IMG/VR virus record: IMGVR_UViG_3300025727_000005 | Length of the DNA: 64,000 nucleotides | DNA from: an uncultured virus (IMG/VR IMGVR_UViG_3300025727_000005) | Lineage: Duplodnaviria > Heunggongvirae > Uroviricota > Caudoviricetes | Direction: 5' to 3' (one strand) | Shown: positions 1 to 64,000 of the stretch, piece after piece | How positions within the stretch are numbered: the first letter of the stretch is position 1 | How the letters are laid out: each line of letters starts with the position of its first letter | Notes under the pieces: generated by a model | Databases searched by the model: none | What the model was told of the DNA's origin: nothing | What the model saw: the letters and a program-made list of their open reading frames with translations, nothing else | Program-made: the position numbers and the translations under genes

Positions 1-2
1 AT

Positions 3-3000
3 GATGGTTTGGGGTTGAATGTCCGTTGTGTTGTTTCCTCACCAGATACATTCCAAATTCGCATAGCAGACGATGATACTTACTCATCAGAAATCGCCAA
101 TGAGCTTCAACAGAGTCTTAATCAAGGTACAGGTTCTGGAGGTAAGTTGGTCATTTCTTCCCCTACCTCACAGGGTAAGGCGATAGGGATATATGACTTA
201 CTAGCGAATGATGTTGTGGCTCGATCAAGGATCAATCTTTACAATGGTTATGTTCAACCTGTGGATGACATCATCTCTACTACAACGGGTAAAGTGGTGG
301 GCGATGCAGATGGATCATTTAAGTTTAACTTATTGAGTTCGGGTGATTGGATCGCACCAGGTATGGAGGATCACATCACAAGAGAGATTTACCCTCGTTA
401 TGTGAGCATGGAGTATCTGACTCCTCTTAATCCATTAAACCCTTTTCCAACACCTGAAGATACTATCTTGATTGGAGGAGTACCTCCAGAGTCGGATCGG
501 TTATCTTTGTTGTTATTACAGCAGAGGGATTTGATCGAGAATGAGATGGATGACTATGTTCTCATAGGTCAAAGGGAGAAGACATCATTCGACTTTGGTG
601 CAGGCATTTTAAACTTATATTTGAGATATGATTATATACCTGTCTATCGAGCCATGTGGAAAAGACATAGGTTCAGTCGGTTATTCCCAACAAGTACGAG
701 AATGTACTCATATCGCTCACCTGGGACACTTAACACCTCAACCAATGGTAATACCATAGCCAATGTTCAAAACAACGCTCTAGGGCAAATAGAGAACATC
801 ACTTCGCTTCCTATGATTAAGCGTAGGTCAGCTAGGTTTAGGGTCTATGACTTCTCTCTTACAGGATTCCCTAGCATAGATGCAGGATCAAGTGGGAAGC
901 CGACATTTATCCTTTCGGCTTTACCTTTAGATGAGTTCCCTATTAATAGTGCGACTGGTATTGTAGACACCGCACAGTTCATGTCTGAGGGAGGAGATCT
1001 CGCTGATGTTGTTGTGGGTAATGTTGACAGGACATTTAACGGTCTTAATCCTTTATCTAAAATTAAATTAAGTCGTAATGGTGGGGATTTCTATCCAATC
1101 CTAAACACAGCCCGAACAGCAACTCTTGTGGACTTAGGTTTATTCCCACCTTTAGAGCAAGAAGCACCTCGTAATGCAACGGTTTCTAGTGTGTTGAAAG
1201 GTTGTTTAGTTGTTCTCAATGGGAACGCATTTACATTAAAGATTAATGGTGAGTCTTTGACTAAAAACCCACCTAAGCGTGGAGATACTATTATTGAATC
1301 TTTCGCTCGTGATCTTGATGATGAAAGTTCACCGAACACTACATTTAGAGTTGGTTCTGATATAGGTCTTAAGAGTAGCACAGGAGAACTGGTAGATATA
1401 AGCCTCCCAAGTTTTAATGACCCCGATTGGCCTATTAAAGAGATAGTCGGTCAGACAGTGCCTAGTGGTAGATTAGCCTTAGAAGGGGTTGTTGATTTCA
1501 CATATACTGAAACCACACCGTTCAGATACCCTGCTTTAGACGGAGACTCTTTAGATGACACAGGGGATGAGTCTATACCGTATATGAGCAGATTTAATGA
1601 GAGGGACTTATTACCTCAAATACCTCCTGCTTTGAATGGACTTCAAGTACAGACCACCAATGCCATATCGGGTGTTGATGAGTATGCTTATCCAGATGAA
1701 GCTAGAGGTACAGCTAGTATCTCGAATGGGATCATCACAACAAGCGAAGATTTCTCTGCTTTGAATGGGATCTGTGAGCAAGCACCAAGACAGGGTGATC
1801 TGCTTATATTGAAGCCCGATTCAAGCGATGCTTCTACAGGTGTCCTTGAGATCGCAACTATTAATGGGTCTGAGATCTTGCCCCCAACATACACTACACC
1901 TGGTGCTGTGTCATGTAGGATACCAAACTTGATGGCAGACTTTAGAGAGTTCTCTAATGGTGTTTTCATCGAGGAAGATTGGCCTTTCAACGCAGTAACT
2001 GGTCTCCATGATAGATCCGAGTTGAAGATGTACTTTTTTCAACACTCGATACAAGAACTCTTTGACAACCCACAAGCTGATTTAGAGATCACAGTTCACA
2101 TTCATAACTTTGATGACAATGTGACAAACCCAAACATAAACGCTCACTCATTTCGTTTTAGATATGACGGAGCTAACTGGGAAGTTGCTTTAATAAATGA
2201 GCTTACCCCCTCAGAAACTATCGTACCTAATCTCTCAGTTTCAGCTACAGCCCCTAGTGAGCTAACAATCGTTCAAGATCCCGTACCTAACCCATTCGAT
2301 CCCTCTACAGAAACTTGGGCAGACTCTGCGGATATGGGATCTTGGCTTTTTGAAGATTATTGGGACGGTGTAAATCACTTCTATAATCCAATACCCCCTA
2401 TTGGTGGGTCTACTGGATATATATTCACACAACGACAAGGGGGGTCAATGACTCCCTCAAATTATCGCATTTCTGTTAAGAGTAATGCTACGGTCTTAGA
2501 TAATCGTGTGGATGTCGTGTTCCCTATGAGCCTCATTCCTCATGCGTTCATACAAGATCCTATTTATGCAGGTGGTTCTAATACAGATCAAAAACTAATC
2601 ATTGATGGAACAACGCTAGGGGTTAAAGAGGAAGGCGGAGTTGGAACAGATACAATCACCTCCGATGTGAATGATGGGGATTTTTATTTCTCGTCTGTTA
2701 ACGACACAACATTAAGACCACTATCTCTTGACGGTATCACACGGTCAGATGATCCAATGTCAATCTTCATTGGGTCAGAGGTAGATGAGACAGATACGAT
2801 TTTACAAGGCACAGCTCGATCTGGACTTGTCAACTCAGCGGGTAATGAAGATAAAGGTAAAGGCATACTTCGTAATGTGTCCCCTACACAGGGTACAACG
2901 GCTCAAGTCCACACAGGTGATCTGCTGTATATTGAGAGTGGTCACAATGCGGGTACACATCGGGTCTTAGATGTCATAGAGACTGATATAAGCTCAGAGA

Positions 3001-5210
3001 TCACAGAAACTTTGGGGTCAAGCCAAGTCCTACCCGTAGTGTTCCCTAAAGTTGTAAGCCTAGACACAGGCACAAAAGTTTTAACTACAGATGTAGCTGA
3101 TCTCACGCAATACTTTAGCGACCTCAATGCTGGCTCTATCTACATCATATTAAATGATAACTACACTAACACCCCCACTCCAACATTAGACTCTACTCCA
3201 GCTCTCGTTAAAGACCCAGTATTTGGTGTCTCTATTATTAAGGTCGATTACACTAACATCGCAGGGTCAGAGATCACTTTGGATTTCCCATGTGAATATG
3301 CAGATGGAACAGGTATCGCAAACGCTACTGGTTTGAATACGATCTTAGGGAGTTATAACCAAGTCATTGGCGGGGTGAATAAGATACCTTTCAACTTAGA
3401 GGCAACAGGTTTAGCAAGTAATGGTTTATCTGCCTCCTTTGGGGTAGACCTAACCTTACAGATGATCGTAGGTGGTGGTATCGCAGGTTCAGCAAGTGCT
3501 TCAAATACGCCAGCTAATCCATTCTTAGAGACTCAAGTAGTTAGAACCGATAAAGGTTTAGTCTCACACATAACACTAGATGTCAGCGATGCTAATCTCT
3601 ATCCAGTCATTACAGATACAGGGAGTCAAACCTACGGTAAGTCTTTCTTATCTCCTAATGACACCATCACCTTAACTGTTAAGTTGGACGCAGGTCTTTA
3701 CCTTGATACAACATTCCCTCTACTCCTTAGAGAAGACTATAATGGCACTGCACCCGTTGAGTTTGGTGATGGCACAAGCCAAGTCAGATCCCCTATACAA
3801 TCTACCCTAACAAATCTACCCGCATGGGATTGGTATGAGGAAGTCACATTCACTGTTCGCAGACTCAGACGCTTCACAGATGTGTTCTCGAAGCTCATCT
3901 ATGCGTTCGAGGGGTTTCGATACCTTTATGAGCAACGAGTTGGTCGAGTAGATAGTGTGGCTTACGCAAATGGTGTGATTACCCTTACACCACTCAAGGT
4001 TGATGGTGAGGGTGTTGCTGATGTTAATGGTACAGATACACAGGTAGGGGACTTTGCAAATGTTGTGTCTGTAGGAGATCAAGTACAGTGCGTTAATGCG
4101 TCTAACCTTGAGACTCTTTATTTGAGAATCCTTGAAGTTGGTTCTACGCTCAAATGTTCCGCAATCAGAGGTTCAGTCTCCGTTGTTTCCAACGGTGATG
4201 TTTTTAAGATCATCACTCGTGTTCCTCTTATCCCCGAACTACAAGCGTTCGATCAGTTTATTGAACATGGCTTCACAGAGGTTCATTCTACAACGCCACA
4301 GGCTGGTATCTCTGTCGGGTTTGAGAATATACTTACAGACACTAACGCTGACTTCATCTCACTTGGTGTAGCAACAGGTGATTTCTTAGTTATCGACCCT
4401 CAAGGAGAGTTGGCAGGTTCTAACCCGACCGAATATGGATCACCACCTAAAGGAGATAATGGAGATGGTACTGTAGGGTCATCTCATGTTCTTGATGACA
4501 ATAGGGGAGCTTACAAGGTGGTATCTGTAGATGATGCTAACACACTTGCTGTTGAGTTTTATGCAGGGGATAGTGGAACTGCTAGAACAACTTATAAACT
4601 CTTGCCCTCTGTTAATGGGGATGACGCTCAACCATTGCGTGAGACTTCTAGTATAGTCGGTAGCTCCTATGCGACAACCAATCACTCGATCCATCCATTC
4701 TCTTATCGTATCCTTAGACGGAAGACCACTCTTGGGGAGTCGCTTGCAGGTTCGTTCTTGTTCTTTAGGGAGAGGACGCTTTCATGGGTAGAGGTTATTC
4801 GTTCTTTCAACGCACTCCCTACTCAGCCATACACATGGTCGCAATATGAAACCGAGAACTTGATTGATAGCGTAGGTGTTGCAGACCTCAGTCACCCATC
4901 TAATGATCTCTTATTACAAAACATCTTAGGTAATGAAGTTCCCAATCCTTTTGAGAACAATGAAACTTGTTTATCTGTATATGATAGGCGAATGTTGATT
5001 GAAGACCCGAAGATGGCAGAAGAGGGGTATGGGACACCCGAAGAGGGCATCCCAACGGTGCTTGAAAATGATATATCTTCTATGAACGCTAGAGATAATA
5101 GGTACGCATGGATTTCTGTTCGTACCGATCAAGTAAACGGCACTCTCTCTAAACTTAGTAGGGTGAATCTTAACAACCCCGATGACACAGCATTGGAGGA
5201 CATCAAATGA
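3..5210 (+). CDS. very large virion structural protein (baseplate/tail-associated), 5'-truncated by window edge
   Basis: >1730-aa ORF open to the window edge; acidic, Thr/Gly/Asp-rich, beta-strand-like composition typical of virion proteins; no enzyme motif seen. Confidence 0.55.
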   Translation, partial: DGLGLNVRCVVSSPDTFQIRIADDDTYSSEIANELQQSLNQGTGSGGKLVISSPTSQGKAIGIYDLLANDVVARSRINLYNGYVQPVDDIISTTTGKVVGDADGSFKFNLLSSGDWIAPGMEDHITREIYPRYVSMEYLTPLNPLNPFPTPEDTILIGGVPPESDRLSLLLLQQRDLIENEMDDYVLIGQREKTSFDFGAGILNLYLRYDYIPVYRAMWKRHRFSRLFPTSTRMYSYRSPGTLNTSTNGNTIANVQNNALGQIENITSLPMIKRRSARFRVYDFSLTGFPSIDAGSSGKPTFILSALPLDEFPINSATGIVDTAQFMSEGGDLADVVVGNVDRTFNGLNPLSKIKLSRNGGDFYPILNTARTATLVDLGLFPPLEQEAPRNATVSSVLKGCLVVLNGNAFTLKINGESLTKNPPKRGDTIIESFARDLDDESSPNTTFRVGSDIGLKSSTGELVDISLPSFNDPDWPIKEIVGQTVPSGRLALEGVVDFTYTETTPFRYPALDGDSLDDTGDESIPYMSRFNERDLLPQIPPALNGLQVQTTNAISGVDEYAYPDEARGTASISNGIITTSEDFSALNGICEQAPRQGDLLILKPDSSDASTGVLEIATINGSEILPPTYTTPGAVSCRIPNLMADFREFSNGVFIEEDWPFNAVTGLHDRSELKMYFFQHSIQELFDNPQADLEITVHIHNFDDNVTNPNINAHSFRFRYDGANWEVALINELTPSETIVPNLSVSATAPSELTIVQDPVPNPFDPSTETWADSADMGSWLFEDYWDGVNHFYNPIPPIGGSTGYIFTQRQGGSMTPSNYRISVKSNATVLDNRVDVVFPMSLIPHAFIQDPIYAGGSNTDQKLIIDGTTLGVKEEGGVGTDTITSDVNDGDFYFSSVNDTTLRPLSLDGITRSDDPMSIFIGSEVDETDTILQGTARSGLVNSAGNEDKGKGILRNVSPTQGTTAQVHTGDLLYIESGHNAGTHRVLDVIETDISSEITETLGSSQVLPVVFPKVVSLDTGTKVLTTDVADLTQYFSDLNAGSIYIILNDNYTNTPTPTLDSTPALVKDPVFGVSIIKVDYTNIAGSEITLDFPCEYADGTGIANATGLNTILGSYNQVIGGVNKIPFNLEATGLASNGLSASFGVDLTLQMIVGGGIAGSASASNTPANPFLETQVVRTDKGLVSHITLDVSDANLYPVITDTGSQTYGKSFLSPNDTITLTVKLDAGLYLDTTFPLLLREDYNGTAPVEFGDGTSQVRSPIQSTLTNLPAWDWYEEVTFTVRRLRRFTDVFSKLIYAFEGFRYLYEQRVGRVDSVAYANGVITLTPLKVDGEGVADVNGTDTQVGDFANVVSVGDQVQCVNASNLETLYLRILEVGSTLKCSAIRGSVSVVSNGDVFKIITRVPLIPELQAFDQFIEHGFTEVHSTTPQAGISVGFENILTDTNADFISLGVATGDFLVIDPQGELAGSNPTEYGSPPKGDNGDGTVGSSHVLDDNRGAYKVVSVDDANTLAVEFYAGDSGTARTTYKLLPSVNGDDAQPLRETSSIVGSSYATTNHSIHPFSYRILRRKTTLGESLAGSFLFFRERTLSWVEVIRSFNALPTQPYTWSQYETENLIDSVGVADLSHPSNDLLLQNILGNEVPNPFENNETCLSVYDRRMLIEDPKMAEEGYGTPEEGIPTVLENDISSMNARDNRYAWISVRTDQVNGTLSKLSRVNLNNPDDTALEDIK

Positions 5211-5416
5211 GTAATGAAAATAAATGGACTAGAACACCCGAAGAGCCAAACCTTAATGGCACAGAGGTAGGGAAGCTCTTAGATAACTTAAAGACGCTTC
5301 AAGCACACTACGAGGGTAAGCTACAAGGGGATTTAGGTAACTTAGCTGTTCTTGAACAAGCACTCGCTAAGTGGGAACTACAAAAAAGAAATAGAAAGGT
5401 AGACCCCAATGGCTGA
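5207..5416 (+). CDS. small hypothetical coiled-coil protein
   Basis: ATGA overlap with upstream gene, GGAGGA RBS, overlaps start of next gene. Confidence 0.7.
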   Translation: MSNENKWTRTPEEPNLNGTEVGKLLDNLKTLQAHYEGKLQGDLGNLAVLEQALAKWELQKRNRKVDPNG

Positions 5417-7859
5417 GGACAACCCCACTTTTACCGTCAAAGCTCCAGGCTTTAACACTTGGGGTAATGTCGGTATTTCAAAAGACAACGATTTTTATAA
5501 GCTCTTAGACGAAACCAAAGAGAAAACGGATGCTGTCTTTGAGGTCGTCAATCTTGTTTTTGATCTAGTCAACTCTGCGTTAGATTTTATTGCTTCCCTA
5601 CTGATTGACTTCACTAATCCTTTGAAGCCCATCATTGAAGCAATCATCGCTTTCTTAGACTCTTTTATCTCTGACCTTCGCAACTTTGGCTGGTATCTTA
5701 CTTACGATAAAAAACAGTTTAAAAACCCAGCTGAAAAACTACTCGGTGGATATCCTGCATTTGAAAGTCGAATAATTGAAAAGCTGTTAAAGATCAAAGA
5801 TCCTACTCGACCTAACTTCTCTCCCGAAAGTAAAGTGTTCGCAATGACCTTCTTTGCAGGAGCAGACGCATCATCACTAGGTGCGATTATTTCGGCTATA
5901 AAGAAGTTACTTAAACTTTTCCTCACCCTTAAAGGTCCGAGCGATAAGGCTGAAGCCCCCATCAACTTACAGGTCGGTTATTACAATGATGTTGTAGGTA
6001 GCATCGAGATACCAAATGTGTATAAACCCGATGGGGTAAGGGTTAAATGGAATCTACCTCCCCCTCCCTCAACAAATAAGATCCTGCCCAAGTCGTTCAT
6101 ACTACCAGATTATTTCTTATTCTCTGTGGCTACTCGACAGGCAACCGAACGAATCGCTTACATCAACAGAAAACCGAGAGATCCTTATGATGAGGTGGGT
6201 ATAGACGCATTCGGACCAGAAAAGTCTACCGTTCAAGAATTAATAGGGGATCTAGACGCTAGACTATGGCCTCTCATCAAGACTGACAGTGAGTTCACTA
6301 AGCTCGATGAGTCTAAAGTTCTTGAACGACTTGATCAGATGCCCGATGGGATTGGCACTCTAGGGTCGTTCATCTTAAAGGGAGATGATGACTATTACCT
6401 CAACAAGATTGGAGAGGAGAAAATCTCTGATGTTTATAGGTGTTTCGTATATGGAAGTGGTGGGGGAGCATTGTTTGGAGACAATGACTTCTCTTTCGAC
6501 ATCCCCCTAGAATCCCTAAAGATCAATGACAGTTTAGCGTCAGAGTATTTCATCACGATATATTCTCTCACAATGGAATCAAACGACTATGACTCTATAT
6601 CTAAGAAAAAGAAGGATCTGCCAAGTGGGGGGCTGAACATAAGAGTAGGCACACACGAACTAGTAGAAACAGGCGAATTTCTTATTAATAAGCCGTGGGG
6701 GAACAAATATTATCTAGGGATAGAAGCTGGAGAACTGTCTAAGCCCTCAGCCACAGTAGTAGTTAAAAGCCCATCTGAGATACGAGAAAAATACCTCAAA
6801 GCAGTTAAGTTTTATTTCCTCGCTCACTTATTGGCACAGCCATATATTGAAAGCCACAAAGCAAAACTTGGGTATGAAAATCCTGTGGGTAAAGAGGAAA
6901 CACTCTTAAAAGAGTTCGCAGAAAGCATCGAAGGAAAACATCTCCATCAAAATAAGCAGAGTCGTAAAGTATTTGCTTTAGGTATCCAAGAATGGCTAAG
7001 AAAGATCATGATTAGGTTTAAGGAGGGTATGCCCTCAGATGCGACTCTTAGGTCTTTATCTAATAGCCTAGATAAGATCAACAGTTTCCCTCTTGACTTG
7101 GAGGTGCTGGTAAAGAATGAGGTAGAAGGAGAGCATCATGATTTAGATCTTTATCCAGATCTTAGGTCGGTTCTAGATAGCATCAAAAACATTGAAATAG
7201 AACAGGAACTTATAACTTCTAACTACGATGGAGTTGCACAGTTCATGTATGCAGGTACTAAACCAAAGTATAAGGCTTCAGACTTCATGCACGATAAATG
7301 GCCAGAGAGTAAACAACCTGTGATCTTTGACGATGCCATGACTGGGTTTGTAGGTCACCTCATCTTCCACAAAGAGTTCAGAGAAACATTCAGACTCGCA
7401 CAAAGAGTGGTGACCCTAAGCCCTCCTTCTGTTGGAGGAGGGGAATGGCTAAACCAACGACCTTTTAGAGACTCCGACCTAAGTGCTTTGACTAACTTTA
7501 TAGACACAGTTAAAAAGTACATGGAAGGATTTCTTAAAGGTCTTGAGGGGATTGTCGCTCAAATACTGAAGTTCATCCATATGTTGAAAACTAGGATAGC
7601 TCAAGTGCAGGCGATCATAGCGAGAATAAAAGCTCTCATAGACTTAATACTGAGCTTCAGATTTCCTGCTGGTCTATATGGCACATTCCATTTAGCTGAT
7701 GGTACAGCGGGTCTTGTTTCAGCATTACAACAGTCCGAAGATAAGCCCGACATAGGTACTAGTGGTTATGGGACTGGTGTAATGGTGGTTGCAGGTGGTG
7801 TTCCTACTATACTTATTGATTTTTTGATCGCCCTTATGGGTGGAGAGGGAGAGGAATAA
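5409..7859 (+). CDS. hypothetical virion-associated protein with amphipathic helical N- and C-termini
   Basis: 816-aa ORF in operon with structural-type genes. Confidence 0.6.
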   Translation: MAEDNPTFTVKAPGFNTWGNVGISKDNDFYKLLDETKEKTDAVFEVVNLVFDLVNSALDFIASLLIDFTNPLKPIIEAIIAFLDSFISDLRNFGWYLTYDKKQFKNPAEKLLGGYPAFESRIIEKLLKIKDPTRPNFSPESKVFAMTFFAGADASSLGAIISAIKKLLKLFLTLKGPSDKAEAPINLQVGYYNDVVGSIEIPNVYKPDGVRVKWNLPPPPSTNKILPKSFILPDYFLFSVATRQATERIAYINRKPRDPYDEVGIDAFGPEKSTVQELIGDLDARLWPLIKTDSEFTKLDESKVLERLDQMPDGIGTLGSFILKGDDDYYLNKIGEEKISDVYRCFVYGSGGGALFGDNDFSFDIPLESLKINDSLASEYFITIYSLTMESNDYDSISKKKKDLPSGGLNIRVGTHELVETGEFLINKPWGNKYYLGIEAGELSKPSATVVVKSPSEIREKYLKAVKFYFLAHLLAQPYIESHKAKLGYENPVGKEETLLKEFAESIEGKHLHQNKQSRKVFALGIQEWLRKIMIRFKEGMPSDATLRSLSNSLDKINSFPLDLEVLVKNEVEGEHHDLDLYPDLRSVLDSIKNIEIEQELITSNYDGVAQFMYAGTKPKYKASDFMHDKWPESKQPVIFDDAMTGFVGHLIFHKEFRETFRLAQRVVTLSPPSVGGGEWLNQRPFRDSDLSALTNFIDTVKKYMEGFLKGLEGIVAQILKFIHMLKTRIAQVQAIIARIKALIDLILSFRFPAGLYGTFHLADGTAGLVSALQQSEDKPDIGTSGYGTGVMVVAGGVPTILIDFLIALMGGEGEE

Positions 7860-8827
7860 TGAGCTTCGGTTGGAACTGTATGTTTCGTAAAGGACAGTGG
7901 CTAGAGTTTAGACGCTTTGTCCTTCTTCAAAGACAGAATGTAGGTTATCGTATCAACTACATAAATAAAGAGATTAGTCATATAGGAGAAATACGCATCT
8001 CTTATGAAAAGGTAGGTGAAGGCGAGGATCAAAGAGTAACAGAAAAAAGAGTGGGTCTTGAAGTTGGCGTGAACTCGGTTCTCGGCAAACTCTTAAAAGC
8101 ATATATCGCACAGGGTGGAAATCCTTTTGACATCTCTATGTTTTTAAAGCCAGATTCTTATCAATGGGTAGAGAGAGAGGTAGAGGCAAGTAGTGAGCAA
8201 GGTACAGTCACTGACTCTCAAGGGAACACACAAAATGTGTATAAAAGTTATGATCTGCCCTATGGTGGTACTTTGTGGCCTAGAACAGCAACGGCTGAAG
8301 AATCCGAACAAGTAGACACATCGGGTTGGTTACCTCTACTAAAGTATCCAGGGTGGAGACTAGGTGGTAGTAATAAAAGCATTTACCCTAGAGCCGATGA
8401 GATAGGTGGGGTGATCTACCATGCTCGTAAATGGGCGACACAAGAAATATCTCATTTAAGGAACAACCTAGAAGCGAGGATCATCAAGCTCTGTGATTTA
8501 AGAGAACAACTCTTAATTGAGAGGGATGATCTCTTATTTAACGCTCTTTCTGGCACTGCGTCTAAACTAGCTCCTTATGATCCTAACATACAACTTGATG
8601 AGGTACATCTTTCACACATCGTGACCAACATAGATCTCAACTACTTTGAGGCTATGGATCAAGAACAGATAGATCAGATTGAAGGCCCTCCTGCTCCGAA
8701 CACTGTTGACCGAGTTGCTTCAAGCGTACCCGACTTTAGCAAACTGAGGGATCGAGGACCAGAACCTTATTATAAATCGTTGCTTGACGATTATGAGAAT
8801 GGTGAAGAAGATAACACAGCTCTATGA
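7859..8827 (+). CDS. hypothetical phage protein
   Basis: 322-aa ORF, TAATG coupling, GAGGA RBS. Confidence 0.7.
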   Translation: MSFGWNCMFRKGQWLEFRRFVLLQRQNVGYRINYINKEISHIGEIRISYEKVGEGEDQRVTEKRVGLEVGVNSVLGKLLKAYIAQGGNPFDISMFLKPDSYQWVEREVEASSEQGTVTDSQGNTQNVYKSYDLPYGGTLWPRTATAEESEQVDTSGWLPLLKYPGWRLGGSNKSIYPRADEIGGVIYHARKWATQEISHLRNNLEARIIKLCDLREQLLIERDDLLFNALSGTASKLAPYDPNIQLDEVHLSHIVTNIDLNYFEAMDQEQIDQIEGPPAPNTVDRVASSVPDFSKLRDRGPEPYYKSLLDDYENGEEDNTAL

Positions 8828-9144
8828 TTTCTCTTGCTACAAATAAAATCGACTTCAAAAGAGGATGGTCTGATAAAGCCTTAGATGCGTTTCAAAAAGG
8901 CAAATGTAATATGTGTCTCATGTATTTCTCTGTAGGATTAATAGAGAGTGGATTCAAAAAGAACGGAGAGTATGCTGGAATGGAGCGTTGGTATTTAGCT
9001 GATACGGATATCTATATCTTAGTTAATACAAATACTTCCACTTGGGGATTCAATAATCATAGTCACTACCTCATAAAGGATTCTAAAGACTTCTTCGACA
9101 TCATTCGGAAAGTTTGGGATGAGAGGACCAAACCTGTCGAATAG
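8824..9144 (+). CDS. hypothetical protein
   Basis: ATGA overlap with upstream gene; 106 aa. Confidence 0.55.
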   Translation: MISLATNKIDFKRGWSDKALDAFQKGKCNMCLMYFSVGLIESGFKKNGEYAGMERWYLADTDIYILVNTNTSTWGFNNHSHYLIKDSKDFFDIIRKVWDERTKPVE

Positions 9145-9448
9145 TTACTAATACAAGATCTCCGTTCTCTCGAAAGCGACTACGAAGAGTCCAAGCCATG
9201 TCTAGCGACTGATGGCTTTCATCATCACTGACAAATAAAACTTTACATTGAGTGTCTGTGCTAAACTTCACATAGATTAAAATTTGTCCCTTACACCCTT
9301 TCATGATGTATTCTTTAGGTGAAGCACTTTGCGTTATAGCAAACCCACAATCCGACAACACTTCTTTAAGGTAATCCCATGAGTGTATGTGAGGATTAGG
9401 ATGCTCACATTTACGCTTACCATTTATTCTCTGTGTGAACATCGCCAT
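9101..9448 (-). CDS. hypothetical protein
   Basis: 115-aa ORF fills gap; start uncertain. Confidence 0.4.
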   Translation of the reverse strand: MAMFTQRINGKRKCEHPNPHIHSWDYLKEVLSDCGFAITQSASPKEYIMKGCKGQILIYVKFSTDTQCKVLFVSDDESHQSLDMAWTLRSRFRENGDLVLVTIRQVWSSHPKLSE

Positions 9449-9746
9449 GCCTAAAAGTCGGAGACAAGATATAAGAGAGTTCTTAGTGATACACTTTAAA
9501 AGTGAATCACAACCACAGACTGTGGAGAACTGTCTGAACGCTTATATCATACAGAGAGATTTGGGTGGAGACTATAAACTCAAAACCAACGAGGTTAAAA
9601 CATCAAAACCCACTAGCAAAAAGTCTCGTGTTCGACTCAGAGATCAGATCGCCCAAGAGCTAGGTGTGGTGAAGCAAATGGGTTTGATATGCCGTCTAAG
9701 ATATGGTGTCTATGTTAAGAAGTACCCACCTAGCAGATCACCTTAA
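9435..9746 (+). CDS. basic hypothetical protein, possibly winged-helix-like DNA binder
   Basis: 103-aa ORF, likely start MPKSRR at 9447; C-terminal 'GLICRLRYGVY' resembles a wHTH wing. Confidence 0.45.
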   Translation: MNIAMPKSRRQDIREFLVIHFKSESQPQTVENCLNAYIIQRDLGGDYKLKTNEVKTSKPTSKKSRVRLRDQIAQELGVVKQMGLICRLRYGVYVKKYPPSRSP

Positions 9747-10289
9747 ACGCTTATTGATCTCCCTAACTAATGCAGAAGCGTCATCCTCTGGTTTAAAGTT
9801 CGTGTCTAACTCAAAGTTAAACTTCCTGTCTCTGGAACTCACAACCCAATTACCTTTAAAATCATCATACTCGATTTCGATCATTTCCGTTAGACTCAAA
9901 CCCTTGCTCGGATAGATTTCGCCACGACCAATGTTTGAGTGTCCAAAAGTATAGTTTTGGAAATGGCAGTCTGTAAAAGGTTGTTTCTCTTCTAGGAGAG
10001 AAACTACTTTTTTGCCATCGTAATGAACCATCACATAGTCCTTAGTCTTAAAACGACCAGTGATTTCTACCTCCCCACTATTCCCGTCTTGCTTCTTGAA
10101 CTCAACACTAGAGACATCCCAATCAACACCTGGGTTGTTCTCTTTGAGGTAACCAATCACATTTTCTTCTATTTCAGAAGCTGTCTCAAAGTACATCTCA
10201 CTAGAGATAGGTAGCAACTGAGCTGACTTTTCAAGTCTGGCGACTCTTGATTCAAGGTCATTAATGATTTCTGAAGCTGATCTTCTCAT
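9738..10289 (-). CDS. MRRSASE-leader protein 1 (cargo unknown)
   Basis: starts MRRSASEIINDLESRVARLEKSA. Confidence 0.85.
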   Translation of the reverse strand: MRRSASEIINDLESRVARLEKSAQLLPISSEMYFETASEIEENVIGYLKENNPGVDWDVSSVEFKKQDGNSGEVEITGRFKTKDYVMVHYDGKKVVSLLEEKQPFTDCHFQNYTFGHSNIGRGEIYPSKGLSLTEMIEIEYDDFKGNWVVSSRDRKFNFELDTNFKPEDDASALVREINKRLR

Positions 10290-10298
10290 GGGTCATTC

Positions 10299-10862
10299 TC
10301 AATTCTTTCTATACTCAGCTATAGCAGGTGTAAAATACTCCGATAAAATAACCTCTGAGACTAACCCCTTGCGTGTACTCTTGACTCGACCCAAAGTGTC
10401 TCGTAATTGTCTAATTTTTGATTCCATACAAAGACATATATTAGACCCTTTACCAAAATCTTCAGCGTCTAGCTCTAACCAGAAATCAATCTCGTATTTT
10501 ATTCCCTTTATCATGAAAGAAACATCACCCCCCCCAAGTATGCTTTGAGAAATTTTCTCGTTATACATAGTCCCAATATTCATATCACTGCTGTTCATAT
10601 GGAAGTTGTGTACTTTAATGTTTGTCGCACCTTTAGATTTAAGTGCTTTCATCATTTGTTTAGGGAAAGTCTTTTGTATTTCAATGTCCACACCCCTCGC
10701 ATACGATAAAAGATATTTTCTCTGTTCATTTAAGTCGCCATAGTCATAAGGATAGCCATCGTCTTCTGGATTGCCCTCCTCGTCTTCTGGATAGGATCGT
10801 TTTTCAAGTCTAGCGACTCTAGTTTCAAGATTACGGATTATTTCTGATGCTGATCTTCTCAT
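10299..10862 (-). CDS. MRRSASE-leader protein 2 (cargo unknown)
   Basis: start moved to MRRSASEIIRNLETRVARLEKRS; GAAAGGTG RBS; promoter motif upstream. Confidence 0.85.
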   Translation of the reverse strand: MRRSASEIIRNLETRVARLEKRSYPEDEEGNPEDDGYPYDYGDLNEQRKYLLSYARGVDIEIQKTFPKQMMKALKSKGATNIKVHNFHMNSSDMNIGTMYNEKISQSILGGGDVSFMIKGIKYEIDFWLELDAEDFGKGSNICLCMESKIRQLRDTLGRVKSTRKGLVSEVILSEYFTPAIAEYRKN

Positions 10863-10894
10863 AATGGACACACCTTTCATCTAAAAGATGACGA

Positions 10895-10911
10895 CAATAA
10901 ATAAACTACTA
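10895..10911 (-). promoter_or_regulatory. putative late promoter motif (TAGTAGTTTATTTATTG)
   Basis: copy of recurrent motif; overlaps stop codon of PAPS-reductase-family gene. Confidence 0.6.
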
Positions 10912-11769
10912 ATCATTGGTTTCACACAAGCCCCACCTAAAACAACCGATTTCATCTCTTCCTAGTTGTTCATCTGTGAAAAGTTCTTGTAATCCGTCTT
11001 GTTTCCCTTTAGCCCAAGATACCGCTTGCCTTATGTTTCCTTTCTTGAAGAAAGTGGCTTGACTCCCTCGCTCCTCAGATACTCTCTTCTCTAAGTTCTC
11101 TAAGTAGTCTATACGATCTGGATCTATTCTAGCCATATTACGAATGTCTGCTTTATTGGAGTATATACAAGGCCAACATCCAACTCTACTAGAACCCTTT
11201 AGATATAGAGGGTTTGGAGAAACACCGTTTTTCTGATGAATGTAAATCACATCTTCTTCTGACCATTCTAAAATAGGTCTGATTTGTGTCGCTTCGTCTT
11301 GCTCCTCTACATATCCAAAAGTAGATCTTCTGATCGACTCCCCTCTTCTAATACCTGTGATGTTAATGGGGAACTTTCGGTTCTTTAAGAAAACCTCCAC
11401 TGCGTAAGTTCGATAACTTACAAGTTTAAGCTCATTAGTACACCATTTTAAGCGTCCATTCGGGAACATTTTTTTCTGTAATACAGCACTCTCCATACCA
11501 TAAGCATGATCTTGGTAGTTGAGTTTTTCATTTTGAAGTTTGACTACTTCAACCCCCAAAATATCACTAAGGGTATCTACATACTTATATGTCAAAGGGT
11601 GTTCCCACCCAGTGTCGCAAAACACTGGAGTGAAAGGTATGTTATGTGTTTTTAACAACAACCCGACTGCTGTAGAGTCTTTTCCCCCACTACAACTTAA
11701 GATTAGAGGTCGATCTGTTTCTTTTAAGAATGCTATCGTTTCTTTTTCAGTGTTTAGTTCTAATGTCAT
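10909..11769 (-). CDS. PAPS-reductase-family (PP-loop) protein, possible DNA modification enzyme
   Basis: SCSGGKDS PP-loop, FCDTGWEHP, WCTNELK, GIRRGESIRR, RPILEWS, NPLY..GSSRVGCWPC. Confidence 0.85.
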   Translation of the reverse strand: MTLELNTEKETIAFLKETDRPLILSCSGGKDSTAVGLLLKTHNIPFTPVFCDTGWEHPLTYKYVDTLSDILGVEVVKLQNEKLNYQDHAYGMESAVLQKKMFPNGRLKWCTNELKLVSYRTYAVEVFLKNRKFPINITGIRRGESIRRSTFGYVEEQDEATQIRPILEWSEEDVIYIHQKNGVSPNPLYLKGSSRVGCWPCIYSNKADIRNMARIDPDRIDYLENLEKRVSEERGSQATFFKKGNIRQAVSWAKGKQDGLQELFTDEQLGRDEIGCFRWGLCETND

Positions 11770-11850
11770 TGTTCTACCTTTTTAAGAAGAGGTTTAATGA
11801 CATTATACTATTTAAGGTTTAATGACATTATTATACTATTTAAGGTTTAA
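11761..11850. repeat. ~25-bp tandem repeat carrying palindromic TAATGACATTA sites, upstream of and overlapping the PAPS-reductase start
   Basis: aggtttaatgacattatactattta at 11790-11814, variant at 11815-11842, partial at 11843-11850; palindromes at 11795-11805 and 11820-11830, imperfect copy at 11761-11771. Confidence 0.8.
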
Positions 11851-11960
11851 AATAATCGAATAACCTTTTCCAATCAAGAGGGTGTTTTAATCTGCCGAAC
11901 TAGTTGTAAGCGATCTTTTGGATCATCTGGTAGGAGATGTGACATCCAACTTGGTGGATT
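11840..11960 (-). pseudogene. possible 3' gene remnant with 1-bp frameshift
   Basis: reads NPPSWMSHLLPDDPKDRLQLVRQIK / HPLDWKRLFDYFKP* if one A is removed. Confidence 0.3.
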
Positions 11961-12874
11961 TAATAATACAGTCTTCTCATAGGTCTAGTGATTGGGCTTG
12001 GTCTTCTAACAAAACCATCGTCAAGTCTAGCAAATCTTTTCTTTTCAACAGGGTACTTTTTAACTTTAGCTCTGTACTTTGTACCTAACTTGCCCTCTAC
12101 TTTACCTAGAACTTCACCTCTAGCGATTTCTACAGCCTTAACACCTGCTGGGTTCGCCAACTTACCATAAGCACTTGCACCCACAAAAAGACCTGTATCT
12201 TGATCTTCCCAAAGAACAAAGAAATGGAACTGACCTGCTCTTGAACCTACTCCCTCTAAATACATTGTACCAATCTCATTATAGTTAGATACACCTGTTT
12301 TACTTTCAAGTGCTTGGTAAGCCGATCTGGATAACGCTTCTGTTTTTGATAAATTATCAGAAGAAATCTCGTTATCAAGTTCCTTTTGTTTCTTATAGTT
12401 CTCTCTTCTTCTTGCCTTATCTTCACCCATAGCTTTAGGTTTCGATCTTGGTTCTCTCAAAAACCACCCTTGATCTTCGGCGTGTTCAGCTTCGCCCACA
12501 TAACCAGGTTTACCAGACTTTCCCCAACACTCTTTGTGGAAAACTGAAAAAGGAGCATTTTTCGCACTGCCGAGAGGTAGTCGTTTACCATTCATATTAT
12601 AGTATCCGTCATAAGCCTCATCAATCTCAACTTTGCCGTTTGGGTGGACAACGACCAACTCACTCATCCATTTAGACTTATCAGACCATGCTTTAGGTTG
12701 TTTTGGAGTACGAACACCTGGGATAACAGGTAGGGGTGTTGTGTCCCATTTAAAGTGGGAAATGATAGACTTGCCACAAGCCATACATTTCCAAGAACTG
12801 AACCCTGCTGTTTTTTCAAGACGAGCGACCCTTGTTTCAAGATTATGGATAATTTCTGATGCTGATCTTCTCAT
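11960..12874 (-). CDS. MRRSASE-leader protein 3: Cys/His zinc-binding-like domain plus WGR-like domain
   Basis: leader MRRSASEIIHNLETRVARLEKTA; CMAC...HKEC; C-terminal FHFFVLW...AYGKL...KYRAKVKKY resembles WGR. Confidence 0.8.
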   Translation of the reverse strand: MRRSASEIIHNLETRVARLEKTAGFSSWKCMACGKSIISHFKWDTTPLPVIPGVRTPKQPKAWSDKSKWMSELVVVHPNGKVEIDEAYDGYYNMNGKRLPLGSAKNAPFSVFHKECWGKSGKPGYVGEAEHAEDQGWFLREPRSKPKAMGEDKARRRENYKKQKELDNEISSDNLSKTEALSRSAYQALESKTGVSNYNEIGTMYLEGVGSRAGQFHFFVLWEDQDTGLFVGASAYGKLANPAGVKAVEIARGEVLGKVEGKLGTKYRAKVKKYPVEKKRFARLDDGFVRRPSPITRPMRRLYY

Positions 12875-12917
12875 AATGGTTTTCTCCTTTGGGTTTAAAT
12901 CATATAAACATGGTGAC

Positions 12918-12932
12918 CAATAAACAAATTAC
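12918..12932 (-). promoter_or_regulatory. putative late promoter variant (GTAATTTGTTTATTG)
   Basis: recurrent motif 44 nt upstream of leader ATG. Confidence 0.5.
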
Positions 12933-12947
12933 AAAAGGATTTGAATC

Positions 12948-13205
12948 ATGACGAGAGGTAGAAATAAAACACCCGCAGAGAGAGCGTTGGAGGTCATCTG
13001 TACTATGGCTGGTGTCTCATTTGAAGAGTTCGAGGAGCAACTTAAGAAGTCTCAAGGAAACACAGCGACTGAGAGAGCGTTTCCCGAATCCTCATATAAA
13101 ATGGTCAAGACGAACTACTTTAAGAACAGTTCAATCAGCCAACAGGAATGGAAAGACCTGTATCAGCACATCACCAACCCGAAGAGCAACTTTGGGGCTA
13201 ACTAA
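12948..13205 (+). CDS. hypothetical protein
   Basis: AAAGGA RBS; 85 aa. Confidence 0.65.
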   Translation: MTRGRNKTPAERALEVICTMAGVSFEEFEEQLKKSQGNTATERAFPESSYKMVKTNYFKNSSISQQEWKDLYQHITNPKSNFGAN

Positions 13206-13276
13206 TGCCTTTAATCATATAAGAAAGATATCTACAAACCACTACTGTTCCAATATGAGAAACAGGAGATGAAAAT

Positions 13277-13645
13277 ATGAGTAATAACTTTAGACCCAAG
13301 CGAGGTTCAAGTTTCTTCCTTAAATCAATGCCCCGATCACAGTATGCGTTCGGGATCTGTCTGTCCTCTAAGTCTGATGAAGATGACGAGTATAAGATCA
13401 TTCGCACAGATTTTGCAGATAATCCTTCGGAAGCTCTCAAACTCGCACTCGTACACACAGATATGTTCGACTTCCAAGACACTGACCTTTACGGTGTGGT
13501 CGAGTGGGATAAGACGATTGTTAAATCTCTGTCCCGTAAGCAACTTTTTGGTAAAGGTCTTGAGGTTCGTTTACTCACACATGACCAAGAGCAACCCTCC
13601 CCTTTTGTCGAGGAAAGCGTAGAAACTCTCTTCATCGAGGATTAG
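13277..13645 (+). CDS. hypothetical protein
   Basis: AGGAG RBS; 122 aa. Confidence 0.7.
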   Translation: MSNNFRPKRGSSFFLKSMPRSQYAFGICLSSKSDEDDEYKIIRTDFADNPSEALKLALVHTDMFDFQDTDLYGVVEWDKTIVKSLSRKQLFGKGLEVRLLTHDQEQPSPFVEESVETLFIED

Positions 13646-13687
13646 GTTTGTAACCCCTTGTCTATTAAGTCTTGAAAGGACAACACT

Positions 13688-13975
13688 ATGAAAACACTTA
13701 CACTTTTTTTTCTTCTTCTTTCCACTGCCTGTACCGATGCTACTTGGGATAAGTACGCTGTCTTAGGGAATAAGGCAGAGGTCAAGTGCTACTCTGGCCC
13801 CTTGCTTATCTTTCATGGGGTCAGCACAGGAAAGATAAGCAATGAGCAAAACAGCGATGGCTACTTTGCTCGATGGAATGTCATCTCTGTAGACGGAAAA
13901 TGGAAACACATCGACACTACTAAGCCTGTTAGTGCAGGTGTAAGTGGGAACTGCACAATCATCTACATCGACTAA
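13688..13975 (+). CDS. putative lipoprotein
   Basis: MKTLTLFFLLLSTAC signal with lipobox-like Cys; GAAAGGA RBS. Confidence 0.65.
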   Translation: MKTLTLFFLLLSTACTDATWDKYAVLGNKAEVKCYSGPLLIFHGVSTGKISNEQNSDGYFARWNVISVDGKWKHIDTTKPVSAGVSGNCTIIYID

Positions 13976-14017
13976 GCAAGGATCTTATTCATATCACTAT
14001 ATAAAGGAGAACCGAAT

Positions 14018-14485
14018 ATGAACCAGCAAGCCATTGACGCAAAGATCAAAGAGACACAATCTAAGATCAAAGAGTTGCATCCCAACTCTTGCACCTCATG
14101 TTCGGGTAGAGGTGGTCGGATAGTCCCTTCTTGGGAAGACAGTCGAGACATCGTACTATGTGGTGGGTGTGTCCTCAAAGGACTTGACCCCCTCGACATG
14201 ACCAAAGATCTCATCCCCTTTGATTATGAGGGGGAGTACGGTACAGAATATATCGAGGAATGCATCCTTGATGGATATGACCCCCGTGAGGTCTCTGAAA
14301 TGAATGGTCTTGAACTAGAGGATCACTATAAAAATTGCACCTCACCAACTCTAAGTGAGGGGATACTTTATGGGGCGTGGACAGGATTGCCTACCTTAGT
14401 TCAAAATCTGCTCGACCTAAAAGAAGAGATTCATCAAATACAAAAGAGGTATGCGAACCTCGTATTATCGGAGGACATAAAATGA
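14018..14485 (+). CDS. hypothetical protein with CxxC...CxxC zinc finger
   Basis: CTSCSGRGG...CGGC; AAAGGAG RBS. Confidence 0.7.
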   Translation: MNQQAIDAKIKETQSKIKELHPNSCTSCSGRGGRIVPSWEDSRDIVLCGGCVLKGLDPLDMTKDLIPFDYEGEYGTEYIEECILDGYDPREVSEMNGLELEDHYKNCTSPTLSEGILYGAWTGLPTLVQNLLDLKEEIHQIQKRYANLVLSEDIK

Positions 14486-14877
14486 AAGAGATCAAAGCAA
14501 AAATCCAAGACATAATGGAAGCCTACCCTAACATGAACATTGAGGGTATCTCACTGCCCATATTGTACACTAAGAGGGAGTCTCCTGCTCAACGCAAAGA
14601 ACGACTCCAAATGCTTCGAGAATCTCTCTTAACTGATGTTGGGTGTGTAGAGGTGGCTACTGTCATAAAGTGGCTCAGAACCTCAAATAAGGCTCGTAGA
14701 ACTAAACTGATGAACACTAAGTACAGTAGCTTTGGTCTAAAGACTTATGTAGAACAAGATATGGGTGTTGGAATCTCTAATGGTTCATTCATCGTAGGGG
14801 CGATGATTTGTGGATGCCGAGCCGAGCAAGTAAAAGCCTCAGAGAACGCACACCTCAACTTAAGGGTTAAAGGTTAG
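14482..14877 (+). CDS. hypothetical protein
   Basis: start MKEIKAK with GGAGGA RBS and ATGA overlap. Confidence 0.7.
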   Translation: MKEIKAKIQDIMEAYPNMNIEGISLPILYTKRESPAQRKERLQMLRESLLTDVGCVEVATVIKWLRTSNKARRTKLMNTKYSSFGLKTYVEQDMGVGISNGSFIVGAMICGCRAEQVKASENAHLNLRVKG

Positions 14878-15167
14878 CCCTCAACTCTTAGGGAGATCTC
14901 ATCTCGAAGAACAGGTTCAACTAAAGCAAAGATCGCTTCATCTAAAGACTCGTGTGTGGATTTATTCTCAAGGTAGACAACAACCCACTCTGAGGCATCC
15001 CTCCTAAGCACCACACTCAAACCTCGCTCGGTAATCAATGTGATGGAGGTAGGGGAGAGGTTTAAACGCACCCTAAGAGCAGTTTCTACCCCCCCTCTAG
15101 GGAAACTACCCAATGGGGCAGAAAACAAGCTCTTAACGATTTTTATGGCTTCATTTAGTGTTCTCAT
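14874..15167 (-). CDS. hypothetical protein
   Basis: start MRTLNEA with strong GAAGGAGGTG RBS; promoter-like motif at 15194-15208. Confidence 0.6.
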   Translation of the reverse strand: MRTLNEAIKIVKSLFSAPLGSFPRGGVETALRVRLNLSPTSITLITERGLSVVLRRDASEWVVVYLENKSTHESLDEAIFALVEPVLRDEISLRVEG

Positions 15168-15296
15168 AGACACCTCCTTCATATAAGGATTGATGATAGA
15201 TAATCTATGAGGAGATAGAGTAATGTGTAACCCCTTATCTATGAGATAATATAAGGGGTCGATAACCGACCACACCACTCCCAAACGGAGAACAAA

Positions 15297-15788
15297 ATGA
15301 ATACTCTAAAAACCAAAATCGCATCCAGCCTCTCAGTCACCTCAGCCATCATGCTAGTGATCATCCCGATGGTCATGGTTGTGTCTTGCATAGACACATT
15401 CAATAATGATTTGGGGGGGATCGAGGACGAGATTAGAGAGATCAACCGATCTGTCCAAGCTCAGATGTATGTCTGTGATGGTATCGAAGAGCCTGTCTAC
15501 TATCGGGGGAGGAAAAGGTACAACGGGAATCACACCCGTTATCACAGGTACCAGTCAACAACGACTGGTCAAATGTATCGCCCCCGCCACAGACCCATCT
15601 GTCAAGAGTTAGGGGAAAGACCTTTCACAGAAGATAACCTTGAGCGAATCGCACAACTCAACTCTGAGATTTGCAAGGAAGGTGACGACCTATGGTACAG
15701 AAACTTGTGGTTCATCTGTCTTTGGGTCTTCTTCCTTGGATTCAATTTCTACCTCCATAGGGGAGATCGTAAACAACCTCGATTATAA
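15297..15788 (+). CDS. membrane protein (N- and C-terminal hydrophobic segments)
   Basis: GGAG RBS; AIMLVIIPMVMVV and LWFICLWVFFLGF segments. Confidence 0.7.
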   Translation: MNTLKTKIASSLSVTSAIMLVIIPMVMVVSCIDTFNNDLGGIEDEIREINRSVQAQMYVCDGIEEPVYYRGRKRYNGNHTRYHRYQSTTTGQMYRPRHRPICQELGERPFTEDNLERIAQLNSEICKEGDDLWYRNLWFICLWVFFLGFNFYLHRGDRKQPRL

Positions 15789-15790
15789 TG

Positions 15791-18094
15791 TTAAGGGGTG
15801 ATCGCTAGGTTCTGACCTCTAGGTGGGCAGAAGGTCAAGAAAGGTATCCCCAAAATTGGATGGATGTCCGACCCACATATGATAGGGCCAACTGACGCTC
15901 CTGGCGAACCAATCACTACAGATGCTCCACTGATAGACACATTAGCGTTTCCCCTTAACGCAACCACATTAGCTGTCATCGCAATGACTGTACCTGCTGT
16001 GGCTACAACTGCACCAGCAGGAGCAAGGAACTTAGTGCCTGTAGGATCAGTCATTTGAACAGTCGTTCCCACAACTGTTTGGTCAGACCCTGCCACAATG
16101 GTTTTAGTCTCTGTACCTACAGCAATCGTCTTAGTGTTCGTAGCAGGCCCAATGTATATTTCTGACTTACCTCCAAACGCATTGGTGTATGAGTCAGAGG
16201 GTAAACCTGCACCACCCGTTACAGGAGACTCGGTTACTGTTACTTTACGAGCTGGTGATGCCAACGCATTAAACCCTGCTGGTCCTCCACACACTTGCTC
16301 AAAGCTACCCATTGAGGATTGCTTAATCGTGTCTGCTGTCTGTGATAATCCTGCACCAGTATTAAACTCCATTTGATCTGACGAAGCTAACCTTACTTGA
16401 CCGACCTGTGAGAAATCTACAATAGGAGCTTTGAACGCTATTGCTGTACCCGACTGTATGCTAATCCTTTTAGTTCCTTTGATGATGACTGATACTGAAG
16501 CATCCGAACCATCTAAGGGATCTCCCTCCTCACTACCCGAACCATTGACTTCAACAGCCCCTAAAGAGCTAATGGTCGTCTTTGTTGTGGTTGCGAAGGT
16601 TGATTTATCACTCTGCACAAGCAGGTCATTATTAACCTCTAACAACGCTCCACCCTCTACTCTAGCTTCCATAGCATCTTGTGAAGGACTAGAAATGTTA
16701 GCCTTGAACTTCCCTCCTTTTGTGAAGGACACAAAAGAGTCGGCTATATTAGGTACGACAGGTGTAACTCTTAAAAGAGTAGCGGCATGATCCGAGAATG
16801 GTGTAGATTCATTCGCCACACCAAGCGTTGTTAAAGAAGGTACGACAGGTAGTCCGTAGTCCTCTTTACCCTTCGCTGAAAAAGCATCGTTGCCTACAGG
16901 TGTTCCTAACACCCACTCAATAAATGGAGGTGCGTTATTTACATCAGGTCGATTACTTGCCCTATCGGAATCAAACCCATCTGTCTGTTCTGTCACAGGC
17001 AGACTTCCATCTGCCGTGTGATTCATTTCTATACGATACTCGGTAAAGGCTAGACCGTTATTAAAAGCATTTTTACCAAACTCATTACCAACACGAAGGA
17101 TAGACTTCCCACCATAAATGATGTCGCCTTCTCTGTTTAACTCATCATAGTTCTCATCCACAAACCCTGCGTTATACAAGAATACATACGGATCTAAATG
17201 CGTAGGGAAATCCCCATTAAAACCAGTACGCTCTCCCTCAATGTTTACACCTAACCCGTCAAAATCTTCTCTTTGAAAAACTGGGTGGGGCTGTAGTTCT
17301 CCTTGTTCTAAAGGGTTCTTGAAACCCTCACCACCACTGAAAGGGTTATAAGGATTACCCTCAGAGTCTATCTGTATGTCGGCATCCCACTTGATCCCGT
17401 CAGAGAACATCTCTCTCGGTAGAGTTCTAGCATCTCTCTGAACCATGCCTGCGTACACCCTAGCTCCCGACATCGCATGGAACTGTTGTAAAGACCTCAT
17501 CACAATCGCTTGGTCTTGATCCCTTATGATGATCTCATTGGCTCTCCTATTACTCAATAGAACGCTCTCATCAAGTACCATATCAGCCCCTTGAGATGAA
17601 CTCGCTCCTATATTGCCAGGTGAGAAATGTCTCATCTTATGTCGAACACGCTGATGGAAGTTTTGGACAATCTGTCTGTTCTTATTGTCCTCTAGGACAC
17701 CCTCTTGAGGATCAAACCCTTGAGTCATGTGCCAATCATGTCTAACCCAAGGTGTTGAAGGCCACCACGCTAATATCGCAGGTGTCTTACCCGCTGTACC
17801 TGCTCTCGTGTCATTCGCAAACCAACCCACAACACACTGATCCCCTATCTCTGGTATACCTCCCATAAAGTGTCGGTTGCCCATAGAGGGCATCAATAAC
17901 TCAACCCCTGTTAAAGCTCTCGTGTCCGCACCACTCCCGTTAAGGATTTCTAAAGTGCATCTCATCTCCTCCCAATGCATCTCTACAATCTGTGCAATGC
18001 ACATAGAGAGAGCTGACCAACCCCTACTTGAATCAGCAGACTTACTCTCAATCGCTTTCTGTTCCCTCATTAAATTTACATCAGTCATTATCAT
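15791..18094 (-). CDS. baseplate central spike (gp5/gpV/VgrG-like)
   Basis: N-terminal OB-fold-like PEIGDQCVVGW; C-terminal Gly/Thr/Val beta-helix-like repeats; follows hub gene. Confidence 0.65.
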   Translation of the reverse strand: MIMTDVNLMREQKAIESKSADSSRGWSALSMCIAQIVEMHWEEMRCTLEILNGSGADTRALTGVELLMPSMGNRHFMGGIPEIGDQCVVGWFANDTRAGTAGKTPAILAWWPSTPWVRHDWHMTQGFDPQEGVLEDNKNRQIVQNFHQRVRHKMRHFSPGNIGASSSQGADMVLDESVLLSNRRANEIIIRDQDQAIVMRSLQQFHAMSGARVYAGMVQRDARTLPREMFSDGIKWDADIQIDSEGNPYNPFSGGEGFKNPLEQGELQPHPVFQREDFDGLGVNIEGERTGFNGDFPTHLDPYVFLYNAGFVDENYDELNREGDIIYGGKSILRVGNEFGKNAFNNGLAFTEYRIEMNHTADGSLPVTEQTDGFDSDRASNRPDVNNAPPFIEWVLGTPVGNDAFSAKGKEDYGLPVVPSLTTLGVANESTPFSDHAATLLRVTPVVPNIADSFVSFTKGGKFKANISSPSQDAMEARVEGGALLEVNNDLLVQSDKSTFATTTKTTISSLGAVEVNGSGSEEGDPLDGSDASVSVIIKGTKRISIQSGTAIAFKAPIVDFSQVGQVRLASSDQMEFNTGAGLSQTADTIKQSSMGSFEQVCGGPAGFNALASPARKVTVTESPVTGGAGLPSDSYTNAFGGKSEIYIGPATNTKTIAVGTETKTIVAGSDQTVVGTTVQMTDPTGTKFLAPAGAVVATAGTVIAMTANVVALRGNANVSISGASVVIGSPGASVGPIICGSDIHPILGIPFLTFCPPRGQNLAITP

Positions 18095-21000
18095 CTCCTC
18101 CTACTCGTTTTGAGGCGGCTTTAATTGCTTTTGCTTGATCACTTAGTTGATCTAAACCTGCACTTGCACTTGAAACTGCTCCTGCAAATGGATTTCTAAA
18201 CGATGTCTGTAAGGTATCTGCGTCTTCATCTACCTCAGTAAATGAAGATAGCAAGCGATTGTTACCTCGATTGTTAAAATCAAATCCATCACCAAAACCA
18301 CTTGAAGTAGCAAAACCCCCTTGACCTGGTGGCACTCTCTCGATATTTTCACCTCGTAAAGCTGTCTGATGCTCTCTCCATTCAACTGATTTCTTCTCGG
18401 TCATATTTCTAATGCCTCTCAGTGCTGGGTTCTCAATCTCTAAGAAGTTGTCTAAGTCTAATGACCCCTCCAATAAGATTGCGTCTGTGCTGTGTATTCT
18501 ACATTCGCAAACCACATTCCCATCTTCACTAGGGTAAATCTCTGAAAGAGCTGAAGGGATGTTCGTAATGATCTGTTCATCACTACGAGTCATTAACCTA
18601 TTCGCTAACACACTCGCATCATCCTTGGTTATTGCGTTATCATCTGTATCTCGTTTTTCTGCGTCTAACCCTAACCCAACCCTAAGACGATCTCTATCTT
18701 CTGCTGATAGAGACATTACTCTGCGTATATACTGTTGCTTCAATCTCTTTCTAAAATCTGTTTGGTTACTGGCTTCATCTAAGTTATCCATCGCTTCATC
18801 TAACCCTTTCGGAGTCAATACCTGTGAGGGATCTTGCCTTAAAAGAGCGTCAAATAATGTGCCTCTTGAGGGGCTTAAACCACGACCATATTGATACGCC
18901 CCAAATACCTCATACCCCTTAGCATCAGAAATAGGGAAGATTGGTGTGATGGTAGGAGTCGTATCTTTTTTCGTTGTGTATGTAGTCCCACTGAGTTCTA
19001 CCGTACCCAAATCTGCTGTAGGGAGGATCGTATTTGGTTTAATCGTTCTATATACAAAACCCCTCACCGCAGTTATTAACTCTTCTTGCGTTTTGACATT
19101 TGCTTCTGTGGGGTTTGCAGTTAGCTCTTTCCATTTATCTTCATTGTACGCAAGCTTTACTTTCTCTTTAGTCAACTTTCTAAGAGCATATACGATGACG
19201 GAAGCAAAGTGGCTGGCCAACGAGTTTGTATTTGTGACTACTTTACCCGCCCGACTCCGTTTAGCAGTTGGAGGGAACTTAATGTCTAGTCCTGTACTTT
19301 TACTTTTTTTAGAAGAGGCTAAGGTTTCCGTTGTTCCTGCAAAGATCTCTGTACCATTTGCAAAGTAATCACTTGCTTCTGCACTATCCCAATTCGCTAC
19401 AGGAAAGTCGATTCTAAGAAGAGGTACTTTCAGTTTGTCTATTTTAGGGTCTGCTGATGCATTGAAGAATCTTTCAATGATAGTACCAGCCTTTGTATTT
19501 TGATTGAAGTTTTTTGCTTTAAGCAATGCACCTTTAATATGTCTATACAAACCCTCCCAATACTCAGTTCCTGGTTTATAGTTCCTTTGAAACCAAACCT
19601 GTGAGATTTTAAGTATAGGGCCTTTTGACTTACTTACAGAGAATTGACTAGTAACTTGAAAAGACAAAGATGTGATGTCTTTAGTCGGCACATACTCTAC
19701 ACCATTAGAATACATTGTTTTCGTCATCAAACCCCTAACGATCTGTCCACGAGTGGATGAATCATTGCCGAAGACAACGGTATCCCCATCTCCATCGGGT
19801 TTAGCCTTGACTACATTATCCTTAACAGTGTCGGGTACATTGTCATTGAAACGAAGTTCGGGAACTTCTCTTTGTGTGTCTATGTTGTACTCAGTCAACT
19901 CTGGACCTTGATGTTCGGGACTTGGGTGTGATGATGAATAGTATCTAAAGTAACCCTGTGCTTTCGGAACAAAGCTCGATTTCTTATCCGAGAGAGCTGA
20001 CATCAAGTTCTGTAAGGGAGAGTTGCTAGGATTACGACCCTGTGGTGATTGGATAAGGTAAATAAGGTCAAGGATCGTAGCTGTATTAGATTCCCCTGTA
20101 GGGTTGGGGTTTTTCTTTGTGCCTGCTTCACCATAGACACCTGCTGTACCTACTGCCTTCTGGATGTCGCCCTGTACTGATTCCAATCTATTAGCTTCTT
20201 TTTTCCTTGCTTTTTCAACCTTCGCGGATTGACCCCCTTTCCCTATCGCCAATGCGGCATTCCCTGCGTCCTTACGAGATTTATCCGTAATCGTCTTTAA
20301 CTCTGCTGTGCCTGCAATCTCACCCTTCACTAAAGGAAGCACTACTTTTCTTGGTGCAGACCCATCACTTGAAGGGACCATTAAAAACCAAGGGCCTTTA
20401 CGAAGATCCACATTAGGCTCTGCATTGAGAATACCCAATCGCATACCCTCATTGATAATCATGTTCCTATAACGCACACGCTCCTTTGGTTTTTTACCTC
20501 CTATGTTATGGAAGTCTGGTGTATAGAACAACATACTTGGACTAATGTTCTGGTGGTCAAAAGCCATGACCACATTGGGGAATCCAGTGATCTTTTTATA
20601 AGCAACATCACTGTCTTGTGATTGAGCATTAATTTGTCTGCTACCCTCATCTGTTCGATCATACCTCTTGTAAATATATCTTTCGGGTAACTCGGTGCGA
20701 CCTAGATCTACTGCACGAGAAGGATCATCCCTATACTTAACTGAAGCATCTCCTGGTGGAATAAACTTTTTACGCTGACAAGTTAAGGTAAGCGATGTCG
20801 TGCATGAGCCACCATAACTGAATGAATGATTGATTGATTCCACATAATAATAGCAATCGTTCTCCTCAATGTAGACAGGATATCCTGCTTTCATTTCGGG
20901 TCTTAGAGGAATGGTCACACTACACCCCTCTGTCGTCTTATTTTGCTTGTCTAATTCTACAGCCGCCGCATAGTATGCTTGCCTTCCATTACTGTAAAAA

Positions 21001-22469
21001 GATGAGTCAAAATCTTGACCCTTCCAACCATATTTGGCGACCAAAGCGTAGTCCACATAGACACCCTTAACACCCCATTCTCCTGTAGGGGCGACTCCAT
21101 TAAAGTTCCTAAAGTGAGATCCCTTCATAGTAACATAAGTCGCTTCGGGTTCAGCATGGGTAAAACTAATGTCGATTATATCTTCTCTGTAAATGTTATA
21201 GACTCGATCAGAAGAGGTATCCATGTTGTACATAGGGGGTTTAAATACTAAGTCTCCATCCATGTCTTGGTAGAACTCATAGCCAGTTGCTTCACATACA
21301 CGATTCGCTATGCTTTTCTTACTCTCCATGTTTGACTCAAAGAAAGAGATTTGACCAAATGAACCTAAGTCGGGTACGAAAGGTTTTAGTTGGAAAACAC
21401 TCAACCCTTTCTTATCTTTCTCTGTTACTTTACCTAATAACCTCGCGTCCATTGTCCTTTGAACACGACCCTGTGTTGCGTTGTTATGTTCAAACGCTAT
21501 CAAACCAGCCTTAACCATTCGAGAGAAAGAAATCCCTTTACTTTTCTCTTGTGAATAAGGTTTCTGTTGTTGTTTAATTACTCCCCTAAACTCAGCCTGC
21601 TTTTCACCTTTAGTCACAGTTTTATTCGCTACGATCTGTGTCTCTATCGCTGAATACATACGACCCGATGCACCATACATACGAAGCCCATACATACCAT
21701 TCTTGAATCGTTGCTCTAAGTACCTAATCATCAATGAGTAAAGCTGAGGTCCTGTACCCGATCTCGCTTTAATGTTCGACTTCTTTGATAAAGCGAAACC
21801 AGTACCCTCTGCACTACCTCCTGAATCTAAGAACAAATCATAAATGACTTGGTGAGGGGTCATCCCTGTATATACATGACCTCTAAGATTAACTGAACCA
21901 CGAGACATCGTAGGATCAGCGGCAAAGTATCCTTGCTGTGTATTGATCTGTTGGTTATCCCAAAAAGAGAGCATATTTCTCGTGGATATAGACACATCAT
22001 ACGCCCCGTCCGTTAGTGAGACATCAACTCCCGATATGACTCCATGAAAGACAGGGTAATAAGGTCGAATCTCAGTATCTGGTGCTGATAATGTTTCTCC
22101 ATTCTCTAGGTCTATATTGTCAGCTTTTAAGGCAAGCTCTTTTACTTGGAAGAATCCCCTATAATAAACGAAAACCTCAATCCCCGATACGAGGATAAAC
22201 TTACCGTCTTTATATACAGAGTCTCCATAAGCCCAAGGGATCTTCAAAGATATATCACAACCGTTAGATCCATCTACCCCACCACTTGCACTCACTGTAG
22301 TGATGAATCTTGAGAAATCAATCTTGTTCCTACAAGTTGGGCAACCAGGTAATGTTGTTTCACCATTAAAAGTAACGATGGCATCGGGAGTCCATGAACG
22401 AGTCTTTCGGTACTTATTTACAAAGTCTTCTGACCAGTTTCCTGCGTATGGTCTATTACTTACTTTCAT
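18081..22469 (-). CDS. baseplate hub protein (gp27/gpD-like) with long C-terminal extension
   Basis: EFYQDMDGDLVFKPP, KYGW, IPLRPEMKAGYPV, YYVESINHSFS..TTSLTL motifs; synteny. Confidence 0.7.
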   Translation of the reverse strand: MKVSNRPYAGNWSEDFVNKYRKTRSWTPDAIVTFNGETTLPGCPTCRNKIDFSRFITTVSASGGVDGSNGCDISLKIPWAYGDSVYKDGKFILVSGIEVFVYYRGFFQVKELALKADNIDLENGETLSAPDTEIRPYYPVFHGVISGVDVSLTDGAYDVSISTRNMLSFWDNQQINTQQGYFAADPTMSRGSVNLRGHVYTGMTPHQVIYDLFLDSGGSAEGTGFALSKKSNIKARSGTGPQLYSLMIRYLEQRFKNGMYGLRMYGASGRMYSAIETQIVANKTVTKGEKQAEFRGVIKQQQKPYSQEKSKGISFSRMVKAGLIAFEHNNATQGRVQRTMDARLLGKVTEKDKKGLSVFQLKPFVPDLGSFGQISFFESNMESKKSIANRVCEATGYEFYQDMDGDLVFKPPMYNMDTSSDRVYNIYREDIIDISFTHAEPEATYVTMKGSHFRNFNGVAPTGEWGVKGVYVDYALVAKYGWKGQDFDSSFYSNGRQAYYAAAVELDKQNKTTEGCSVTIPLRPEMKAGYPVYIEENDCYYYVESINHSFSYGGSCTTSLTLTCQRKKFIPPGDASVKYRDDPSRAVDLGRTELPERYIYKRYDRTDEGSRQINAQSQDSDVAYKKITGFPNVVMAFDHQNISPSMLFYTPDFHNIGGKKPKERVRYRNMIINEGMRLGILNAEPNVDLRKGPWFLMVPSSDGSAPRKVVLPLVKGEIAGTAELKTITDKSRKDAGNAALAIGKGGQSAKVEKARKKEANRLESVQGDIQKAVGTAGVYGEAGTKKNPNPTGESNTATILDLIYLIQSPQGRNPSNSPLQNLMSALSDKKSSFVPKAQGYFRYYSSSHPSPEHQGPELTEYNIDTQREVPELRFNDNVPDTVKDNVVKAKPDGDGDTVVFGNDSSTRGQIVRGLMTKTMYSNGVEYVPTKDITSLSFQVTSQFSVSKSKGPILKISQVWFQRNYKPGTEYWEGLYRHIKGALLKAKNFNQNTKAGTIIERFFNASADPKIDKLKVPLLRIDFPVANWDSAEASDYFANGTEIFAGTTETLASSKKSKSTGLDIKFPPTAKRSRAGKVVTNTNSLASHFASVIVYALRKLTKEKVKLAYNEDKWKELTANPTEANVKTQEELITAVRGFVYRTIKPNTILPTADLGTVELSGTTYTTKKDTTPTITPIFPISDAKGYEVFGAYQYGRGLSPSRGTLFDALLRQDPSQVLTPKGLDEAMDNLDEASNQTDFRKRLKQQYIRRVMSLSAEDRDRLRVGLGLDAEKRDTDDNAITKDDASVLANRLMTRSDEQIITNIPSALSEIYPSEDGNVVCECRIHSTDAILLEGSLDLDNFLEIENPALRGIRNMTEKKSVEWREHQTALRGENIERVPPGQGGFATSSGFGDGFDFNNRGNNRLLSSFTEVDEDADTLQTSFRNPFAGAVSSASAGLDQLSDQAKAIKAASKRVGGDDND

Positions 22470-22478
22470 ATTAACTCC

Positions 22479-23552
22479 TTAAAAGCCACCTAGATCAACA
22501 TCGCCTGCTATAGAAGATAAAGCGTCAAGGGTACTTTGACCAATCGAACTAGCACTGCTTCCTATATCACTGAGATCATCACCCATCTGACCTATGCTAC
22601 CCACTTGATCGGCACTCGCTGAAGGTGGCTTCATAGGCAATAAATGAGACTTATATTCAAAGCCCTCTTGGGTGTGCTTAAACACCGTAAAGCTCATACT
22701 AAACTCAATCCCACCATGTGGTTGATCTTCGCTTAAAGAATACTCCATGCTCTTAAGACGACCTTCCCAAGTCTGTCCATCATAGTGAATACATTGTGTA
22801 CCCACTGCATGATAAGCTCTCGACCTACCAAGAAGATCTACAATAGTCGCACTGTTCCTATATAAAGCGAGGATGGATGTTAGATTTCTGAACGCTAAAC
22901 TATCTCTGCGACTCACATATTGTAAGCCAGATATGCCTTGAATGTTCCCGTCAAAGTCTGGTACTTCTACTTTATCTCTACCTGCTATAAATGCACCTAT
23001 CGTACAGTTGATTGTGATCTCGGTTTGTTCCTCTCCCCAACGATGAAAGATAAAACCATAGCGAGTTACATCTCCATAACTCTGCCGATCTGTATAGTTA
23101 AAAGAAATAGAGTTAGGGTTGATAGCAAATACAATAGGGGGCAAGTCTAACATACGCCTGTGTTGTGCCATGATTGAACGGATCTGATCTCGGTCTGTAA
23201 ACCCAGCATCTTGTCTTAACTCATTGTTCTCATCTCTTCTCGCTCCATCTATTGGTCTTAATGCGTAAGTAGGGAGATTAGGCTTGAACATCGCCACCTC
23301 TTTATTCTGCATTGAAGAAATCCTGCCCCTAGACTGACTGACACCACTAAAAGGCTGACCACTAGGGTTTTTTATATACTCACCAATGTAAGGTGGGTTT
23401 AGCCTCAATACAAAAGGAGACATGGATCTTAAATGTTCCATACGACCATGTTCTAAAGGGATCGCCCCTGGATTATCTTCGGGGAATAAAATAAACTCTT
23501 CTGTGGTTGGTAAGTCTACAAAGGGCTTTGTGTCTACTGTTGCTTTAGCCAT
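22479..23552 (-). CDS. tail tube initiator / baseplate tube-fold protein
   Basis: FAINPNSISFNY...HRWGE...ITINC; paralogue of next gene; downstream of tape measure. Confidence 0.55.
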   Translation of the reverse strand: MAKATVDTKPFVDLPTTEEFILFPEDNPGAIPLEHGRMEHLRSMSPFVLRLNPPYIGEYIKNPSGQPFSGVSQSRGRISSMQNKEVAMFKPNLPTYALRPIDGARRDENNELRQDAGFTDRDQIRSIMAQHRRMLDLPPIVFAINPNSISFNYTDRQSYGDVTRYGFIFHRWGEEQTEITINCTIGAFIAGRDKVEVPDFDGNIQGISGLQYVSRRDSLAFRNLTSILALYRNSATIVDLLGRSRAYHAVGTQCIHYDGQTWEGRLKSMEYSLSEDQPHGGIEFSMSFTVFKHTQEGFEYKSHLLPMKPPSASADQVGSIGQMGDDLSDIGSSASSIGQSTLDALSSIAGDVDLGGF

Positions 23553-23554
23553 GA

Positions 23555-24226
23555 CTAAAACCTTTCTGAAGGCATTTGAGTTCTTACTCCATGATACTCC
23601 CTCTCCACTTGCATCGCCAAACTCACATTAAAACTGTAAGGTGTGTTTGCGTCATCTGTCACACTAAAAGACTGAAACCACCCGAACCATACCCCTCCGT
23701 CAAAGATCATCTTGATCTTACCTTGTACGATGACCCTACCTGTCTGATCATAGATCGACCCATTGTTATGAAAGAGAGCGAGTAGGTCGAGGTACTTATC
23801 ATAAGTGATTGTCTCTCGTCTTGTGCCACCTATACTTGTTCCGATAGTTGTTTCTTTAAGTGGTGGAGGACCCATGAAATCAGTGTAAGTTGTCGATGTT
23901 TGAGAGTTAGGGGGGATTGTTACTGGGCCAGTCACTGCACTTAGACCAGTATAGGGTCTGATGAAAGCACCACTAGATGCTTCAAGTGATATGGTCGTAG
24001 GGTTATCTCCCCAATAGTATTCAATCCAACCACTCAGCGTGGGAGAAATCTCATGCTTCTTCTCGTATGAGAATGAGATGTTCTTCGGGTTTGCGTGTAA
24101 GGTCATCTTCACATCATCGGGCAACAAAGAGGTAACCCCATCGGGAGCGACTATATCAAAGACAAAAGGTCTAATACCTAGATTGGAATCGGCTATGTCT
24201 TTATGTGGTATGGGTGATTTAATCAT
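23555..24226 (-). CDS. tail tube initiator / baseplate tube-fold protein
   Basis: LHANPKNISFSY...YYWGDNPTTISL...GWFQSFSVTDDA.PYSF; immediately after tape measure. Confidence 0.6.
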   Translation of the reverse strand: MIKSPIPHKDIADSNLGIRPFVFDIVAPDGVTSLLPDDVKMTLHANPKNISFSYEKKHEISPTLSGWIEYYWGDNPTTISLEASSGAFIRPYTGLSAVTGPVTIPPNSQTSTTYTDFMGPPPLKETTIGTSIGGTRRETITYDKYLDLLALFHNNGSIYDQTGRVIVQGKIKMIFDGGVWFGWFQSFSVTDDANTPYSFNVSLAMQVEREYHGVRTQMPSERF

Positions 24227-27200
24227 CTAGTCCCTCCCATGATTTTATCTTGTGCTTTTTTGATTTCGTTCACAACTTGACGACCAGTGTCCACAGGGTT
24301 CTTTGATCCATCAACAGTGATTGAGATGTTAAAGTTCCCACCTCCACCTCCACCTCCATATTTAGAGATGGCTTGATCTACATAGTTATTGACAGCCCCA
24401 CCTGGTTTGGTCATCGCCATTGCACCACCACCTAAAGGGGAGGGGAGATCTTGAGGGTCAATGCTCCAAAGATTGCCTCGTCCATCAAGCCAAAAGTCCT
24501 TCTTTTTTTTAGCTTTAGCTACTATTTTTTTAGCTTTAGTTTCTGCTGGAGTACCTGCTGTGTTACCTGCTGTAGTACCTGCTGGAGTACCTGCTGTGTT
24601 ACCTGCTGGAGTACCTGCTGTAGGAGTTCCTGCTGTAGCAGGTGTAGAGTTAAAGCCTAATAGAGATCTTGCCGCTTGATTGCCAGTTAAAGCCCTACTA
24701 TTAACCATACGCTGTATCCCCTCTTCTCCTTTTCTCTTTTGATAAGCGTCATAGACCTTTCCAGCGGAAGCCTCTTTACCTAAACCAAGCATATCTCGCA
24801 TCTCTTGTATCTCTTTATCTTCCATTTCTTTTTGGGCCTGAATATACGCATTTTTTGCAGTTTCTTCCTCTATCTCTTGTCTTGCTTTAGCGTCTACCTT
24901 CGCTTGGTTTTGGAGGTCTGATTTCTTTAATGGAGCGTTTAACTCTGCGACTGCCTCTTTCGATAGTTCTGCATTTACATCCTTTTCACTTATGTTTTTT
25001 CCAATCTCCTTATCCCATACATCTTCAACTAAAGTTTTATCCTTTCCTTCCTTATCCTTCCCTATTAGTTTCCTGGTAGATTGACCCATCGCCATACCCT
25101 TAGAAGAAAGATCCAATCTCATTTCATTTTGTGCCATAAATTTCAATACTTCGGGAGACATTTCTTCTCTCTTTGTAGTAGTAATATACTTCATAAGATC
25201 ACGATGCGTACCCCCTCCTATAATATCTGCGATAGGGGCAAACTGTTTAGCGATCTTATCCACTGCTTCCCCTAAAGCACCCTCCTCTTTACCTGTCCTC
25301 GCTCTTGTTTTTAGTGCTGTGTCGCCACTCAATCTTAGCATTTCCTCTTTGGTCTGAGTTCCAACTCCTAAATGATACGAGGTGGTCTGCAAGTTCCTTA
25401 ACTGTTCTCTTGATCTACCCTCTCTTGCCTTTAACTCAACTAGATCTTTTTCTTTCTGAGCTAGTGCTTTTTGGTCAGCCTCATACTTTTTCTTCTCCTT
25501 ACCGTCCATTTTCTTTTTAAAAGACAAACTGTGGAGTCTTTCTTTTTCAGCCTTAATCTTAGCTTCTTCTAACTTTTTCTCCTCAGATAGAGCTTGGACT
25601 CGCTCTCCCACGAGTTCTAAGGCATCTTTTCTGTTCTGTTTCTCAGCAGGATTAGCCCCCTTACCAGAGAAGAAAGACACCATATTATATATCCCACCCG
25701 AAATGTCATTCAAGATCCCTGCTATCGTGTTATTCAAGACATCGAATACAGAGGTAGTTGCTTTGATTCCTTCAGATAAATACTGCTCTTGGGTTTTAGC
25801 CGCTTCTTCTGGTTTGAGTCCTTCAAACTTAGCCTCGTCTTGTGCTTGCAAGTAATCAGAGAAGTTATCAACAGCCGTCTTAGTTGATAAGGAAATAAGT
25901 TTACCGTCTTTTGCTTCCAACCCTTGTTTCGCTAAGAAGGTCTTTTCCTCTGAAGTAAGTTTTCTATCGTCCTTATTAGCCACCTTAGCGATTTCTTCGG
26001 CTTTCCTCATATCACCCTTCATTGTTGTTTGAAGTTGGGCGAACGCTTCTATTTGCTCTTTAGTGACATCAAACTTAGTTAACATTTCTTTTGTAACCAC
26101 GCCTGCATCATTTAAATCCTTGTCTCCAATCCTAGACTCGATCATAGAAAACTTAGTCTTTAAGTTTGCCGAGGCCCCCTGCTCTTCTTGAGCACCTTGC
26201 ACCTCTGCCGATGTCGCTTTATCTTTTGTACCTCTAGCAAGCCTTATGAACTTATATAGTTGATCGGTGAACTCTCCAGTTGCATCCTCCCCCCCTACTT
26301 CTTTCATCCTCGAAAATAAGTCCTGTCTTCCCTTATTATCAAGATGTGCTAACTTTTTGATCAGATCTGCTTCATCTTCCGCACCTAGCGTTTTATCCTC
26401 CATAAGTTTTTGCATCATGCCCCCTTTCCCAGTCTCACCCCCGAAAGACTCCTTAAAGGATTTCCCAAACTTAATCGCTTCTACCTTTAATGTCTTTTTG
26501 ACTTCCTTTGACTTGGCCAGCATATTACGCTTCATTTGTTCAAGGTATCCCTCACTTCTGAACCCAGAGAACAGAGATTGTAGAGCTTTATCTAGTCCAC
26601 TCTTACCAAGGACAGAAGCGAATCTAAGGAATAAAGTACCAGCTTCTTTTGTTCTGTAGTTCATGTTCTCAAGTTGGTCAGTGAGTTCTTGTACCTTCTT
26701 GAAAAAGTTCCCTGTAGAGTAGCTTGATTGTAAAGCCATATCTCTAATGTTGGCAAAGTCTCCTGCCATTTTGCCAATAATAGAACCGTCTTTAGCAGAC
26801 ACCCCTAAGTCATGTGAAAACTTAGCCATGTACCCTTGGGCTTCGTCCATCGAGATACCAAGACCAAAAGCCATACCCTTAGCTGACTTCATGGCTTCTT
26901 TCATTTTCACCATGCTTGATTCTTCACCCCCAAACTGTTTGATACCCATATTCAAACTATTAAAACCAGCCACTAGAGCCATCGTATCTGCAAGGGGTAT
27001 ACCCATAGCGTTGGCAAAGTCTTTATCTCTAAAGGTGTCTCTTACTTTCTCAAGATTTTTCTGTGTGTCTCCTGTCCCTAATTTAATATCGTCAATCGCC
27101 ACACCACCCTCTAAGAGAGCTTTATTTGCTTCGAGGACAGTTCCCTCTACGAACTGAAAGAGCTTTACGAGCATCATGATTGAGCCACCTATAACAGCAA

Positions 27201-27909
27201 CCGTACTTACTACCTTAGACAGTCCACCGAGCATATCCGCAAACTCTTTACTTCCTTTACCTGCCCCCGCCTTTTCTTCTGCTTCACCTGCTTTCTCAGA
27301 TAAAAACCCACCTAATGATTTAAGACCTCCTGCAAAAGTGTTACCCCAACTCTCAAGATCCTTAGCTCCCGAAGTGAAAGCACTAACTGACGCTTCAAAC
27401 CTGTTAGAGAACTTTTCTTCTATCATAGCACCAGTTTTACCAAGTTCTTTGATACGCTCTTCTCGGTTCTCTAGCACTTTAGAGTATTGTAGGAGACTAT
27501 GCTCTGCCCCCTTACCAAACTCAGCGGCATTCTTCTGCATCAGTTTAGCTTCTCTAGCCAACTTGTTTATTTCTTGATTGATTTTCCCAACGACCTTGAG
27601 CTGTGCGTCCCTCCCTTTTGCATTACCCTCTTGATCTAATTTGAGGAGCTTTTCCTTTGCCTCTCTAAGATTGTTAGTCGCCTCAACCTGTGCTTCTTGA
27701 GCTTGCTTTGCGGCTGTAATGATACGCATTGCAGATTTCTCATCGCCTGCCCTAAGAGTCTTGTCGATGAGTTTGTCTTGTTCTTTAAGGACAGCTTGTA
27801 GGTCTTTAATCGACCCGATTGACCCCTTTAATATGTCAGACTGACCAGACTCGTTGATCTCTTTAAGAACAGTTGAAAAAATGTCCGTTAACTCTGTAGT
27901 GTTAGCCAT
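24223..27909 (-). CDS. tail tape measure protein
   Basis: 1228 aa, helical Ala/Lys/Glu/Gly-rich with hydrophobic segment; canonical position after tube and chaperones; NFNISITVDG C-terminus. Confidence 0.8.
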   Translation of the reverse strand: MANTTELTDIFSTVLKEINESGQSDILKGSIGSIKDLQAVLKEQDKLIDKTLRAGDEKSAMRIITAAKQAQEAQVEATNNLREAKEKLLKLDQEGNAKGRDAQLKVVGKINQEINKLAREAKLMQKNAAEFGKGAEHSLLQYSKVLENREERIKELGKTGAMIEEKFSNRFEASVSAFTSGAKDLESWGNTFAGGLKSLGGFLSEKAGEAEEKAGAGKGSKEFADMLGGLSKVVSTVAVIGGSIMMLVKLFQFVEGTVLEANKALLEGGVAIDDIKLGTGDTQKNLEKVRDTFRDKDFANAMGIPLADTMALVAGFNSLNMGIKQFGGEESSMVKMKEAMKSAKGMAFGLGISMDEAQGYMAKFSHDLGVSAKDGSIIGKMAGDFANIRDMALQSSYSTGNFFKKVQELTDQLENMNYRTKEAGTLFLRFASVLGKSGLDKALQSLFSGFRSEGYLEQMKRNMLAKSKEVKKTLKVEAIKFGKSFKESFGGETGKGGMMQKLMEDKTLGAEDEADLIKKLAHLDNKGRQDLFSRMKEVGGEDATGEFTDQLYKFIRLARGTKDKATSAEVQGAQEEQGASANLKTKFSMIESRIGDKDLNDAGVVTKEMLTKFDVTKEQIEAFAQLQTTMKGDMRKAEEIAKVANKDDRKLTSEEKTFLAKQGLEAKDGKLISLSTKTAVDNFSDYLQAQDEAKFEGLKPEEAAKTQEQYLSEGIKATTSVFDVLNNTIAGILNDISGGIYNMVSFFSGKGANPAEKQNRKDALELVGERVQALSEEKKLEEAKIKAEKERLHSLSFKKKMDGKEKKKYEADQKALAQKEKDLVELKAREGRSREQLRNLQTTSYHLGVGTQTKEEMLRLSGDTALKTRARTGKEEGALGEAVDKIAKQFAPIADIIGGGTHRDLMKYITTTKREEMSPEVLKFMAQNEMRLDLSSKGMAMGQSTRKLIGKDKEGKDKTLVEDVWDKEIGKNISEKDVNAELSKEAVAELNAPLKKSDLQNQAKVDAKARQEIEEETAKNAYIQAQKEMEDKEIQEMRDMLGLGKEASAGKVYDAYQKRKGEEGIQRMVNSRALTGNQAARSLLGFNSTPATAGTPTAGTPAGNTAGTPAGTTAGNTAGTPAETKAKKIVAKAKKKKDFWLDGRGNLWSIDPQDLPSPLGGGAMAMTKPGGAVNNYVDQAISKYGGGGGGGNFNISITVDGSKNPVDTGRQVVNEIKKAQDKIMGGTR
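24543..24642. repeat. 12-bp-unit tandem repeat encoding AGTP/AGNT/AGTT in tape measure
   Basis: repeated acctgctg-containing units visible directly. Confidence 0.85.
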
Positions 27910-27913
27910 GATC

Positions 27914-28984
27914 TTACCTCTCTAACTTCGGTAAAGGTCTGTTCGCAATCTGCTCTTGCAAAGATGGCATCTTGCCACCAGGGACTTGTTGTGACTTAAA
28001 GTATCTCTTGGAAAGATGTTCAGAGTATTCTTGACCTTCATCAAAGTTAATCGTGCTTCGTTCTCTTCCTTGAGTCATCTGAGCCACCTCTTCATCTGTG
28101 TATGCTCTAATAGGTGAACTCATAGATAAACTATTCATCTCGTGAACTTGCATCGCCATTTCACGAGCTTCTTGTGCTTGACGACTAAGAAATCCTTTTC
28201 TTTTTTCCATGTGCTCCATCACTTGGGATTTATATTCTTTCACCGCTTTATCGTGATTGTCCTCTTTACCCTCAATCCAATCCCAATACTCGCCCTGTAG
28301 CTCCTCTACCGATTTCTCGGCTTTGAGTTTTTCTTTCTTCTCATCATTTAAATCACCTTTATTCGCCTCCTCGATTAACCTCTCTCGATACTCCGATTCT
28401 TTCTTCTTTCGCCCTTCCCAATCCCTCTGTGCTTTTTGAACACCTTTAGGGTTCATTGAAGAAGCAATGAAGAACGCCCGACCCCATTCGTCTTCTATAT
28501 CACCCTTCTTATCTTCTGCTTCGTTATAGGCGATCCAACTCTTTTGTAAATCGGTGAGGGGAAAGCTCTGTGCTGTAAAAGTCATCCCGAACCGAGATGC
28601 TTGTTTCCACTCTTCCCACAAAACACGAGACTGATGTGTATAGCAAAACGCTTCAAAGGAACTCGCAAAAGAGTGAGACTCCTTCACACAACACCAGTAA
28701 TATCTTATGACTCTCGTAGTAAAACGAGGGCAAGATAGAAAGTGTTTTAAGACCTCAAACGAGACATCTTGAGAGACATCAAACCCCCCAATAGACTGCA
28801 AAGTCCTAGCCAAGATGAAAGAGCTTTTTTCGACCTCGTACTCAGCATAGTCATCACTACGATGTACATCTTCGAGCATAGGTAGTCGAAACCGAAGTGT
28901 ATATCCCTTTTTAACAGAGACTACTAAGCCTTGACCACCAGTCTTAATGTAGTCGTGTATGGCTTCATGGTACTTCTTTTTCAT
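27914..28984 (-). CDS. tail assembly chaperone-like protein 2
   Basis: between chaperone 1 and tape measure; start MKKKYH overlaps upstream gene. Confidence 0.5.
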   Translation of the reverse strand: MKKKYHEAIHDYIKTGGQGLVVSVKKGYTLRFRLPMLEDVHRSDDYAEYEVEKSSFILARTLQSIGGFDVSQDVSFEVLKHFLSCPRFTTRVIRYYWCCVKESHSFASSFEAFCYTHQSRVLWEEWKQASRFGMTFTAQSFPLTDLQKSWIAYNEAEDKKGDIEDEWGRAFFIASSMNPKGVQKAQRDWEGRKKKESEYRERLIEEANKGDLNDEKKEKLKAEKSVEELQGEYWDWIEGKEDNHDKAVKEYKSQVMEHMEKRKGFLSRQAQEAREMAMQVHEMNSLSMSSPIRAYTDEEVAQMTQGRERSTINFDEGQEYSEHLSKRYFKSQQVPGGKMPSLQEQIANRPLPKLER

Positions 28985-29504
28985 CGTTCTCAAGATTTTC
29001 TAACTTTTGAGAAACTTCAAGGTTTTCAATACGAGCTTTCAACTGCTCTTTTTCTACCTCTGTGTCCTCAATGTTTATCTTTAAACTCTCGTCTAGTCCT
29101 TGCTCTAGCTCCTCTGATAGAAGCCCATACTGCTCGAATAACTTAGATAGTACATACTTAGACCAACTGTCCATTACTTGAACAACTGCTTCTTCTTTAG
29201 AAACCTTAACTGCTTTACCATTTGGTAATGTGTCGCCTGTCTCGATTTCTTTTAAACCACGCAAATCGAGATCACCTACTTGAATGATAGACCGAGCAAG
29301 TGTCTCTCTACGAAAGGTGTCCGCAAACTCAACAGCAGATGAACCCTCAAGTTCGGGCAACATTTTCTGTACCTCAAGCTCCTCTTTTGGAGTGAGGTGC
29401 TTGATGAAGACCTTAATACCTTTAAGGTCTACTTCTCTTTCTCTTTGACAGAGTTGAGTAAGAGGAGACATCAACTCAAAGAGTTGTGATAAATTGATTG
29501 TCAT
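28965..29504 (-). CDS. tail assembly chaperone
   Basis: acidic 179 aa directly downstream of tube gene; IKHLTPKEELE, ETLARSIIQV. Confidence 0.55.
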   Translation of the reverse strand: MTINLSQLFELMSPLTQLCQREREVDLKGIKVFIKHLTPKEELEVQKMLPELEGSSAVEFADTFRRETLARSIIQVGDLDLRGLKEIETGDTLPNGKAVKVSKEEAVVQVMDSWSKYVLSKLFEQYGLLSEELEQGLDESLKINIEDTEVEKEQLKARIENLEVSQKLENLENDEKEVP

Positions 29505-29574
29505 TTTATTTTCATCCTGTCCGTTTATTTGTAGAGGGTACGGCTACCCTCATAGTACCATGTTAGGCTAAAGA

Positions 29575-30435
29575 TTATGCAGGTGCTTCAGGTGCTGGAG
29601 CTACACCTGAAGCAGACGCACCTGCTGAACGACCCGTAGCAGTAGCCGCTCTCTCATTGTACAGGAGTGAACTGTTCTGACCAAGTGTTGGATCATTACC
29701 AGTAGCCATGAACTCACCATAGGTAGAGTATAGGTCATGCACATCTGTGATCTGAGCTTCGATATTCTGCTGAATGATGCCACCATCGGCTGACATCTCA
29801 CCATGATCCATCGAAGTGATCCAACAACCCTCACAATAAGTGATGAGTGCTTTGTGTATTTGTGAACCCACTGTACCAGCTTCACCCTCGGCATTAGGTA
29901 CAGCACCATCTCCTAATGCATTATTTGAATTCAATCCTCCTGTCGCATTTTGCGATGAGAAATCGACATCAACAAGGCCATTGGGGCCAGTAGCAGGTGC
30001 TTCGGTGTCAGCAAGAGTTGAGAACACAAGCTGTTGCTCAATGTCGAAAGGCCATCTGTGATGTTGTAAAGTACGAACGGGTCCATCAACACCACCTGCA
30101 AAACCAAATGCTTGGTGAGCATTTGAGAGATAAAGAAGGGTACGAACAAATGAAGCACTGTGAGGGTCTGAAACACCAGGTACGAGTTCAGCAATCTGAT
30201 CCCCGAAACCTACACCACGATATGGTTCTGCACCTCTTGAAGATCCAGAGATTGAGAATGAAGCAACCACACCGATCTGATATAGAAGTCCATCTGTACT
30301 TCCATAAGCAGGTGTGAGAATACGACACTTTTGAGAAACAACGGCACGAGTGTTTGGGGATGAATTGAACTTATACAGGGCAGAAGTACCTGCGATACCT
30401 GCTTGTGGGTTCATATCTTTATTATTTGCTGGCAT
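29575..30435 (-). CDS. tail tube protein
   Basis: IGVVASFSI..SR..EP.RGVGFGD..AELVPG, PFDIEQ, YCEGCWITS; AGGAGG RBS; first gene of tail operon. Confidence 0.7.
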   Translation of the reverse strand: MPANNKDMNPQAGIAGTSALYKFNSSPNTRAVVSQKCRILTPAYGSTDGLLYQIGVVASFSISGSSRGAEPYRGVGFGDQIAELVPGVSDPHSASFVRTLLYLSNAHQAFGFAGGVDGPVRTLQHHRWPFDIEQQLVFSTLADTEAPATGPNGLVDVDFSSQNATGGLNSNNALGDGAVPNAEGEAGTVGSQIHKALITYCEGCWITSMDHGEMSADGGIIQQNIEAQITDVHDLYSTYGEFMATGNDPTLGQNSSLLYNERAATATGRSAGASASGVAPAPEAPA

Positions 30436-30497
30436 AATGTCCTCCTAGATTGACATGAGAGCTAAGGGAAAGTTTTGTTATTCATTTATATTTGAAC

Positions 30498-30513
30498 TAT
30501 AAACGAACTATTA
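30498..30513 (-). promoter_or_regulatory. putative late promoter of tail operon (TAATAGTTCGTTTATA)
   Basis: same motif as before leader genes, here ahead of a structural operon. Confidence 0.65.
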
Positions 30514-30535
30514 AAGACTATGTGAGGTTGTGTAT

Positions 30536-31285
30536 ATGTCATTTACATCAAATGAGAAATCTTATGGTGGGTATTCGTCTTTCTCTCCCATGCGTCACGC
30601 TGAACGAGAAGGCGATAAAAAAGAGAGAAACAAGAATGTACCCGCTTATGTTCATGATAAGGTAGAAGAGATCATGGAGAAGCAAAAAGATAAAGATGAG
30701 GGTAAGGCATGGGCTGTGGCGTGGTCGATTTATTGTAAATATAAGAAACCAGGATCGGATCACTGTAAAAAAGAGAAGGACGATTATTTCCCTAGTCGGA
30801 ATAAAAAAGCCACATGGACAAAACAAGAGCAACGAGAGATCAGAAGAAGAACACTTAGGATCATGGGTAAATTAGATCAGCTCGTGAGTAAAGGTCTCCA
30901 ACACATCACTAAGATCATTAAAGTGAACACGAATACAGAGCGTGAAGAACAACTTGTATGGCATATGTTAACCTACGGTAAGTTCCCTACCTATATGTTC
31001 AAAATATCTACCGAAGCTCGTATCTTAGGTAAGATTTCTGGCCTAATGCACCACGATAAGAAGGTGTCTGACATCACTTACCAAGAAGAGAAGGTGGCTT
31101 ACAAAACACTCTATAAGATTTGTAAATACTGCCACATTTATTGGTCTAGTAAAGTGTGGTCAAAAGTATGGATTGCATCGGGCGACATTCCGATTCGTAC
31201 TATTCGTGTTGAGTTTTTAACGCTTCATAATGTTGAGTTCAATGTAGAATATACAAGATTGCTTAGGTACTTATTTGATAGCTGA
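30536..31285 (+). CDS. hypothetical protein, N-terminal ChaB-like helical motif
   Basis: PAYVHDKVEEI...KAWAVAWS; GAGG RBS. Confidence 0.55.
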   Translation: MSFTSNEKSYGGYSSFSPMRHAEREGDKKERNKNVPAYVHDKVEEIMEKQKDKDEGKAWAVAWSIYCKYKKPGSDHCKKEKDDYFPSRNKKATWTKQEQREIRRRTLRIMGKLDQLVSKGLQHITKIIKVNTNTEREEQLVWHMLTYGKFPTYMFKISTEARILGKISGLMHHDKKVSDITYQEEKVAYKTLYKICKYCHIYWSSKVWSKVWIASGDIPIRTIRVEFLTLHNVEFNVEYTRLLRYLFDS

Positions 31286-31332
31286 AATCATATAAAGTAC
31301 ATTCCACACCCATAAAGGAGGGGTGTACTCAT

Positions 31333-32934
31333 ATGGACAATAAGAAACTACTCGCTACGATTGAAAAGCTCAGAGAGATAAGAGTCAAAGAAGATCTTAC
31401 CCCACCTGCTTGTAAGATGCTTAATACACATATGCCTAATGGTGGGGAGATAAAGCTAAGACAGTATCAGATACAAGGTGTGCTTCACCTTTTGGCAATG
31501 CCTAGATTCGTTCTAGGTGATGATACAGGACTTGGGAAAACCCTACAAGTAATCGCAACACTCGCTTATTTATGGGAAAAACGACCCGATATACCAGCAA
31601 TCATCTGCACGACTAAGAGTGCTGTTGGTCAATGGGAATCCGAGTTCGATAAGTTCACTACAGGAGTAACGATCTTCAAATGCTTGGGGACTAAAAAGAA
31701 AAGAGCGAAAATCCATGCCGAGTTTAAAGAATTTGTGGGACCAAAAGCTATGGTCATGGGATATAGAACAGCAGTAAATGACTTTCAATACCTTCAAAGC
31801 ATGACGGGTCATGTAATGGTCTTCGATGAAGCGACTGCTTTTAAAAATGATCGTGCTCAAGTTCACCAAGTCTGTCTACACCTTGCAGGTTCAGCAGAGC
31901 GTGTATGGTCTTTATCTGCAACCATCATTAAGAATAGACTCATGGAAGCATGGGCTATTTATAAGGTGACTGTCCCCCATATCTTTGGGAATAAAACTAA
32001 CTTTATGCGTGAGTATTGTATCACTAGAGATCAAACAATACCTGGTTCTCGTAGGCGTATTAAGATTGTGGTTGGACACCGTAAGCGTGATATAGAAGCC
32101 TTTCGTGAACACATTGATCCTTACTTTTTAGGTAGACCAAAACATGAAGTCGCTAAAGAGTTACCCCCACTGACAACTAAAGTCATCCACTGTGATTTGA
32201 GTAAACCTCAAAAGAATAAGTATGCCGAAGCCCTACAAGGTCTACTTGAATACACAGACCCCGAAACTGGCGAGGTGATGGAGCGAGAAGTCACGAAACT
32301 CACAGCAGTTACAGTTTGTCAGCAAATTGTAAACCACCCTGCACTTATCGACTGCGATGGGGAATCAGGTAAACTAGAGACTCTACTTGATGTTTTAGAT
32401 AATGAACTTAACGGTGAAAAAGTGATTATCTTCTCTCGATTTAGGGGCATGATAGATATTCTTGAGGCAGAACTAGAAGCAAAGAAGATTAAAACCGTTC
32501 GTATCACTGGTACAGAGAATGGTAATCAGCGTATGGCTAGTCAAAAGGCATTTCAAGATGAGAAAGATGAGACTAAAGTTTGTCTCATTACAATGGCGGC
32601 GGCTGAAGGTATTAATCTCCAACTCGCTAAAGCGGTTGTCTTTTATGACACCCCTTGGAGTGCTGGTGATTACTTGCAGATCATTGGTCGTATGATTCGT
32701 ATTGGATCAATTCACGAGAAGGTATTCAGTTATCATATCTGTGCTCCTAAGACCATTGATGAGCGTGTAATGAAAACCCTAAAGGCTAAGATGGGTTTGA
32801 TTGAAGCTGTCTTAGGAAAGCGTCTTAAAGAGGATGGGGAAGAAGACTCAATTCTTGAAGTCGGTCAATCCGAGATTGCTGATCTCTTTGATGGTCTACT
32901 TGACGATGCGAGGGACATTATAAAAGTTAAGTAA
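31333..32934 (+). CDS. SNF2-family (SF2) helicase/ATPase
   Basis: LRQYQ, GDDTGLGKT, FDEA, LSATIIKN, SGKLE, KVIIFS, AEGINL, QIIGRMIRIG. Confidence 0.92.
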   Translation: MDNKKLLATIEKLREIRVKEDLTPPACKMLNTHMPNGGEIKLRQYQIQGVLHLLAMPRFVLGDDTGLGKTLQVIATLAYLWEKRPDIPAIICTTKSAVGQWESEFDKFTTGVTIFKCLGTKKKRAKIHAEFKEFVGPKAMVMGYRTAVNDFQYLQSMTGHVMVFDEATAFKNDRAQVHQVCLHLAGSAERVWSLSATIIKNRLMEAWAIYKVTVPHIFGNKTNFMREYCITRDQTIPGSRRRIKIVVGHRKRDIEAFREHIDPYFLGRPKHEVAKELPPLTTKVIHCDLSKPQKNKYAEALQGLLEYTDPETGEVMEREVTKLTAVTVCQQIVNHPALIDCDGESGKLETLLDVLDNELNGEKVIIFSRFRGMIDILEAELEAKKIKTVRITGTENGNQRMASQKAFQDEKDETKVCLITMAAAEGINLQLAKAVVFYDTPWSAGDYLQIIGRMIRIGSIHEKVFSYHICAPKTIDERVMKTLKAKMGLIEAVLGKRLKEDGEEDSILEVGQSEIADLFDGLLDDARDIIKVK

Positions 32935-32985
32935 TCTGTTCTTTATTGATCTCTTATTCATATAAGGTGTAGCAAAGGAGTCATT

Positions 32986-33684
32986 ATGGATAAATGTAAA
33001 AAATGTGGTGGTGTAGGCTACACACAAAAAGATAATGGACACATGGGTATGCCTCAAGCTATCCAATGCGATTGTGTTATTGATAAAGCCCTAGATGAAC
33101 AAGCAGAGAGGGCATGGACACATTTAAGCGTAGCTCCCATTCGCAAGCGTTCTATGCTTAACGGTAAGGTTTCTAAGAACCTTGTCATCACAGCCACTAC
33201 AGATCAGTTGAGATTACATCTTAGATCTGCGTTAGGAAATCTTAGGAATCCTAATGTGTTTGTCAAAGTCATTGGGGATCACACGCTCATGTCTTCTTGG
33301 CTAGGGTCTATGATGATTCAAGGGAAAGACATAGCAGACCCAGACTTTCAGAGAGACTTAAAAGTTTACTCTTTGGATGACCTTGCTGAAGCACCGTATC
33401 TCATGGTGATAAGGCTTGGTACAAAAGTAGCACGAAATGCGGCTATGTCTGAGGTCGTTGTTGAAACGATTGAGATTCGAGAACATTTGAAGAAACCTAC
33501 TTGGCTTATCATTGATCCCGACAAACCACTTGAGGAAGGGCATATTGCATGGAGTCAATTATTAGAGGACACGATTCACCCTTGGGATCGTATAAACCTT
33601 AATGAAAATACTTCCTCAAGTCGTACCCGAACTTCAAAGAAAAGCGTATCTAATATGGGGCAACATAAGCGAGTGAAACTATGA
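32986..33684 (+). CDS. zinc-finger helicase-loader-like protein (degenerate ATPase)
   Basis: CKKCGGVG...QCDC; directly upstream of DnaB-like gene; no intact Walker A. Confidence 0.5.
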   Translation: MDKCKKCGGVGYTQKDNGHMGMPQAIQCDCVIDKALDEQAERAWTHLSVAPIRKRSMLNGKVSKNLVITATTDQLRLHLRSALGNLRNPNVFVKVIGDHTLMSSWLGSMMIQGKDIADPDFQRDLKVYSLDDLAEAPYLMVIRLGTKVARNAAMSEVVVETIEIREHLKKPTWLIIDPDKPLEEGHIAWSQLLEDTIHPWDRINLNENTSSSRTRTSKKSVSNMGQHKRVKL

Positions 33685-35207
33685 GTGATATTTTAAGAAG
33701 CATACTCCCAGATGAGCCAAGAGGTGATGACCCTAAGCTCATGTTTCAAAACTACTGTTCTCTTAAGGAGTCTGTCTTACGCTTTGACTTACCCTCAGAA
33801 GTCAATGTGTTCGAGTATGTTGAGGACTTCACTCTCAAGCATGGTCATTTACCTTCGCAACAGGGAGTTAGAGAATACTTTGAAGAGAATCAATCCTTTG
33901 ATGAAGCAGATCGTATTCAACAGATCGCTAACCGACCAGTCTCTTATCGAGGTGACTTTGTATCCCTAATCGAAAGACGAGTTGAAGAAGGTCGGATGAC
34001 TAAGTTAGCTTCTGTTATGGCTGACGCTAAAGTCATCGCTCGTACAGGGCTTGAGGTTAAAGAAGGTCGGACAAAGAAGATCATTAAGGGTTCAAGGGAT
34101 GCGGGGAACTTCCTACTCAATGAGATTGCTAAGATAAACACCCCTACCTTTGGCTCTCGTATCGGGGGAGAAATCTTAGGTGATGGTGAAGACTTTTGGA
34201 ATGAGTATGAACGCACTTGTAATAAACAAACTGACATCCTCCCACAAACAGGGCTATCTATTATTGATAATGCTATCGGTGGGTTCAAGAGAAAAGAACT
34301 ATACATCATGGCGGCTTTTACAGGTCACCTTAAATCTACCTCAAGTTTAAATTGGGTTTACAATCAGTCTGTCTATGGAGGGACTGATACACTGTATTTC
34401 TCTCTTGAAATGCACTATACTCAATGTAGACGCATCATCTATGTCTATCATTCTATGCACCCTAAGTTCCGAGATAAGCGTATCGCTTTGGGTATACAGC
34501 AGGGTCAAACAGATGCAGGTATTGATCCAGACAAGATCAAAAAGGGAACACTTACAGAAGATGAGCGTTCTTACATGAGAGATGTCATTGAAGATCTCGA
34601 CAACGGTATGAAACAAGGAAATTATGGGTCAATCCACATTGAGGTTGCCGATCCCGATGTTCTTGACTTCACAGTTGAAAACATCCGTACTAGAGCCGAG
34701 CTACTTTATCAAAAGGCCCCTTTCAAGATGATGGTGGTAGACCATGCTTTATTGGTCTCCCCTCGTAAGTGGGTAGCGTCCACTACGGATCGGTTAAATG
34801 AGGTCATCAGAGATCTTAAAAAGACATCTCTTGGATTTAATCGTGGTGAAGGTATTCCTGTCTTATGTCTGTTTCAGATCAGTCGTGAGGGTTATAAGTC
34901 AGCCGAGAAAAACGGTGGGTCTTACAACCTCACTCACTTGAGTTATGCAAATGAAGCAGAGCGTTCTGCTGATCTTGTGATCTCAAGTTGGTATGGTGAT
35001 GATAAGCGTGAGAACAGTTTGGTTAAATACCAATGCCTCAAGTCTCGTGACCAAGCCCCCTTTGAAGAGTTTGACGCACAAATCGCTTGGCCTTATGGTC
35101 GTATCCTCGATATGCCTTTACAGTTCCAAACGAACACCTCTTATAAGAGCAAAGGTAAAAAGACTGAAGTGTTTGACGATCCTTTAGACGCTCTCATGGA
35201 TCTGTAA
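33681..35207 (+). CDS. dnaB: DnaB-like replicative helicase
   Basis: TGLSIIDNAIGG, AAFTGHLKST (Walker A variant), FSLEM, MVVDH, FQISR, ERSADLV, KSR. Confidence 0.85.
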   Translation: MSDILRSILPDEPRGDDPKLMFQNYCSLKESVLRFDLPSEVNVFEYVEDFTLKHGHLPSQQGVREYFEENQSFDEADRIQQIANRPVSYRGDFVSLIERRVEEGRMTKLASVMADAKVIARTGLEVKEGRTKKIIKGSRDAGNFLLNEIAKINTPTFGSRIGGEILGDGEDFWNEYERTCNKQTDILPQTGLSIIDNAIGGFKRKELYIMAAFTGHLKSTSSLNWVYNQSVYGGTDTLYFSLEMHYTQCRRIIYVYHSMHPKFRDKRIALGIQQGQTDAGIDPDKIKKGTLTEDERSYMRDVIEDLDNGMKQGNYGSIHIEVADPDVLDFTVENIRTRAELLYQKAPFKMMVVDHALLVSPRKWVASTTDRLNEVIRDLKKTSLGFNRGEGIPVLCLFQISREGYKSAEKNGGSYNLTHLSYANEAERSADLVISSWYGDDKRENSLVKYQCLKSRDQAPFEEFDAQIAWPYGRILDMPLQFQTNTSYKSKGKKTEVFDDPLDALMDL

Positions 35208-36427
35208 TGTTCTTTGAAATCGACAAACCTAAACTCCCACCCCTCAAGGAGCTGAACCTATTAGATAAGAACAACGAGTTCTCGATTCCGTCCGACCTGT
35301 GGGCTTCTATCTTAGACCAATACACGAAGCAAGAAATCATCGAGCATTTTTCGGATCTTATTGAGAACACTCCTGTGCCTTTCCCCTATAGAGTCTACGG
35401 TCTTGGAAATGTCCGTAAGGACTACCTAGAGCTTTGCTCTGATACAGTGAAATGGGAAGAAGAAAGATGGGAGGCACTAAGGACACCTAAAGACCTTCCT
35501 ATGCTCTATAAGGACAGGCCGATACACCTCGATTACATAAGTAAAAAAGGACTGTCTGTGTCGGATATGTTCACACAAGAAATACGAATGGAGTGTGGAC
35601 ATAAGTCAAGCCCATCGCCCACTCGACAATGGGATCGGGTTGGATATAAATCAAAAGTTAGACCCATCTTAAAAGTCTTGATGGGATTGAACTTAAGTAG
35701 AACACTGAGGAGTGGTGTGTATAAGACTGCCATGTTTGATTGCCTCCGACTTGGTAGGTACATGGCGAGTCAGTTTAAGCCCTCTTGTGCTAAAGCTATC
35801 TACGATTTCTTTGGTGCAAAGAAAGTGTTAGACTTCAGTGCTGGTTGGGGTGATAGGCTGGTTGGCTTTCATGCCTCTGATGCCGAGTCTTACATCGGCA
35901 TAGATCCAAATACTAGACTCCACATTCAGTATAAAAAGATCTCCTCATTCTGTAACACCGATAAGGAGGTTAGGTTCATCTGCTCTCCTGCTGAAGATGC
36001 AGACTTATCTGATGTTAAAGTAGACTTCATTTTTACAAGCCCTCCTTATTTTGATACCGAGAGATATAGCCAAGAAGGAACTCAGTCGTGGAAGAGATAC
36101 CCGACAATGAATGGATGGTTGAGTGGATTTCTTTACCCTACCCTCAATAAGAGTTGGGAAGCGTTAGAGGAAGGGGGTCGGATAGCAATCAATATAACTG
36201 ATGTTCTTGATGGGAGTCATTACTTAGAAATCATCAAACCGATGATTGAGTACATGGAGGGCTTAGGTGCTACTTATGAAGGAGTAGTCGGATATAGGAC
36301 GAAAAAGAGACCAGGCGAAAATCAAGGGATTGTTGGAGGGAGCGTGTTCTGCGAACCTATCTTCATTTGGTCTAAGGGGGAAGCTCTCGAACCTAAGTGG
36401 CATCAAGATAACTACTTCGGAGTTTGA
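35207..36427 (+). CDS. DNA amino-methyltransferase (m4C/m6A type), paralogue 1
   Basis: VLDFSAGWGDRL (SAM binding) and FTSPPYF (catalytic). Confidence 0.88.
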   Translation: MFFEIDKPKLPPLKELNLLDKNNEFSIPSDLWASILDQYTKQEIIEHFSDLIENTPVPFPYRVYGLGNVRKDYLELCSDTVKWEEERWEALRTPKDLPMLYKDRPIHLDYISKKGLSVSDMFTQEIRMECGHKSSPSPTRQWDRVGYKSKVRPILKVLMGLNLSRTLRSGVYKTAMFDCLRLGRYMASQFKPSCAKAIYDFFGAKKVLDFSAGWGDRLVGFHASDAESYIGIDPNTRLHIQYKKISSFCNTDKEVRFICSPAEDADLSDVKVDFIFTSPPYFDTERYSQEGTQSWKRYPTMNGWLSGFLYPTLNKSWEALEEGGRIAINITDVLDGSHYLEIIKPMIEYMEGLGATYEGVVGYRTKKRPGENQGIVGGSVFCEPIFIWSKGEALEPKWHQDNYFGV

Positions 36428-36524
36428 CTATGAGACTCATTTATACTGTAGCCTTTATAAGTACAATACCTGTAAAGAACGCAGGGAAAGCCTGCCTCAA
36501 TGCAGTCAATCTTTAGGAGAATGA

Positions 36525-37730
36525 ATGTTTTTTGATTATGAAAAAAAAGCCAAAGATAAGATAGACGAATATGAGGTTGTAAGAGGACAAGAGATCTTCA
36601 TACAACCTCATCAGTGGTCAGAGATGCTTGATAAGTTTACTCGTGATGAGATCATCACTTACTTATCAACTAAGATCGAAGGGATACCATTCCCATATAC
36701 TAAATATACTCCTCAAGAGGTGCATCGTGATTGGTTAGATGTTCAGTCCGACTATATGACACCAGTGGCAGGAGAGTGGGGATTACCTCGATGTCAGTTA
36801 GAGGATGCTCATACTTACAAAGGTAGGTATCTTTACTTCGCACCTAATAACAAAGGACTCAAAGTCTCTAATCAGTTCACCGAGTTCGCAAGAGTATTAG
36901 TAGACCATCGAGAATATAAAAGTGCCATGACTCAATGGACTCGAATAGGTATGAAGGGCGATAAGAGATACTTCCTTAGACCCTTTTTCACCCTATACGA
37001 CAGGTCTAAAGGGGTTAATAGGAAAATGCTCTTTAACGCTATAAATATGTCTTATTACATACCTGCTCAGTTCAAACCAACACTCTCCAAAGCCATGTAT
37101 AACTTCTTCGGGGCAAAGAAGGTCTTAGATTTCTCTATGGGATGGGGTGATAGGCTAGTTGGTTTCCTCGCTTCTGACGCTCTGTCGTATGTTGGTATTG
37201 ACCCTAATACAAAACTCCATGAGCCTTATGGACAAATAGATTCGTACTGTAATGCAAACAAAGAAACTAAGTTCATTTGTTCTCCAGCTGAGGATGCTGA
37301 CCTAACTGATGTTAAAGTAGACTTTATCTTCACAAGCCCTCCTTACTTTGATACCGAGAAGTATAGCCAAGAAGATACTCAGAGTTGGAAGAGATACCCC
37401 AAAACAGATGACTGGCTCAATGGATTTCTTTACCCGACACTCAAGAAATGTTGGGAGGTATTAGAAGACGGAGGACGGATCTGCGTCAATATCTCAGACA
37501 AGGTTTATGGTGATATACGAGTATGCCAACCCATGATTGAATACATGGAGTCATTAGGTGCTACTTACGAGGGAGTGATTGGTTATAGGATGTCCAAGAG
37601 ACCAGGAAATCACCATTCATTGAACGAGGATCTGTCTAAGGTAAGTGTTTTTTGCGAACCTATTTTCATTTGGAGTAAGGGAGAAGCCCCCGAACCTAAA
37701 TGGAATCAAGATAACTTCTTTGGGGTATAA
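36525..37730 (+). CDS. DNA amino-methyltransferase, paralogue 2
   Basis: VLDFSMGWGDRL, FTSPPYF. Confidence 0.88.
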   Translation: MFFDYEKKAKDKIDEYEVVRGQEIFIQPHQWSEMLDKFTRDEIITYLSTKIEGIPFPYTKYTPQEVHRDWLDVQSDYMTPVAGEWGLPRCQLEDAHTYKGRYLYFAPNNKGLKVSNQFTEFARVLVDHREYKSAMTQWTRIGMKGDKRYFLRPFFTLYDRSKGVNRKMLFNAINMSYYIPAQFKPTLSKAMYNFFGAKKVLDFSMGWGDRLVGFLASDALSYVGIDPNTKLHEPYGQIDSYCNANKETKFICSPAEDADLTDVKVDFIFTSPPYFDTEKYSQEDTQSWKRYPKTDDWLNGFLYPTLKKCWEVLEDGGRICVNISDKVYGDIRVCQPMIEYMESLGATYEGVIGYRMSKRPGNHHSLNEDLSKVSVFCEPIFIWSKGEAPEPKWNQDNFFGV

Positions 37731-37759
37731 TCCTATAAGGGTCTTGAAAGGATTTAAGT

Positions 37760-38992
37760 ATGTTCTTTGATTATGAAAAAACCAAAAAAGAGAACCTTGA
37801 AGAGTATGAGGTTTTGAGAGGGAATGAGATCTTTATCCCACCCCATCAGTGGCTAGAGATGGTAGATAGTTTTAGTAGAGATGAGATCACTGATTATCTG
37901 TCTGCAAAGATTGAAGATTTACCTTACCCCTTCACTAAGTACACACCACAAGAGATCAAGAAAGATTGGTTAGAGGTTCAGTCCGATTACATGATCCCGA
38001 TTGAGGGTGCTTGGGGATTGCCACGATGTCAGTTAGACGAAGACCATACTTACAAAGGTAGGTATATTTACTTCGCACCTAATAACAAAGGACTCAAAGT
38101 CTCTAATCAATATAGTGAACCTATGCGTTTAGAGGTAGACCATAAGCAGTTCCCAAGTGCAATGAGACAATGGACACGAACTAACCTCAAGTCCAAAAAG
38201 AGAGCGTTCCTTAGACCTTTATGGACATTGTATGATCCGTCAAAAGGTGTGAACAGCAAGATACTTGTAAACGCTATCGGTATGTCTGGTTATATCCCAG
38301 CACAGTTCAAACCTACTTTAGCTAAGGCGATGTATAACTTCTTCGGGGCTAAAAGAGTATTGGATTTCTCTATGGGATGGGGCGATAGATTAGTTGGATT
38401 CCTATCTTCTGATGCCGAGTCCTATGTAGGATTAGACCCTAATACAAAACTCCATGAGCCTTATCAGAAGATCGCTGATTATTGTTCTACGAGTAAGACC
38501 ACTAGGTTCATCTGCTCTCCTGCCGAAGATGCAGACCTGTCTGATGTTAAAGTAGACTTCGTTTTCACGAGTCCACCTTATTTCGACACCGAGAAATATA
38601 GTCAGGAGGAGACTCAATCATGGAAGCGTTATCCAGAGACTGATGATTGGCTGAATGGGTTTCTTTACCCAACCCTCAAGAAATGTTGGGATTGCTTAGA
38701 AGAGGGAGGGAGGATATGCGTAAACATCTCTGATAAAGTCAGAGGAAACATACGAGTGTGTCAGCCCATGATTGAGTATATGGAGTCATTAGGTGCTACT
38801 TATGAAGGCGTGATTGGTTATCGGATGGCAAAGAGGCCAGGAAACCACCACTCTTTAAATGATGAGTTGTCCAAGATGGATGTTTTCTGTGAGCCGATTT
38901 TCATTTGGAGTAAGGGAGAAGCCCCCGAACCTAAATGGAATCAAGATACTTACTTTGGGGTGTGTGAGGTCGGTCATGTGGGGAAACCTTGA
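37760..38992 (+). CDS. DNA amino-methyltransferase, paralogue 3
   Basis: VLDFSMGWGDRL, FTSPPYF; closely similar to paralogue 2. Confidence 0.88.
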   Translation: MFFDYEKTKKENLEEYEVLRGNEIFIPPHQWLEMVDSFSRDEITDYLSAKIEDLPYPFTKYTPQEIKKDWLEVQSDYMIPIEGAWGLPRCQLDEDHTYKGRYIYFAPNNKGLKVSNQYSEPMRLEVDHKQFPSAMRQWTRTNLKSKKRAFLRPLWTLYDPSKGVNSKILVNAIGMSGYIPAQFKPTLAKAMYNFFGAKRVLDFSMGWGDRLVGFLSSDAESYVGLDPNTKLHEPYQKIADYCSTSKTTRFICSPAEDADLSDVKVDFVFTSPPYFDTEKYSQEETQSWKRYPETDDWLNGFLYPTLKKCWDCLEEGGRICVNISDKVRGNIRVCQPMIEYMESLGATYEGVIGYRMAKRPGNHHSLNDELSKMDVFCEPIFIWSKGEAPEPKWNQDTYFGVCEVGHVGKP

Positions 38993-39902
38993 TGTATCTA
39001 ACTTAGATGTATTGACTCCATACATCGAGTCTGCTTTAGAGAGAAATCTCCTGTATTACAATCTCAACCCTTTTGAATTCCTAGCCTTTAAAACAAAAGG
39101 CAACTTGTTCAAGATTGAAAACAATACCTTACATTTTGGTTGGCATGGTGTAATCGGAGCGAGGTTCTTAAAGCTCTACTTCCCCCCTATTCACTTATAC
39201 GGTGATGAAGAGATTGAAAGGGAATCTGTTTTAAAAGCTACAAATGAGGGATGCTCTTTGTGGATCGAAAAGGAGCACTCGAAGGCTTTAGGTGTCAAAG
39301 CCAAAACTATCTCGGAGTATCGAGGAGCTTATCAGCCCATATACCATAGAGACTATCAACTAGCGGGTAAGAAATATAAAAATATGAGGAGAGATAGAAA
39401 TATCCTCCATTCTCTCATTGAGAGTGGTGAGTTAGAGTTTGTATTTGACTACCCCTTAAAAGGTCTTACAGGACTCAATAATGCTTGGCTAAGTCAGACT
39501 GGTCGTAAAAGGTCTGTGTTTGACTTTTGTCTTCAGAACGAAAAGCACCTCACACACAGGATCAAAAACCTAACCCTACTTAACAGAGATGGTGAGCCTA
39601 TCACATCCTCTCTGTACGCTATATATTCACCAGATAAATGGCATTGTATAGGTGCGATCTCGGACTATGGGAAGATACCTATTGGTGGGTTGCAAAGACA
39701 GTCTGATCTGTATCTGTTTGAGTTGGAGGAAAAAGTCAACTTAGTGATGGTTGGTGGGTATAGCTATAAAGAGCTGAAGTTCTCTAAATTGGCATTACCA
39801 CACAGTGTTTATAGGTTAGGCACACTACCTTCCAATATAACTGTGACCAAAGATATATGGGAGTCCTTTAGACCGAAGCCTCAGACCTATTTTGGAGTGT
39901 GA
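38976..39902 (+). CDS. DUF2156/MprF-C-terminal-like (GNAT-fold, aa-tRNA-type) transferase 1
   Basis: start MWGNL (GAGGT RBS); PIY..YQLAGKKYKNMRRDRN and GG...ELKFSKLALP resemble DUF2156 motifs. Confidence 0.5.
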   Translation: MWGNLDVSNLDVLTPYIESALERNLLYYNLNPFEFLAFKTKGNLFKIENNTLHFGWHGVIGARFLKLYFPPIHLYGDEEIERESVLKATNEGCSLWIEKEHSKALGVKAKTISEYRGAYQPIYHRDYQLAGKKYKNMRRDRNILHSLIESGELEFVFDYPLKGLTGLNNAWLSQTGRKRSVFDFCLQNEKHLTHRIKNLTLLNRDGEPITSSLYAIYSPDKWHCIGAISDYGKIPIGGLQRQSDLYLFELEEKVNLVMVGGYSYKELKFSKLALPHSVYRLGTLPSNITVTKDIWESFRPKPQTYFGV

Positions 39903-39903
39903 A

Positions 39904-40827
39904 ATGTGGAACTACCTAACCCCCAAAGACTTTGAGACATTGATACCTTACTTAAAGAGTGCAATACAACGAGGGTGGAAGTATTACGATCTCTGTGTGA
40001 TAGATCGTATGTGGTGTTATAATAATCAAATCCTCTTCAAGATAGAGAACGACATATTATATGTGTCTAGGTTGCACCGCTTCATTAATAACTTAATCCA
40101 TAAGATGCAGTTCCCTCCAATCCACTTGTACGGTGATGAGGAACTTGAAAAGAAAGCCTTGCTAGGAGCTTTGGAAATAGGTGTGTCCGTAAACGCCACA
40201 AAGCAAGTCGCAAAAGACCTCGGATTAAAATACACCTTAATGAGTCAATGGGATGGTGGGTGTGAAGTGGTCTATACAAAAGACCATCTCAAAATGGACG
40301 GTAAAAAATATGCAAAGCGAAGAGGTGAGTTAAACAAAATCAAAAGGTTGATTTCTAGCGGTCAACTCATGGTCAAACTCGATAGTGATTTAGATTCTTT
40401 GTACGGTCTGTTTCAAACATGGAAAAGGCAACAAGGGTACAAAACAGGGATGTATGAATACCTCCTTAAAAACAAAGAATACTTACCCTACTTAAAAGTC
40501 TTTAGTGTGCGTAACTCTGATAAGGTAGTGTTTGCATCTGTGTTCCTAAACATCGACAAATCGACTTGGATTTCCCCTTGCTCAATGACGGATTATGAAA
40601 ATACAGTTAGTGGGTTTCAAAGACTCTCTAAGATCCTCCTGTTAGATATGCAGGAAGATTTAGAAACGATCATCGAAGGTGGGTGGGTCACAGAAGAAAT
40701 CAAAAGAGGAAAGACATTGATCCCTCACGAGATATGGAGGATCGCTAAAATCATAAGCCCCAAAAAGCTCTCGAAGATTGAGTGGGAGAGTTTTAAGCCA
40801 AAACCGAATACCTACTTTGGAGTTTAA
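39904..40827 (+). CDS. DUF2156/MprF-C-terminal-like transferase 2
   Basis: start MWNYL; paralogue of previous (FPPIHLYGDEE shared); VVY...LKMDGKKYAKRRGELN. Confidence 0.5.
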   Translation: MWNYLTPKDFETLIPYLKSAIQRGWKYYDLCVIDRMWCYNNQILFKIENDILYVSRLHRFINNLIHKMQFPPIHLYGDEELEKKALLGALEIGVSVNATKQVAKDLGLKYTLMSQWDGGCEVVYTKDHLKMDGKKYAKRRGELNKIKRLISSGQLMVKLDSDLDSLYGLFQTWKRQQGYKTGMYEYLLKNKEYLPYLKVFSVRNSDKVVFASVFLNIDKSTWISPCSMTDYENTVSGFQRLSKILLLDMQEDLETIIEGGWVTEEIKRGKTLIPHEIWRIAKIISPKKLSKIEWESFKPKPNTYFGV

Positions 40828-40828
40828 T

Positions 40829-42841
40829 ATGTTATTTGAAACAACATTCAACGCTGAGAGTTTCTACAAGAAGTTTACACCAATCTTAAAAGAGATCTCT
40901 GTACCAGAAAACTTAGTGCCGTTTGCAGAGTGCTTATCCGAGTATCACGAACTAGACTTAGATATTTCCGTTGAGCCTAAAGTATTTGTAGATCCACAAG
41001 ATGGTGGCGACCAAAAAAAAGCCATCGTTCTTTTATCTGGAGGGATTGATAGTGCTTGGTGTCTCTTATGGGCTTTAGAACAAGGTCTGAATCCACAACC
41101 TTTATTTGTGGATGGGCTGAACGCTTCTCAAAACTCTCGTGAGCGTAAAGCTGTCCAAGTCTTATGTGATAAGCTAGACCTGCCCCTCATCACATATAAA
41201 CACCCAACCCATCTCAAAAAGCTACATAAAGATCCGTCTAATATATTCAAGATACCAGAGAGCTTTGTGAAACTACAGTATGCTCTGATGGCAATCAAAG
41301 ATGACATACGAAAAGAGGGCATAGCAGGGGTCATTGTCACCTGCCCTACTAACCAACCCGAATACATTGACCCTACTGCACCTAAGAAAGAAAATGGGGA
41401 ACCGCTGACATGGTTTCAAGACTCAGAAGAGTCTATGGAAACTTTCTTACCGTTCCTCTCCGATTATATTGGGTGGGGTTTTAAAGGATACTACCCTGTC
41501 ACCATGAAAGAGCAGAAGATAAAAGCTCTAATGGACAAAGGGATCTTTGAAGATACCTGCTCGTGCGTATGCAATCCTATGTTCTTTTCGGGTCATCGTA
41601 AGAGATCAAAACCCAAGTATTCCAATATGTGCGGCGTGTGTTGGAAGTGCAAAGAAAACCTAGCTTTCATCAGTAAACTTAACCGAGATGATGAAGTCGT
41701 TGAAGATGAGATGCCAGAAGAGCCTCAAATGAAACCTTGGCAAAAAGGATATGAGTTAGATTATCTTAAAAGCGTAGAGGGTCAGTTCAACGCTTTTAAT
41801 GACCTGTGTATTTCCCCATTCCTACAGATGAAAAAAAATAAAGTCGCAGACCACTTACACGATGGCACTTTAATCCTTAAAGACGGATTTAGGTGCATCC
41901 TTAAAAAGTCTAAAACTAGAACGAGTATAAAAGTGTACTCGAATAGGGATCACACCCTCGCTTATAAAGATGTAGGCGAGTTCGCTATGGGTAAGTTAGT
42001 CATTGATGATGTGAGTGAGTTTAAAGAATACTGCGATAAGATTGATCAGAACATTTGGGTCATCAGCTTTGACTCGATTGAGAAAGATCTTCTCTCATGC
42101 GGGTTTGTTAAGCTAGGATATAAATACACCTCCTTTGGTGATGATCTCACTGTGTTCCTTTTGCAAAAGCAAATCGACTTTTTCGGTACGAACACAAATA
42201 GACTAATCTTTAATGACCCTTTAGAAAGAGCTACCTGTGTGAAACTCGACTCCAACTTTGAGGTTGAGTCCATCGCAGATAAGTTAGCCGCTTACGAATT
42301 TAAGAAGCACTACTCCAACTACAATAGTGGTGGGTGGTCAGCTATCAGTCTAAGAGGGTTTAGCGATGACCCCTCCTTCATTATCAAACCAGAAGAGATG
42401 AATGATAAATGGACGGAGCAAAACTCAGAGACAGATTTCTATCTGAGAGACACCGAAGCGTATGAATATTTTAGCGAGGTAAGGGAGATCATAAACACAG
42501 TCGCCCCAAACCAAAAGATCGAGAGGGTGAGAATAATGAAGCTCTCTGAAGGATCTGAGATTAAAAAGCATACTGATCTAGTAGATCCAGATTGTGGTGT
42601 CGGGGTAGGAGAAACAGCAAGGTTTCATGTGCCGATTAAAACAAAAGATGCTGTCTTTGAGGTATGGGGACAAAATGGTAAAGAGTCATTCTCTTTAGAG
42701 AAGGGTTCTCTATGGTATCTCGACACAAGAAAACCACACCGAGTCATTAACCCAACCAGCGATAGATACCATCTTGTTTTTGATGTCTTTGTTGATCAAG
42801 AAATAAGAGAACTTATCAAGAGATGCTTAAATGTTCTTTGA
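40829..42841 (+). CDS. QueC-like PP-loop ATPase fused to Asp/Asn-hydroxylase-like 2OG-Fe(II) oxygenase
   Basis: start MLFETTF; LLSGGIDSA; TCSC...CGVCWKC; C-terminal GWSAISL, RVRIMKL, IKKHTD, RFHVPI, LDTRKPHRVIN. Confidence 0.75.
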   Translation: MLFETTFNAESFYKKFTPILKEISVPENLVPFAECLSEYHELDLDISVEPKVFVDPQDGGDQKKAIVLLSGGIDSAWCLLWALEQGLNPQPLFVDGLNASQNSRERKAVQVLCDKLDLPLITYKHPTHLKKLHKDPSNIFKIPESFVKLQYALMAIKDDIRKEGIAGVIVTCPTNQPEYIDPTAPKKENGEPLTWFQDSEESMETFLPFLSDYIGWGFKGYYPVTMKEQKIKALMDKGIFEDTCSCVCNPMFFSGHRKRSKPKYSNMCGVCWKCKENLAFISKLNRDDEVVEDEMPEEPQMKPWQKGYELDYLKSVEGQFNAFNDLCISPFLQMKKNKVADHLHDGTLILKDGFRCILKKSKTRTSIKVYSNRDHTLAYKDVGEFAMGKLVIDDVSEFKEYCDKIDQNIWVISFDSIEKDLLSCGFVKLGYKYTSFGDDLTVFLLQKQIDFFGTNTNRLIFNDPLERATCVKLDSNFEVESIADKLAAYEFKKHYSNYNSGGWSAISLRGFSDDPSFIIKPEEMNDKWTEQNSETDFYLRDTEAYEYFSEVREIINTVAPNQKIERVRIMKLSEGSEIKKHTDLVDPDCGVGVGETARFHVPIKTKDAVFEVWGQNGKESFSLEKGSLWYLDTRKPHRVINPTSDRYHLVFDVFVDQEIRELIKRCLNVL

Positions 42842-44006
42842 ATATAAGACTGAACTTAACTCACTAGACGACATTGAATATATTAAAGATGGCTATCTTC
42901 ACATACGCCCTAACGAATGGAGTATGCTTCGTGAGAAATATACTAAGGAAGATATCAAAGACCATATCGCACCCATCGTTGAGTCTTTACCTTATCCTTA
43001 CTCTGAGTACACAACGGAGTCTGCAAAGAAGGACTTCATAAGCCTCAAAGCGAAAAAAGAGCCATTCGTATTTGATGAATGGGTAGCACCACGCCAAGCT
43101 ACTCCCCTAGAGACTACTTATCTAGGTAAGCACATTTACCTCAACAGCTATTACAAAGGTAAAGAGGTGTCTAACCTGTTCACTCAAGAACAGAGGATGA
43201 AATGTAGCTATCGCACACAAGGTAACTCACCTTATGACGAATGGGTCAACGCTAGTAAGAATAACTCGTTCCTACGATGCTTCTTCGGTATCTGTGAAAA
43301 TGACATTTATGAGAGGGGTGGGGTCAATAAACAAACCCTTAGAAGAGCATTGAAGATGCACACATATATGGCTAGTCAGTTCAAAGCTGAGTCTGCTAAA
43401 GCTCTCTATGATCTGTTCCAATCTAAAAGCGTCTTAGATTTCTCAGCAGGTTGGGGTGATAGGTTAGTAGGCTTCCTAGCTTCAAATGCCGACTCCTATA
43501 TTGGGATTGATCCTAATACTAAGCTCCATGAACCATATCAGCAAATCGTCAACCTCTGTGATACAGGTAAAGAGGTTAGGTTTATTTGCTCACCTGCTGA
43601 AAATGCTGACCTCTCTGATGTCAAAGTAGACTTTATCTTTACGAGCCCACCATACTTTGACATCGAAAGGTACAGTACAGAGTCCACACAATCATGGAAG
43701 CGATACCCAGACCTTAAGGATTGGGTCAATGATTTCTTACTCGCTACCCTCACCAAGTGCTGGTCTGCACTTAAAGATGGTGGCCGGATAGCCATCAACA
43801 TTGCGGATAAAAAAGGAGAGGACATCTGCACTCCTATGCTTGAACACATGAAGAATTTAGGGGCTACATATGAAGGGGTGATAGGATATCGAATGTCTGA
43901 GCGTGGTGGTCAGAAAACAGATTGCCCTACTTGTGAGCCGATCTTTATTTGGAGTAAGGGTTTAACACCCGAACCTAAATGGAATTATAATGAGTATTTT
44001 TTTTGA
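42831..44006 (+). CDS. DNA amino-methyltransferase, paralogue 4
   Basis: VLDFSAGWGDRL, FTSPPYF. Confidence 0.88.
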   Translation: MFFEYKTELNSLDDIEYIKDGYLHIRPNEWSMLREKYTKEDIKDHIAPIVESLPYPYSEYTTESAKKDFISLKAKKEPFVFDEWVAPRQATPLETTYLGKHIYLNSYYKGKEVSNLFTQEQRMKCSYRTQGNSPYDEWVNASKNNSFLRCFFGICENDIYERGGVNKQTLRRALKMHTYMASQFKAESAKALYDLFQSKSVLDFSAGWGDRLVGFLASNADSYIGIDPNTKLHEPYQQIVNLCDTGKEVRFICSPAENADLSDVKVDFIFTSPPYFDIERYSTESTQSWKRYPDLKDWVNDFLLATLTKCWSALKDGGRIAINIADKKGEDICTPMLEHMKNLGATYEGVIGYRMSERGGQKTDCPTCEPIFIWSKGLTPEPKWNYNEYFF

Positions 44007-44015
44007 AGAGGTGTT

Positions 44016-45143
44016 ATGCAGTTATTTAACTACAAAAAAATAGGAGGTCAGACCCTTAAATCAAAAGTGGTCTTAGATCCTGTCGTTGAAAAAGTAGCAA
44101 GTGAGTCCGACTATAAGTTCAATGGTGAAACTTCATTTGTTGTACCTGAGTTTGATGTTCCTCCCGACTTCACATTAGGAGTGATATATGGGCCGAGTGG
44201 TTCGGGTAAGTCTACCCTCTTAAAAGAATTCGGAGAAGAAGCTGTTGGAGCATGGGATCAATCTTTAGCTATAGCTTCTCAAGTAGACCCAAACCTACTC
44301 TTGAGACTCGGATTATCGTCTATCCCCTCTCTTTGCAGACCATATCATGTCTTAAGCACAGGTGAGAAACATAGAGCTGATATAGCTAAAAACCTAACAA
44401 ATGGATGTGTCATAGATGAGTTCACTTCTGTGTGTAATCGAGACTTCGCTCAATCAATCTCTGTGGGACTGAGGAAAGTCATAGATCATTACGGATATAA
44501 AAATGTGGTCATCGCTACCTGCCACGAAGATGTCATAAATTGGTTAGAACCAGATTGGGTTGCTAACACATTAACGAGGCGGCTCGTAGAAGGGAGGTCG
44601 GAAAGGCGATCTTCAACTTTTAGAGTTCTACCTTGCTCAGTCGAAGTCTGGTCAATCTTCAGCGACCATCATTATCTGAGTGGAGATCTCAACAAGGGTG
44701 CTCATTGTTGGCTACTCATCAACGAAAATAATACAATCTGTGGCTTCATGTCTGCGATTGCATTACCAGGAGGGAATGTACGCAATGCTTGGAGAACACA
44801 TCGAACAGTAATCTTACCCGACTTTCAAGGTATGGGATTAGGGTCAAGACTGTCTAATGCTATAGCTAAGATGTACTACGATAAAGGATGTCGATTCTTC
44901 GGTAAAACTGCACACCCAAAGCTCGGTGAACATCGAAACAACTCTGAACTATGGAAACCCACAAGGAATAATAGAGTCAGCAACAAGAGTATGTCCTATG
45001 AAAAAATGAAGGACTCCAAATACTCTAAAAAGTTTCTGCAAAAGCACAACAATAGAGTATGTTATGCACATGAATATATTGGCGATGGAACTATGAACTT
45101 GAAAGGTCAAGAGCCAAAAAAAGAGCATACTCCATTCTTTTGA
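44016..45143 (+). CDS. ABC-type ATPase fused to GNAT acetyltransferase
   Basis: GPSGSGKST, LSTGE, IDEFTS, ATCH; then FSDHHYL and HRTVILPDFQGMGLG (acetyl-CoA motif A). Confidence 0.85.
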   Translation: MQLFNYKKIGGQTLKSKVVLDPVVEKVASESDYKFNGETSFVVPEFDVPPDFTLGVIYGPSGSGKSTLLKEFGEEAVGAWDQSLAIASQVDPNLLLRLGLSSIPSLCRPYHVLSTGEKHRADIAKNLTNGCVIDEFTSVCNRDFAQSISVGLRKVIDHYGYKNVVIATCHEDVINWLEPDWVANTLTRRLVEGRSERRSSTFRVLPCSVEVWSIFSDHHYLSGDLNKGAHCWLLINENNTICGFMSAIALPGGNVRNAWRTHRTVILPDFQGMGLGSRLSNAIAKMYYDKGCRFFGKTAHPKLGEHRNNSELWKPTRNNRVSNKSMSYEKMKDSKYSKKFLQKHNNRVCYAHEYIGDGTMNLKGQEPKKEHTPFF

Positions 45144-45158
45144 TTTCTTATAACCATA

Positions 45159-45521
45159 GTGAGGAGTGAGACTATGAGTTTAGAAGAACTACTAAAAAGA
45201 AATCGGGTGCAACTGCAAAAGAAGCAGGGCGACTATCTGTACTTCATCCAGTCAAGCAAAACAGGGATGATAAAGATAGGTCGATCTAAACACCCTAAGA
45301 AGAGACTCAAACAACTTCAAACAGGGAACTCAAATACGCTCCGTATTATCGCCTCATTTGAAGGTTTAGGGTGGAGGGAACCCCACCTACACGAAGACCT
45401 CAAAAAGTGGCGTATACGCCAAAATGGAGAGTGGTTTCACCATGATTGTGTCGGGTCGATCCCTACTGATCTATATGAGATGATCGAATGGGGAGCGTTT
45501 GATGACTGGTGGAAACCTTAA
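45159..45521 (+). CDS. GIY-YIG (T5orf172/MUG113-like) domain protein
   Basis: YLYFIQ...IKIGRS..PKKRLKQLQTGN...LH...GEWF. Confidence 0.8.
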   Translation: MRSETMSLEELLKRNRVQLQKKQGDYLYFIQSSKTGMIKIGRSKHPKKRLKQLQTGNSNTLRIIASFEGLGWREPHLHEDLKKWRIRQNGEWFHHDCVGSIPTDLYEMIEWGAFDDWWKP

Positions 45522-45538
45522 CGAGTAAAAAGAAACTA

Positions 45539-45685
45539 TTAACAATGATCCTCTTCTATTAAAGGTTGCGAATCTATCTTTCTCAACATCTCCTTTGGGT
45601 CAAGCTCATCAACAGAAGAATTATTCTGCGAGATTGACCCACAAGAGAAAAGAAAAAAGAGGAATAAAGAAAAAAGAAGTCTCAT
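45539..45685 (-). CDS. 48-aa putative lipoprotein (not in ORF track)
   Basis: MRLLFSLFLFFLFSCGSISQ...; promoter motif 42 nt upstream. Confidence 0.55.
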   Translation of the reverse strand: MRLLFSLFLFFLFSCGSISQNNSSVDELDPKEMLRKIDSQPLIEEDHC

Positions 45686-45726
45686 GTGTTGTACCCTAAC
45701 TTATTATCAATATCTCTAAAAAAGGG

Positions 45727-45741
45727 TATAAAGAAACTACA
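45727..45741 (-). promoter_or_regulatory. putative late promoter (TGTAGTTTCTTTATA)
   Basis: identical to 46235-46249. Confidence 0.6.
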
Positions 45742-45775
45742 AATCCTCGTCATATTCCTGTTGAGCGAGGATTAA
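45742..45775 (-). repeat. 34-bp third copy of actin-like gene 3' end; hairpin (possible terminator)
   Basis: aatcctcgtcatattcctgttgagcgaggattaa identical to 46254-46287 and 46864-46897; aatcctcg/cgaggatt inverted repeat. Confidence 0.85.
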
Positions 45776-46188
45776 GCCTCTTTTACTTCAATCTCTTTAT
45801 GGTCATAGATAACTTGGAAAGTCATCTTATGAACATAATTTTCAACCCCAAAAAGTTGAAGTTTTCTGGGTCTATCCATCGTACACTTAACCTCAACTAT
45901 TAGATCCCCAGCAAGATTAATAGATCGATACCCAAGAACTTTAATGTCTAAGTCGTCTGGTGTGTCTTCGGGAATATCAAAATCAAAAAAACCCTCGATG
46001 CCCAAGAAAAAGTCATATAAAGCGTCTTCTACCCAGTTTGATCTAACTCTTGACCCCGATAGTTTGCTTAAATCTTTTGCTATCGTGGTGGATAGGCTCT
46101 TGAGGGTTTCTTCCCGACTTGATTGTTTTTCAAGTCTAGCGATTCTTGACTCAAGGTTACGGATAATTTCACTAGCTGATCTTCTCAT
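45772..46188 (-). CDS. MRRSASE-leader protein 4
   Basis: MRRSASEIIRNLESRIARLEKQS. Confidence 0.85.
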   Translation of the reverse strand: MRRSASEIIRNLESRIARLEKQSSREETLKSLSTTIAKDLSKLSGSRVRSNWVEDALYDFFLGIEGFFDFDIPEDTPDDLDIKVLGYRSINLAGDLIVEVKCTMDRPRKLQLFGVENYVHKMTFQVIYDHKEIEVKEA

Positions 46189-46234
46189 GGTTTACTCCAG
46201 TGGTTTAAGGTTAATGAGATCACTTATGAGAAGA

Positions 46235-46249
46235 TATAAAGAAACTACA
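46235..46249 (-). promoter_or_regulatory. putative late promoter (TGTAGTTTCTTTATA)
   Basis: 47 nt upstream of leader ATG. Confidence 0.6.
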
Positions 46250-46251
46250 AA

Positions 46252-46387
46252 TCAATCCTCGTCATATTCCTGTTGAGCGAGGATTAACATACCCTTAGAG
46301 ACAGCGTGAAGCGGGTCAGAAGCATGACGAACCTCTGAGATCTCGATAGGGGAACGCTTTTTCTTAGTCTCAAAGACCTCCCTAAAG
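46252..46387 (-). pseudogene. 136-bp duplicate of the 3' end of the actin-like gene
   Basis: matches 46862-46997 with 6 substitutions (5 synonymous, 1 F>S). Confidence 0.9.
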
Positions 46388-46397
46388 TTATTATTTT

Positions 46398-46787
46398 TTA
46401 ACCAACAATGACAGTGTTAGGTCGATCAACCATGTTTGTTTGATACCTGTCCATTAACTCCGCATCAGTATCGAGGATGGCTTTGTTAATTTCTACTTCA
46501 ACGCAAAAATGCACTTTGCTTGACGAGATTGTCTTTACATTAGAGACAATACCCATTTGCCGAAGGTTTACCATATCAGACATGAAAGAGGAAACTGCTG
46601 ATTTTAGAGTAGATGGATAAAGGTGCGTGAAGCAATACTCATTAGCATGGGAGTTAAAATTCATTAAAATAACACATTCATCTCCGTCAATTATTCTGGT
46701 ATTGTATGCCGCAGTTTTACTTTTACCTTCAAGTCGTGCGATCCTAGACTCAAGATTTCTGATTACTTCACTAGCTGATCTTTTCAT
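46398..46787 (-). CDS. MRRSASE-leader protein 5
   Basis: start moved to MKRSASEVIRNLESRIARLEGKSKTA; GGAG RBS. Confidence 0.85.
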   Translation of the reverse strand: MKRSASEVIRNLESRIARLEGKSKTAAYNTRIIDGDECVILMNFNSHANEYCFTHLYPSTLKSAVSSFMSDMVNLRQMGIVSNVKTISSSKVHFCVEVEINKAILDTDAELMDRYQTNMVDRPNTVIVG

Positions 46788-46834
46788 TATAGTTCTCCAT
46801 TTTGTTAAGGTTAAAGAGATCACTTAAGACCAAT

Positions 46835-46850
46835 TATAAATAAACTATTA
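46835..46850 (-). promoter_or_regulatory. putative late promoter (TAATAGTTTATTTATA)
   Basis: consensus copy 48 nt upstream of leader ATG. Confidence 0.65.
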
Positions 46851-46861
46851 ACCTTGACAGC

Positions 46862-47863
46862 TCAATCCTCGTCATATTCCTGTTGAGCGAGGATTAACAT
46901 ACCCTTAGAGACAGCATGGAGAGGGTCTGACGCATGACGAACCTCTGAGATCTCGATAGGGAAACGCTTTTTCTTAGTCTCAAAGACCTCCCTAAAGAAG
47001 TCCATGAATCCACCTGCGAGACTTGTACCACCACCCACTACGATTGGAATGGGTTTGTTAAGGGTGAGGTGTCCACCTTTCATCACAAACTGCTGTGCGA
47101 TGTTATCTAAAGCGTGTTCAATAAGAGCCTTATAATAGAACGAGATCGCTTCTTCTTCTCTATTCTTAGGTGCTTTAAGGTCAATGCCCTTCTCTTTTAC
47201 CGCACACATTTTAGAAGCTGTTGCACCTACTGATCGAGCCGCTCCTTGATCAATCCAATCACCACCACGAGCAACGGAGAAGGATAACCCCTCAATGGTG
47301 CTGATAGCGAGAGCGATATTGGTCATACCAGAACCGAAACTAATCCCGACACCAGAAAAACCTTCCTTTGCAGTCTCTGCGAAGACGATAGCCATAGCTT
47401 CGTTGGCGGGGTGTGCAGTATATCCACATTCTTGAACGATGCGAGTGAATACACCCTTATGATAAACAACATCCATATTAGCGTCCACAGGAGCCGCAGG
47501 GATTGAGAAATAACAATGCTCTCCCTCATGGCTAGGGTCACCGAGAACATCTTTGACCATATGTCCGAGAACGGTAAGGGAGTCGATCTCATCAGCAGAG
47601 ATAAGACCTGCTTTAAGGGGTCTACGACCTTCTCTACCGAACATATTAGCTACTTCCATAGCTTCATCCCCAAGTACAAGTAGATTGTCGTCAGCTTCGA
47701 TGTATGACACCGAGCCGAGTTTGAGCATCTTTTTAGCCGAAGATGGGAGATCAATAAAGAGGTCACGCATCCTTCTTAGAGTTACTTCATTTTTCTTAGC
47801 ACCACTCATGCGAGCAGACACCAAGTTCATAGTTCCAATGTCAAGTCCTACACCTTTACTCAT
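46862..47863 (-). CDS. actin-like ATPase (MreB/MamK/FtsA superfamily)
   Basis: GLDIGTMN (phosphate 1), NEAMA (connect 1), GISFGSGMTN (phosphate 2), ARGGDWID, VVGGGTS (adenosine). Confidence 0.85.
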   Translation of the reverse strand: MSKGVGLDIGTMNLVSARMSGAKKNEVTLRRMRDLFIDLPSSAKKMLKLGSVSYIEADDNLLVLGDEAMEVANMFGREGRRPLKAGLISADEIDSLTVLGHMVKDVLGDPSHEGEHCYFSIPAAPVDANMDVVYHKGVFTRIVQECGYTAHPANEAMAIVFAETAKEGFSGVGISFGSGMTNIALAISTIEGLSFSVARGGDWIDQGAARSVGATASKMCAVKEKGIDLKAPKNREEEAISFYYKALIEHALDNIAQQFVMKGGHLTLNKPIPIVVGGGTSLAGGFMDFFREVFETKKKRFPIEISEVRHASDPLHAVSKGMLILAQQEYDED

Positions 47864-48528
47864 TGTTTATTTGCCTTTCTTAATGCTTTCAAAGCAGAGA
47901 GAGCATCCGAGAGTTCTTCAGAACCTTCGGATTTTGTTTCATTCGCCAGAGACTCTGAGGAGGCTATGGTCTTATTAGAGATAATGTTAGATGGGATAAA
48001 GGTCAATCCTTCATCGGCTGTTGTGTTCATATTACCCATAGGTTGATTGCTTTGAGCGTTATTGTTCACGACAACCTGTTGAGTGGGCATCTGTTTAGCG
48101 ACAGCTTCAGCGATAGCTTCGGGAGAGATCATTGTCCCTAACTGTTGGATAAGGATATTAGCAAGAGCGTTCATGTCTAATTGTGGTTGCTCTGTTTGTT
48201 TCTCTACAATCACTTCCTTTTCTACTATCACTTCCTTTTCGACTATCACTTCCTTTTCGACTATCTTCTCAACCACTACAGGTCTTACTTCTTTAACTAC
48301 CTTTGACTCATGAATGATTTTAAATCTGTTATTGCTGTTTACCCCTAGTCGAGAGGGAGATGGATTGCCTTTAACCTTGAGAGCGATCAATCCTGTGTTG
48401 ACTAAAGTCTTTAGTTCTTGGTTTGAGTCATATTGGGATTTAGTGCAATCAAAGGTCTGCCCTTGTTTGAACTTGAGTCGAAGACTCTTAATCTCTATAT
48501 CTTTAAGGCACTGTGCTACATAAATCAT
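47860..48528 (-). CDS. hypothetical protein with IVEKEV repeats
   Basis: ATGA coupled on both sides; 18-bp tandem repeat at ~48200-48275. Confidence 0.7.
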   Translation of the reverse strand: MIYVAQCLKDIEIKSLRLKFKQGQTFDCTKSQYDSNQELKTLVNTGLIALKVKGNPSPSRLGVNSNNRFKIIHESKVVKEVRPVVVEKIVEKEVIVEKEVIVEKEVIVEKQTEQPQLDMNALANILIQQLGTMISPEAIAEAVAKQMPTQQVVVNNNAQSNQPMGNMNTTADEGLTFIPSNIISNKTIASSESLANETKSEGSEELSDALSALKALRKANKQ

Positions 48529-49097
48529 TGTTCGCCCTTGCTCATACTTTTAGTAAGAAAGAAAGTAGCCTTTCGTATAGCTTTTATTCTACCCTTCTCA
48601 ATCCCTTGCTCGATGAAGTTAAACTTATAAACTGATGGGTGTATCCATTTGTTTTCTGTTCTAAGAGGAAGATTTCTGAAAACTACTTCACCTGTTTTTG
48701 TCTTAATAGGTACGACCTTCCTTTCCATGTTAGAGTTACGAGTCAACCACCTCATTTCATAAGGATCTTTGCGTTCAAGATACTTTTTGACCCATTGCCA
48801 CTCTGACTTGATCTTGATCGCCCCCCCTTTAGATATCTCATAATAAAAGGAGTCTAGGAAATCTTTGGTGCGAGGAATACCACTGCCGAGTCCTGATGCT
48901 CTTTTCGCTTCCTCTTTGATTGCCTTTATTATCTCATCCCCGAAGATCTCTATGACCTTTTTAGAGATGTCTTTGCCTCTTAGGTCAACATTCTGGAACT
49001 GATTTTTACGCACCTTATAAGTACGGAGATCCCAAGGTCTATTTGGATCTCTGTTCTTTGGTGGGTTTCTTCGTGCTCGTCTAGGGTCAAACTTCAT
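48525..49097 (-). CDS. basic hypothetical protein (possibly neck/tail completion)
   Basis: GGAGGTG RBS; promoter motif at 49127-49140. Confidence 0.6.
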   Translation of the reverse strand: MKFDPRRARRNPPKNRDPNRPWDLRTYKVRKNQFQNVDLRGKDISKKVIEIFGDEIIKAIKEEAKRASGLGSGIPRTKDFLDSFYYEISKGGAIKIKSEWQWVKKYLERKDPYEMRWLTRNSNMERKVVPIKTKTGEVVFRNLPLRTENKWIHPSVYKFNFIEQGIEKGRIKAIRKATFFLTKSMSKGEQ

Positions 49098-49126
49098 ATC
49101 TACACCTCCTCCTCCTGTAGTGTGGA

Positions 49127-49155
49127 TATAAACAACTTACAATAGTCTATTTATA
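49127..49155. promoter_or_regulatory. back-to-back divergent promoter motifs
   Basis: minus strand GTAAGTTGTTTATA (49127-49140); plus strand AATAGTCTATTTATA (49141-49155). Confidence 0.5.
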
Positions 49156-49228
49156 TTTGGTTTTTTGATAAAAACCCCTCCCTTATTAAAAGTAAGGACG
49201 GACAGATGTTCACTTTAAGGATCAAAGC

Positions 49229-49522
49229 ATGAGTGGAGATAGTAAACCCCCCGAAGAAATAGACCCTATAGAAACAGAGATTAATCTCATCAATGAACTT
49301 ATAGGAGATAATATAATTATAGTACTCCATCAAAATGGTATGACTATTATGATGGATGAGGACATAGAATATAGGGCTGAAGAGCAACTGAAGATGTTTA
49401 GTCGTTTATATGTAGCCGCTAACCCCAGCTTTGTGTTGAGACTCTTTTTGATGCTTGAGGTGGGGATGCTTCTCGCATGGGACTACCTAGAAGATTCCTT
49501 CAATAAATATATTAAAAGATAA
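49229..49522 (+). CDS. hypothetical protein
   Basis: 97 aa, AAGGA RBS, hydrophobic C-terminal segment. Confidence 0.55.
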   Translation: MSGDSKPPEEIDPIETEINLINELIGDNIIIVLHQNGMTIMMDEDIEYRAEEQLKMFSRLYVAANPSFVLRLFLMLEVGMLLAWDYLEDSFNKYIKR

Positions 49523-49583
49523 TCTTATCCCCTCCTAAATTGTATAAGGTAAGTGTTCACATTAACCACAATGGAGGTCGCAC

Positions 49584-50048
49584 ATGAGCGATAAATGGAA
49601 AGCAGGACCTGAAGTCCAAGAGCAGATTAATCATCTCATCGGAAACGCACACCCACACTTGGCTGACATCATGAATGACATTGTAGTCATCTTTAAAGAG
49701 AAGTGTTCACGCAAGGGTGGTCGCCCTATTCTCGGTAAGACCTCAAAAGCACCAGGGATCTTGTCTGTCCTTGGGGATCACGCATACGAGTTTGTCATTG
49801 AGCTTGGGGCAGACTGTTGGAACAACCTTAAAGAGAATGAGCGTATGGCTCTACTTGACCATCTTCTCTGCTTCATCGGAGGTGAAGAAGACGAGAAATC
49901 GGGTGAGATGAAGTATTATCTCTCGACTCCCGATGTCTTTTATTTCTCTGAGGAAGTTGCTCGTAATGGGAGTTGGCGTGAGGAGATCCTACCCGATGGT
50001 GTACCCGAAGAGGGTTCAGACGCACCTTTGTTAGACCCTATCGGTTAA
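49584..50048 (+). CDS. putative phage metallopeptidase-like protein, degenerate HExxH
   Basis: FVIEL..DCWNNL...ERMALLDHLLCF, PDV; GGAGGT RBS. Confidence 0.6.
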   Translation: MSDKWKAGPEVQEQINHLIGNAHPHLADIMNDIVVIFKEKCSRKGGRPILGKTSKAPGILSVLGDHAYEFVIELGADCWNNLKENERMALLDHLLCFIGGEEDEKSGEMKYYLSTPDVFYFSEEVARNGSWREEILPDGVPEEGSDAPLLDPIG

Positions 50049-50623
50049 AGGTCTAACCACCTTTTGAGTTCATTGCGATAGTTCTCACCCTTGTTGATGT
50101 AGTGGCTAACGATTTCATTAGACATGAACCTCATGTGGCATCCGATTGTCCAACGAAGATCACCCTTTCGATCAATCGAAGCATTTTCAAGTGTCAACAT
50201 GAAATGGGGATCTTCAGACCCATCAAGAAGTGTTCCTGACTGTAGCACTCGCCGATAATCCCCACCGCTCAGTTTAAATGCCTTTCGTCTAGGGTCAAAC
50301 TTTACATACTTTGGGAAAGTCTTATCAAAGGATTCTGATACGGTACCATCAGTATCGAGCTTATGTAGTGATGAAAGAATCTTCATAATATCTACAACTT
50401 CGTCATACAACTCGATATACAACTCTTGGGTAGGGGTGGTTTCTTCTTCTTGTCCAAAGTAATCATCTTTAAAAATCTTTGAGTCATCTTCATAGTATGA
50501 TCTCTCTGCGTCATACATATTAGAGTCAAAATAACCTTGTGGGTATCCTGCTGTCCTTTGGTTTTCAAGACGAGCGATTCTTGACTCAAGGTTTCTGATT
50601 ACTTCTGATGCTGATCTTCTCAT
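50045..50623 (-). CDS. MRRSASE-leader protein 6
   Basis: MRRSASEVIRNLESRIARLENQRTA; GAAAGGA RBS. Confidence 0.85.
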   Translation of the reverse strand: MRRSASEVIRNLESRIARLENQRTAGYPQGYFDSNMYDAERSYYEDDSKIFKDDYFGQEEETTPTQELYIELYDEVVDIMKILSSLHKLDTDGTVSESFDKTFPKYVKFDPRRKAFKLSGGDYRRVLQSGTLLDGSEDPHFMLTLENASIDRKGDLRWTIGCHMRFMSNEIVSHYINKGENYRNELKRWLDL

Positions 50624-50676
50624 GGGCTGTTCCTTTCATATAAGAACAATGGTATAAAAACACACCTAATGTTAAT

Positions 50677-50692
50677 TATAGGTAAACTATTA
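50677..50692 (-). promoter_or_regulatory. putative late promoter (TAATAGTTTACCTATA)
   Basis: recurrent motif. Confidence 0.6.
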
Positions 50693-50707
50693 AAAAGGAG
50701 TATTGAT

Positions 50708-51193
50708 ATGAAGTACGCAAAATTTGAAAAGATTGATGGAAAAGATCAACTTGTCGTTGTGACCCGTGATGAACTCATTCATTTGGTTGGGTCAGAAGAA
50801 GTGGATCAATACATCTTTGATAATGGGTATACAGACCACTCTGACGAGACATTCAATAACTACCAAGAGATGACCGCACAGACTGCAAAGTACCCCCCAT
50901 CTCAAGCTCTTGAGTACCTTTCACTCGGTATTGCATCTGAGGCGGGAGAGGTAGCAGGTAAGATGAAGAAATGGATTCGAGATGATTCCAAACTTTGGGA
51001 GATTGAAAAAGAGGAGGCTAAACAAAAGTGGGTTCAAGCGATGTCATCAGAGATTGGGGATGTTCTCTGGTATTGTGCCCGACTCGCAGATGAGCTTGGT
51101 CTAAGTCTCTCTCAGATTGCAGAAGAGAATATGGAGAAGCTCTTAGATCGAAAGGCTCGTGGTGTTATCGGTGGTAGTGGGGATAACCGATGA
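50708..51193 (+). CDS. mazG: MazG-like nucleoside triphosphate pyrophosphohydrolase
   Basis: LGIASEAGEVA, EIGDVLWY, NMEKLLDR..RGVIGGSGDNR; AAGGAG RBS. Confidence 0.85.
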   Translation: MKYAKFEKIDGKDQLVVVTRDELIHLVGSEEVDQYIFDNGYTDHSDETFNNYQEMTAQTAKYPPSQALEYLSLGIASEAGEVAGKMKKWIRDDSKLWEIEKEEAKQKWVQAMSSEIGDVLWYCARLADELGLSLSQIAEENMEKLLDRKARGVIGGSGDNR

Positions 51194-51247
51194 GGTTTAT
51201 AAACTGTTTATAATCTCCTTTAGTTATAAAAACTGAGGTTAGTTTAT

Positions 51248-51931
51248 ATGAGACTAGTTTGCATTTCAGACACACACAACCAGCACGATAAACTTGAGTT
51301 GCCCGATGGGGATGTTCTAATCCACGCAGGAGATTGGACAGGTACAGGTACGCAAAAGCAAGTTATCTCATTTATAAGATGGTTTGCGAATCAGCCACAT
51401 AAACATAAAGTCTTGATTGCAGGAAATCATGAGGTGACTCTTGACTCACCTTTTTATCGTACTAACTGGCCTAGATTCCACCCTCAACAACCCCACAGTT
51501 CACATGATATCTCTAACTATGTGTTGAGAGAAGAGGGCATCCACTACCTTGAGGATACAGAGGTGGTTATAGAGGGTGTTAAGTTTTACGGTAGTCCATG
51601 TCAGCCCTCTTTTGGTGGTTGGGCTTTTAATGTAGACAGGGGTTTACCGATACGATCTGTATGGGGGAATATACCCGATGACACTGATGTCTTGATAACT
51701 CATGGGCCTCCACATGGATATGGAGATAAGTTAGCTTGTGGAGAGCGTGTGGGCTGTAAAGATTTACTTGATGAGGTAACGACAAGAATCAAGCCCAAAG
51801 TCCATATTTACGGACATATACATGAAGGGTATGGCACATACGACTTAGAGGGTATAAAGCTAATTAACCCTTCTAGTTGTAATGAGCATTATAAGATTAC
51901 AAATAAGCCTATCATATATGACTTAGAATAA
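51248..51931 (+). CDS. calcineurin-like metallophosphoesterase (MPPED/239FB-like)
   Basis: ISDTH, HAGD, AGNHE, ITHGPP, GHIHE. Confidence 0.92.
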   Translation: MRLVCISDTHNQHDKLELPDGDVLIHAGDWTGTGTQKQVISFIRWFANQPHKHKVLIAGNHEVTLDSPFYRTNWPRFHPQQPHSSHDISNYVLREEGIHYLEDTEVVIEGVKFYGSPCQPSFGGWAFNVDRGLPIRSVWGNIPDDTDVLITHGPPHGYGDKLACGERVGCKDLLDEVTTRIKPKVHIYGHIHEGYGTYDLEGIKLINPSSCNEHYKITNKPIIYDLE

Positions 51932-51984
51932 CTTGTTTTCAAGTCGTGCTATTCTTGATTCGAGTCTGAAGCTGATCTTTTCAT
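51923..51984 (-). pseudogene. empty, frameshifted MRRSASE-leader cassette
   Basis: ATG AAA AGA TCA GCT TCA GA, a 13-nt deletion, then CTC GAA TCA AGA ATA GCA CGA CTT GAA AAC AAG (LESRIARLENK); no cargo. Confidence 0.85.
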
Positions 51985-52032
51985 AATGGTTTCTCCATTT
52001 GGTTAAGGTTAAAGAGATCACTTAAGATCAAG

Positions 52033-52048
52033 TATAAATAAACTATCA
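52033..52048 (-). promoter_or_regulatory. putative late promoter (TGATAGTTTATTTATA)
   Basis: 49 nt upstream of the empty leader. Confidence 0.6.
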
Positions 52049-52051
52049 AAC

Positions 52052-53062
52052 CTAGTATGGCTCTCTGAAATCTAGGTTTTCTCCCTCAAGGAGATGAGCA
52101 ATAAAATTAAGCTCCTTCTTACTTAGACCTCTAAAAGTAAGAGTTGTTTCTAGGTGTCCAGACTCATTTAAGACAGCTTCTGTGAAATGATCCTCTACAC
52201 CCCAAGCATATCCAGCATAAACGGAAGAACTATCTTGCTCAAGTACTATTGAAGAGGGTTTGACCTCGACAGACATTAAACCCTCTATTTCACCAAACTC
52301 ACTCTTAACTGCTTCCTCAATGTCTTCCCCCCTCAACTGACCCTTATCTTCCCAAGTAGCGATTATATCCCTATCATCCATAAGTTTGTGGGTGAGTGTG
52401 TAGGTAGTATTTATTCGAGCTGTCTTGTTTTCAAGTCGAGCGACTCTTGATTCAAGACTGTTAATTATTTCACTAGCTGATCTTCTCATCCCTGCGATCT
52501 CCATATCTTTGAGTATTCTATTTAGAACTTTCTTGACTCTACGATCTCTAGTCAAAGAGAGGGCTTTTTCAAAGTCTCCGCTCCATAGTGCGTCATATTT
52601 TTCAGACATTTCATCTCTAAACTCTGGGTCATAGATATAAAGCATTGGTTCATGCTTTTCGATAGCCTCGATTAAGAGATGTTTTACGGACGAGTGTCTT
52701 TTCATGATGTATTCACTTTGTTTGCTTGTGGATGGAAAAGGGGTTGGGTTATATTTAGCCGCCATATCAACCATCTCACGATCTTCATGTGTGAGTCTTT
52801 GTCGATACCAGTCAGAACCCATAGTGATAAGTGCATAATTAGTACGGTCTAAAGATCTCTCCATTTTAGAGAGGTGCTTAGGGATGGCTTCAAAGTTATC
52901 CCCACAACGCTTGTATACTTCTTCTGCGAGTTGCGGGTGTTCTTTGATAGCTTCTACCATCTGGTTGACATGACTACGAACAATGTGAGCTTCTACACGA
53001 GAGGCTGAGACACCTTCAGATAAAATAGACCAAGATGCTTGGCTTGAAGATTTCTTTTTCAT
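52052..53062 (-). CDS. fusion protein with internal MRRSASE leader (ATG at 52489)
   Basis: start MKKKSSS; internal MRRSASEIINSLESRVARLENKTA. Confidence 0.8.
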   Translation of the reverse strand: MKKKSSSQASWSILSEGVSASRVEAHIVRSHVNQMVEAIKEHPQLAEEVYKRCGDNFEAIPKHLSKMERSLDRTNYALITMGSDWYRQRLTHEDREMVDMAAKYNPTPFPSTSKQSEYIMKRHSSVKHLLIEAIEKHEPMLYIYDPEFRDEMSEKYDALWSGDFEKALSLTRDRRVKKVLNRILKDMEIAGMRRSASEIINSLESRVARLENKTARINTTYTLTHKLMDDRDIIATWEDKGQLRGEDIEEAVKSEFGEIEGLMSVEVKPSSIVLEQDSSSVYAGYAWGVEDHFTEAVLNESGHLETTLTFRGLSKKELNFIAHLLEGENLDFREPY

Positions 53063-53096
53063 TATTATCCCCCTTGTCTTTTGTTCTAACGACAAT

Positions 53097-53112
53097 AATA
53101 GAAGAACTATTA
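53097..53112 (-). promoter_or_regulatory. putative late promoter (TAATAGTTCTTCTATT)
   Basis: overlaps stop codon of 53110..53574. Confidence 0.55.
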
Positions 53113-53574
53113 CTCAAGCTCTTCTGGTATATCGAAGCGTATCGTTCTTCTATATTTATCTCGATACCCAATTTTAGCTTCTACTTGATGCTTACAAGGG
53201 ATCATCTTTCCTGTCTTGATCTTGTGTAAGATTAACTCGTAATCCATGAGATCACCAGGCAATGCCATAATGATATATGGGTTAGCTATATCAGTTGGTA
53301 GGTCTTTAGGGTCAACTACAAGCACAATCGCAGTTGGAGTAGAAATCCAACCTTTAATGTGGATCGTCTGTTTGGTAGCAAGTATTGAGGTGTATGGCTT
53401 TAAGTCGATTACAGATCCGTTTGATCCGAATGACTTAAGGACAGCAACAGACCCTTTTTTAGTCCAATAAGATGGAATAGGGGGTGTGTTGAGTTCACTC
53501 CTCCACCAGAGTAAAAGTTCTTCGGGTTCTCTTATACAAGCAACGAGACTAGATATTTTTGTGATTAGATCCAT
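53110..53574 (-). CDS. hypothetical protein
   Basis: 154 aa, tightly packed in operon. Confidence 0.6.
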   Translation of the reverse strand: MDLITKISSLVACIREPEELLLWWRSELNTPPIPSYWTKKGSVAVLKSFGSNGSVIDLKPYTSILATKQTIHIKGWISTPTAIVLVVDPKDLPTDIANPYIIMALPGDLMDYELILHKIKTGKMIPCKHQVEAKIGYRDKYRRTIRFDIPEELE

Positions 53575-53576
53575 GA

Positions 53577-55406
53577 TTACTGCCCTTTGATTTTAAACTT
53601 AGTTTTCCAGTTAGGTGAGTAAGTGTCCAAGACACTTCTGTTCACCCTAGAGACTAAGTTAGGTTCAAGCACATTAGCGATCAAAGCATTGGTTTTAGGT
53701 GTTCGAGAGCTTTTGGGCATATAGATGTTTCCGTTAGTCTTATCTATAAATGCCACAGCGTGTTTAGACCCTAACTCCAAGTTATCGTAGACTAGTTTAA
53801 TCATAGAATTGCCTACTCTAGCTTCTAAGTCTAAAGCATTCGCTATTCCCCTACTCGCTTCTGTGATCGCATCTAAATTACTTTCTGGAGTAGTTGGTCT
53901 TGTCGGTTCGGGTGTTTGATCCACGATTTCTGTTGGAGGAGGTGTTGTATTCCCCTCCGTTATCATGTTCATTGTTCTCCAACGAGGCTTTAAGCTACTC
54001 ATTCTCTCATGTCCTACACAAACATCTAAGTTATTGTCTGTAATGTTTGCGAGGTTGACATTTAGGTTTGGTTTAGACTTATTCTTAGGTGCAAACAAGT
54101 TACCTGTCGCATAGTCAATGAACATATATGCGTGTGTAGATCCAATAGCTTGATTGGTGTAGATAAAGAGTCCATACTTACGCCCCTTCTTAAAGAACAG
54201 TCCAAGACGACTCGCCAAGGACTCAGAGGTCTGTATCATTTGTTGTTTACTTGGGAGTGTTTCTTCAACCTGCGTTGTGGGAACATTCTCTTCTGGTGTA
54301 AATTCTTCCGTAAAGTCAGTCATGTTTGGAGTGTACTCTTGACCGTCTATTACAATGCTATTAAACGCATCTAAAGACTTCGGATGTAGCTTCCCTACTG
54401 CTTTGTAAGCTAAGGCTTCGCAGAAATGCTCTTCTACATCAGAGGTAGCATAATTAGTAGGGAACAGACCAGACCGAGACTTGAGGTGGTCTTTAATGTA
54501 CTTTGCTTTGTACGCACCGACTTCGCTTCCATCTGGCAATACAAGGTAAACACCACCTCTTGGGTGAGTCCGAGAAAGCGTAGTTGGAACACCATGACTC
54601 GGATTTGAACTTATAGTTGTCTTAGTACGATTCTTTTTGGCATATAAACCGATGTCTTTACCCACAAAGTCATTGAGATTTACTCTGTGTCCCATATGAC
54701 ATCGGGAGTCATATCTTCTCCATAAACTCTTTTTCTCCCTAGATAGATTCTTCCTGTAATATCTATGTCCAATTTCATGGATGAATGTCTTCATGAACTC
54801 TTCTTGATCTCGACCCATGTGCTTTAGGGTGACTTCATCTTTAGCAGAGTTGTACCACGCATACCAACTAGCCCTACCTAGCTTTTCGACTAACACCACA
54901 TCACCATAAAGTGCTTGAGTAAAGTTGGGTGCAAGCGAGTTTGTGCAGTAAGTAAGTGCTTTAGTACAAGCCTCTACCATCTCTTCAACTTTATCGCCAC
55001 TGAGGTTGATTGGGTTCTGCAAAGTAAAAGGACCAACATCAACTGTGTTTTCACCTTCTTCTCTTAATGGATGTTTCAGAAGATCAAAGATATCCTTAAT
55101 ATGTGATCTTCTATCAGAAAACCATTTAGCTGGACTGAATCTTGATCTAGGCATCTTAACCTTGTTTTTTATGGCTCGGACTCTCCTAGATTTATCTTCG
55201 GGAAACTTGATCTTATGGAACAAGAAATCGGCTAGATGCACTGTGTGTACTACTGCCGTAGTATCTAAACTCTGAAGATGCAGATGATCTTCAATGTAGT
55301 CGAGAGCATCGGTTACTTTTATATTGAACTGACTACCTCTTACGAGTCCTTGCCAGTCGCCTAGTTTACATCTACTTAAATGATTATAACTAGCGTACTT
55401 TTTCAT
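53577..55406 (-). CDS. zincin-like metalloprotease domain plus two C-terminal repeated domains
   Basis: FIHEIGH and YATSDVEEHFCEA; repeats HAYMFIDYATGNLFAPK and HAVAFIDKTNGNIYMPK. Confidence 0.65.
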   Translation of the reverse strand: MKKYASYNHLSRCKLGDWQGLVRGSQFNIKVTDALDYIEDHLHLQSLDTTAVVHTVHLADFLFHKIKFPEDKSRRVRAIKNKVKMPRSRFSPAKWFSDRRSHIKDIFDLLKHPLREEGENTVDVGPFTLQNPINLSGDKVEEMVEACTKALTYCTNSLAPNFTQALYGDVVLVEKLGRASWYAWYNSAKDEVTLKHMGRDQEEFMKTFIHEIGHRYYRKNLSREKKSLWRRYDSRCHMGHRVNLNDFVGKDIGLYAKKNRTKTTISSNPSHGVPTTLSRTHPRGGVYLVLPDGSEVGAYKAKYIKDHLKSRSGLFPTNYATSDVEEHFCEALAYKAVGKLHPKSLDAFNSIVIDGQEYTPNMTDFTEEFTPEENVPTTQVEETLPSKQQMIQTSESLASRLGLFFKKGRKYGLFIYTNQAIGSTHAYMFIDYATGNLFAPKNKSKPNLNVNLANITDNNLDVCVGHERMSSLKPRWRTMNMITEGNTTPPPTEIVDQTPEPTRPTTPESNLDAITEASRGIANALDLEARVGNSMIKLVYDNLELGSKHAVAFIDKTNGNIYMPKSSRTPKTNALIANVLEPNLVSRVNRSVLDTYSPNWKTKFKIKGQ

Positions 55407-55408
55407 TT

Positions 55409-56140
55409 TTACCACCTGATCTTGAACTTGACTTTAAGTTGTAAATCTTCGTTAATGACTTCTTCTGGAGGTCTTGTGTCATAAGAATAGTTAAACTCAT
55501 TAATGATAGAGAAGAACTTATCTACCTTGAACTCTAATGAACCTGTCCCCAGAATACGATAATCAGAAGGAGTCATAAAGAGAGGCTGATAATAGGCTAT
55601 TATTTTCCCCTCTACTGTGTCCTTCCACTTTTTACCTAGTCTGATATAGGAAGTACCTCTAGCGTCTAACCTACCCTCTTTTAAGCCTTCAATTTGTTCA
55701 TAGTCTGACATACCCCCTAGACCTATGGCTAGATGGTCTTCAAAAGCAGTAAATCTAATTCCAAATCCAGTTAGTTGTCTGAGTTGAAGAAGTCTGAACT
55801 CATCTTTTTGGTTTTGGGTGAACATTTCTGTTCCTATGTGGTTGAACCACATAGCTGTCCACCTTAAATGAGAATACGCAGTGTTGTTAAAAGACTCTCC
55901 GTCTTCTTCTCCGTAGGAAACAGATCCTATAAGTAAGTTATGGTGTACGCCACTAATGTGATCTAACCTCAAACCTGCTTGGTATTGGAATACTTCCACA
56001 TTTCCTCTTTGAAGAGAAACTCCTACTTCGGTAGAACCATGTAATCCTTGCTTATTTCCACTTCGGTCAGACTCGATGTTTACAACCTGTCCCCATGCCA
56101 TAAGAGGGGGCATCAACAGAAAGATAAGCAAGGCTCTCAT
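55409..56140 (-). CDS. outer-membrane beta-barrel protein (DUF481-like)
   Basis: signal peptide MRALLIFLLMPPLMAWG; alternating beta-strands; YSYDTRPP; terminal aromatic residue (KFKIRW). Confidence 0.7.
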   Translation of the reverse strand: MRALLIFLLMPPLMAWGQVVNIESDRSGNKQGLHGSTEVGVSLQRGNVEVFQYQAGLRLDHISGVHHNLLIGSVSYGEEDGESFNNTAYSHLRWTAMWFNHIGTEMFTQNQKDEFRLLQLRQLTGFGIRFTAFEDHLAIGLGGMSDYEQIEGLKEGRLDARGTSYIRLGKKWKDTVEGKIIAYYQPLFMTPSDYRILGTGSLEFKVDKFFSIINEFNYSYDTRPPEEVINEDLQLKVKFKIRW

Positions 56141-57549
56141 TACAGAATCTCTACAGGGTAGTTCTCCAATAGGAGTTTTGTAAGAGGACATCGCTTTTTC
56201 TTAGCGTGTGTTTGTAGGTACGGGATATGATCACTACTCTTATTGTGGAGAGTGTGAGCAATAGTTCCTGTATAAAGAATGAGATCAGAGATCGCCTTAT
56301 GTGCAGACTTTGCACAAGAGGGTTTAAATCCTAAAGGGCCTGATAACACACGCTTTGGTTTCTGATTGAGCAAGCAAGCACCACTAAGAGCTTTACTAGC
56401 ATGACAGTTTGATCCTTGGCATCGAGTGCTGAAATAAGTACCCGCTTCTGGGTGTTTTGTTTCAACAAACCGAGCGAGGGTATTTACCTTTTTCTCCAGT
56501 TTACGCAGAGCAACCTCTACATCACTCTGGACTCGCTTGGTGAAGCCATAGTTCCCACTAGCCGCAGTCTTGGTTGCCATTCGACTCATGCCTCGGTAGA
56601 TTTCCATAGCCATCGCATTGTTGGTGGCCGCATACTCAAAAAGCCTTTCAGCATCTTGATCTACCAACTCTTCTTCGATCTCACGAACGGAAACCCCATA
56701 GTGATCTGCGATATGCTTCAGGATCTGAGCCTTCTTTGCAGGGGGGATGCTGTTCAGATACTTTGCGTTCTCAGCACCCGAACCAGCGATCTTGTTCATA
56801 TATTGAGAAGCCACTCTACTAGACTGTACTGAGTTAGCAATCAAGTCAGCTATTTGCTGACCTAATTGTTTCGCAGATGACCCATTAAGGTTCTTGATCA
56901 AATCCCTACCTACCCAAAGAGAAGTCGCAATCTCATTTGATTTTCCAGATCCCTCAGTTGAGTTTTGAAAAAAGATAGTAGTATTTAAAGAAGATATCTC
57001 CATTTTGACTGAATAAAAAGGTTTACCTCTTAACCTTGCATGGGTACTGACCTTAATCTCAGTGATCTTAATGTCTCCTTTAATATTCTGGGCATCAAGC
57101 CAAGTTTCAAGTTTCATTACAAAAGCATAGAGTTTGCTTCGGACATCTTCTTCATCAATGAGTTTAGCGACCTCAGTCAAAGACTTTCCAGTATTTGAAT
57201 TAAACAACTCTTTTGGTGAGTACATTGCTTGACGCAAAGTAGACCTAGACTTAGTAATCAAGTCATCAACTTCTTTTTTGAGTCGTTTGATGTTCTTGTC
57301 GGCTTTTTCCATAGCTCTGTTATAGTGTTCAAAGCTAGGTGTATAAGCATCACGACCATGTGTATTTACTAGATCTTGTTCATTTTGTTCAGCTCTCTCC
57401 CAGTTCTGATAGATCCTACGATCAATCATACCTAGATCAAGAAGCCCTTTGATGTCCATGCTATCAATACACTTTTCAGCTTGGTCAATTTTCTCTTGAA
57501 AGAGCAAAGATTTTTCAATCAGATTTTCGGATATTTCATGCCTACTCAT
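56140..57549 (-). CDS. modular hypothetical protein (putative head/internal protein)
   Basis: start MSRHEISE; SSRVASQY, NKIAG, RMATKTAA linkers. Confidence 0.65.
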   Translation of the reverse strand: MSRHEISENLIEKSLLFQEKIDQAEKCIDSMDIKGLLDLGMIDRRIYQNWERAEQNEQDLVNTHGRDAYTPSFEHYNRAMEKADKNIKRLKKEVDDLITKSRSTLRQAMYSPKELFNSNTGKSLTEVAKLIDEEDVRSKLYAFVMKLETWLDAQNIKGDIKITEIKVSTHARLRGKPFYSVKMEISSLNTTIFFQNSTEGSGKSNEIATSLWVGRDLIKNLNGSSAKQLGQQIADLIANSVQSSRVASQYMNKIAGSGAENAKYLNSIPPAKKAQILKHIADHYGVSVREIEEELVDQDAERLFEYAATNNAMAMEIYRGMSRMATKTAASGNYGFTKRVQSDVEVALRKLEKKVNTLARFVETKHPEAGTYFSTRCQGSNCHASKALSGACLLNQKPKRVLSGPLGFKPSCAKSAHKAISDLILYTGTIAHTLHNKSSDHIPYLQTHAKKKRCPLTKLLLENYPVEIL

Positions 57550-57550
57550 A

Positions 57551-58729
57551 TCACCACTCCAAGTCGTCAATGATGTCATAGTATCGAGCTTTTTTACCCA
57601 TTTCATCTCTGTTTTTTTCAACAAGACTAGGGTCTGGAGCTTGCCCTGGAGAAGTTACTGATCCTTCATACTCTAAAAAATCTTCTGGTACATCTCCATC
57701 TCTTCTAGCATTTGCGTACTCCTCTTGACCTTTTTCTCCCTTAGAATATTTTGATTCTTTATCGAAATCAGCCATGAACCCCATATCATCAATAATGTCC
57801 TCTGAACCTTGTTGGTCATCATCTCTATATCCACGATAACGAGCAACATCATTCATAGCAGAGTAAGACTGAGAAATCTTGTCCTCGACCCAATCATCAA
57901 GATCTTCCAGACCAATGTCATCAACGATGAAATCAGCCATGTCGCTCATCTCTCGTAGATTCTGTCGGCTCATGTATGAACCAGAGTCTTCGTGGTCTTT
58001 AGCAGTTCGACCAAGACCAATGTCATCAATAATCTCATCGTCTGAAGCGAACATAGGTCTGTGTGTTACTTGAGAGCCACCTTTTTCAGCAAGCATTACC
58101 GTAACATCATATCCCTTTATTCTTTTACGAGTGCCTTTTTGGAAATGTGCCTGTGCCATCTCCTGTGCTTCAAACTTCGAGTCCGCGTAGACTTCAACTT
58201 TTTCACGATTCCACATGGCGATATACCCATTAGAACCAGATCCGATTTGTTGACCCCCAGCCATGCGACCAAGACCCATGTCATCAATAATCTCATCGTC
58301 TGCTGACTTCATCTTTTCATTCATCTCTTCCTCAGAGTGAACTACTTCATCTTCAAACTTTTCAGCAACTTCAGGGTTGTCTTTTTTCCATTGTGCGACC
58401 GCTGTATCAACAACTTTATCTGAGTTATGCTTACGACTAGGTAAACGAGACTCTTTCCAAAAGTCGGACATACGACCAAGACCAATGTCATCGACAATCT
58501 CGAATCCTTCAAGTTCATCAGCCTCAAAGTCATCAGCGACAACATCATCTATATAGTTGCCTGGTCCACTTTTAAGGTCGCCATATCCCGTGTTGAGTTG
58601 TACCGTCTTTTCCCCCAAGAAATCGGCGGCATTTCTTTCACCATAGTCGGGCTGTAGGCGAAGGGGTTGTTGTGGTTGGCGAAGCTCCATGTGCTTCTGA
58701 GCGATTTTCTTTGCGAGTCTTTTAAACAT
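57551..58729 (-). CDS. acidic modular protein with repeated IIDD(I/M)GLGR(M/T)(A/S) linkers
   Basis: 392 aa; AAGGAG RBS; promoter at 58768-58783. Confidence 0.75.
   Translation of the reverse strand: MFKRLAKKIAQKHMELRQPQQPLRLQPDYGERNAADFLGEKTVQLNTGYGDLKSGPGNYIDDVVADDFEADELEGFEIVDDIGLGRMSDFWKESRLPSRKHNSDKVVDTAVAQWKKDNPEVAEKFEDEVVHSEEEMNEKMKSADDEIIDDMGLGRMAGGQQIGSGSNGYIAMWNREKVEVYADSKFEAQEMAQAHFQKGTRKRIKGYDVTVMLAEKGGSQVTHRPMFASDDEIIDDIGLGRTAKDHEDSGSYMSRQNLREMSDMADFIVDDIGLEDLDDWVEDKISQSYSAMNDVARYRGYRDDDQQGSEDIIDDMGFMADFDKESKYSKGEKGQEEYANARRDGDVPEDFLEYEGSVTSPGQAPDPSLVEKNRDEMGKKARYYDIIDDLEW
58008..58501. repeat. intragenic direct repeats (37 bp x2, plus 29-bp variant)
   Basis: cgaccaagacc(a/c)atgtcatcaataatctcatcgtctg at 58008-58044 and 58266-58302; variant at 58473-58501. 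Confidence 0.85.
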
Positions 58730-58767
58730 TTCTGTTCTCCTTAAGAGGGTTCATCTTTAATAGTGGT

Positions 58768-58783
58768 AATAGATAAACTATTA
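58768..58783 (-). promoter_or_regulatory. putative late promoter (TAATAGTTTATCTATT)
   Basis: overlaps stop codon of 58781..60667. Confidence 0.6.
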
Positions 58784-60667
58784 AATAGAGGGTAGTCCTA
58801 CGAGGTACTTAACAACATCACCCTTACCCTCTAGGTTTCGGGTGTAGCATTTTCTATCATCATCCCACTCAAGAGGTTTATTGATGATTGTCCTTACTTG
58901 ATCTTCATCTTGAACATGGTTGACACCGAGTCTCTTCTTTAAGAGTCGGGCGAACCTTGCGTCAACCTCTGCGTACCAACCTCTCTTTAAGAGAAGTTCA
59001 GCACCTTTCATCAACATAGCGTTCCTACCTTCACTTGTTCCGTCAGATCCGATGAGTCCAATCTTCTTTCCGAAAGGAGTAGATGAGTAGCTGACGAAAG
59101 CGTCTATCTCATCATCACCTTCTACATCTACAACCCAGAAGGTGTCGTAGTTGCTCATAAGATCCGACTTGGAGCTTATGTGTTTCCCTACTTTGGAGTA
59201 TGACAGATCATAAATAGTCCAAAGTTGTTCTTGTTGATCTTGATCAAACTGTCGAGGGGGTGCTTCAACCCACTTTTTACGCTCAAGATGAACACGAGCG
59301 ATACGACTAGCCATTCTTTGATGGGTGTTAAAGATCATCTTATATGCTTCGCCCACAGCTTTCTTATATTTGCCTTTGGCGTATCTTTTAAGAGTGTGAA
59401 AAAAGCTATTTGGGCTTGTGGATCTCGTCCATTTAGATTTTGACCCGACACCAGTTAAAGCTTTGAATACCTCTAATTTATCTTTTTCTGTGAAAGTCTC
59501 ATATTCAGAAAATCGCTTTAGATCAGACATTATTGTTCTAATGTTATCTCTAAGATCAGTATAAAACTCACCATCGTCAAGATAGTGGAGTTCCTTTTTA
59601 TCTCTTACGCTTAGACTTTTGGGGTCTCCATGTTGGTTATATTCAGGGGTTTGGATTTTCTTTGAGGGCATACCAGCTTCATTCTTATACGCCCTAAAAT
59701 TGTCTGTTATTTTCTTACCCACGAAAGTTAATATAGATTGACCAACATGAGTCATTTCATGGATTACAGAAGTATGCACTGCTCTTATTACATTACGCAC
59801 AGTAGGATGGTAATCAAAAGACTGAAGAATCTTTTTCCCATAGTCAGGGATAGCGATTGTGACTTCTTTTTTAGTAAAAGACCAACTACTGTTTGTTGCA
59901 TCTACCTCGATCTTTACTTTGATCTTGTCAAAATACTCCCAAGTACGGCTCATGTCTGACATACTTTTTTTTAAGGACTCAACCATCATTTCATAGTTTT
60001 CAATGAGGTCCTCGAACTCAGGGTTGTTTTTCTTTTTCGCCTTCTCAATTATTTGAGAATACTCCACGATTTGACCCTTGGCTTTTTCCCGCATCATTTC
60101 TTGATGTTCTTCTAATGAGTTTTGGTCGAGATACCAGTCACCAAAATAAATAGGGAACTCTTTAATAATCACCTGCCCCATTTTCATGGGTTTTAATTTT
60201 ACTCGGATGACTTTCTTAAATTCTTTTATCTCCCCTTTAAGTTTCTTTGTCTCTCTTTCGCCCCAAGATAAGTAACTCTCCAATTCGATCTCGGTTTTCG
60301 CTATGCTTTCTTCAACGACTACTCTTATCTGTTCTCTTTTGGCGGGGTCTTTTACTCCAGAGAAGTATCTCTGTTTTAAATGCATAGATGCATAACCATA
60401 TCCAAAGTACCCTGTGGACAATGAAGAAAAATCTTTATAACTATTGAAAAGACCACGAGTCCCATCCTTCCTTAACGATTCTCTAAGGGAGACAATGGAG
60501 TCTGAGAGGGCGGATAGACGGGTTTCTTGCTCTCCTCGGTAGTTTTTATAACTTTTAATCTTCTCTTGTAGGGCTTTGACGATATTAGTAGCTACTTGAG
60601 AGAGTGCAAAACCATAAACATCTTGAGTCATCATTTCTGGTGGCTTCATTAGTCCTGCGTATTTCAT
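58781..60667 (-). CDS. modular protein: coiled coil, HExxH zincin-like domain, possible GNAT-like C-terminal domain
   Basis: VIHEMTH; linker QRMASRIARVH before final domain. Confidence 0.6.
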   Translation of the reverse strand: MKYAGLMKPPEMMTQDVYGFALSQVATNIVKALQEKIKSYKNYRGEQETRLSALSDSIVSLRESLRKDGTRGLFNSYKDFSSLSTGYFGYGYASMHLKQRYFSGVKDPAKREQIRVVVEESIAKTEIELESYLSWGERETKKLKGEIKEFKKVIRVKLKPMKMGQVIIKEFPIYFGDWYLDQNSLEEHQEMMREKAKGQIVEYSQIIEKAKKKNNPEFEDLIENYEMMVESLKKSMSDMSRTWEYFDKIKVKIEVDATNSSWSFTKKEVTIAIPDYGKKILQSFDYHPTVRNVIRAVHTSVIHEMTHVGQSILTFVGKKITDNFRAYKNEAGMPSKKIQTPEYNQHGDPKSLSVRDKKELHYLDDGEFYTDLRDNIRTIMSDLKRFSEYETFTEKDKLEVFKALTGVGSKSKWTRSTSPNSFFHTLKRYAKGKYKKAVGEAYKMIFNTHQRMASRIARVHLERKKWVEAPPRQFDQDQQEQLWTIYDLSYSKVGKHISSKSDLMSNYDTFWVVDVEGDDEIDAFVSYSSTPFGKKIGLIGSDGTSEGRNAMLMKGAELLLKRGWYAEVDARFARLLKKRLGVNHVQDEDQVRTIINKPLEWDDDRKCYTRNLEGKGDVVKYLVGLPSI

Positions 60668-60669
60668 TT

Positions 60670-61716
60670 TTACCCCCTGTTTAGATATGAAGAAGCAACA
60701 CGACTAGCCCTGCGTTTATTGATGTCTCTTAATACGAGATCGACCACGCTTAGTTGAGCCGATGGTTTGACATTGGGCAACAGACCTGCAATCTCAATCG
60801 CTAACTCTTTTCTCGACAACCCGCTTTGAGCGAGGTTTAAGATTTGAGATACCTGTTCATCTGAAACATCTGTCTCTGACTGCAAGCAAGGCAGTAAGGA
60901 AGCCATTTTAGAGGTTGTTGAGGGTAAGTGTCTGATGATCTCTGGGAATGTGGAGATACCTTTACAAGTACGGATTAAGTCAGCCCCCTCAAACAAGAAC
61001 GCAGTACATTCTCCTTGAGCGTTCTTTTCAAAATCAAGGGAATACTGTCCAACACCTGGAACTGAGACTTTGTAAACAAGATATATCCCGTCCACATCTG
61101 CTTTACATGACCACTTATCAAGCATGGTCATGTAGCCTAAGTGCTTCACACTTGATACGATCTCTTTTACAGAGCTTACAAAGTCATCTCTAGTAGCCAT
61201 GATTTGTCTCCCATCTTCTGTTATTTCACGCTCAATCATAAGAGCAGGTCTGCGAACTAAGTAGTTAGGCCACTTCTCGTACCACTTAGCATAGAAGTCA
61301 TCTTCGGAGACTTCACGAGTGGTCTTGTCGGGGTTGGGTAGATTCGGGTCAGCCACATGAACTACATAGCTTCCTTTTTCACCTGTAACATCAAAGATCA
61401 AACTAGCATGACTCCAATCCCTACCTTCGGGATTCCATGCAATAAGTACAGGCTTACCCTCATCTGTCCACGCTTTTACTTGGGTCAAAGTAGCTGGTGT
61501 AGTGAGGGTAGCTCGACACCCAAAATACTGAGCACAAGCTAAGACTTCTTCCCACCTAGCCCCTTGCATAGGTTTTGCACCAATCACTTGATTGACTTGA
61601 TCCTCGTTGCACTTAACGCCAACAGCATTTAGAGCCATACAGGTGGAGGTCGCCACACAACTAAACTGTGAACGCTGTCGTATTGGGCTCACATCTGCTT
61701 TTGCTGATCTTCTCAT
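60670..61716 (-). CDS. C39-like papain-fold cysteine peptidase with truncated MRRSA leader
   Basis: QRSQFSCVAT (Q/C), WSHASLI (H), VADP (D); C-terminal RRASRVASSY. Confidence 0.8.
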   Translation of the reverse strand: MRRSAKADVSPIRQRSQFSCVATSTCMALNAVGVKCNEDQVNQVIGAKPMQGARWEEVLACAQYFGCRATLTTPATLTQVKAWTDEGKPVLIAWNPEGRDWSHASLIFDVTGEKGSYVVHVADPNLPNPDKTTREVSEDDFYAKWYEKWPNYLVRRPALMIEREITEDGRQIMATRDDFVSSVKEIVSSVKHLGYMTMLDKWSCKADVDGIYLVYKVSVPGVGQYSLDFEKNAQGECTAFLFEGADLIRTCKGISTFPEIIRHLPSTTSKMASLLPCLQSETDVSDEQVSQILNLAQSGLSRKELAIEIAGLLPNVKPSAQLSVVDLVLRDINKRRASRVASSYLNRG

Positions 61717-61753
61717 GATAGGTATCCCTTTCTATTGTTAGAAAAGGCACACC

Positions 61754-61768
61754 TATAAAGAGACTACA
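61754..61768 (-). promoter_or_regulatory. putative late promoter (TGTAGTCTCTTTATA)
   Basis: tataaagagactacaaatc, near-identical to the 46235 copy. Confidence 0.6.
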
Positions 61769-61779
61769 AATCTACTGTC

Positions 61780-62541
61780 TTATCTTCTCTTAAACTTCGC
61801 TTTATTGAGGTGAATCTGAATGTGTCCTTTTTCTCCTATACCAATATCATAGTCCTTATCGTAGCCCGATTTGAGCTTTTGAAATATGGGGTACTTTCTT
61901 GTTAGGAGTTTATTAAGATCATTGGTTAGAGGTCCAGCCCACTCATCCCACCAACCTTCTTCATCCCAACCTTCTGGATCACAGTCATCATCCCAATCCT
62001 CATCACAGTCATAATTCTCTCCAACATAATGGTCGAGTCTATGTCTATTCATAGGTTCTATCCATAGGAACCAGGTATCTCCATCGTCACTTAGATCCAT
62101 ACCACTCATACGACTGCCATTCGGGGTCCTTGATCTAATCAAGAAATCGTATACCTCTTGAGCTGTCGGTAGTTGTTCTTCAACTGTAGGTCGAGATCGA
62201 GGTGTTGATCTAGTAGGTGTTGGTTGTCGAACAGCTCTTGCACTTGGAACAGAGGGTTGTCTACCTGTTGGGTTGGATCTAAATGAGTCAGCCAAGTCAG
62301 ATGCGTTGTTTCTGTGCATCATCTTTCTGATGTTTTTTAGATCACGATCACTAAGATCTCCACCGTCTTTGAGGATCTGAAGGTATCCTCCAAGTTCAAT
62401 GACCATTCTCGTGTCAGTTCGGTTTTGAGCTATGAAACCCCTAAGAACTTCATAAGCCTCTGTCTTAGTAGTCGCTTGTTTTTCAAGCCTTGCAATCCTC
62501 ATCTCAAGACTTCTGATTATTTCTGAGGCTGATCTTCTCAT
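61780..62541 (-). CDS. MRRSASE-leader protein 7
   Basis: MRRSASEIIRSLEMRIARLEKQA; GGAG RBS. Confidence 0.85.
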   Translation of the reverse strand: MRRSASEIIRSLEMRIARLEKQATTKTEAYEVLRGFIAQNRTDTRMVIELGGYLQILKDGGDLSDRDLKNIRKMMHRNNASDLADSFRSNPTGRQPSVPSARAVRQPTPTRSTPRSRPTVEEQLPTAQEVYDFLIRSRTPNGSRMSGMDLSDDGDTWFLWIEPMNRHRLDHYVGENYDCDEDWDDDCDPEGWDEEGWWDEWAGPLTNDLNKLLTRKYPIFQKLKSGYDKDYDIGIGEKGHIQIHLNKAKFKRR

Positions 62542-62578
62542 AAGTGTTCTCCATTGATTTAGGTTAGTTAAGATCTAG

Positions 62579-62594
62579 TATAATGAAACTATTA
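62579..62594 (-). promoter_or_regulatory. putative late promoter (TAATAGTTTCATTATA)
   Basis: overlaps stop codon of 62592 gene. Confidence 0.6.
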
Positions 62595-63494
62595 AAAGCG
62601 ATCTCTATCAAAAGAATCGCTATCAAAGTCTGCAATCACATCATATTCAATTTGAGCAACGACAATAACAGTTAAATATCTGTCATCATCTCGAAAGATG
62701 TCTCTAACTTCATAATCATACTCGATCACTTCGATTTGAGAGATGTTATGATAGCTAGGGAGTCTCTGTTTTATCTCATATTCAACTTCACCAAAAGCTA
62801 AGTCAATTTCTTCTGATCCCATATTTCTCAAGATGTTGTTCTCAATGTTCTTAGTGAGAGCATCACACAAGATTTTAGTAGATTTATCTTCTGGAGGATA
62901 GAAGTCATCTAAGTTCATCTTAGCTAGTTTCTCAAGGTCTTTTAAGTCAACTTTGAGCTTCATCTTGGTCTTTGATCCTACGACACCCGAAACTGTGTCC
63001 AATTCGGGATAAGCTGGATTGCTAGGGTGTAGCATAGAGTTTGATTCAACTTCGATCTCACCTTTCATAAGTTTTTCATTCTTATTGATGACTTCACCAT
63101 CAAGAATAGAAGCAGACAAAGCATGGAGGAAATGATTTGCTTGTCGATCAGAAACACCTGGCATCATTGCTTGAACAGACTTTAATCCTGTACCTGCTTG
63201 TTTCAGACTCGCATTACGATAACTCGATGTTATCCGATCTGCATCACGATCTGACAGATACATATCTGTATCCCGATCATAATACTTGCCTGCTTTCGGG
63301 TCGTAGTAAAGAACTTCACCACCTTTAAACATGAAAGGCCCTTCAAGACCTTGATTGGAAAGATCTGTGTACCGATCACGATCAAGACGGGGCAGACGAT
63401 GTTTAGCCATCATTTCTTCATGGTGTCTCTTTGCAGAGGATCTCTTCTCAAGGTTCGCAATACGCACCTCAAGATTTCTGATTGTATCTTTCAT
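62592..63494 (-). CDS. protein with diverged leader (MKDTIRNLEVRIANLEKRS) and GLEGPF/YYDP module
   Basis: GGAG RBS; modules separated by RNASLKQAG. Confidence 0.75.
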   Translation of the reverse strand: MKDTIRNLEVRIANLEKRSSAKRHHEEMMAKHRLPRLDRDRYTDLSNQGLEGPFMFKGGEVLYYDPKAGKYYDRDTDMYLSDRDADRITSSYRNASLKQAGTGLKSVQAMMPGVSDRQANHFLHALSASILDGEVINKNEKLMKGEIEVESNSMLHPSNPAYPELDTVSGVVGSKTKMKLKVDLKDLEKLAKMNLDDFYPPEDKSTKILCDALTKNIENNILRNMGSEEIDLAFGEVEYEIKQRLPSYHNISQIEVIEYDYEVRDIFRDDDRYLTVIVVAQIEYDVIADFDSDSFDRDRF

Positions 63495-63538
63495 TAGTAT
63501 CTCCATTTATTTGGTAGGGTTAATGATCTAAAATTTGA

Positions 63539-63988
63539 CTATCTAAGAGAGACTGCTTCCATTTTATAAGTCAAATAAGTGATTGCAGGGTATCGACTCG
63601 CTGTCTTACCCTCTACCATCTCATCATATTCGTCAGTATTAACCACCCAGCGATACATCGCTTTCTCTAAGAGAGCTAAAAACCCTGTTATGATGAGTGG
63701 TGCAAAACTACCTATGTTTTGTTTTAGATAATCCTTAACCTGATCTGCATTTAAACTGATCGGTTGGTATTGAGATATTGGAGTCTCTATCGTTGTATGC
63801 TCAATTTGAAGGAAGTTATTATCTGAAGCAGGGATAGCGTCTAATGTAAGATCTCCTTTTGACATTGCTACTTCCATTTTTTTAGCAAGGTCTTGGGCTT
63901 CTTCTATCGTGGGGAGCTGTGTGGTCGGAGGAACTTCTTGAACAATACGAACCCTTGTATTTTGACTCAAAGCGGTATACTCAGTCAT
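63539..63988 (-). CDS. hypothetical protein (possibly 5'-truncated by window edge)
   Basis: 149-aa ORF at window end; GKTASRY motif. Confidence 0.5.
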   Translation of the reverse strand: MTEYTALSQNTRVRIVQEVPPTTQLPTIEEAQDLAKKMEVAMSKGDLTLDAIPASDNNFLQIEHTTIETPISQYQPISLNADQVKDYLKQNIGSFAPLIITGFLALLEKAMYRWVVNTDEYDEMVEGKTASRYPAITYLTYKMEAVSLR

Positions 63989-64000
63989 ATCTGCTAAAGT

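What the first reader, a model, noticed from the sequence alone, without database searches (positions are those of the whole stretch)
9738..63494. Portable 'late promoter + MRRSASE leader + K/R-x-A/S site' cassette fused to unrelated cargo proteins: candidate capsid-loading tag system
Seen: the ~21-aa N-terminus M(R/K)RSASE(I/V)IxxLExR(V/I)ARLE heads seven otherwise unrelated ORFs (ATGs at 10289, 10862, 12874, 46188, 46787, 50623, 62541). It also occurs internally (52489), truncated (61716), diverged (63494) and empty (51984). All 11 copies are on the minus strand across >50 kb. The first 14 nt, ATGA(G/A)AAGATCAGC, are fixed in 10 copies while later codons vary synonymously. Each intact leader ends at K/R-x-A/S (KSA, KRS, KTA, KQS, KTA, RTA, KTA, KQA, KRS), and similarity stops there. 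Most copies follow the same promoter motif as the tail-tube operon. Known: R-h-x-x-h-E (here RVARLE/RIARLE) is the short coiled-coil trimerisation motif, and T4 internal proteins use a short N-terminal capsid-targeting sequence removed by the prohead protease. Inference: this is a plug-and-play tag that recruits arbitrary cargo into the prohead, is cleaved off, and lets the phage vary its injected effector repertoire.
Basis: partly seen in the sequence, partly recalled or inferred. Interest (0 to 1): 0.92.

Follow-up and report, generated by a model that had tools for sequence, protein, structure and literature searches.

The report
Cut-off cargo tag, marine huge phage
A group of uncultured giant ocean phages puts the same short, probably removable peptide in front of dozens of unrelated, frequently swapped small proteins, most likely to pack them into the virus head as phage T4 does with three proteins, though neither packing nor cutting has been measured.

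Summary
The leader lies at the stated sites, has 31 copies in a complete 376-kb relative and matches 1,136 protein clusters. The head module is of the Bacillus phage G lineage and has a protease of T4 gp21/herpes-assemblin fold.

The leader carries three K/R-x-A words, and the third tracks the cargo boundary. K/R-x-A-S is enriched in the head operon and in the protease's own extensions, not in tail proteins. The published cut in phage G's capsid protein (after Ala27) aligns with K-L-A|A-S in this clade's capsid proteins.

Cargos are mostly orphans. They are swapped at the end of the leader in fixed genomic slots, and some are strung into polyproteins by half-leaders.

Best reading (0.68): a late-expressed, trimer-forming propeptide that loads cargo into the prohead and is cut off by the head protease. 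The promoter-plus-leader DNA doubles as a recombination handle. Packaging, cleavage and ejection are all inferred, and about a quarter of junctions read K/R-x-S. It works like T4's capsid-targeting sequence but is unrelated in sequence and much larger in scale: a new variant of a known kind.

The parts
9738..10289 (-). Leader (10227-10289) + K-S-A junction + orphan cargo, 183 aa; second gene behind the 10897 promoter
10299..10862 (-). Leader + K-R-S junction + cargo, 187 aa
10897..10908 (-). Late-promoter-like motif TAGTTTATTTAT
   Evidence: score 23.1
11960..12874 (-). Leader + K-T-A junction + cargo, 304 aa; the same slot holds a different leader cargo in G002 and none in G004
12920..12931 (-). 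Late-promoter-like motif
   Evidence: 20.6
29575..30435 (-). Probable tail-tube gene heading the tail operon (reference for the promoter)
   Evidence: 34% to a Tunturi_5 virion structural protein; tube identity inferred from gene order
30499..30510 (-). Same promoter motif before the tail operon
   Evidence: 18.2
45728..45775 (-). Third copy of the volactin-gene 3' end (45742-45775) followed by the promoter motif (45728-45739): remnant of cassette accretion
45772..46188 (-). Leader + K-Q-S junction + cargo, 138 aa
46236..46387 (-). Promoter motif (46236-46247) behind a 141-nt duplicate of the volactin-gene 3' end (94% identical to 46857-46997)
46398..46787 (-). Leader + G-K-S-K-T-A junction + cargo, 129 aa
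46836..46847 (-). Late-promoter-like motif
   Evidence: 23.3
50045..50623 (-). Leader + R-T-A junction + cargo, 192 aa; cargo (50048-50561) replaced in G002 and skipped or replaced in contigs of two public runs
50678..50689 (-). Weaker promoter motif TAGTTTACCTAT
   Evidence: 11.7
51932..52045 (-). Broken, cargo-less cassette: promoter 52034-52045, ATG 51984, leader with a 13-base internal loss
52052..53095 (-). Conserved late protein (stand-alone in G002 and G003) fused in frame to an internal leader (52427-52489) + K-T-A + 145-aa cargo unit
60670..61716 (-). C39-like peptidase starting MRRSA (first site only), behind the promoter at 61755-61766
61780..62541 (-). Leader + K-Q-A junction + cargo, 253 aa, behind the promoter at 62580-62591
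62592..63494 (-). Diverged leader (second half only) + K-R-S-S-A + cargo matching phrog_13298; homologues in G002 and G004 have other N-termini

Best explanation
The leader is a propeptide that addresses proteins to the assembling prohead and is then removed by the phage's head-maturation protease.

Steps, marked shown or inferred:
(1) A portable DNA cassette (promoter motif, often a hairpin over the ribosome-binding site, RBS, leader) puts any downstream ORF under the control used by virion operons. Motif shown; late timing inferred.
(2) Residues 5-23 form a short three-stranded coiled coil. Model-supported. It is taken to co-assemble with the prohead core; the partner is unknown.
(3) The gp21/assemblin-fold protease cuts after Ala in K/R-x-A at residues 3-5, 15-17 and the cargo boundary, freeing the cargo and splitting polyproteins. 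Inferred from motif distribution, anchored by one published cut site in phage G.
(4) Freed cargos (median full length about 155 aa) stay in the head and probably enter the host with the DNA. Inferred by analogy to T4 IPI-III; the weakest step.
(5) Promoter plus leader also serves as the homology arm at which cargos are exchanged. Swaps shown; mechanism inferred.

Own odds: cut by the head protease 0.8; packaged in the head 0.75; ejected as host-directed effectors 0.5.
For: Cut word:
- K/R-x-A within residues 21-34 in 90 of 118 leader proteins, against 4-9 of 118 in control windows deeper in the cargos.
- In one cargo family the linker varies from 0 to 22 residues, yet K/R-x-A sits at the same place just before the cargo in 35 of 42 homologues.
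- None of 287 leaders lacks both the R-[VI]-A word and a junction K/R-x-A (about 3 expected; p 0.04).
- K/R-x-A-S: 14 observed vs 2.1 expected in five head-operon/portal proteins of G002, 4 vs 5.7 in 16 tail proteins, 10 vs 6.0 in 33 metabolic proteins.
- In 120 protease homologues: 107 vs 8 in the N-extension, 258 vs 25 in the C-extension, 4 vs 11 in the catalytic domain.
- Phage G capsid protein matures from 282 to 255 aa / 28.2 kDa (PMC5646251, table). Removing 27 residues gives 255 aa / 28.17 kDa, a cut after Ala27 that aligns with K-L-A|A-S in 5 of 5 related capsid proteins.

Protease: best structural match T4 gp21 (Z 9.9, rmsd 3.3, 139 aligned), then VZV (7.5) and CMV (6.3) proteases.

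Promoter: before the tube, head-closure, sheath-region, baseplate, fibre and head operons, but before only 4 of 33 metabolic genes.

Trimer model: score 0.48, best control 0.02; mark reached by 20 of 30 solved self-pairs and 1 of 23 single chains; runs agree in at least 96% of contacts; pLDDT at least 71; R15-E20' contact.

Polyproteins with internal full or half leaders.

Turnover: 3 of 9 window leader genes vs 43 of 49 other genes have a G002 homologue. Same-slot swaps end at the junction.
Against: - No virion, proteomic or expression data exist for this clade.
- 78 of 287 junctions lack K/R-x-A (70 of these have K/R-x-S), and K/R-x-S-[SAG] is not enriched in head proteins (3 vs 6.2).
- Among the profile-search hits, only 7 of the 50 lacking a site at position 21 have one at 22-34.
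- The phage G cut is A-L-A|Q, so P3 is not basic there. The figure comes from a table and assumes N-terminal loss only; PDB 6wkk lists a 280-residue chain.
- The scaffold does not resemble the leader (-0.7 bits), so no docking partner is identified.
- The portal of G002 has no K/R-x-A-S.
- The head group was hand-picked after seeing the sequences, and related sequences are not independent counts.
- The promoter matrix was trained on leader genes, so 23 of 25 in G002 is circular; G003 gives only 5 of 11.
- The trimer pass may reflect likeness to solved coiled coils. Only three copies were tried, with my own alignment.
- No cargo matches a known anti-defence family in Pfam or PHROGs (PADLOC not searched).
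Confidence: 0.68

Rival explanations
1. The leader is a permanent trimerisation or anchor module that fixes variable domains on the outside of the virion (head fibre or decoration-like), or simply oligomerises cytoplasmic proteins; it is not removed.
For: Trimer model with an I9/L12/V16/L19 core and an R15-E20' contact. The core residues are the most conserved. Its predicted helix runs on into the cargo in one model. About 27% of junctions lack K/R-x-A.
Against: The K/R-x-A word follows the cargo boundary, not the coil. The same word marks the scaffold, the protease extensions and the capsid-protein propeptide. The one cargo modelled is a small alpha/beta domain whose viral look-alikes are stand-alone proteins of about 100 aa.
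Confidence: 0.12
2. The unit under selection is DNA/RNA: a PeSL-like expression and recombination cassette (promoter, RBS-occluding hairpin, efficient first codons). The peptide is mostly a passenger, kept alike by recombination.
For: Codons 2 and 3 are each AGA in 53 of 58 copies, and L12 is CTT in 52 of 58, against 33% and 27% genome-wide. Homology between genomes spans promoter plus leader and ends at the junction. Duplicated volactin ends flank cassettes. RBS-covering hairpins are commoner after the promoter (z < -1.5 in 41% and 38% vs 19%).
Against: Third codon positions vary most. Half-leaders persist inside polyproteins, where they have no role in initiation. K/R-x-A is re-created at variable offsets. 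A relative uses an unrelated peptide that also mostly ends K/R-x-A.
Confidence: 0.1
3. The leader is an address or timer for another destination: loading into the tail-tube lumen, a late cytoplasmic compartment, or activation of cargos by the late protease outside the head.
For: The promoter also heads the tail operon. No head partner was identified. 3 of 128 cargos have a membrane-like segment.
Against: The cut word is not enriched in tail proteins (4 vs 5.7) but is in head proteins (14 vs 2.1). In T4 and SPN3US, prohead-protease substrates are head proteins (PMC9026906, PMC10052503).
Confidence: 0.1

Closest known systems
T4 capsid-targeting sequence (CTS) of IPI, IPII, IPIII, removed by gp21 (PMC9026906, passages read)
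   Same: Short shared N-terminal propeptide on unrelated, non-conserved small proteins, with a protease of the gp21 fold. The review already proposes the CTS as an evolutionary means to load varied proteins.
   Different: No sequence likeness. 21-23 aa predicted trimeric coil vs 10-19 aa. Ala-ended words vs Glu (T4 rule recalled; SPN3US A-X-E read). Phage G/HK97-type head, not T4 gp23. Up to 31 copies dispersed in one genome; polyproteins. No experimental proof.
SPN3US/phiKZ ejection-protein propeptides cut by gp245/gp175 (PMC10052503, passages read)
   Same: Giant phage; motif-directed multiple cuts in propeptides; protease trims its own C-terminus.
   Different: Those propeptides are mostly long (111-254 aa; two of 20 and 24 aa), end in A-X-E, and are not reported there as one shared tag.
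P1 DarB N-terminal 30-residue packaging signal (PMC9024508, passages read)
   Same: Short N-terminal signal sufficient to load a foreign protein into a non-T4 head.
   Different: No consensus among Dar proteins; no shared tag.
PeSL mobile regulatory cassettes of RB49/phi1 (PMC2839356, abstract and outline read)
   Same: Repeated promoter cassettes that bound gene gain, loss and replacement.
   Different: PeSLs are early sigma70-like promoters with terminator stem-loops and non-coding. Here the motif is shared with virion operons and the repeat extends into a coding leader.
Bacillus phage G head module (gp19 protease, gp27 capsid protein; PMC5646251, PMC12484599, passages read)
   Same: Homologous capsid protein (38%) and protease; K/R-x-A-rich head-cluster proteins (26 vs 6.3); capsid protein cut after Ala27.
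   Different: Phage G, Tunturi_5 and LR745208 gave no match to this leader (the first look found no candidates).

Membership tests
T4-type CTS system | Short N-terminal peptide shared by otherwise unrelated proteins | tested here: met
   128 complete leader proteins in 89 cargo families; 144 of 149 top profile hits start M-[RK]-[RK]-x-A
T4-type CTS system | Sequence homology to the T4 CTS and a Glu-ended gp21 site | tested here: not met
   Junction words end in Ala or Ser; the T4 rule is recalled, and no direct alignment to T4 proteins was run
T4-type CTS system | Prohead protease of gp21/assemblin fold in the same genome | tested here: met
   G002 protease model vs 5jbl Z 9.9, rmsd 3.3, 139 aligned; phrog_18299 E 5e-14. 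The gene lies outside the window; shown in relatives G002-G004
T4-type CTS system | T4 gp23-type head | tested here: not met
   Capsid protein matches phage G gp27 and cluster C mycobacteriophages
T4-type CTS system | Late expression with virion genes | tested here: inconclusive
   Shared promoter motif; no transcript data
T4-type CTS system | Peptide removed by the protease at the predicted site | not testable with these tools
   Indirect only:
T4-type CTS system | Peptide sufficient for packaging; cargo ejected into the host | not testable with these tools
   No cultured member carries this leader among the records searched
PeSL-type shuffling cassette | Repeated promoter cassette bounding gene gain, loss and replacement | tested here: met
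   G004 vs G002: 3 slots with a different cargo, 6 empty, 2 same, 1 undetermined, of 12
PeSL-type shuffling cassette | Early sigma70-like promoter plus terminator stem-loop | tested here: not met
   Motif is shared with virion operons, and the hairpin lies downstream over the RBS; no terminator scan was run
PeSL-type shuffling cassette | Excised mini-circles | tested here: inconclusive
   'Goes back' joints are short (35-36 letters) and explained by paralogous cassettes
Short trimeric coiled coil (R-h-x-x-h-E motif, recalled) | Arg...Glu motif with a hydrophobic a/d core forming three strands | tested here: inconclusive
   R15, L19 and E20 near-invariant; model passes (0.48 vs 0.02), but two and four copies were not tried and the pass may be from likeness to solved coils

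The most novel reading that the evidence does not exclude
Phage G-lineage huge phages run a genome-wide, recombination-fed library of virion cargo. One 63-nt coding repeat is at once a trimeric prohead address, a triple protease fuse and the homology arm at which cargos are swapped or chained into polyproteins. More than a thousand uncharacterised small proteins would then be delivered at infection as a fast-turnover host-takeover and anti-defence arsenal, and sister lineages do the same with interchangeable tags ending in the same cut word.
Probability: 0.4. Interest if true: 0.85.

Novelty: new variant of a known kind. Interest (0 to 1): 0.62.

Why it matters
If true, the leader is a sequence-level label for virion-delivered proteins in an abundant marine huge-phage clade. 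It would nominate about 1,100 protein clusters of unknown function as candidate injected effectors, a focused pool for anti-defence discovery.

It also gives a testable cleavage rule (K/R-x-A) for the phage G, Tunturi_5 and cluster C protease lineage, where I found no published rule. It extends capsid-targeting tags beyond T4-like and P1 heads, and shows how one repeat can couple protein sorting to gene shuffling.

The principle itself is known from T4, and earlier unchecked notes of this scan report many analogous tags, which caps the score.

Tried and rejected
- No whole genome is held for the window. Head genes were studied in relatives G002-G004, whose shared proteins are about 81-83% identical to the window's for G002 and G004.
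- Leader derived from the scaffold: an eye-catching stretch in the scaffold scored -0.7 bits, rank 64-66 of 549; rejected.
- Plain K/R-x-A enrichment by composition did not separate promoter from non-promoter genes (1.24 vs 1.14 in G002). Only K/R-x-A-S/A/G with shuffles did.
- Cargos are neither enriched nor depleted in K/R-x-A (30 vs 31.6).
- Cargos as paralogues of one fold: no cross hits among the window cargos, and 167 families among 268 cargos. Only one cargo was modelled, so fold-level paralogy is not excluded.
- The cargo model had no clear solved match (best Z 5.0). The ESM Atlas gave only hits of 0.79 or less for the 12874 cargo. NCBIfam gave nothing for the leader proteins.
- A fixed pairing of the UTR word with codons 2-4 showed no consistent covariation.
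- No sigma70 region-2 gene in G001-G004, so the factor reading the promoter is unknown.
- No RNA holder listed.
- Phage G virion lists: the searched terms found no per-protein proteomic table in the eight supplements; Fig. 6 could not be seen.
- The 'lead' flag printed was mis-set; I read those rows by eye and recounted.
- Literature searches listed no paper on this leader or on a K/R-x-A phage protease rule. The library lacks most subscription papers, and Gonzalez et al. 2020 on phage G was not read.
- The host was not determined.

Full report
OBSERVATION. All eleven sites are present as stated. Eight are full 21-residue leaders, 63494 keeps the second half, 51984 has lost 13 internal bases and has no cargo, and 61716 shares only MRRSA. 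The first 14 nt occur 10 times against 0.13 expected. Third codon positions are the least conserved (0.82/0.89/0.65). The ten window cargos are unrelated to each other by phmmer (best E 0.12). A motif TAGTTTnTTTAT occurs 15 times against 2.6 expected. A matrix trained on other genomes finds it 34-54 nt before 8 of the 11 copies (one at 11.7, just under my cut of 12) and before the tube gene.

CONTEXT. The window is part of a contractile-tailed huge phage. It holds a tail operon, helicases, methyltransferases and an actin-like gene, and the runs that hold it are marine. No genome is held for it, so I used relatives found with a leader pattern. G002 is 375,691 bp, rated complete, with 31 leader matches; G003 has 11, G004 12, and the nearest record G001 15. 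In G002 the copies lie on both strands (17 plus, 14 minus) and make up about 7% of some 417 called genes. A profile search of 1.84 billion cluster representatives gave 1,136 hits at E 0.001 or better. Of the best 149 examined (one 4,986-aa fibre-like hit left out), 144 begin with the leader.

HEAD MODULE. G002-G004 encode protease, acidic scaffold-like protein, decoration protein and capsid protein in one operon. The capsid protein is 38% identical to Bacillus phage G gp27 and 46% to Tunturi_5. The protease model matches T4 gp21 best (Z 9.9, rmsd 3.3, 139 aligned), then herpesvirus assemblins (Foldseek gave the same top hit at E 0.005). The promoter motif precedes the head operon and the tube, head-closure, sheath-region, baseplate and fibre genes, but only 4 of 33 metabolic genes. 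It also occurs between divergent genes, so it is a promoter rather than a terminator (inference). The figure of 23 of 25 leader genes in G002 is circular, because the matrix was trained on them; G003 gives 5 of 11. Many promoter-bearing genes have a hairpin right after the motif that covers the RBS (z < -1.5 in 41% of 27 leader genes, 38% of 74 others, 19% of 568 genes without the motif; G002 and G004 are not independent). This recalls T4 late genes, whose early read-through transcripts are silenced by such hairpins (PMC3014915, passages).

THE CUT WORD. The leader reads R-S/T-A at 3-5, R-I/V-A at 15-17 and K/R-x-A/S at or after 21-23.
- K/R-x-A lies in residues 21-34 in 90 of 118 proteins, against 4-9 in control windows. 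In the profile-selected set it is 83 of 126, with K/R-x-S making up the rest.
- In one cargo family (phrog_9437) the linker varies from 0 to 22 residues and the unit often sits last in a polyprotein. Still, K/R-x-A stands at the same place just before the cargo in 35 of 42 homologues; 2 have K-x-S, 2 are shifted, 1 has Q-S-A, 1 was mis-parsed and 1 is leaderless.
- Of 287 leaders, 11 lack Ala17, and all 11 have a junction K/R-x-A.
- K/R-x-A-S is 14 vs 2.1 in five hand-picked head proteins, 4 vs 5.7 in tail and 10 vs 6.0 in metabolic proteins.
- In 120 protease homologues it crowds the N- and C-extensions (107 vs 8; 258 vs 25) and avoids the catalytic domain (4 vs 11), the pattern expected of self-trimming.
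- Phage G head-cluster proteins show the same word (26 vs 6.3).

EXPERIMENTAL ANCHOR. Hua et al. list phage G's mature capsid protein as 255 aa, 28.2 kDa, from N-terminal sequencing (PMC5646251, table text). Removing 27 residues gives 255 aa and 28.17 kDa, a cut after Ala27, and this position aligns with K-L-A|A-S in G002, G003, G004, LR745208 and Tunturi_5. Herpes assemblins also cut after Ala (recalled).

AGAINST THE RULE. Phage G's own site has Ala, not Lys/Arg, at P3, and 6wkk lists a 280-residue chain. 78 of 287 junctions lack K/R-x-A, K/R-x-S-[SAG] is not enriched in head proteins, and G002's portal lacks the four-letter word.

STRUCTURE. Three copies of the leader fold as a coiled coil with an I9/L12/V16/L19 core and an R15-E20' contact. 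Score 0.48, best control 0.02; the mark was reached by 20 of 30 solved self-pairs and 1 of 23 single chains; contacts agree at least 96%; pLDDT at least 71. The calibration used two copies and other alignments, and the pass may come from likeness to known coils. The scaffold is not homologous to the leader, so the docking partner is unknown.

CARGOS. There are 128 complete proteins in 89 families, median 155 aa, and 3 have a membrane-like segment against 31 of 392 other G002 proteins. With the profile hits, there are 268 cargos in 167 families. Pfam names one WGR and one JmjC family among 89 representatives, and one WGR and one N-terminally fused HAD among 149 hits. PHROGs hits 8 of 89, two of them within the leader itself. 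Some cargos occur without the leader (P0193; the whole 98-position phrog_9437 profile; stand-alone viral look-alikes). No effector function is demonstrated.

TURNOVER. Of 9 window leader genes, 3 have a G002 homologue (one only through its non-cargo part), against 43 of 49 other genes; for G004 vs G002 it is 4 of 12 vs 214 of 247. At three slots, window and G002 share flank, promoter and leader, then diverge at the junction into unrelated cargos. Of 12 G004 leader genes, 3 slots hold a different cargo in G002, 6 are empty, 2 are the same and 1 is undetermined. Contigs of 2 of 4 laid runs join 50048 to 50561, skipping or replacing exactly the 50623 cargo up to leader codon 21. Three copies of the volactin gene's 3' end, each followed by the promoter, flank the 46188 and 46787 cassettes, as expected from insertion by single crossover (inference). 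Near-fixed synonymous codons in the leader suggest homogenisation between copies.

OTHER TAGS. LR745208 (capsid protein 89% identical) has no match to this leader but carries 11 copies of a different two-helix tag, of which G003 has 5 and G002 1. Six of the seven LR745208 copies printed end K/R-x-A directly and the seventh a few residues later. An R-V-A-x-R-Y word marks the ends of other late proteins. The system is therefore a family of tags sharing one cut word.

VERDICT. Shown: the repeat, its scale, the unrelated and exchangeable cargos, the shared promoter motif, the protease fold and the distribution of the cut word. Inferred: late timing, cleavage, packaging and ejection. It works like the T4 CTS, for which cargo diversification is already proposed (PMC9026906, passages), and shuffles like PeSL cassettes (PMC2839356, abstract), but it fails sequence membership of both. 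Searches listed no description of this leader or cut rule. Earlier unchecked AI notes describe many analogous tags (253 findings); I read them after my motif analysis, and they lower uniqueness without adding support. New variant of a known kind; best explanation 0.68; interest 0.62.

Noticed in passing
window 46862-47863 (-): Actin-like gene (Pfam Volactin, E 5e-75), 97% and 92% identical in G002 and G003; its 3' end is a cassette insertion hot spot.
   Followed up: partly
window 35207-45143 (+): Four paralogous N4/N6 methyltransferase genes with a QueC-like/hydroxylase fusion and an ABC-GNAT gene between or after them; a possible DNA-modification cluster.
   Followed up: no
window 10909-11769 (-): PAPS-reductase-family gene inserted between leader cassettes, without a homologue in G002-G004.
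   Followed up: no
window 57551-58729 (-): Acidic promoter-bearing protein with repeated units ending L-G-R-[MT]-[AS]; looks like a core protein cut into pieces.
   Followed up: no
window 53577-55415 and 58781-60667 (-): Two large proteins with HExxH motifs (possible zinc peptidases); the second carries R-M-A-S-R-I-A-R-V between its domains.
   Followed up: no
window 55409-56191 (-): DUF481 family gene (E 3.5e-11); outer-membrane beta-barrel role recalled, not tested.
   Followed up: no
L196-L206 (LR745208), L207-L212 (G003, G002): Second portable tag, a two-helix peptide mostly ending K/R-x-A: 11 copies in LR745208, 5 in G003 (three in one ORF), 1 in G002.
   Followed up: partly
G002 61721-63145 (L152:1721-3142): Tyrosine-recombinase-like gene (at the Pfam cut-off) behind the late promoter motif; also in G004. 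Candidate for cassette movement.
   Followed up: partly
G002 50555-52096 (L151:10558-12096): Scaffold-like protein with EF-hand repeats in G002 and G004, absent from the G003 version.
   Followed up: no
G002 8726-11338 (L149:8729-11338): 870-aa protein with nine K/R-x-A-S words (0.95 expected); a likely polyprotein or core protein.
   Followed up: no
G002 103291-104496 (L154:3294-4496): Adenylosuccinate synthase; PHROGs calls it PurZ-like, but NCBIfam scores PurA far higher (416 vs 118 bits).
   Followed up: partly
L052:11039-12151, L011:10044-10724, L158:17861-18790: Three leader proteins with membrane-like hydrophobic segments; candidates for ejected membrane proteins.
   Followed up: no
window 51395-51433: Loose ends at the same places in contigs of several laid runs suggest an insertion in the metallophosphoesterase gene in some strains.
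   Followed up: no

Follow-up and report, generated by a model that had tools for sequence, protein, structure and literature searches.

Downstream of an actin-like gene in an uncultured marine giant phage (such phages have genomes of > 300 kb), the 3′ end of this gene is found in two further copies, each located behind a small gene of the leader-tagged type. The repeats probably represent a 3′ actin-gene unit, made up of a hairpin and a likely promoter, at which small genes have been stacked and exchanged by homologous recombination between co-infecting related phages via the unit and the shared leader. The locus is likely a readable case of the already known swapping of small genes by recombination among related phages. 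The term window is used here for the whole stretch of DNA analysed (64,000 nucleotides).

Architecture of the actin-end locus

All elements of the array lie on the minus strand and at the positions assigned to them in the initial annotation. The features discussed in this work are the following.

46862..47863, minus strand: actin-like gene (Pfam Volactin, PF25216; 333 aa), which is conserved and anchors the locus
46862..46997, minus strand: copy 1, the 136 bases (stop codon included) with which the working actin gene ends
46864..46897, minus strand: hairpin 1, 34 nt, stem of 8-10 bp plus 3 bp (exact triple repeat, fold)
46788..46861, minus strand: likely promoter module A with conserved untranslated leader and ribosome site of gene 5; motif TAGTTTATTTATA at 46835-46847
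46398..46787, minus strand: leader gene 5, 129 aa
46388..46397, minus strand: junction J1, 10 AT-rich bases leading from the stop codon of gene 5 to the actin-end relic; also present in relative L075
46252..46387, minus strand: copy 2, non-coding relic of an actin allele, 136 nt, holding hairpin 2 (46254-46287)
46189..46251, minus strand: likely promoter module B with untranslated leader of gene 4; motif at 46235-46247
45772..46188, minus strand: leader gene 4, 138 aa
45742..45775, minus strand: copy 3, consisting of hairpin 3 (34-nt core only; exact repeat)
45686..45741, minus strand: likely promoter module B′ with a different, leaderless 5′ region; motif at 45727-45739
45539-45685, minus strand: 48-codon ORF for a predicted small lipoprotein (signal-peptide-like start, FSCG)
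45526..45543, minus strand: orphan promoter-like motif directly 3′ of the lipoprotein stop codon, facing the end of the convergent gene
45159..45521, plus strand: T5orf172 (GIY-YIG-like) gene, convergent, bordering the array on its far side (Pfam PF10544, E 2.6e-9)
51949-51984: leader pseudogene remnant

The actin-like protein matched the Volactin profile over its full length and above the curated cut-off (253 bits versus 35, E 5e-75; residues 5-326 on profile positions 3-321 of 321), and 20 related loci were found in a search of viral contigs. Neither of the two genes upstream of it had a match in PHROGs. An Rfam scan of positions 45000-48000 gave no match, and tRNA genes were absent from the window.

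The three copies of the actin-gene end described in the initial annotation were confirmed: 136 coding bases recur after gene 5, and the last 34 of them after gene 4. The long repeat comprises 141 nt (46857-46997 and again 46247-46387) with 94% identity; within the 136 coding bases, copies 1 and 2 differ at six positions (95.6% identity) and are the same over the last 55 bases. The 34-nt core occurs three times without a mismatch (46864-46897, 46254-46287 and 45742-45775), and none of 100 shuffles gave any match. This core is the hairpin, with the stem AATCCTCG/CGAGGATT. Folding energies for copies 1, 2 and 3 were -15.9, -16.5 and -19.9 kcal/mol, and z scores for the corresponding 66-nt stretches were -1.8, -2.5 and -3.9. 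Hairpin 1 overlaps the last 11 codons of the actin gene and the first base (T) of its stop codon, and the stop codon TAA of gene 4 is situated within hairpin 3. Over nine distinct sequences, 91.5% of cells were paired, with changes on both sides in two pairs; this covariation is modest, confounded by the coding constraint, and its score was attained by 21 of 500 shuffles. A scan for consensus terminators called none at the hairpins, and copy 1 has no U-run. To judge from the sequences, the hairpin is likely a terminator.

A motif, TAGTTTMTTTATA, begins within 3-13 nt on the 3′ side of the hairpin at all three copies. Its version TGTAGTTTCTTTATA is identical behind copies 2 and 3, where it follows in each case after a gap of three bases, in agreement with the identical promoters noted in the initial annotation. 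The motif had 18 sites versus 6.5 expected, and a word of the untranslated leader had three versus 0.02 expected; sigma-70-like sites were no commoner than in shuffled sequences (six found, 7.2 expected). The motif after each hairpin is likely a phage promoter. The hairpin occurs only three times in the record, and the widespread repeat is the promoter/leader module: a module of about 110 nt, comprising promoter and untranslated leader, precedes seven of the 14 leader genes, and in the other leader arrays of the record the repeat is restricted to this 5′ portion.

Genes 5 and 4 have the common leader MxRSASE.IRNLESRIARLE. This N-terminal stretch of about 20 residues is carried by otherwise unrelated small proteins; a leader profile gave 17, 31 and 27 matches in three records, with 27-31 per complete genome spread over several arrays. 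Serine codons alternate between AGT and TCA among the leader paralogs. The leader was modelled as a long N-terminal helix (pLDDT 87-93). Database searches with leader proteins yielded the following: (i) none of 70 proteins matched a Pfam family at a cut-off; (ii) the 32-aa leader had no match at E 0.1 among GenBank phage records; (iii) genes 4 and 5 had no match in PHROGs; (iv) a protein atlas contained no usable match for gene 4 and sub-threshold leads only for gene 5; (v) the T4 prohead protease profile PF03420 did not match in two complete relatives, a search in which the controls were silent too. By analogy, the leader would be a modular protein tag resembling a capsid-targeting sequence, marking about 30 small proteins per genome.

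Outside this phage the body of gene 5 was found in L075 only; that of gene 4 is confined to this phage save for weak matches of 36-38%, and a parental single-cassette form of gene 4 was not present among the relatives searched. The predicted lipoprotein ORF was likewise found in this phage only. The orphan motif behind it has a local score of 26, at the top of 1000 shuffles (attained by 0.1%), and possibly represents a fourth remnant. The end of the lipoprotein gene also bears a likeness to the 3′ arm of the hairpin which is at the edge of chance.

Occupancy of the locus in related phages

Alignment of the locus across relatives, proposed in the initial annotation, revealed empty, variously filled and doubly filled alleles, with zero, one or two genes at the slot. 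L082 contains a scar only, consisting of a decayed promoter and the start of a leader. In L003, L004/L078 and L005 the order is actin gene, promoter and Y, a single conserved leader gene. This arrangement, seen in three lineages, is by sequence comparison the ancestral one. The body of Y corresponds to PHROG 9437 and also occurs leaderless, as proteins of 98-101 aa; the Y profile had no match better than E 0.017 among PDB sequences, and the best Foldseek hit of the Y model (pLDDT 92.3) against the PDB had an E value of 0.14. In L081 a second hairpin copy is located 3′ of an unrelated 152-aa gene.

The most informative relative is L075, with the order actin gene, promoter, gene 5, J1, relic, promoter and Y. 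It has an L078-like backbone in which the segment from the promoter via gene 5 and J1 to the actin-end relic is placed before Y. Its actin gene is 97.6% identical to that of L078 and 88.4% to that of the window. In 100-nt windows past the actin stop codon, identity to L078 collapses while identity to the window climbs to 96-98%: the gene-5 leader is 98.3% and the relic 97.1% identical, and the stretch from the 3′ half of gene 5 to the end of copy 2 remains at 96-98% although the backbones are only about 88% identical. J1 is common to both phages, in keeping with the earlier idea that the gene-5 cassette moves together with its own copy of the actin end.

The actin ends of L075 and L082 are the same at 136 of 136 bases, and the two sequences diverge directly 3′ of hairpin and stop codon. 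In a tree of the 136 nt, the relic of L075 lies outside a supported clade (95/99) that contains the actin end of L075 itself; it differs from this end at 13 positions and from the alleles of the window at 4-8.

Proposed routes of cassette gain and exchange

In the mechanism that we favour, J1 would go back to a single old crossover of the unequal (illegitimate) type, by which the 3′ flank of gene 5 from one phage was linked to the actin gene of a second phage, at a site 136 bases short of the actin stop codon. This event would have left the gene-5 cassette with actin-end and promoter homology on both sides, so that ordinary recombination could move it into other backbones. Further genes could be added downstream of the cassette, and each small gene would form a transcription unit of its own by means of the hairpin-plus-promoter units. 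Excision via the direct repeats, as suggested in the initial annotation, is plausible.

One observation goes beyond this scheme. Copy 3 and the additional hairpin copy of L081 have an identical first base (TTAATCC) at the hairpin foot; the two junctions, with gene 4 and with the 152-aa gene respectively, are independent and show no detectable similarity upstream of this base. Such a same-base start is not predicted by simple homologous or by random illegitimate recombination, but would be in accord with a step directed by structure or with trimming by selection.

A homing process is unlikely to be the main route but would be compatible with homologous recombination. It would require that a GIY-YIG/T5orf172 nuclease cuts relatives lacking it, and that repair co-converts the nuclease gene and neighbouring cassettes. 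The T5orf172 gene at the far edge of the array, whose product is a candidate homing-type nuclease, would be suitably placed; in addition, a GIY-YIG gene (79140-79484) is convergent on another leader tandem, and in L010 and L011 a gene whose translation contains a GIY-YIG-like motif comes right after a leader gene. However, both cut site and nuclease activity are hypothetical for the T5orf172 product, and small nuclease genes of this kind are common in large phages. Further, the block shared with L075 is not seen to include the nuclease gene because the L075 contig ends.

Site-specific recombination was also considered. In this model a phage recombinase recognises the hairpin as an attC-like site and inserts or excises cassettes at the actin 3′ end. 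Several features are in its favour: every cassette ends with a hairpin, the two junctions with the same first base lie at the hairpin foot, L075 and L082 part directly past the hairpin, and one weak tyrosine-recombinase-like frame is present in each of two complete relatives. These frames matched PF00589 with 25.4 bits (28 with frame neighbours) and 20.2 bits as compared with a cut-off of 27.1, and are located 70-130 kb from the respective actin genes; in the 116-kb record, neither an integrase nor a resolvase was matched (PF00589, PF00239). The repeats are of unequal length (141 versus 34 nt) rather than forming an equal-length att core, and similarity extends with graded identity through promoter and untranslated leader as far as the leader codons. 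Moreover, the hairpin as read from the sequence contains no GTTRRRY-type core, and each cassette has its own promoter. Finally, it is the distal relic of L075 that is foreign, whereas the working actin end of this phage is resident, as shown by identity to L082; integration of the att type would leave the reverse. Given the unequal repeats, the graded similarity, the lack of an integrase in the 116-kb record and the resident L075 end, an integrase-driven mechanism is unsupported and we regard this model as very unlikely. Of the original proposal, according to which cassettes entered by recombination together with their own version of the gene end, the foreign actin-end copy that accompanies gene 5 is retained, and the att-like reconstitution of the gene is abandoned. 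A bolder version, in which the actin-end hairpin is a docking site resembling attC for an unrecognised recombinase or nuclease, the same-base junctions are its signature, and the phage possesses an 'integron' that collects a leader-tagged, capsid-loaded and injected arsenal, is a speculation to which we assign a slightly smaller chance still.

That the repeats arose by in-place duplication in a single genome, with the spare copy decaying neutrally and the second gene being swapped later, is highly improbable. Relatives do contain tandem arrays of paralogs that arose by duplication, one of which lies upstream of the L006 actin gene. In a neutral spare copy, however, mostly non-synonymous changes would be expected, and five of the six differences in copy 2 are synonymous in the actin frame; the remaining one changes F to S, and RHASDPLHAV is kept. 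This excess is significant (P 0.002-0.007; P ~0.02 by a hand estimate in which the working copy, too, may change synonymously). Each of the five synonymous variants is present in some natural actin allele, the L075 relic has no amino-acid change at all, and it is nearer to the alleles of the window than to its own actin end. Synonymous differences, natural variants and the tree of the 136 nt all agree with the initial annotation in that the relic derives from another functional actin allele and not from a duplicate decayed in place. Fusion of gene 5 to the relic by a -1 frameshift, in a frame of the relic that is open from 10 codons upstream, was set aside because no slippery site was seen before the stop codon.

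The risk that the repeats are a chimeric assembly of co-occurring strains, which had been pointed out in the initial annotation, was assessed with independent data. The locus is 100% identical in three records, namely the 116-kb record and two contigs (173 kb and 107 kb), and at least 54% of sampled words were present in 20 runs from 13 named studies (plus four rows naming no study). Mismatch-free unitigs bridged J1 in seven of eight independent marine runs (4/4 and 3/4) from different studies and years. No recombination event or intermediate showed up in these unitigs. Built with k = 31, they can neither phase a 34-nt repeat nor connect its flanks, so that the evidence for the order of the cassettes comes from the three assembled records and L075; nor do they reveal crossovers within the 55 terminal bases that copies 1 and 2 have in common. 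In runs X10, X14 and X16, a unitig with eight differences mapped to copy 2; at seven listed positions it agrees with the actin allele of L003, and it is probably the working actin gene of an L003-like relative. Three unitig joints (46258>46809, 45811>46127 and 46192>46794) were rejected as deletion variants, their short sides being 23-30 letters of repeated promoter/leader sequence. Even though the repeats are longer than the unitig word and the samples contain several relatives together, with L003-like actin alleles in X10, X14 and X16, the probability of a chimera is almost nil in view of the identical records, the bridged J1, and the presence of the same J1 in L075, a phage 12% diverged.

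Comparison with known systems

The closest counterparts are the PeSL (promoter-early stem-loop) cassettes of T4-type phages, for which the comparison draws on parts of Arbiol et al. 2010 (PMC2839356) and Comeau et al. 2014 (PMC4122927). Both the PeSLs portrayed there and the present locus have a unit of stem-loop and promoter that lies beside small, uncharacterised genes in a region of high variability, and in both, gains, losses and replacements among close relatives map to these units; here this applies to L075 versus L078, L082 and the window, and to L003 versus the window. In both, each gene comes with its own regulation and a dedicated recombinase is not evident. The sequences themselves are unrelated: the stems described here lack the polyG/polyC (GGGG/CCCC) of the PeSLs depicted in these sources, and the motif is not sigma-70-like. 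In addition, the stem-loop is placed inside the coding end of a conserved core gene, one cassette bears a further 102 bases of the actin gene as a relic, and the hosts of the elements are marine, uncultured phages with genomes > 300 kb; in the record analysed here the hairpin is found only thrice, whereas the promoter/leader module is the widespread repeat. We therefore view the actin-end locus as an analogue of PeSL cassettes, not as a member. Modular shuffling of the PeSL type would thereby be extended from T4-type coliphages to uncultured marine phages with genomes of this size.

A second parallel is provided by the internal-protein (IP) loci of T-even phages, whose proteins carry a capsid targeting sequence (PMC2839356, PMC3012670, PMC5694885, in the parts drawn upon) and at which stem-loop/promoter elements are described (PMC2839356). 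In either case many unrelated small proteins have a short N-terminal leader as their sole common part, and the genes reside in highly variable loci flanked by promoter/stem-loop elements. In contrast to the IP leader, the one reported here, a putative tag, comprises about 20 residues of unrelated sequence; it is matched 27-31 times per complete genome in several arrays, compared with two small loci in the accounts cited. The locus also points to a family of about 30 uncharacterised leader-tagged proteins in each genome. Should packaging take place as for the T4 internal proteins, they would constitute a large pool of candidate host-takeover or anti-defence proteins, and the leader could be tested as a tag for packaging foreign proteins.

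With integrons the locus has in common that single-gene cassettes, each ended by a hairpin, are stacked downstream of a fixed anchor. It differs from them in that there is no adjacent integrase and no conserved attC core, the repeats are unequal and the cassettes bear promoters.

Finally, the data can be compared with moron accretion and mosaicism by illegitimate recombination in tailed phages (the Hendrix model, as discussed in the relevant part of PMC2839356). In line with this model, the preferred interpretation of J1 is a single join of two related genomes at non-homologous sites, which brought in a gene along with its own promoter. Among natural relatives several stages can be seen next to one another (only a scar, a single gene, an inserted cassette with its junction, two stacked genes), and few phage loci display gene gain this plainly. 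The difference from the Hendrix model is that later movement of the cassette would use the flanking homology made by J1; a single non-homologous join would thus have given rise to a portable cassette with homology on both sides.

The actin gene, its surroundings and the array

The record that holds the window (116,106 bases, 37% complete according to CheckV) resembles a myovirus: it encodes Baseplate_J and has a weak match to a sheath initiator. Genomes of relatives reach 312-375 kb. The actin homologue encoded by these marine giant phages (window 46862-47863) belongs to the Volactin family, which takes its name from an archaeal cell-shape protein. Among GenBank phage records, homologues were found in two uncultured huge phages only (LR745208.1, 60.7%; LR756511.1, 31.7%). 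In close relatives, genes for proteins of 222 and 190 aa (window 47860-49097, minus strand) are always located upstream of the actin gene. The 222-aa gene overlaps the start of the latter, contains an 18-nt tandem repeat (48200-48265) encoding repeated EKEVIV, and specifies a C-terminal basic helix-like tail (ALKALRKANKQ); its product may interact with the actin-like protein as a partner or adaptor. A DNA-modification island (window 35207-45143, plus strand) comprises four paralogous genes of ~400 aa that match N6/N4 methylases, in one case under the Pfam cut-off, and further encodes a 687-aa QueC-like/Asp-Arg-hydroxylase fusion and a GNAT plus P-loop protein (PHROG 11143). As the island flank is missing from all examined loci of relatives except two records of the same phage, the actin array lies at a break in gene order.

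Features of the actin array (window coordinates)
46862-47863, minus: actin-like gene (Pfam Volactin, E 5e-75)
46788-46861, minus: promoter-like motif TAGTTTATTTATA and conserved untranslated leader (motif and leader-word searches)
46398-46787, minus: leader gene 5, 129 aa
46388-46397, minus: junction J1, AT-rich, 10 bases
46252-46387, minus: copy 2, repeating the final 136 bases of the actin gene
46189-46251, minus: untranslated leader of gene 4, same promoter-like motif at 46235-46247
45772-46188, minus: leader gene 4, 138 aa
45742-45775, minus: copy 3, the last 34 bases of the actin gene only
45727-45739, minus: promoter-like motif, third site of the array
45539-45685, minus: 48-codon ORF with lipoprotein-like signal

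This layout agrees with the initial annotation, which had described two leader genes bracketed by three copies of the actin-gene end. The 34-mer common to the copies occurs three times without mismatch (no match in 100 shuffles) and is predicted to form a hairpin with a stem of 8-10 bp plus 3 bp; predicted folds of the 66-nt stretches around it range from -15.9 to -19.9 kcal/mol. In the working actin gene the hairpin covers the final 11 codons and extends by one base into the stop codon, and the stop codon of gene 4 sits within copy 3.

A chimeric assembly, named initially as a possible refutation, is very unlikely to be the source of the array. The region is 100% identical in two IMG/VR contigs (173 kb and 107 kb), and at least 54% of sampled words were present in each of 20 public marine runs, which belong to 13 named studies (four more rows came without a study name). 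In seven of eight runs examined (4/4 and 3/4) J1 was bridged with 0 mismatches by a unitig of 421 nt, or of 258 nt in one run, and in runs X5 and X6 a 536-nt unitig starts within copy 3, crosses gene 4 and extends into copy 2. Since unitigs of k=31 cannot phase an exact repeat of 34 nt, the order of the cassettes rests on three assembled records and on L075, a metagenome contig from a different phage, which likewise has gene 5 immediately 3' of its actin gene.

Cassette variation and origin of the 136-base relic

Loci of related viral contigs were compared at the slot downstream of the actin gene, commonly occupied by the conserved leader gene Y, whose conserved C-terminal domain corresponds to PHROG 9437.

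The slot after the actin gene in relatives (actin nucleotide identity to the window)
L003, 93.7%: promoter, Y (a single leader gene, orthologous between loci)
L004 = L078, 88.0%: promoter, Y
L005, 86.2%: promoter, Y, then an ORF with a leader-like start
L075, 87.8-88.4% (97.6% to L078): promoter, gene 5, J1, relic, promoter, Y
L082, 87.1%: only a decayed promoter and leader start, followed by the next conserved gene
L081, 86.9%: unrelated gene of 152 aa, followed by a second hairpin copy

Empty, singly and doubly filled slots were thus found. The earlier proposal was judged right on the cassette variation and on the expandable array. Extra copies of the actin end were detected in the window, L075 and L081 only; each of two complete relatives has a single copy. 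Copy 3 and the second hairpin copy of L081 share their first base (TTAATCC), with no detectable similarity between the two upstream of this start. The actin ends of L082 and L075 are identical (136/136 bases).

Where the actin gene ends, L075 abruptly loses its similarity to L078, and its similarity to the window climbs to 96-98% (100-nt windows). Identity of L075 to the window is 98.3% in the gene-5 leader, 89.9% and patchy in the gene-5 body (3' half near 97%), 97.1% in the relic and 81% in the next promoter, and both ends of the common block lie within promoter modules. These segment-wise identities indicate that the gene-5 cassette, together with the attached relic, moved between backbones ~12% apart.

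Copy 2 differs from the working actin end at six sites, five of them synonymous in the actin frame and one causing F->S; the chance of at least five synonymous changes in six under random substitution is 0.002-0.007. Each of the five synonymous variants also occurs in at least one natural allele among the relatives' actin genes. J1 is the same in L075, whose relic differs from that of the window at four sites; as the L075 relic retains TTC (F), the F->S exchange is a later change in the relic of the window. When the 136-nt segment is placed on a tree, the relics group among the 'KKKR' alleles (window, L003, L076, L081) and fall outside a supported clade (95/99) containing L075's own actin end. 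Judged from sequence comparison, the relic derives from another working actin allele, as had been supposed in the initial annotation. On the synonymous excess, the natural-allele variants and the tree placement, duplication in place followed by neutral decay is rejected.

We infer that the array was built by modular shuffling, i.e., homologous recombination between co-infecting related phages, for which four elements would serve as substrates: hairpin, promoter motif, conserved untranslated leader and the initial 60 coding bases. A promoter/untranslated-leader module of ~110 nt is common to seven of the 14 leader genes of the record, and this 5' module is the only repeated part of the record's other arrays. 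J1 would be best explained by one unequal crossover joining the gene-5 3' flank of one phage to a position 136 bases ahead of the actin stop of another, an event that would leave the gene-5 cassette flanked by homology on both sides. The precise, recurrent boundary at the hairpin foot may stem from a structure-directed step or from trimming under terminator selection. The att-like gene reconstitution proposed initially does not fit: the repeats are unequal in length, similarity continues beyond them at graded identity, and in L075 the working actin end is the resident one and the relic is foreign. Moreover, no integrase or resolvase was found in the record, and the two complete relatives have only weak tyrosine-recombinase matches, 70-130 kb from their actin genes.

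Borderline PF00589 (tyrosine recombinase) matches lie in one long frame each of the complete relatives G001 (62279-62695; 491 aa) and G002 (85081-85515; 454 aa), far from the actin locus. Small GIY-YIG/T5orf172 nuclease-like genes adjoin leader-gene arrays in three places (window 45159-45521, plus strand; record 79140-79484, plus strand; L010/L011, just after a leader gene); their products, perhaps homing-type nucleases, could stimulate local recombination.

The leader family

The N-terminal leader of ~20 residues, MRRSASEIIRNLESRIARLE, is the sole part common to a large gene family and is often accompanied by the ~110-nt module. Family genes in the window start at 10289, 10862, 12874, 46188, 46787, 50623, 52489 and 62541 (all minus strand). 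A profile of the first 32 residues gave 17 matches in the record, 31 in the complete relative of 375,691 bases and 27 in that of 312,136 bases; in both relatives matches are concentrated near the actin gene. It is the protein sequence that is conserved, as the Ser codon is AGT or TCA depending on the paralog. The protein bodies are unrelated (0 of 70 at the Pfam cut-off). In a predicted model of Y, which is of high confidence (pLDDT 92.3), the leader forms a long N-terminal helix; the Y body, which also occurs leaderless in proteins of 98-101 aa, had no significant match in a model comparison with the PDB. Our best guess is that the leader is a virion-targeting tag, by analogy to the capsid targeting sequence of T4 and to SPN3US paralogs with identical N-termini (PMC3012670, PMC5694885).

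A leader pseudogene at window 51949-51984 (minus strand) has an intact promoter and untranslated leader; a deletion of ~20 nt within the leader leaves an 11-codon ORF, and the remnant looks like a deletion scar, as in L082. Outside the window, a 433-aa ORF (record 72674-73975, minus strand) with a second, internal leader copy near 73040-73108 looks like a tandem fusion of two leader genes. A 348-aa protein (window 60670-61716, minus strand) weakly matches Peptidase_C39_2 and begins with MRRSA, as the leader does; this protein, whose gene directly follows three genes that carry the leader or a variant (61780-62541, 62592-63506, 63539-64654), may be a processing protease. In a 312-kb relative (L006, 1-6000) at least five paralogous leader genes stand in tandem upstream of the actin gene and arose through whole-gene duplication, unlike the unrelated cassettes stacked in the window.

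Comparison with known systems

This phage group was absent from the limited collection of literature found on PeSL, the capsid targeting sequence and volactin. The closest known systems are the PeSL cassettes of T4-type phages (PMC2839356, PMC4122927) and the stem-loop/promoter elements at T-even internal-protein loci (PMC2839356); the array works like both and is homologous to neither. By this analogy, it would be a variation on known shuffling of the PeSL or internal-protein-locus type, set apart from both by three features: a stem-loop within the coding end of a core gene, a cassette bearing a 136-base gene-end relic, and its occurrence in marine, uncultured giant phages with genomes >300 kb.
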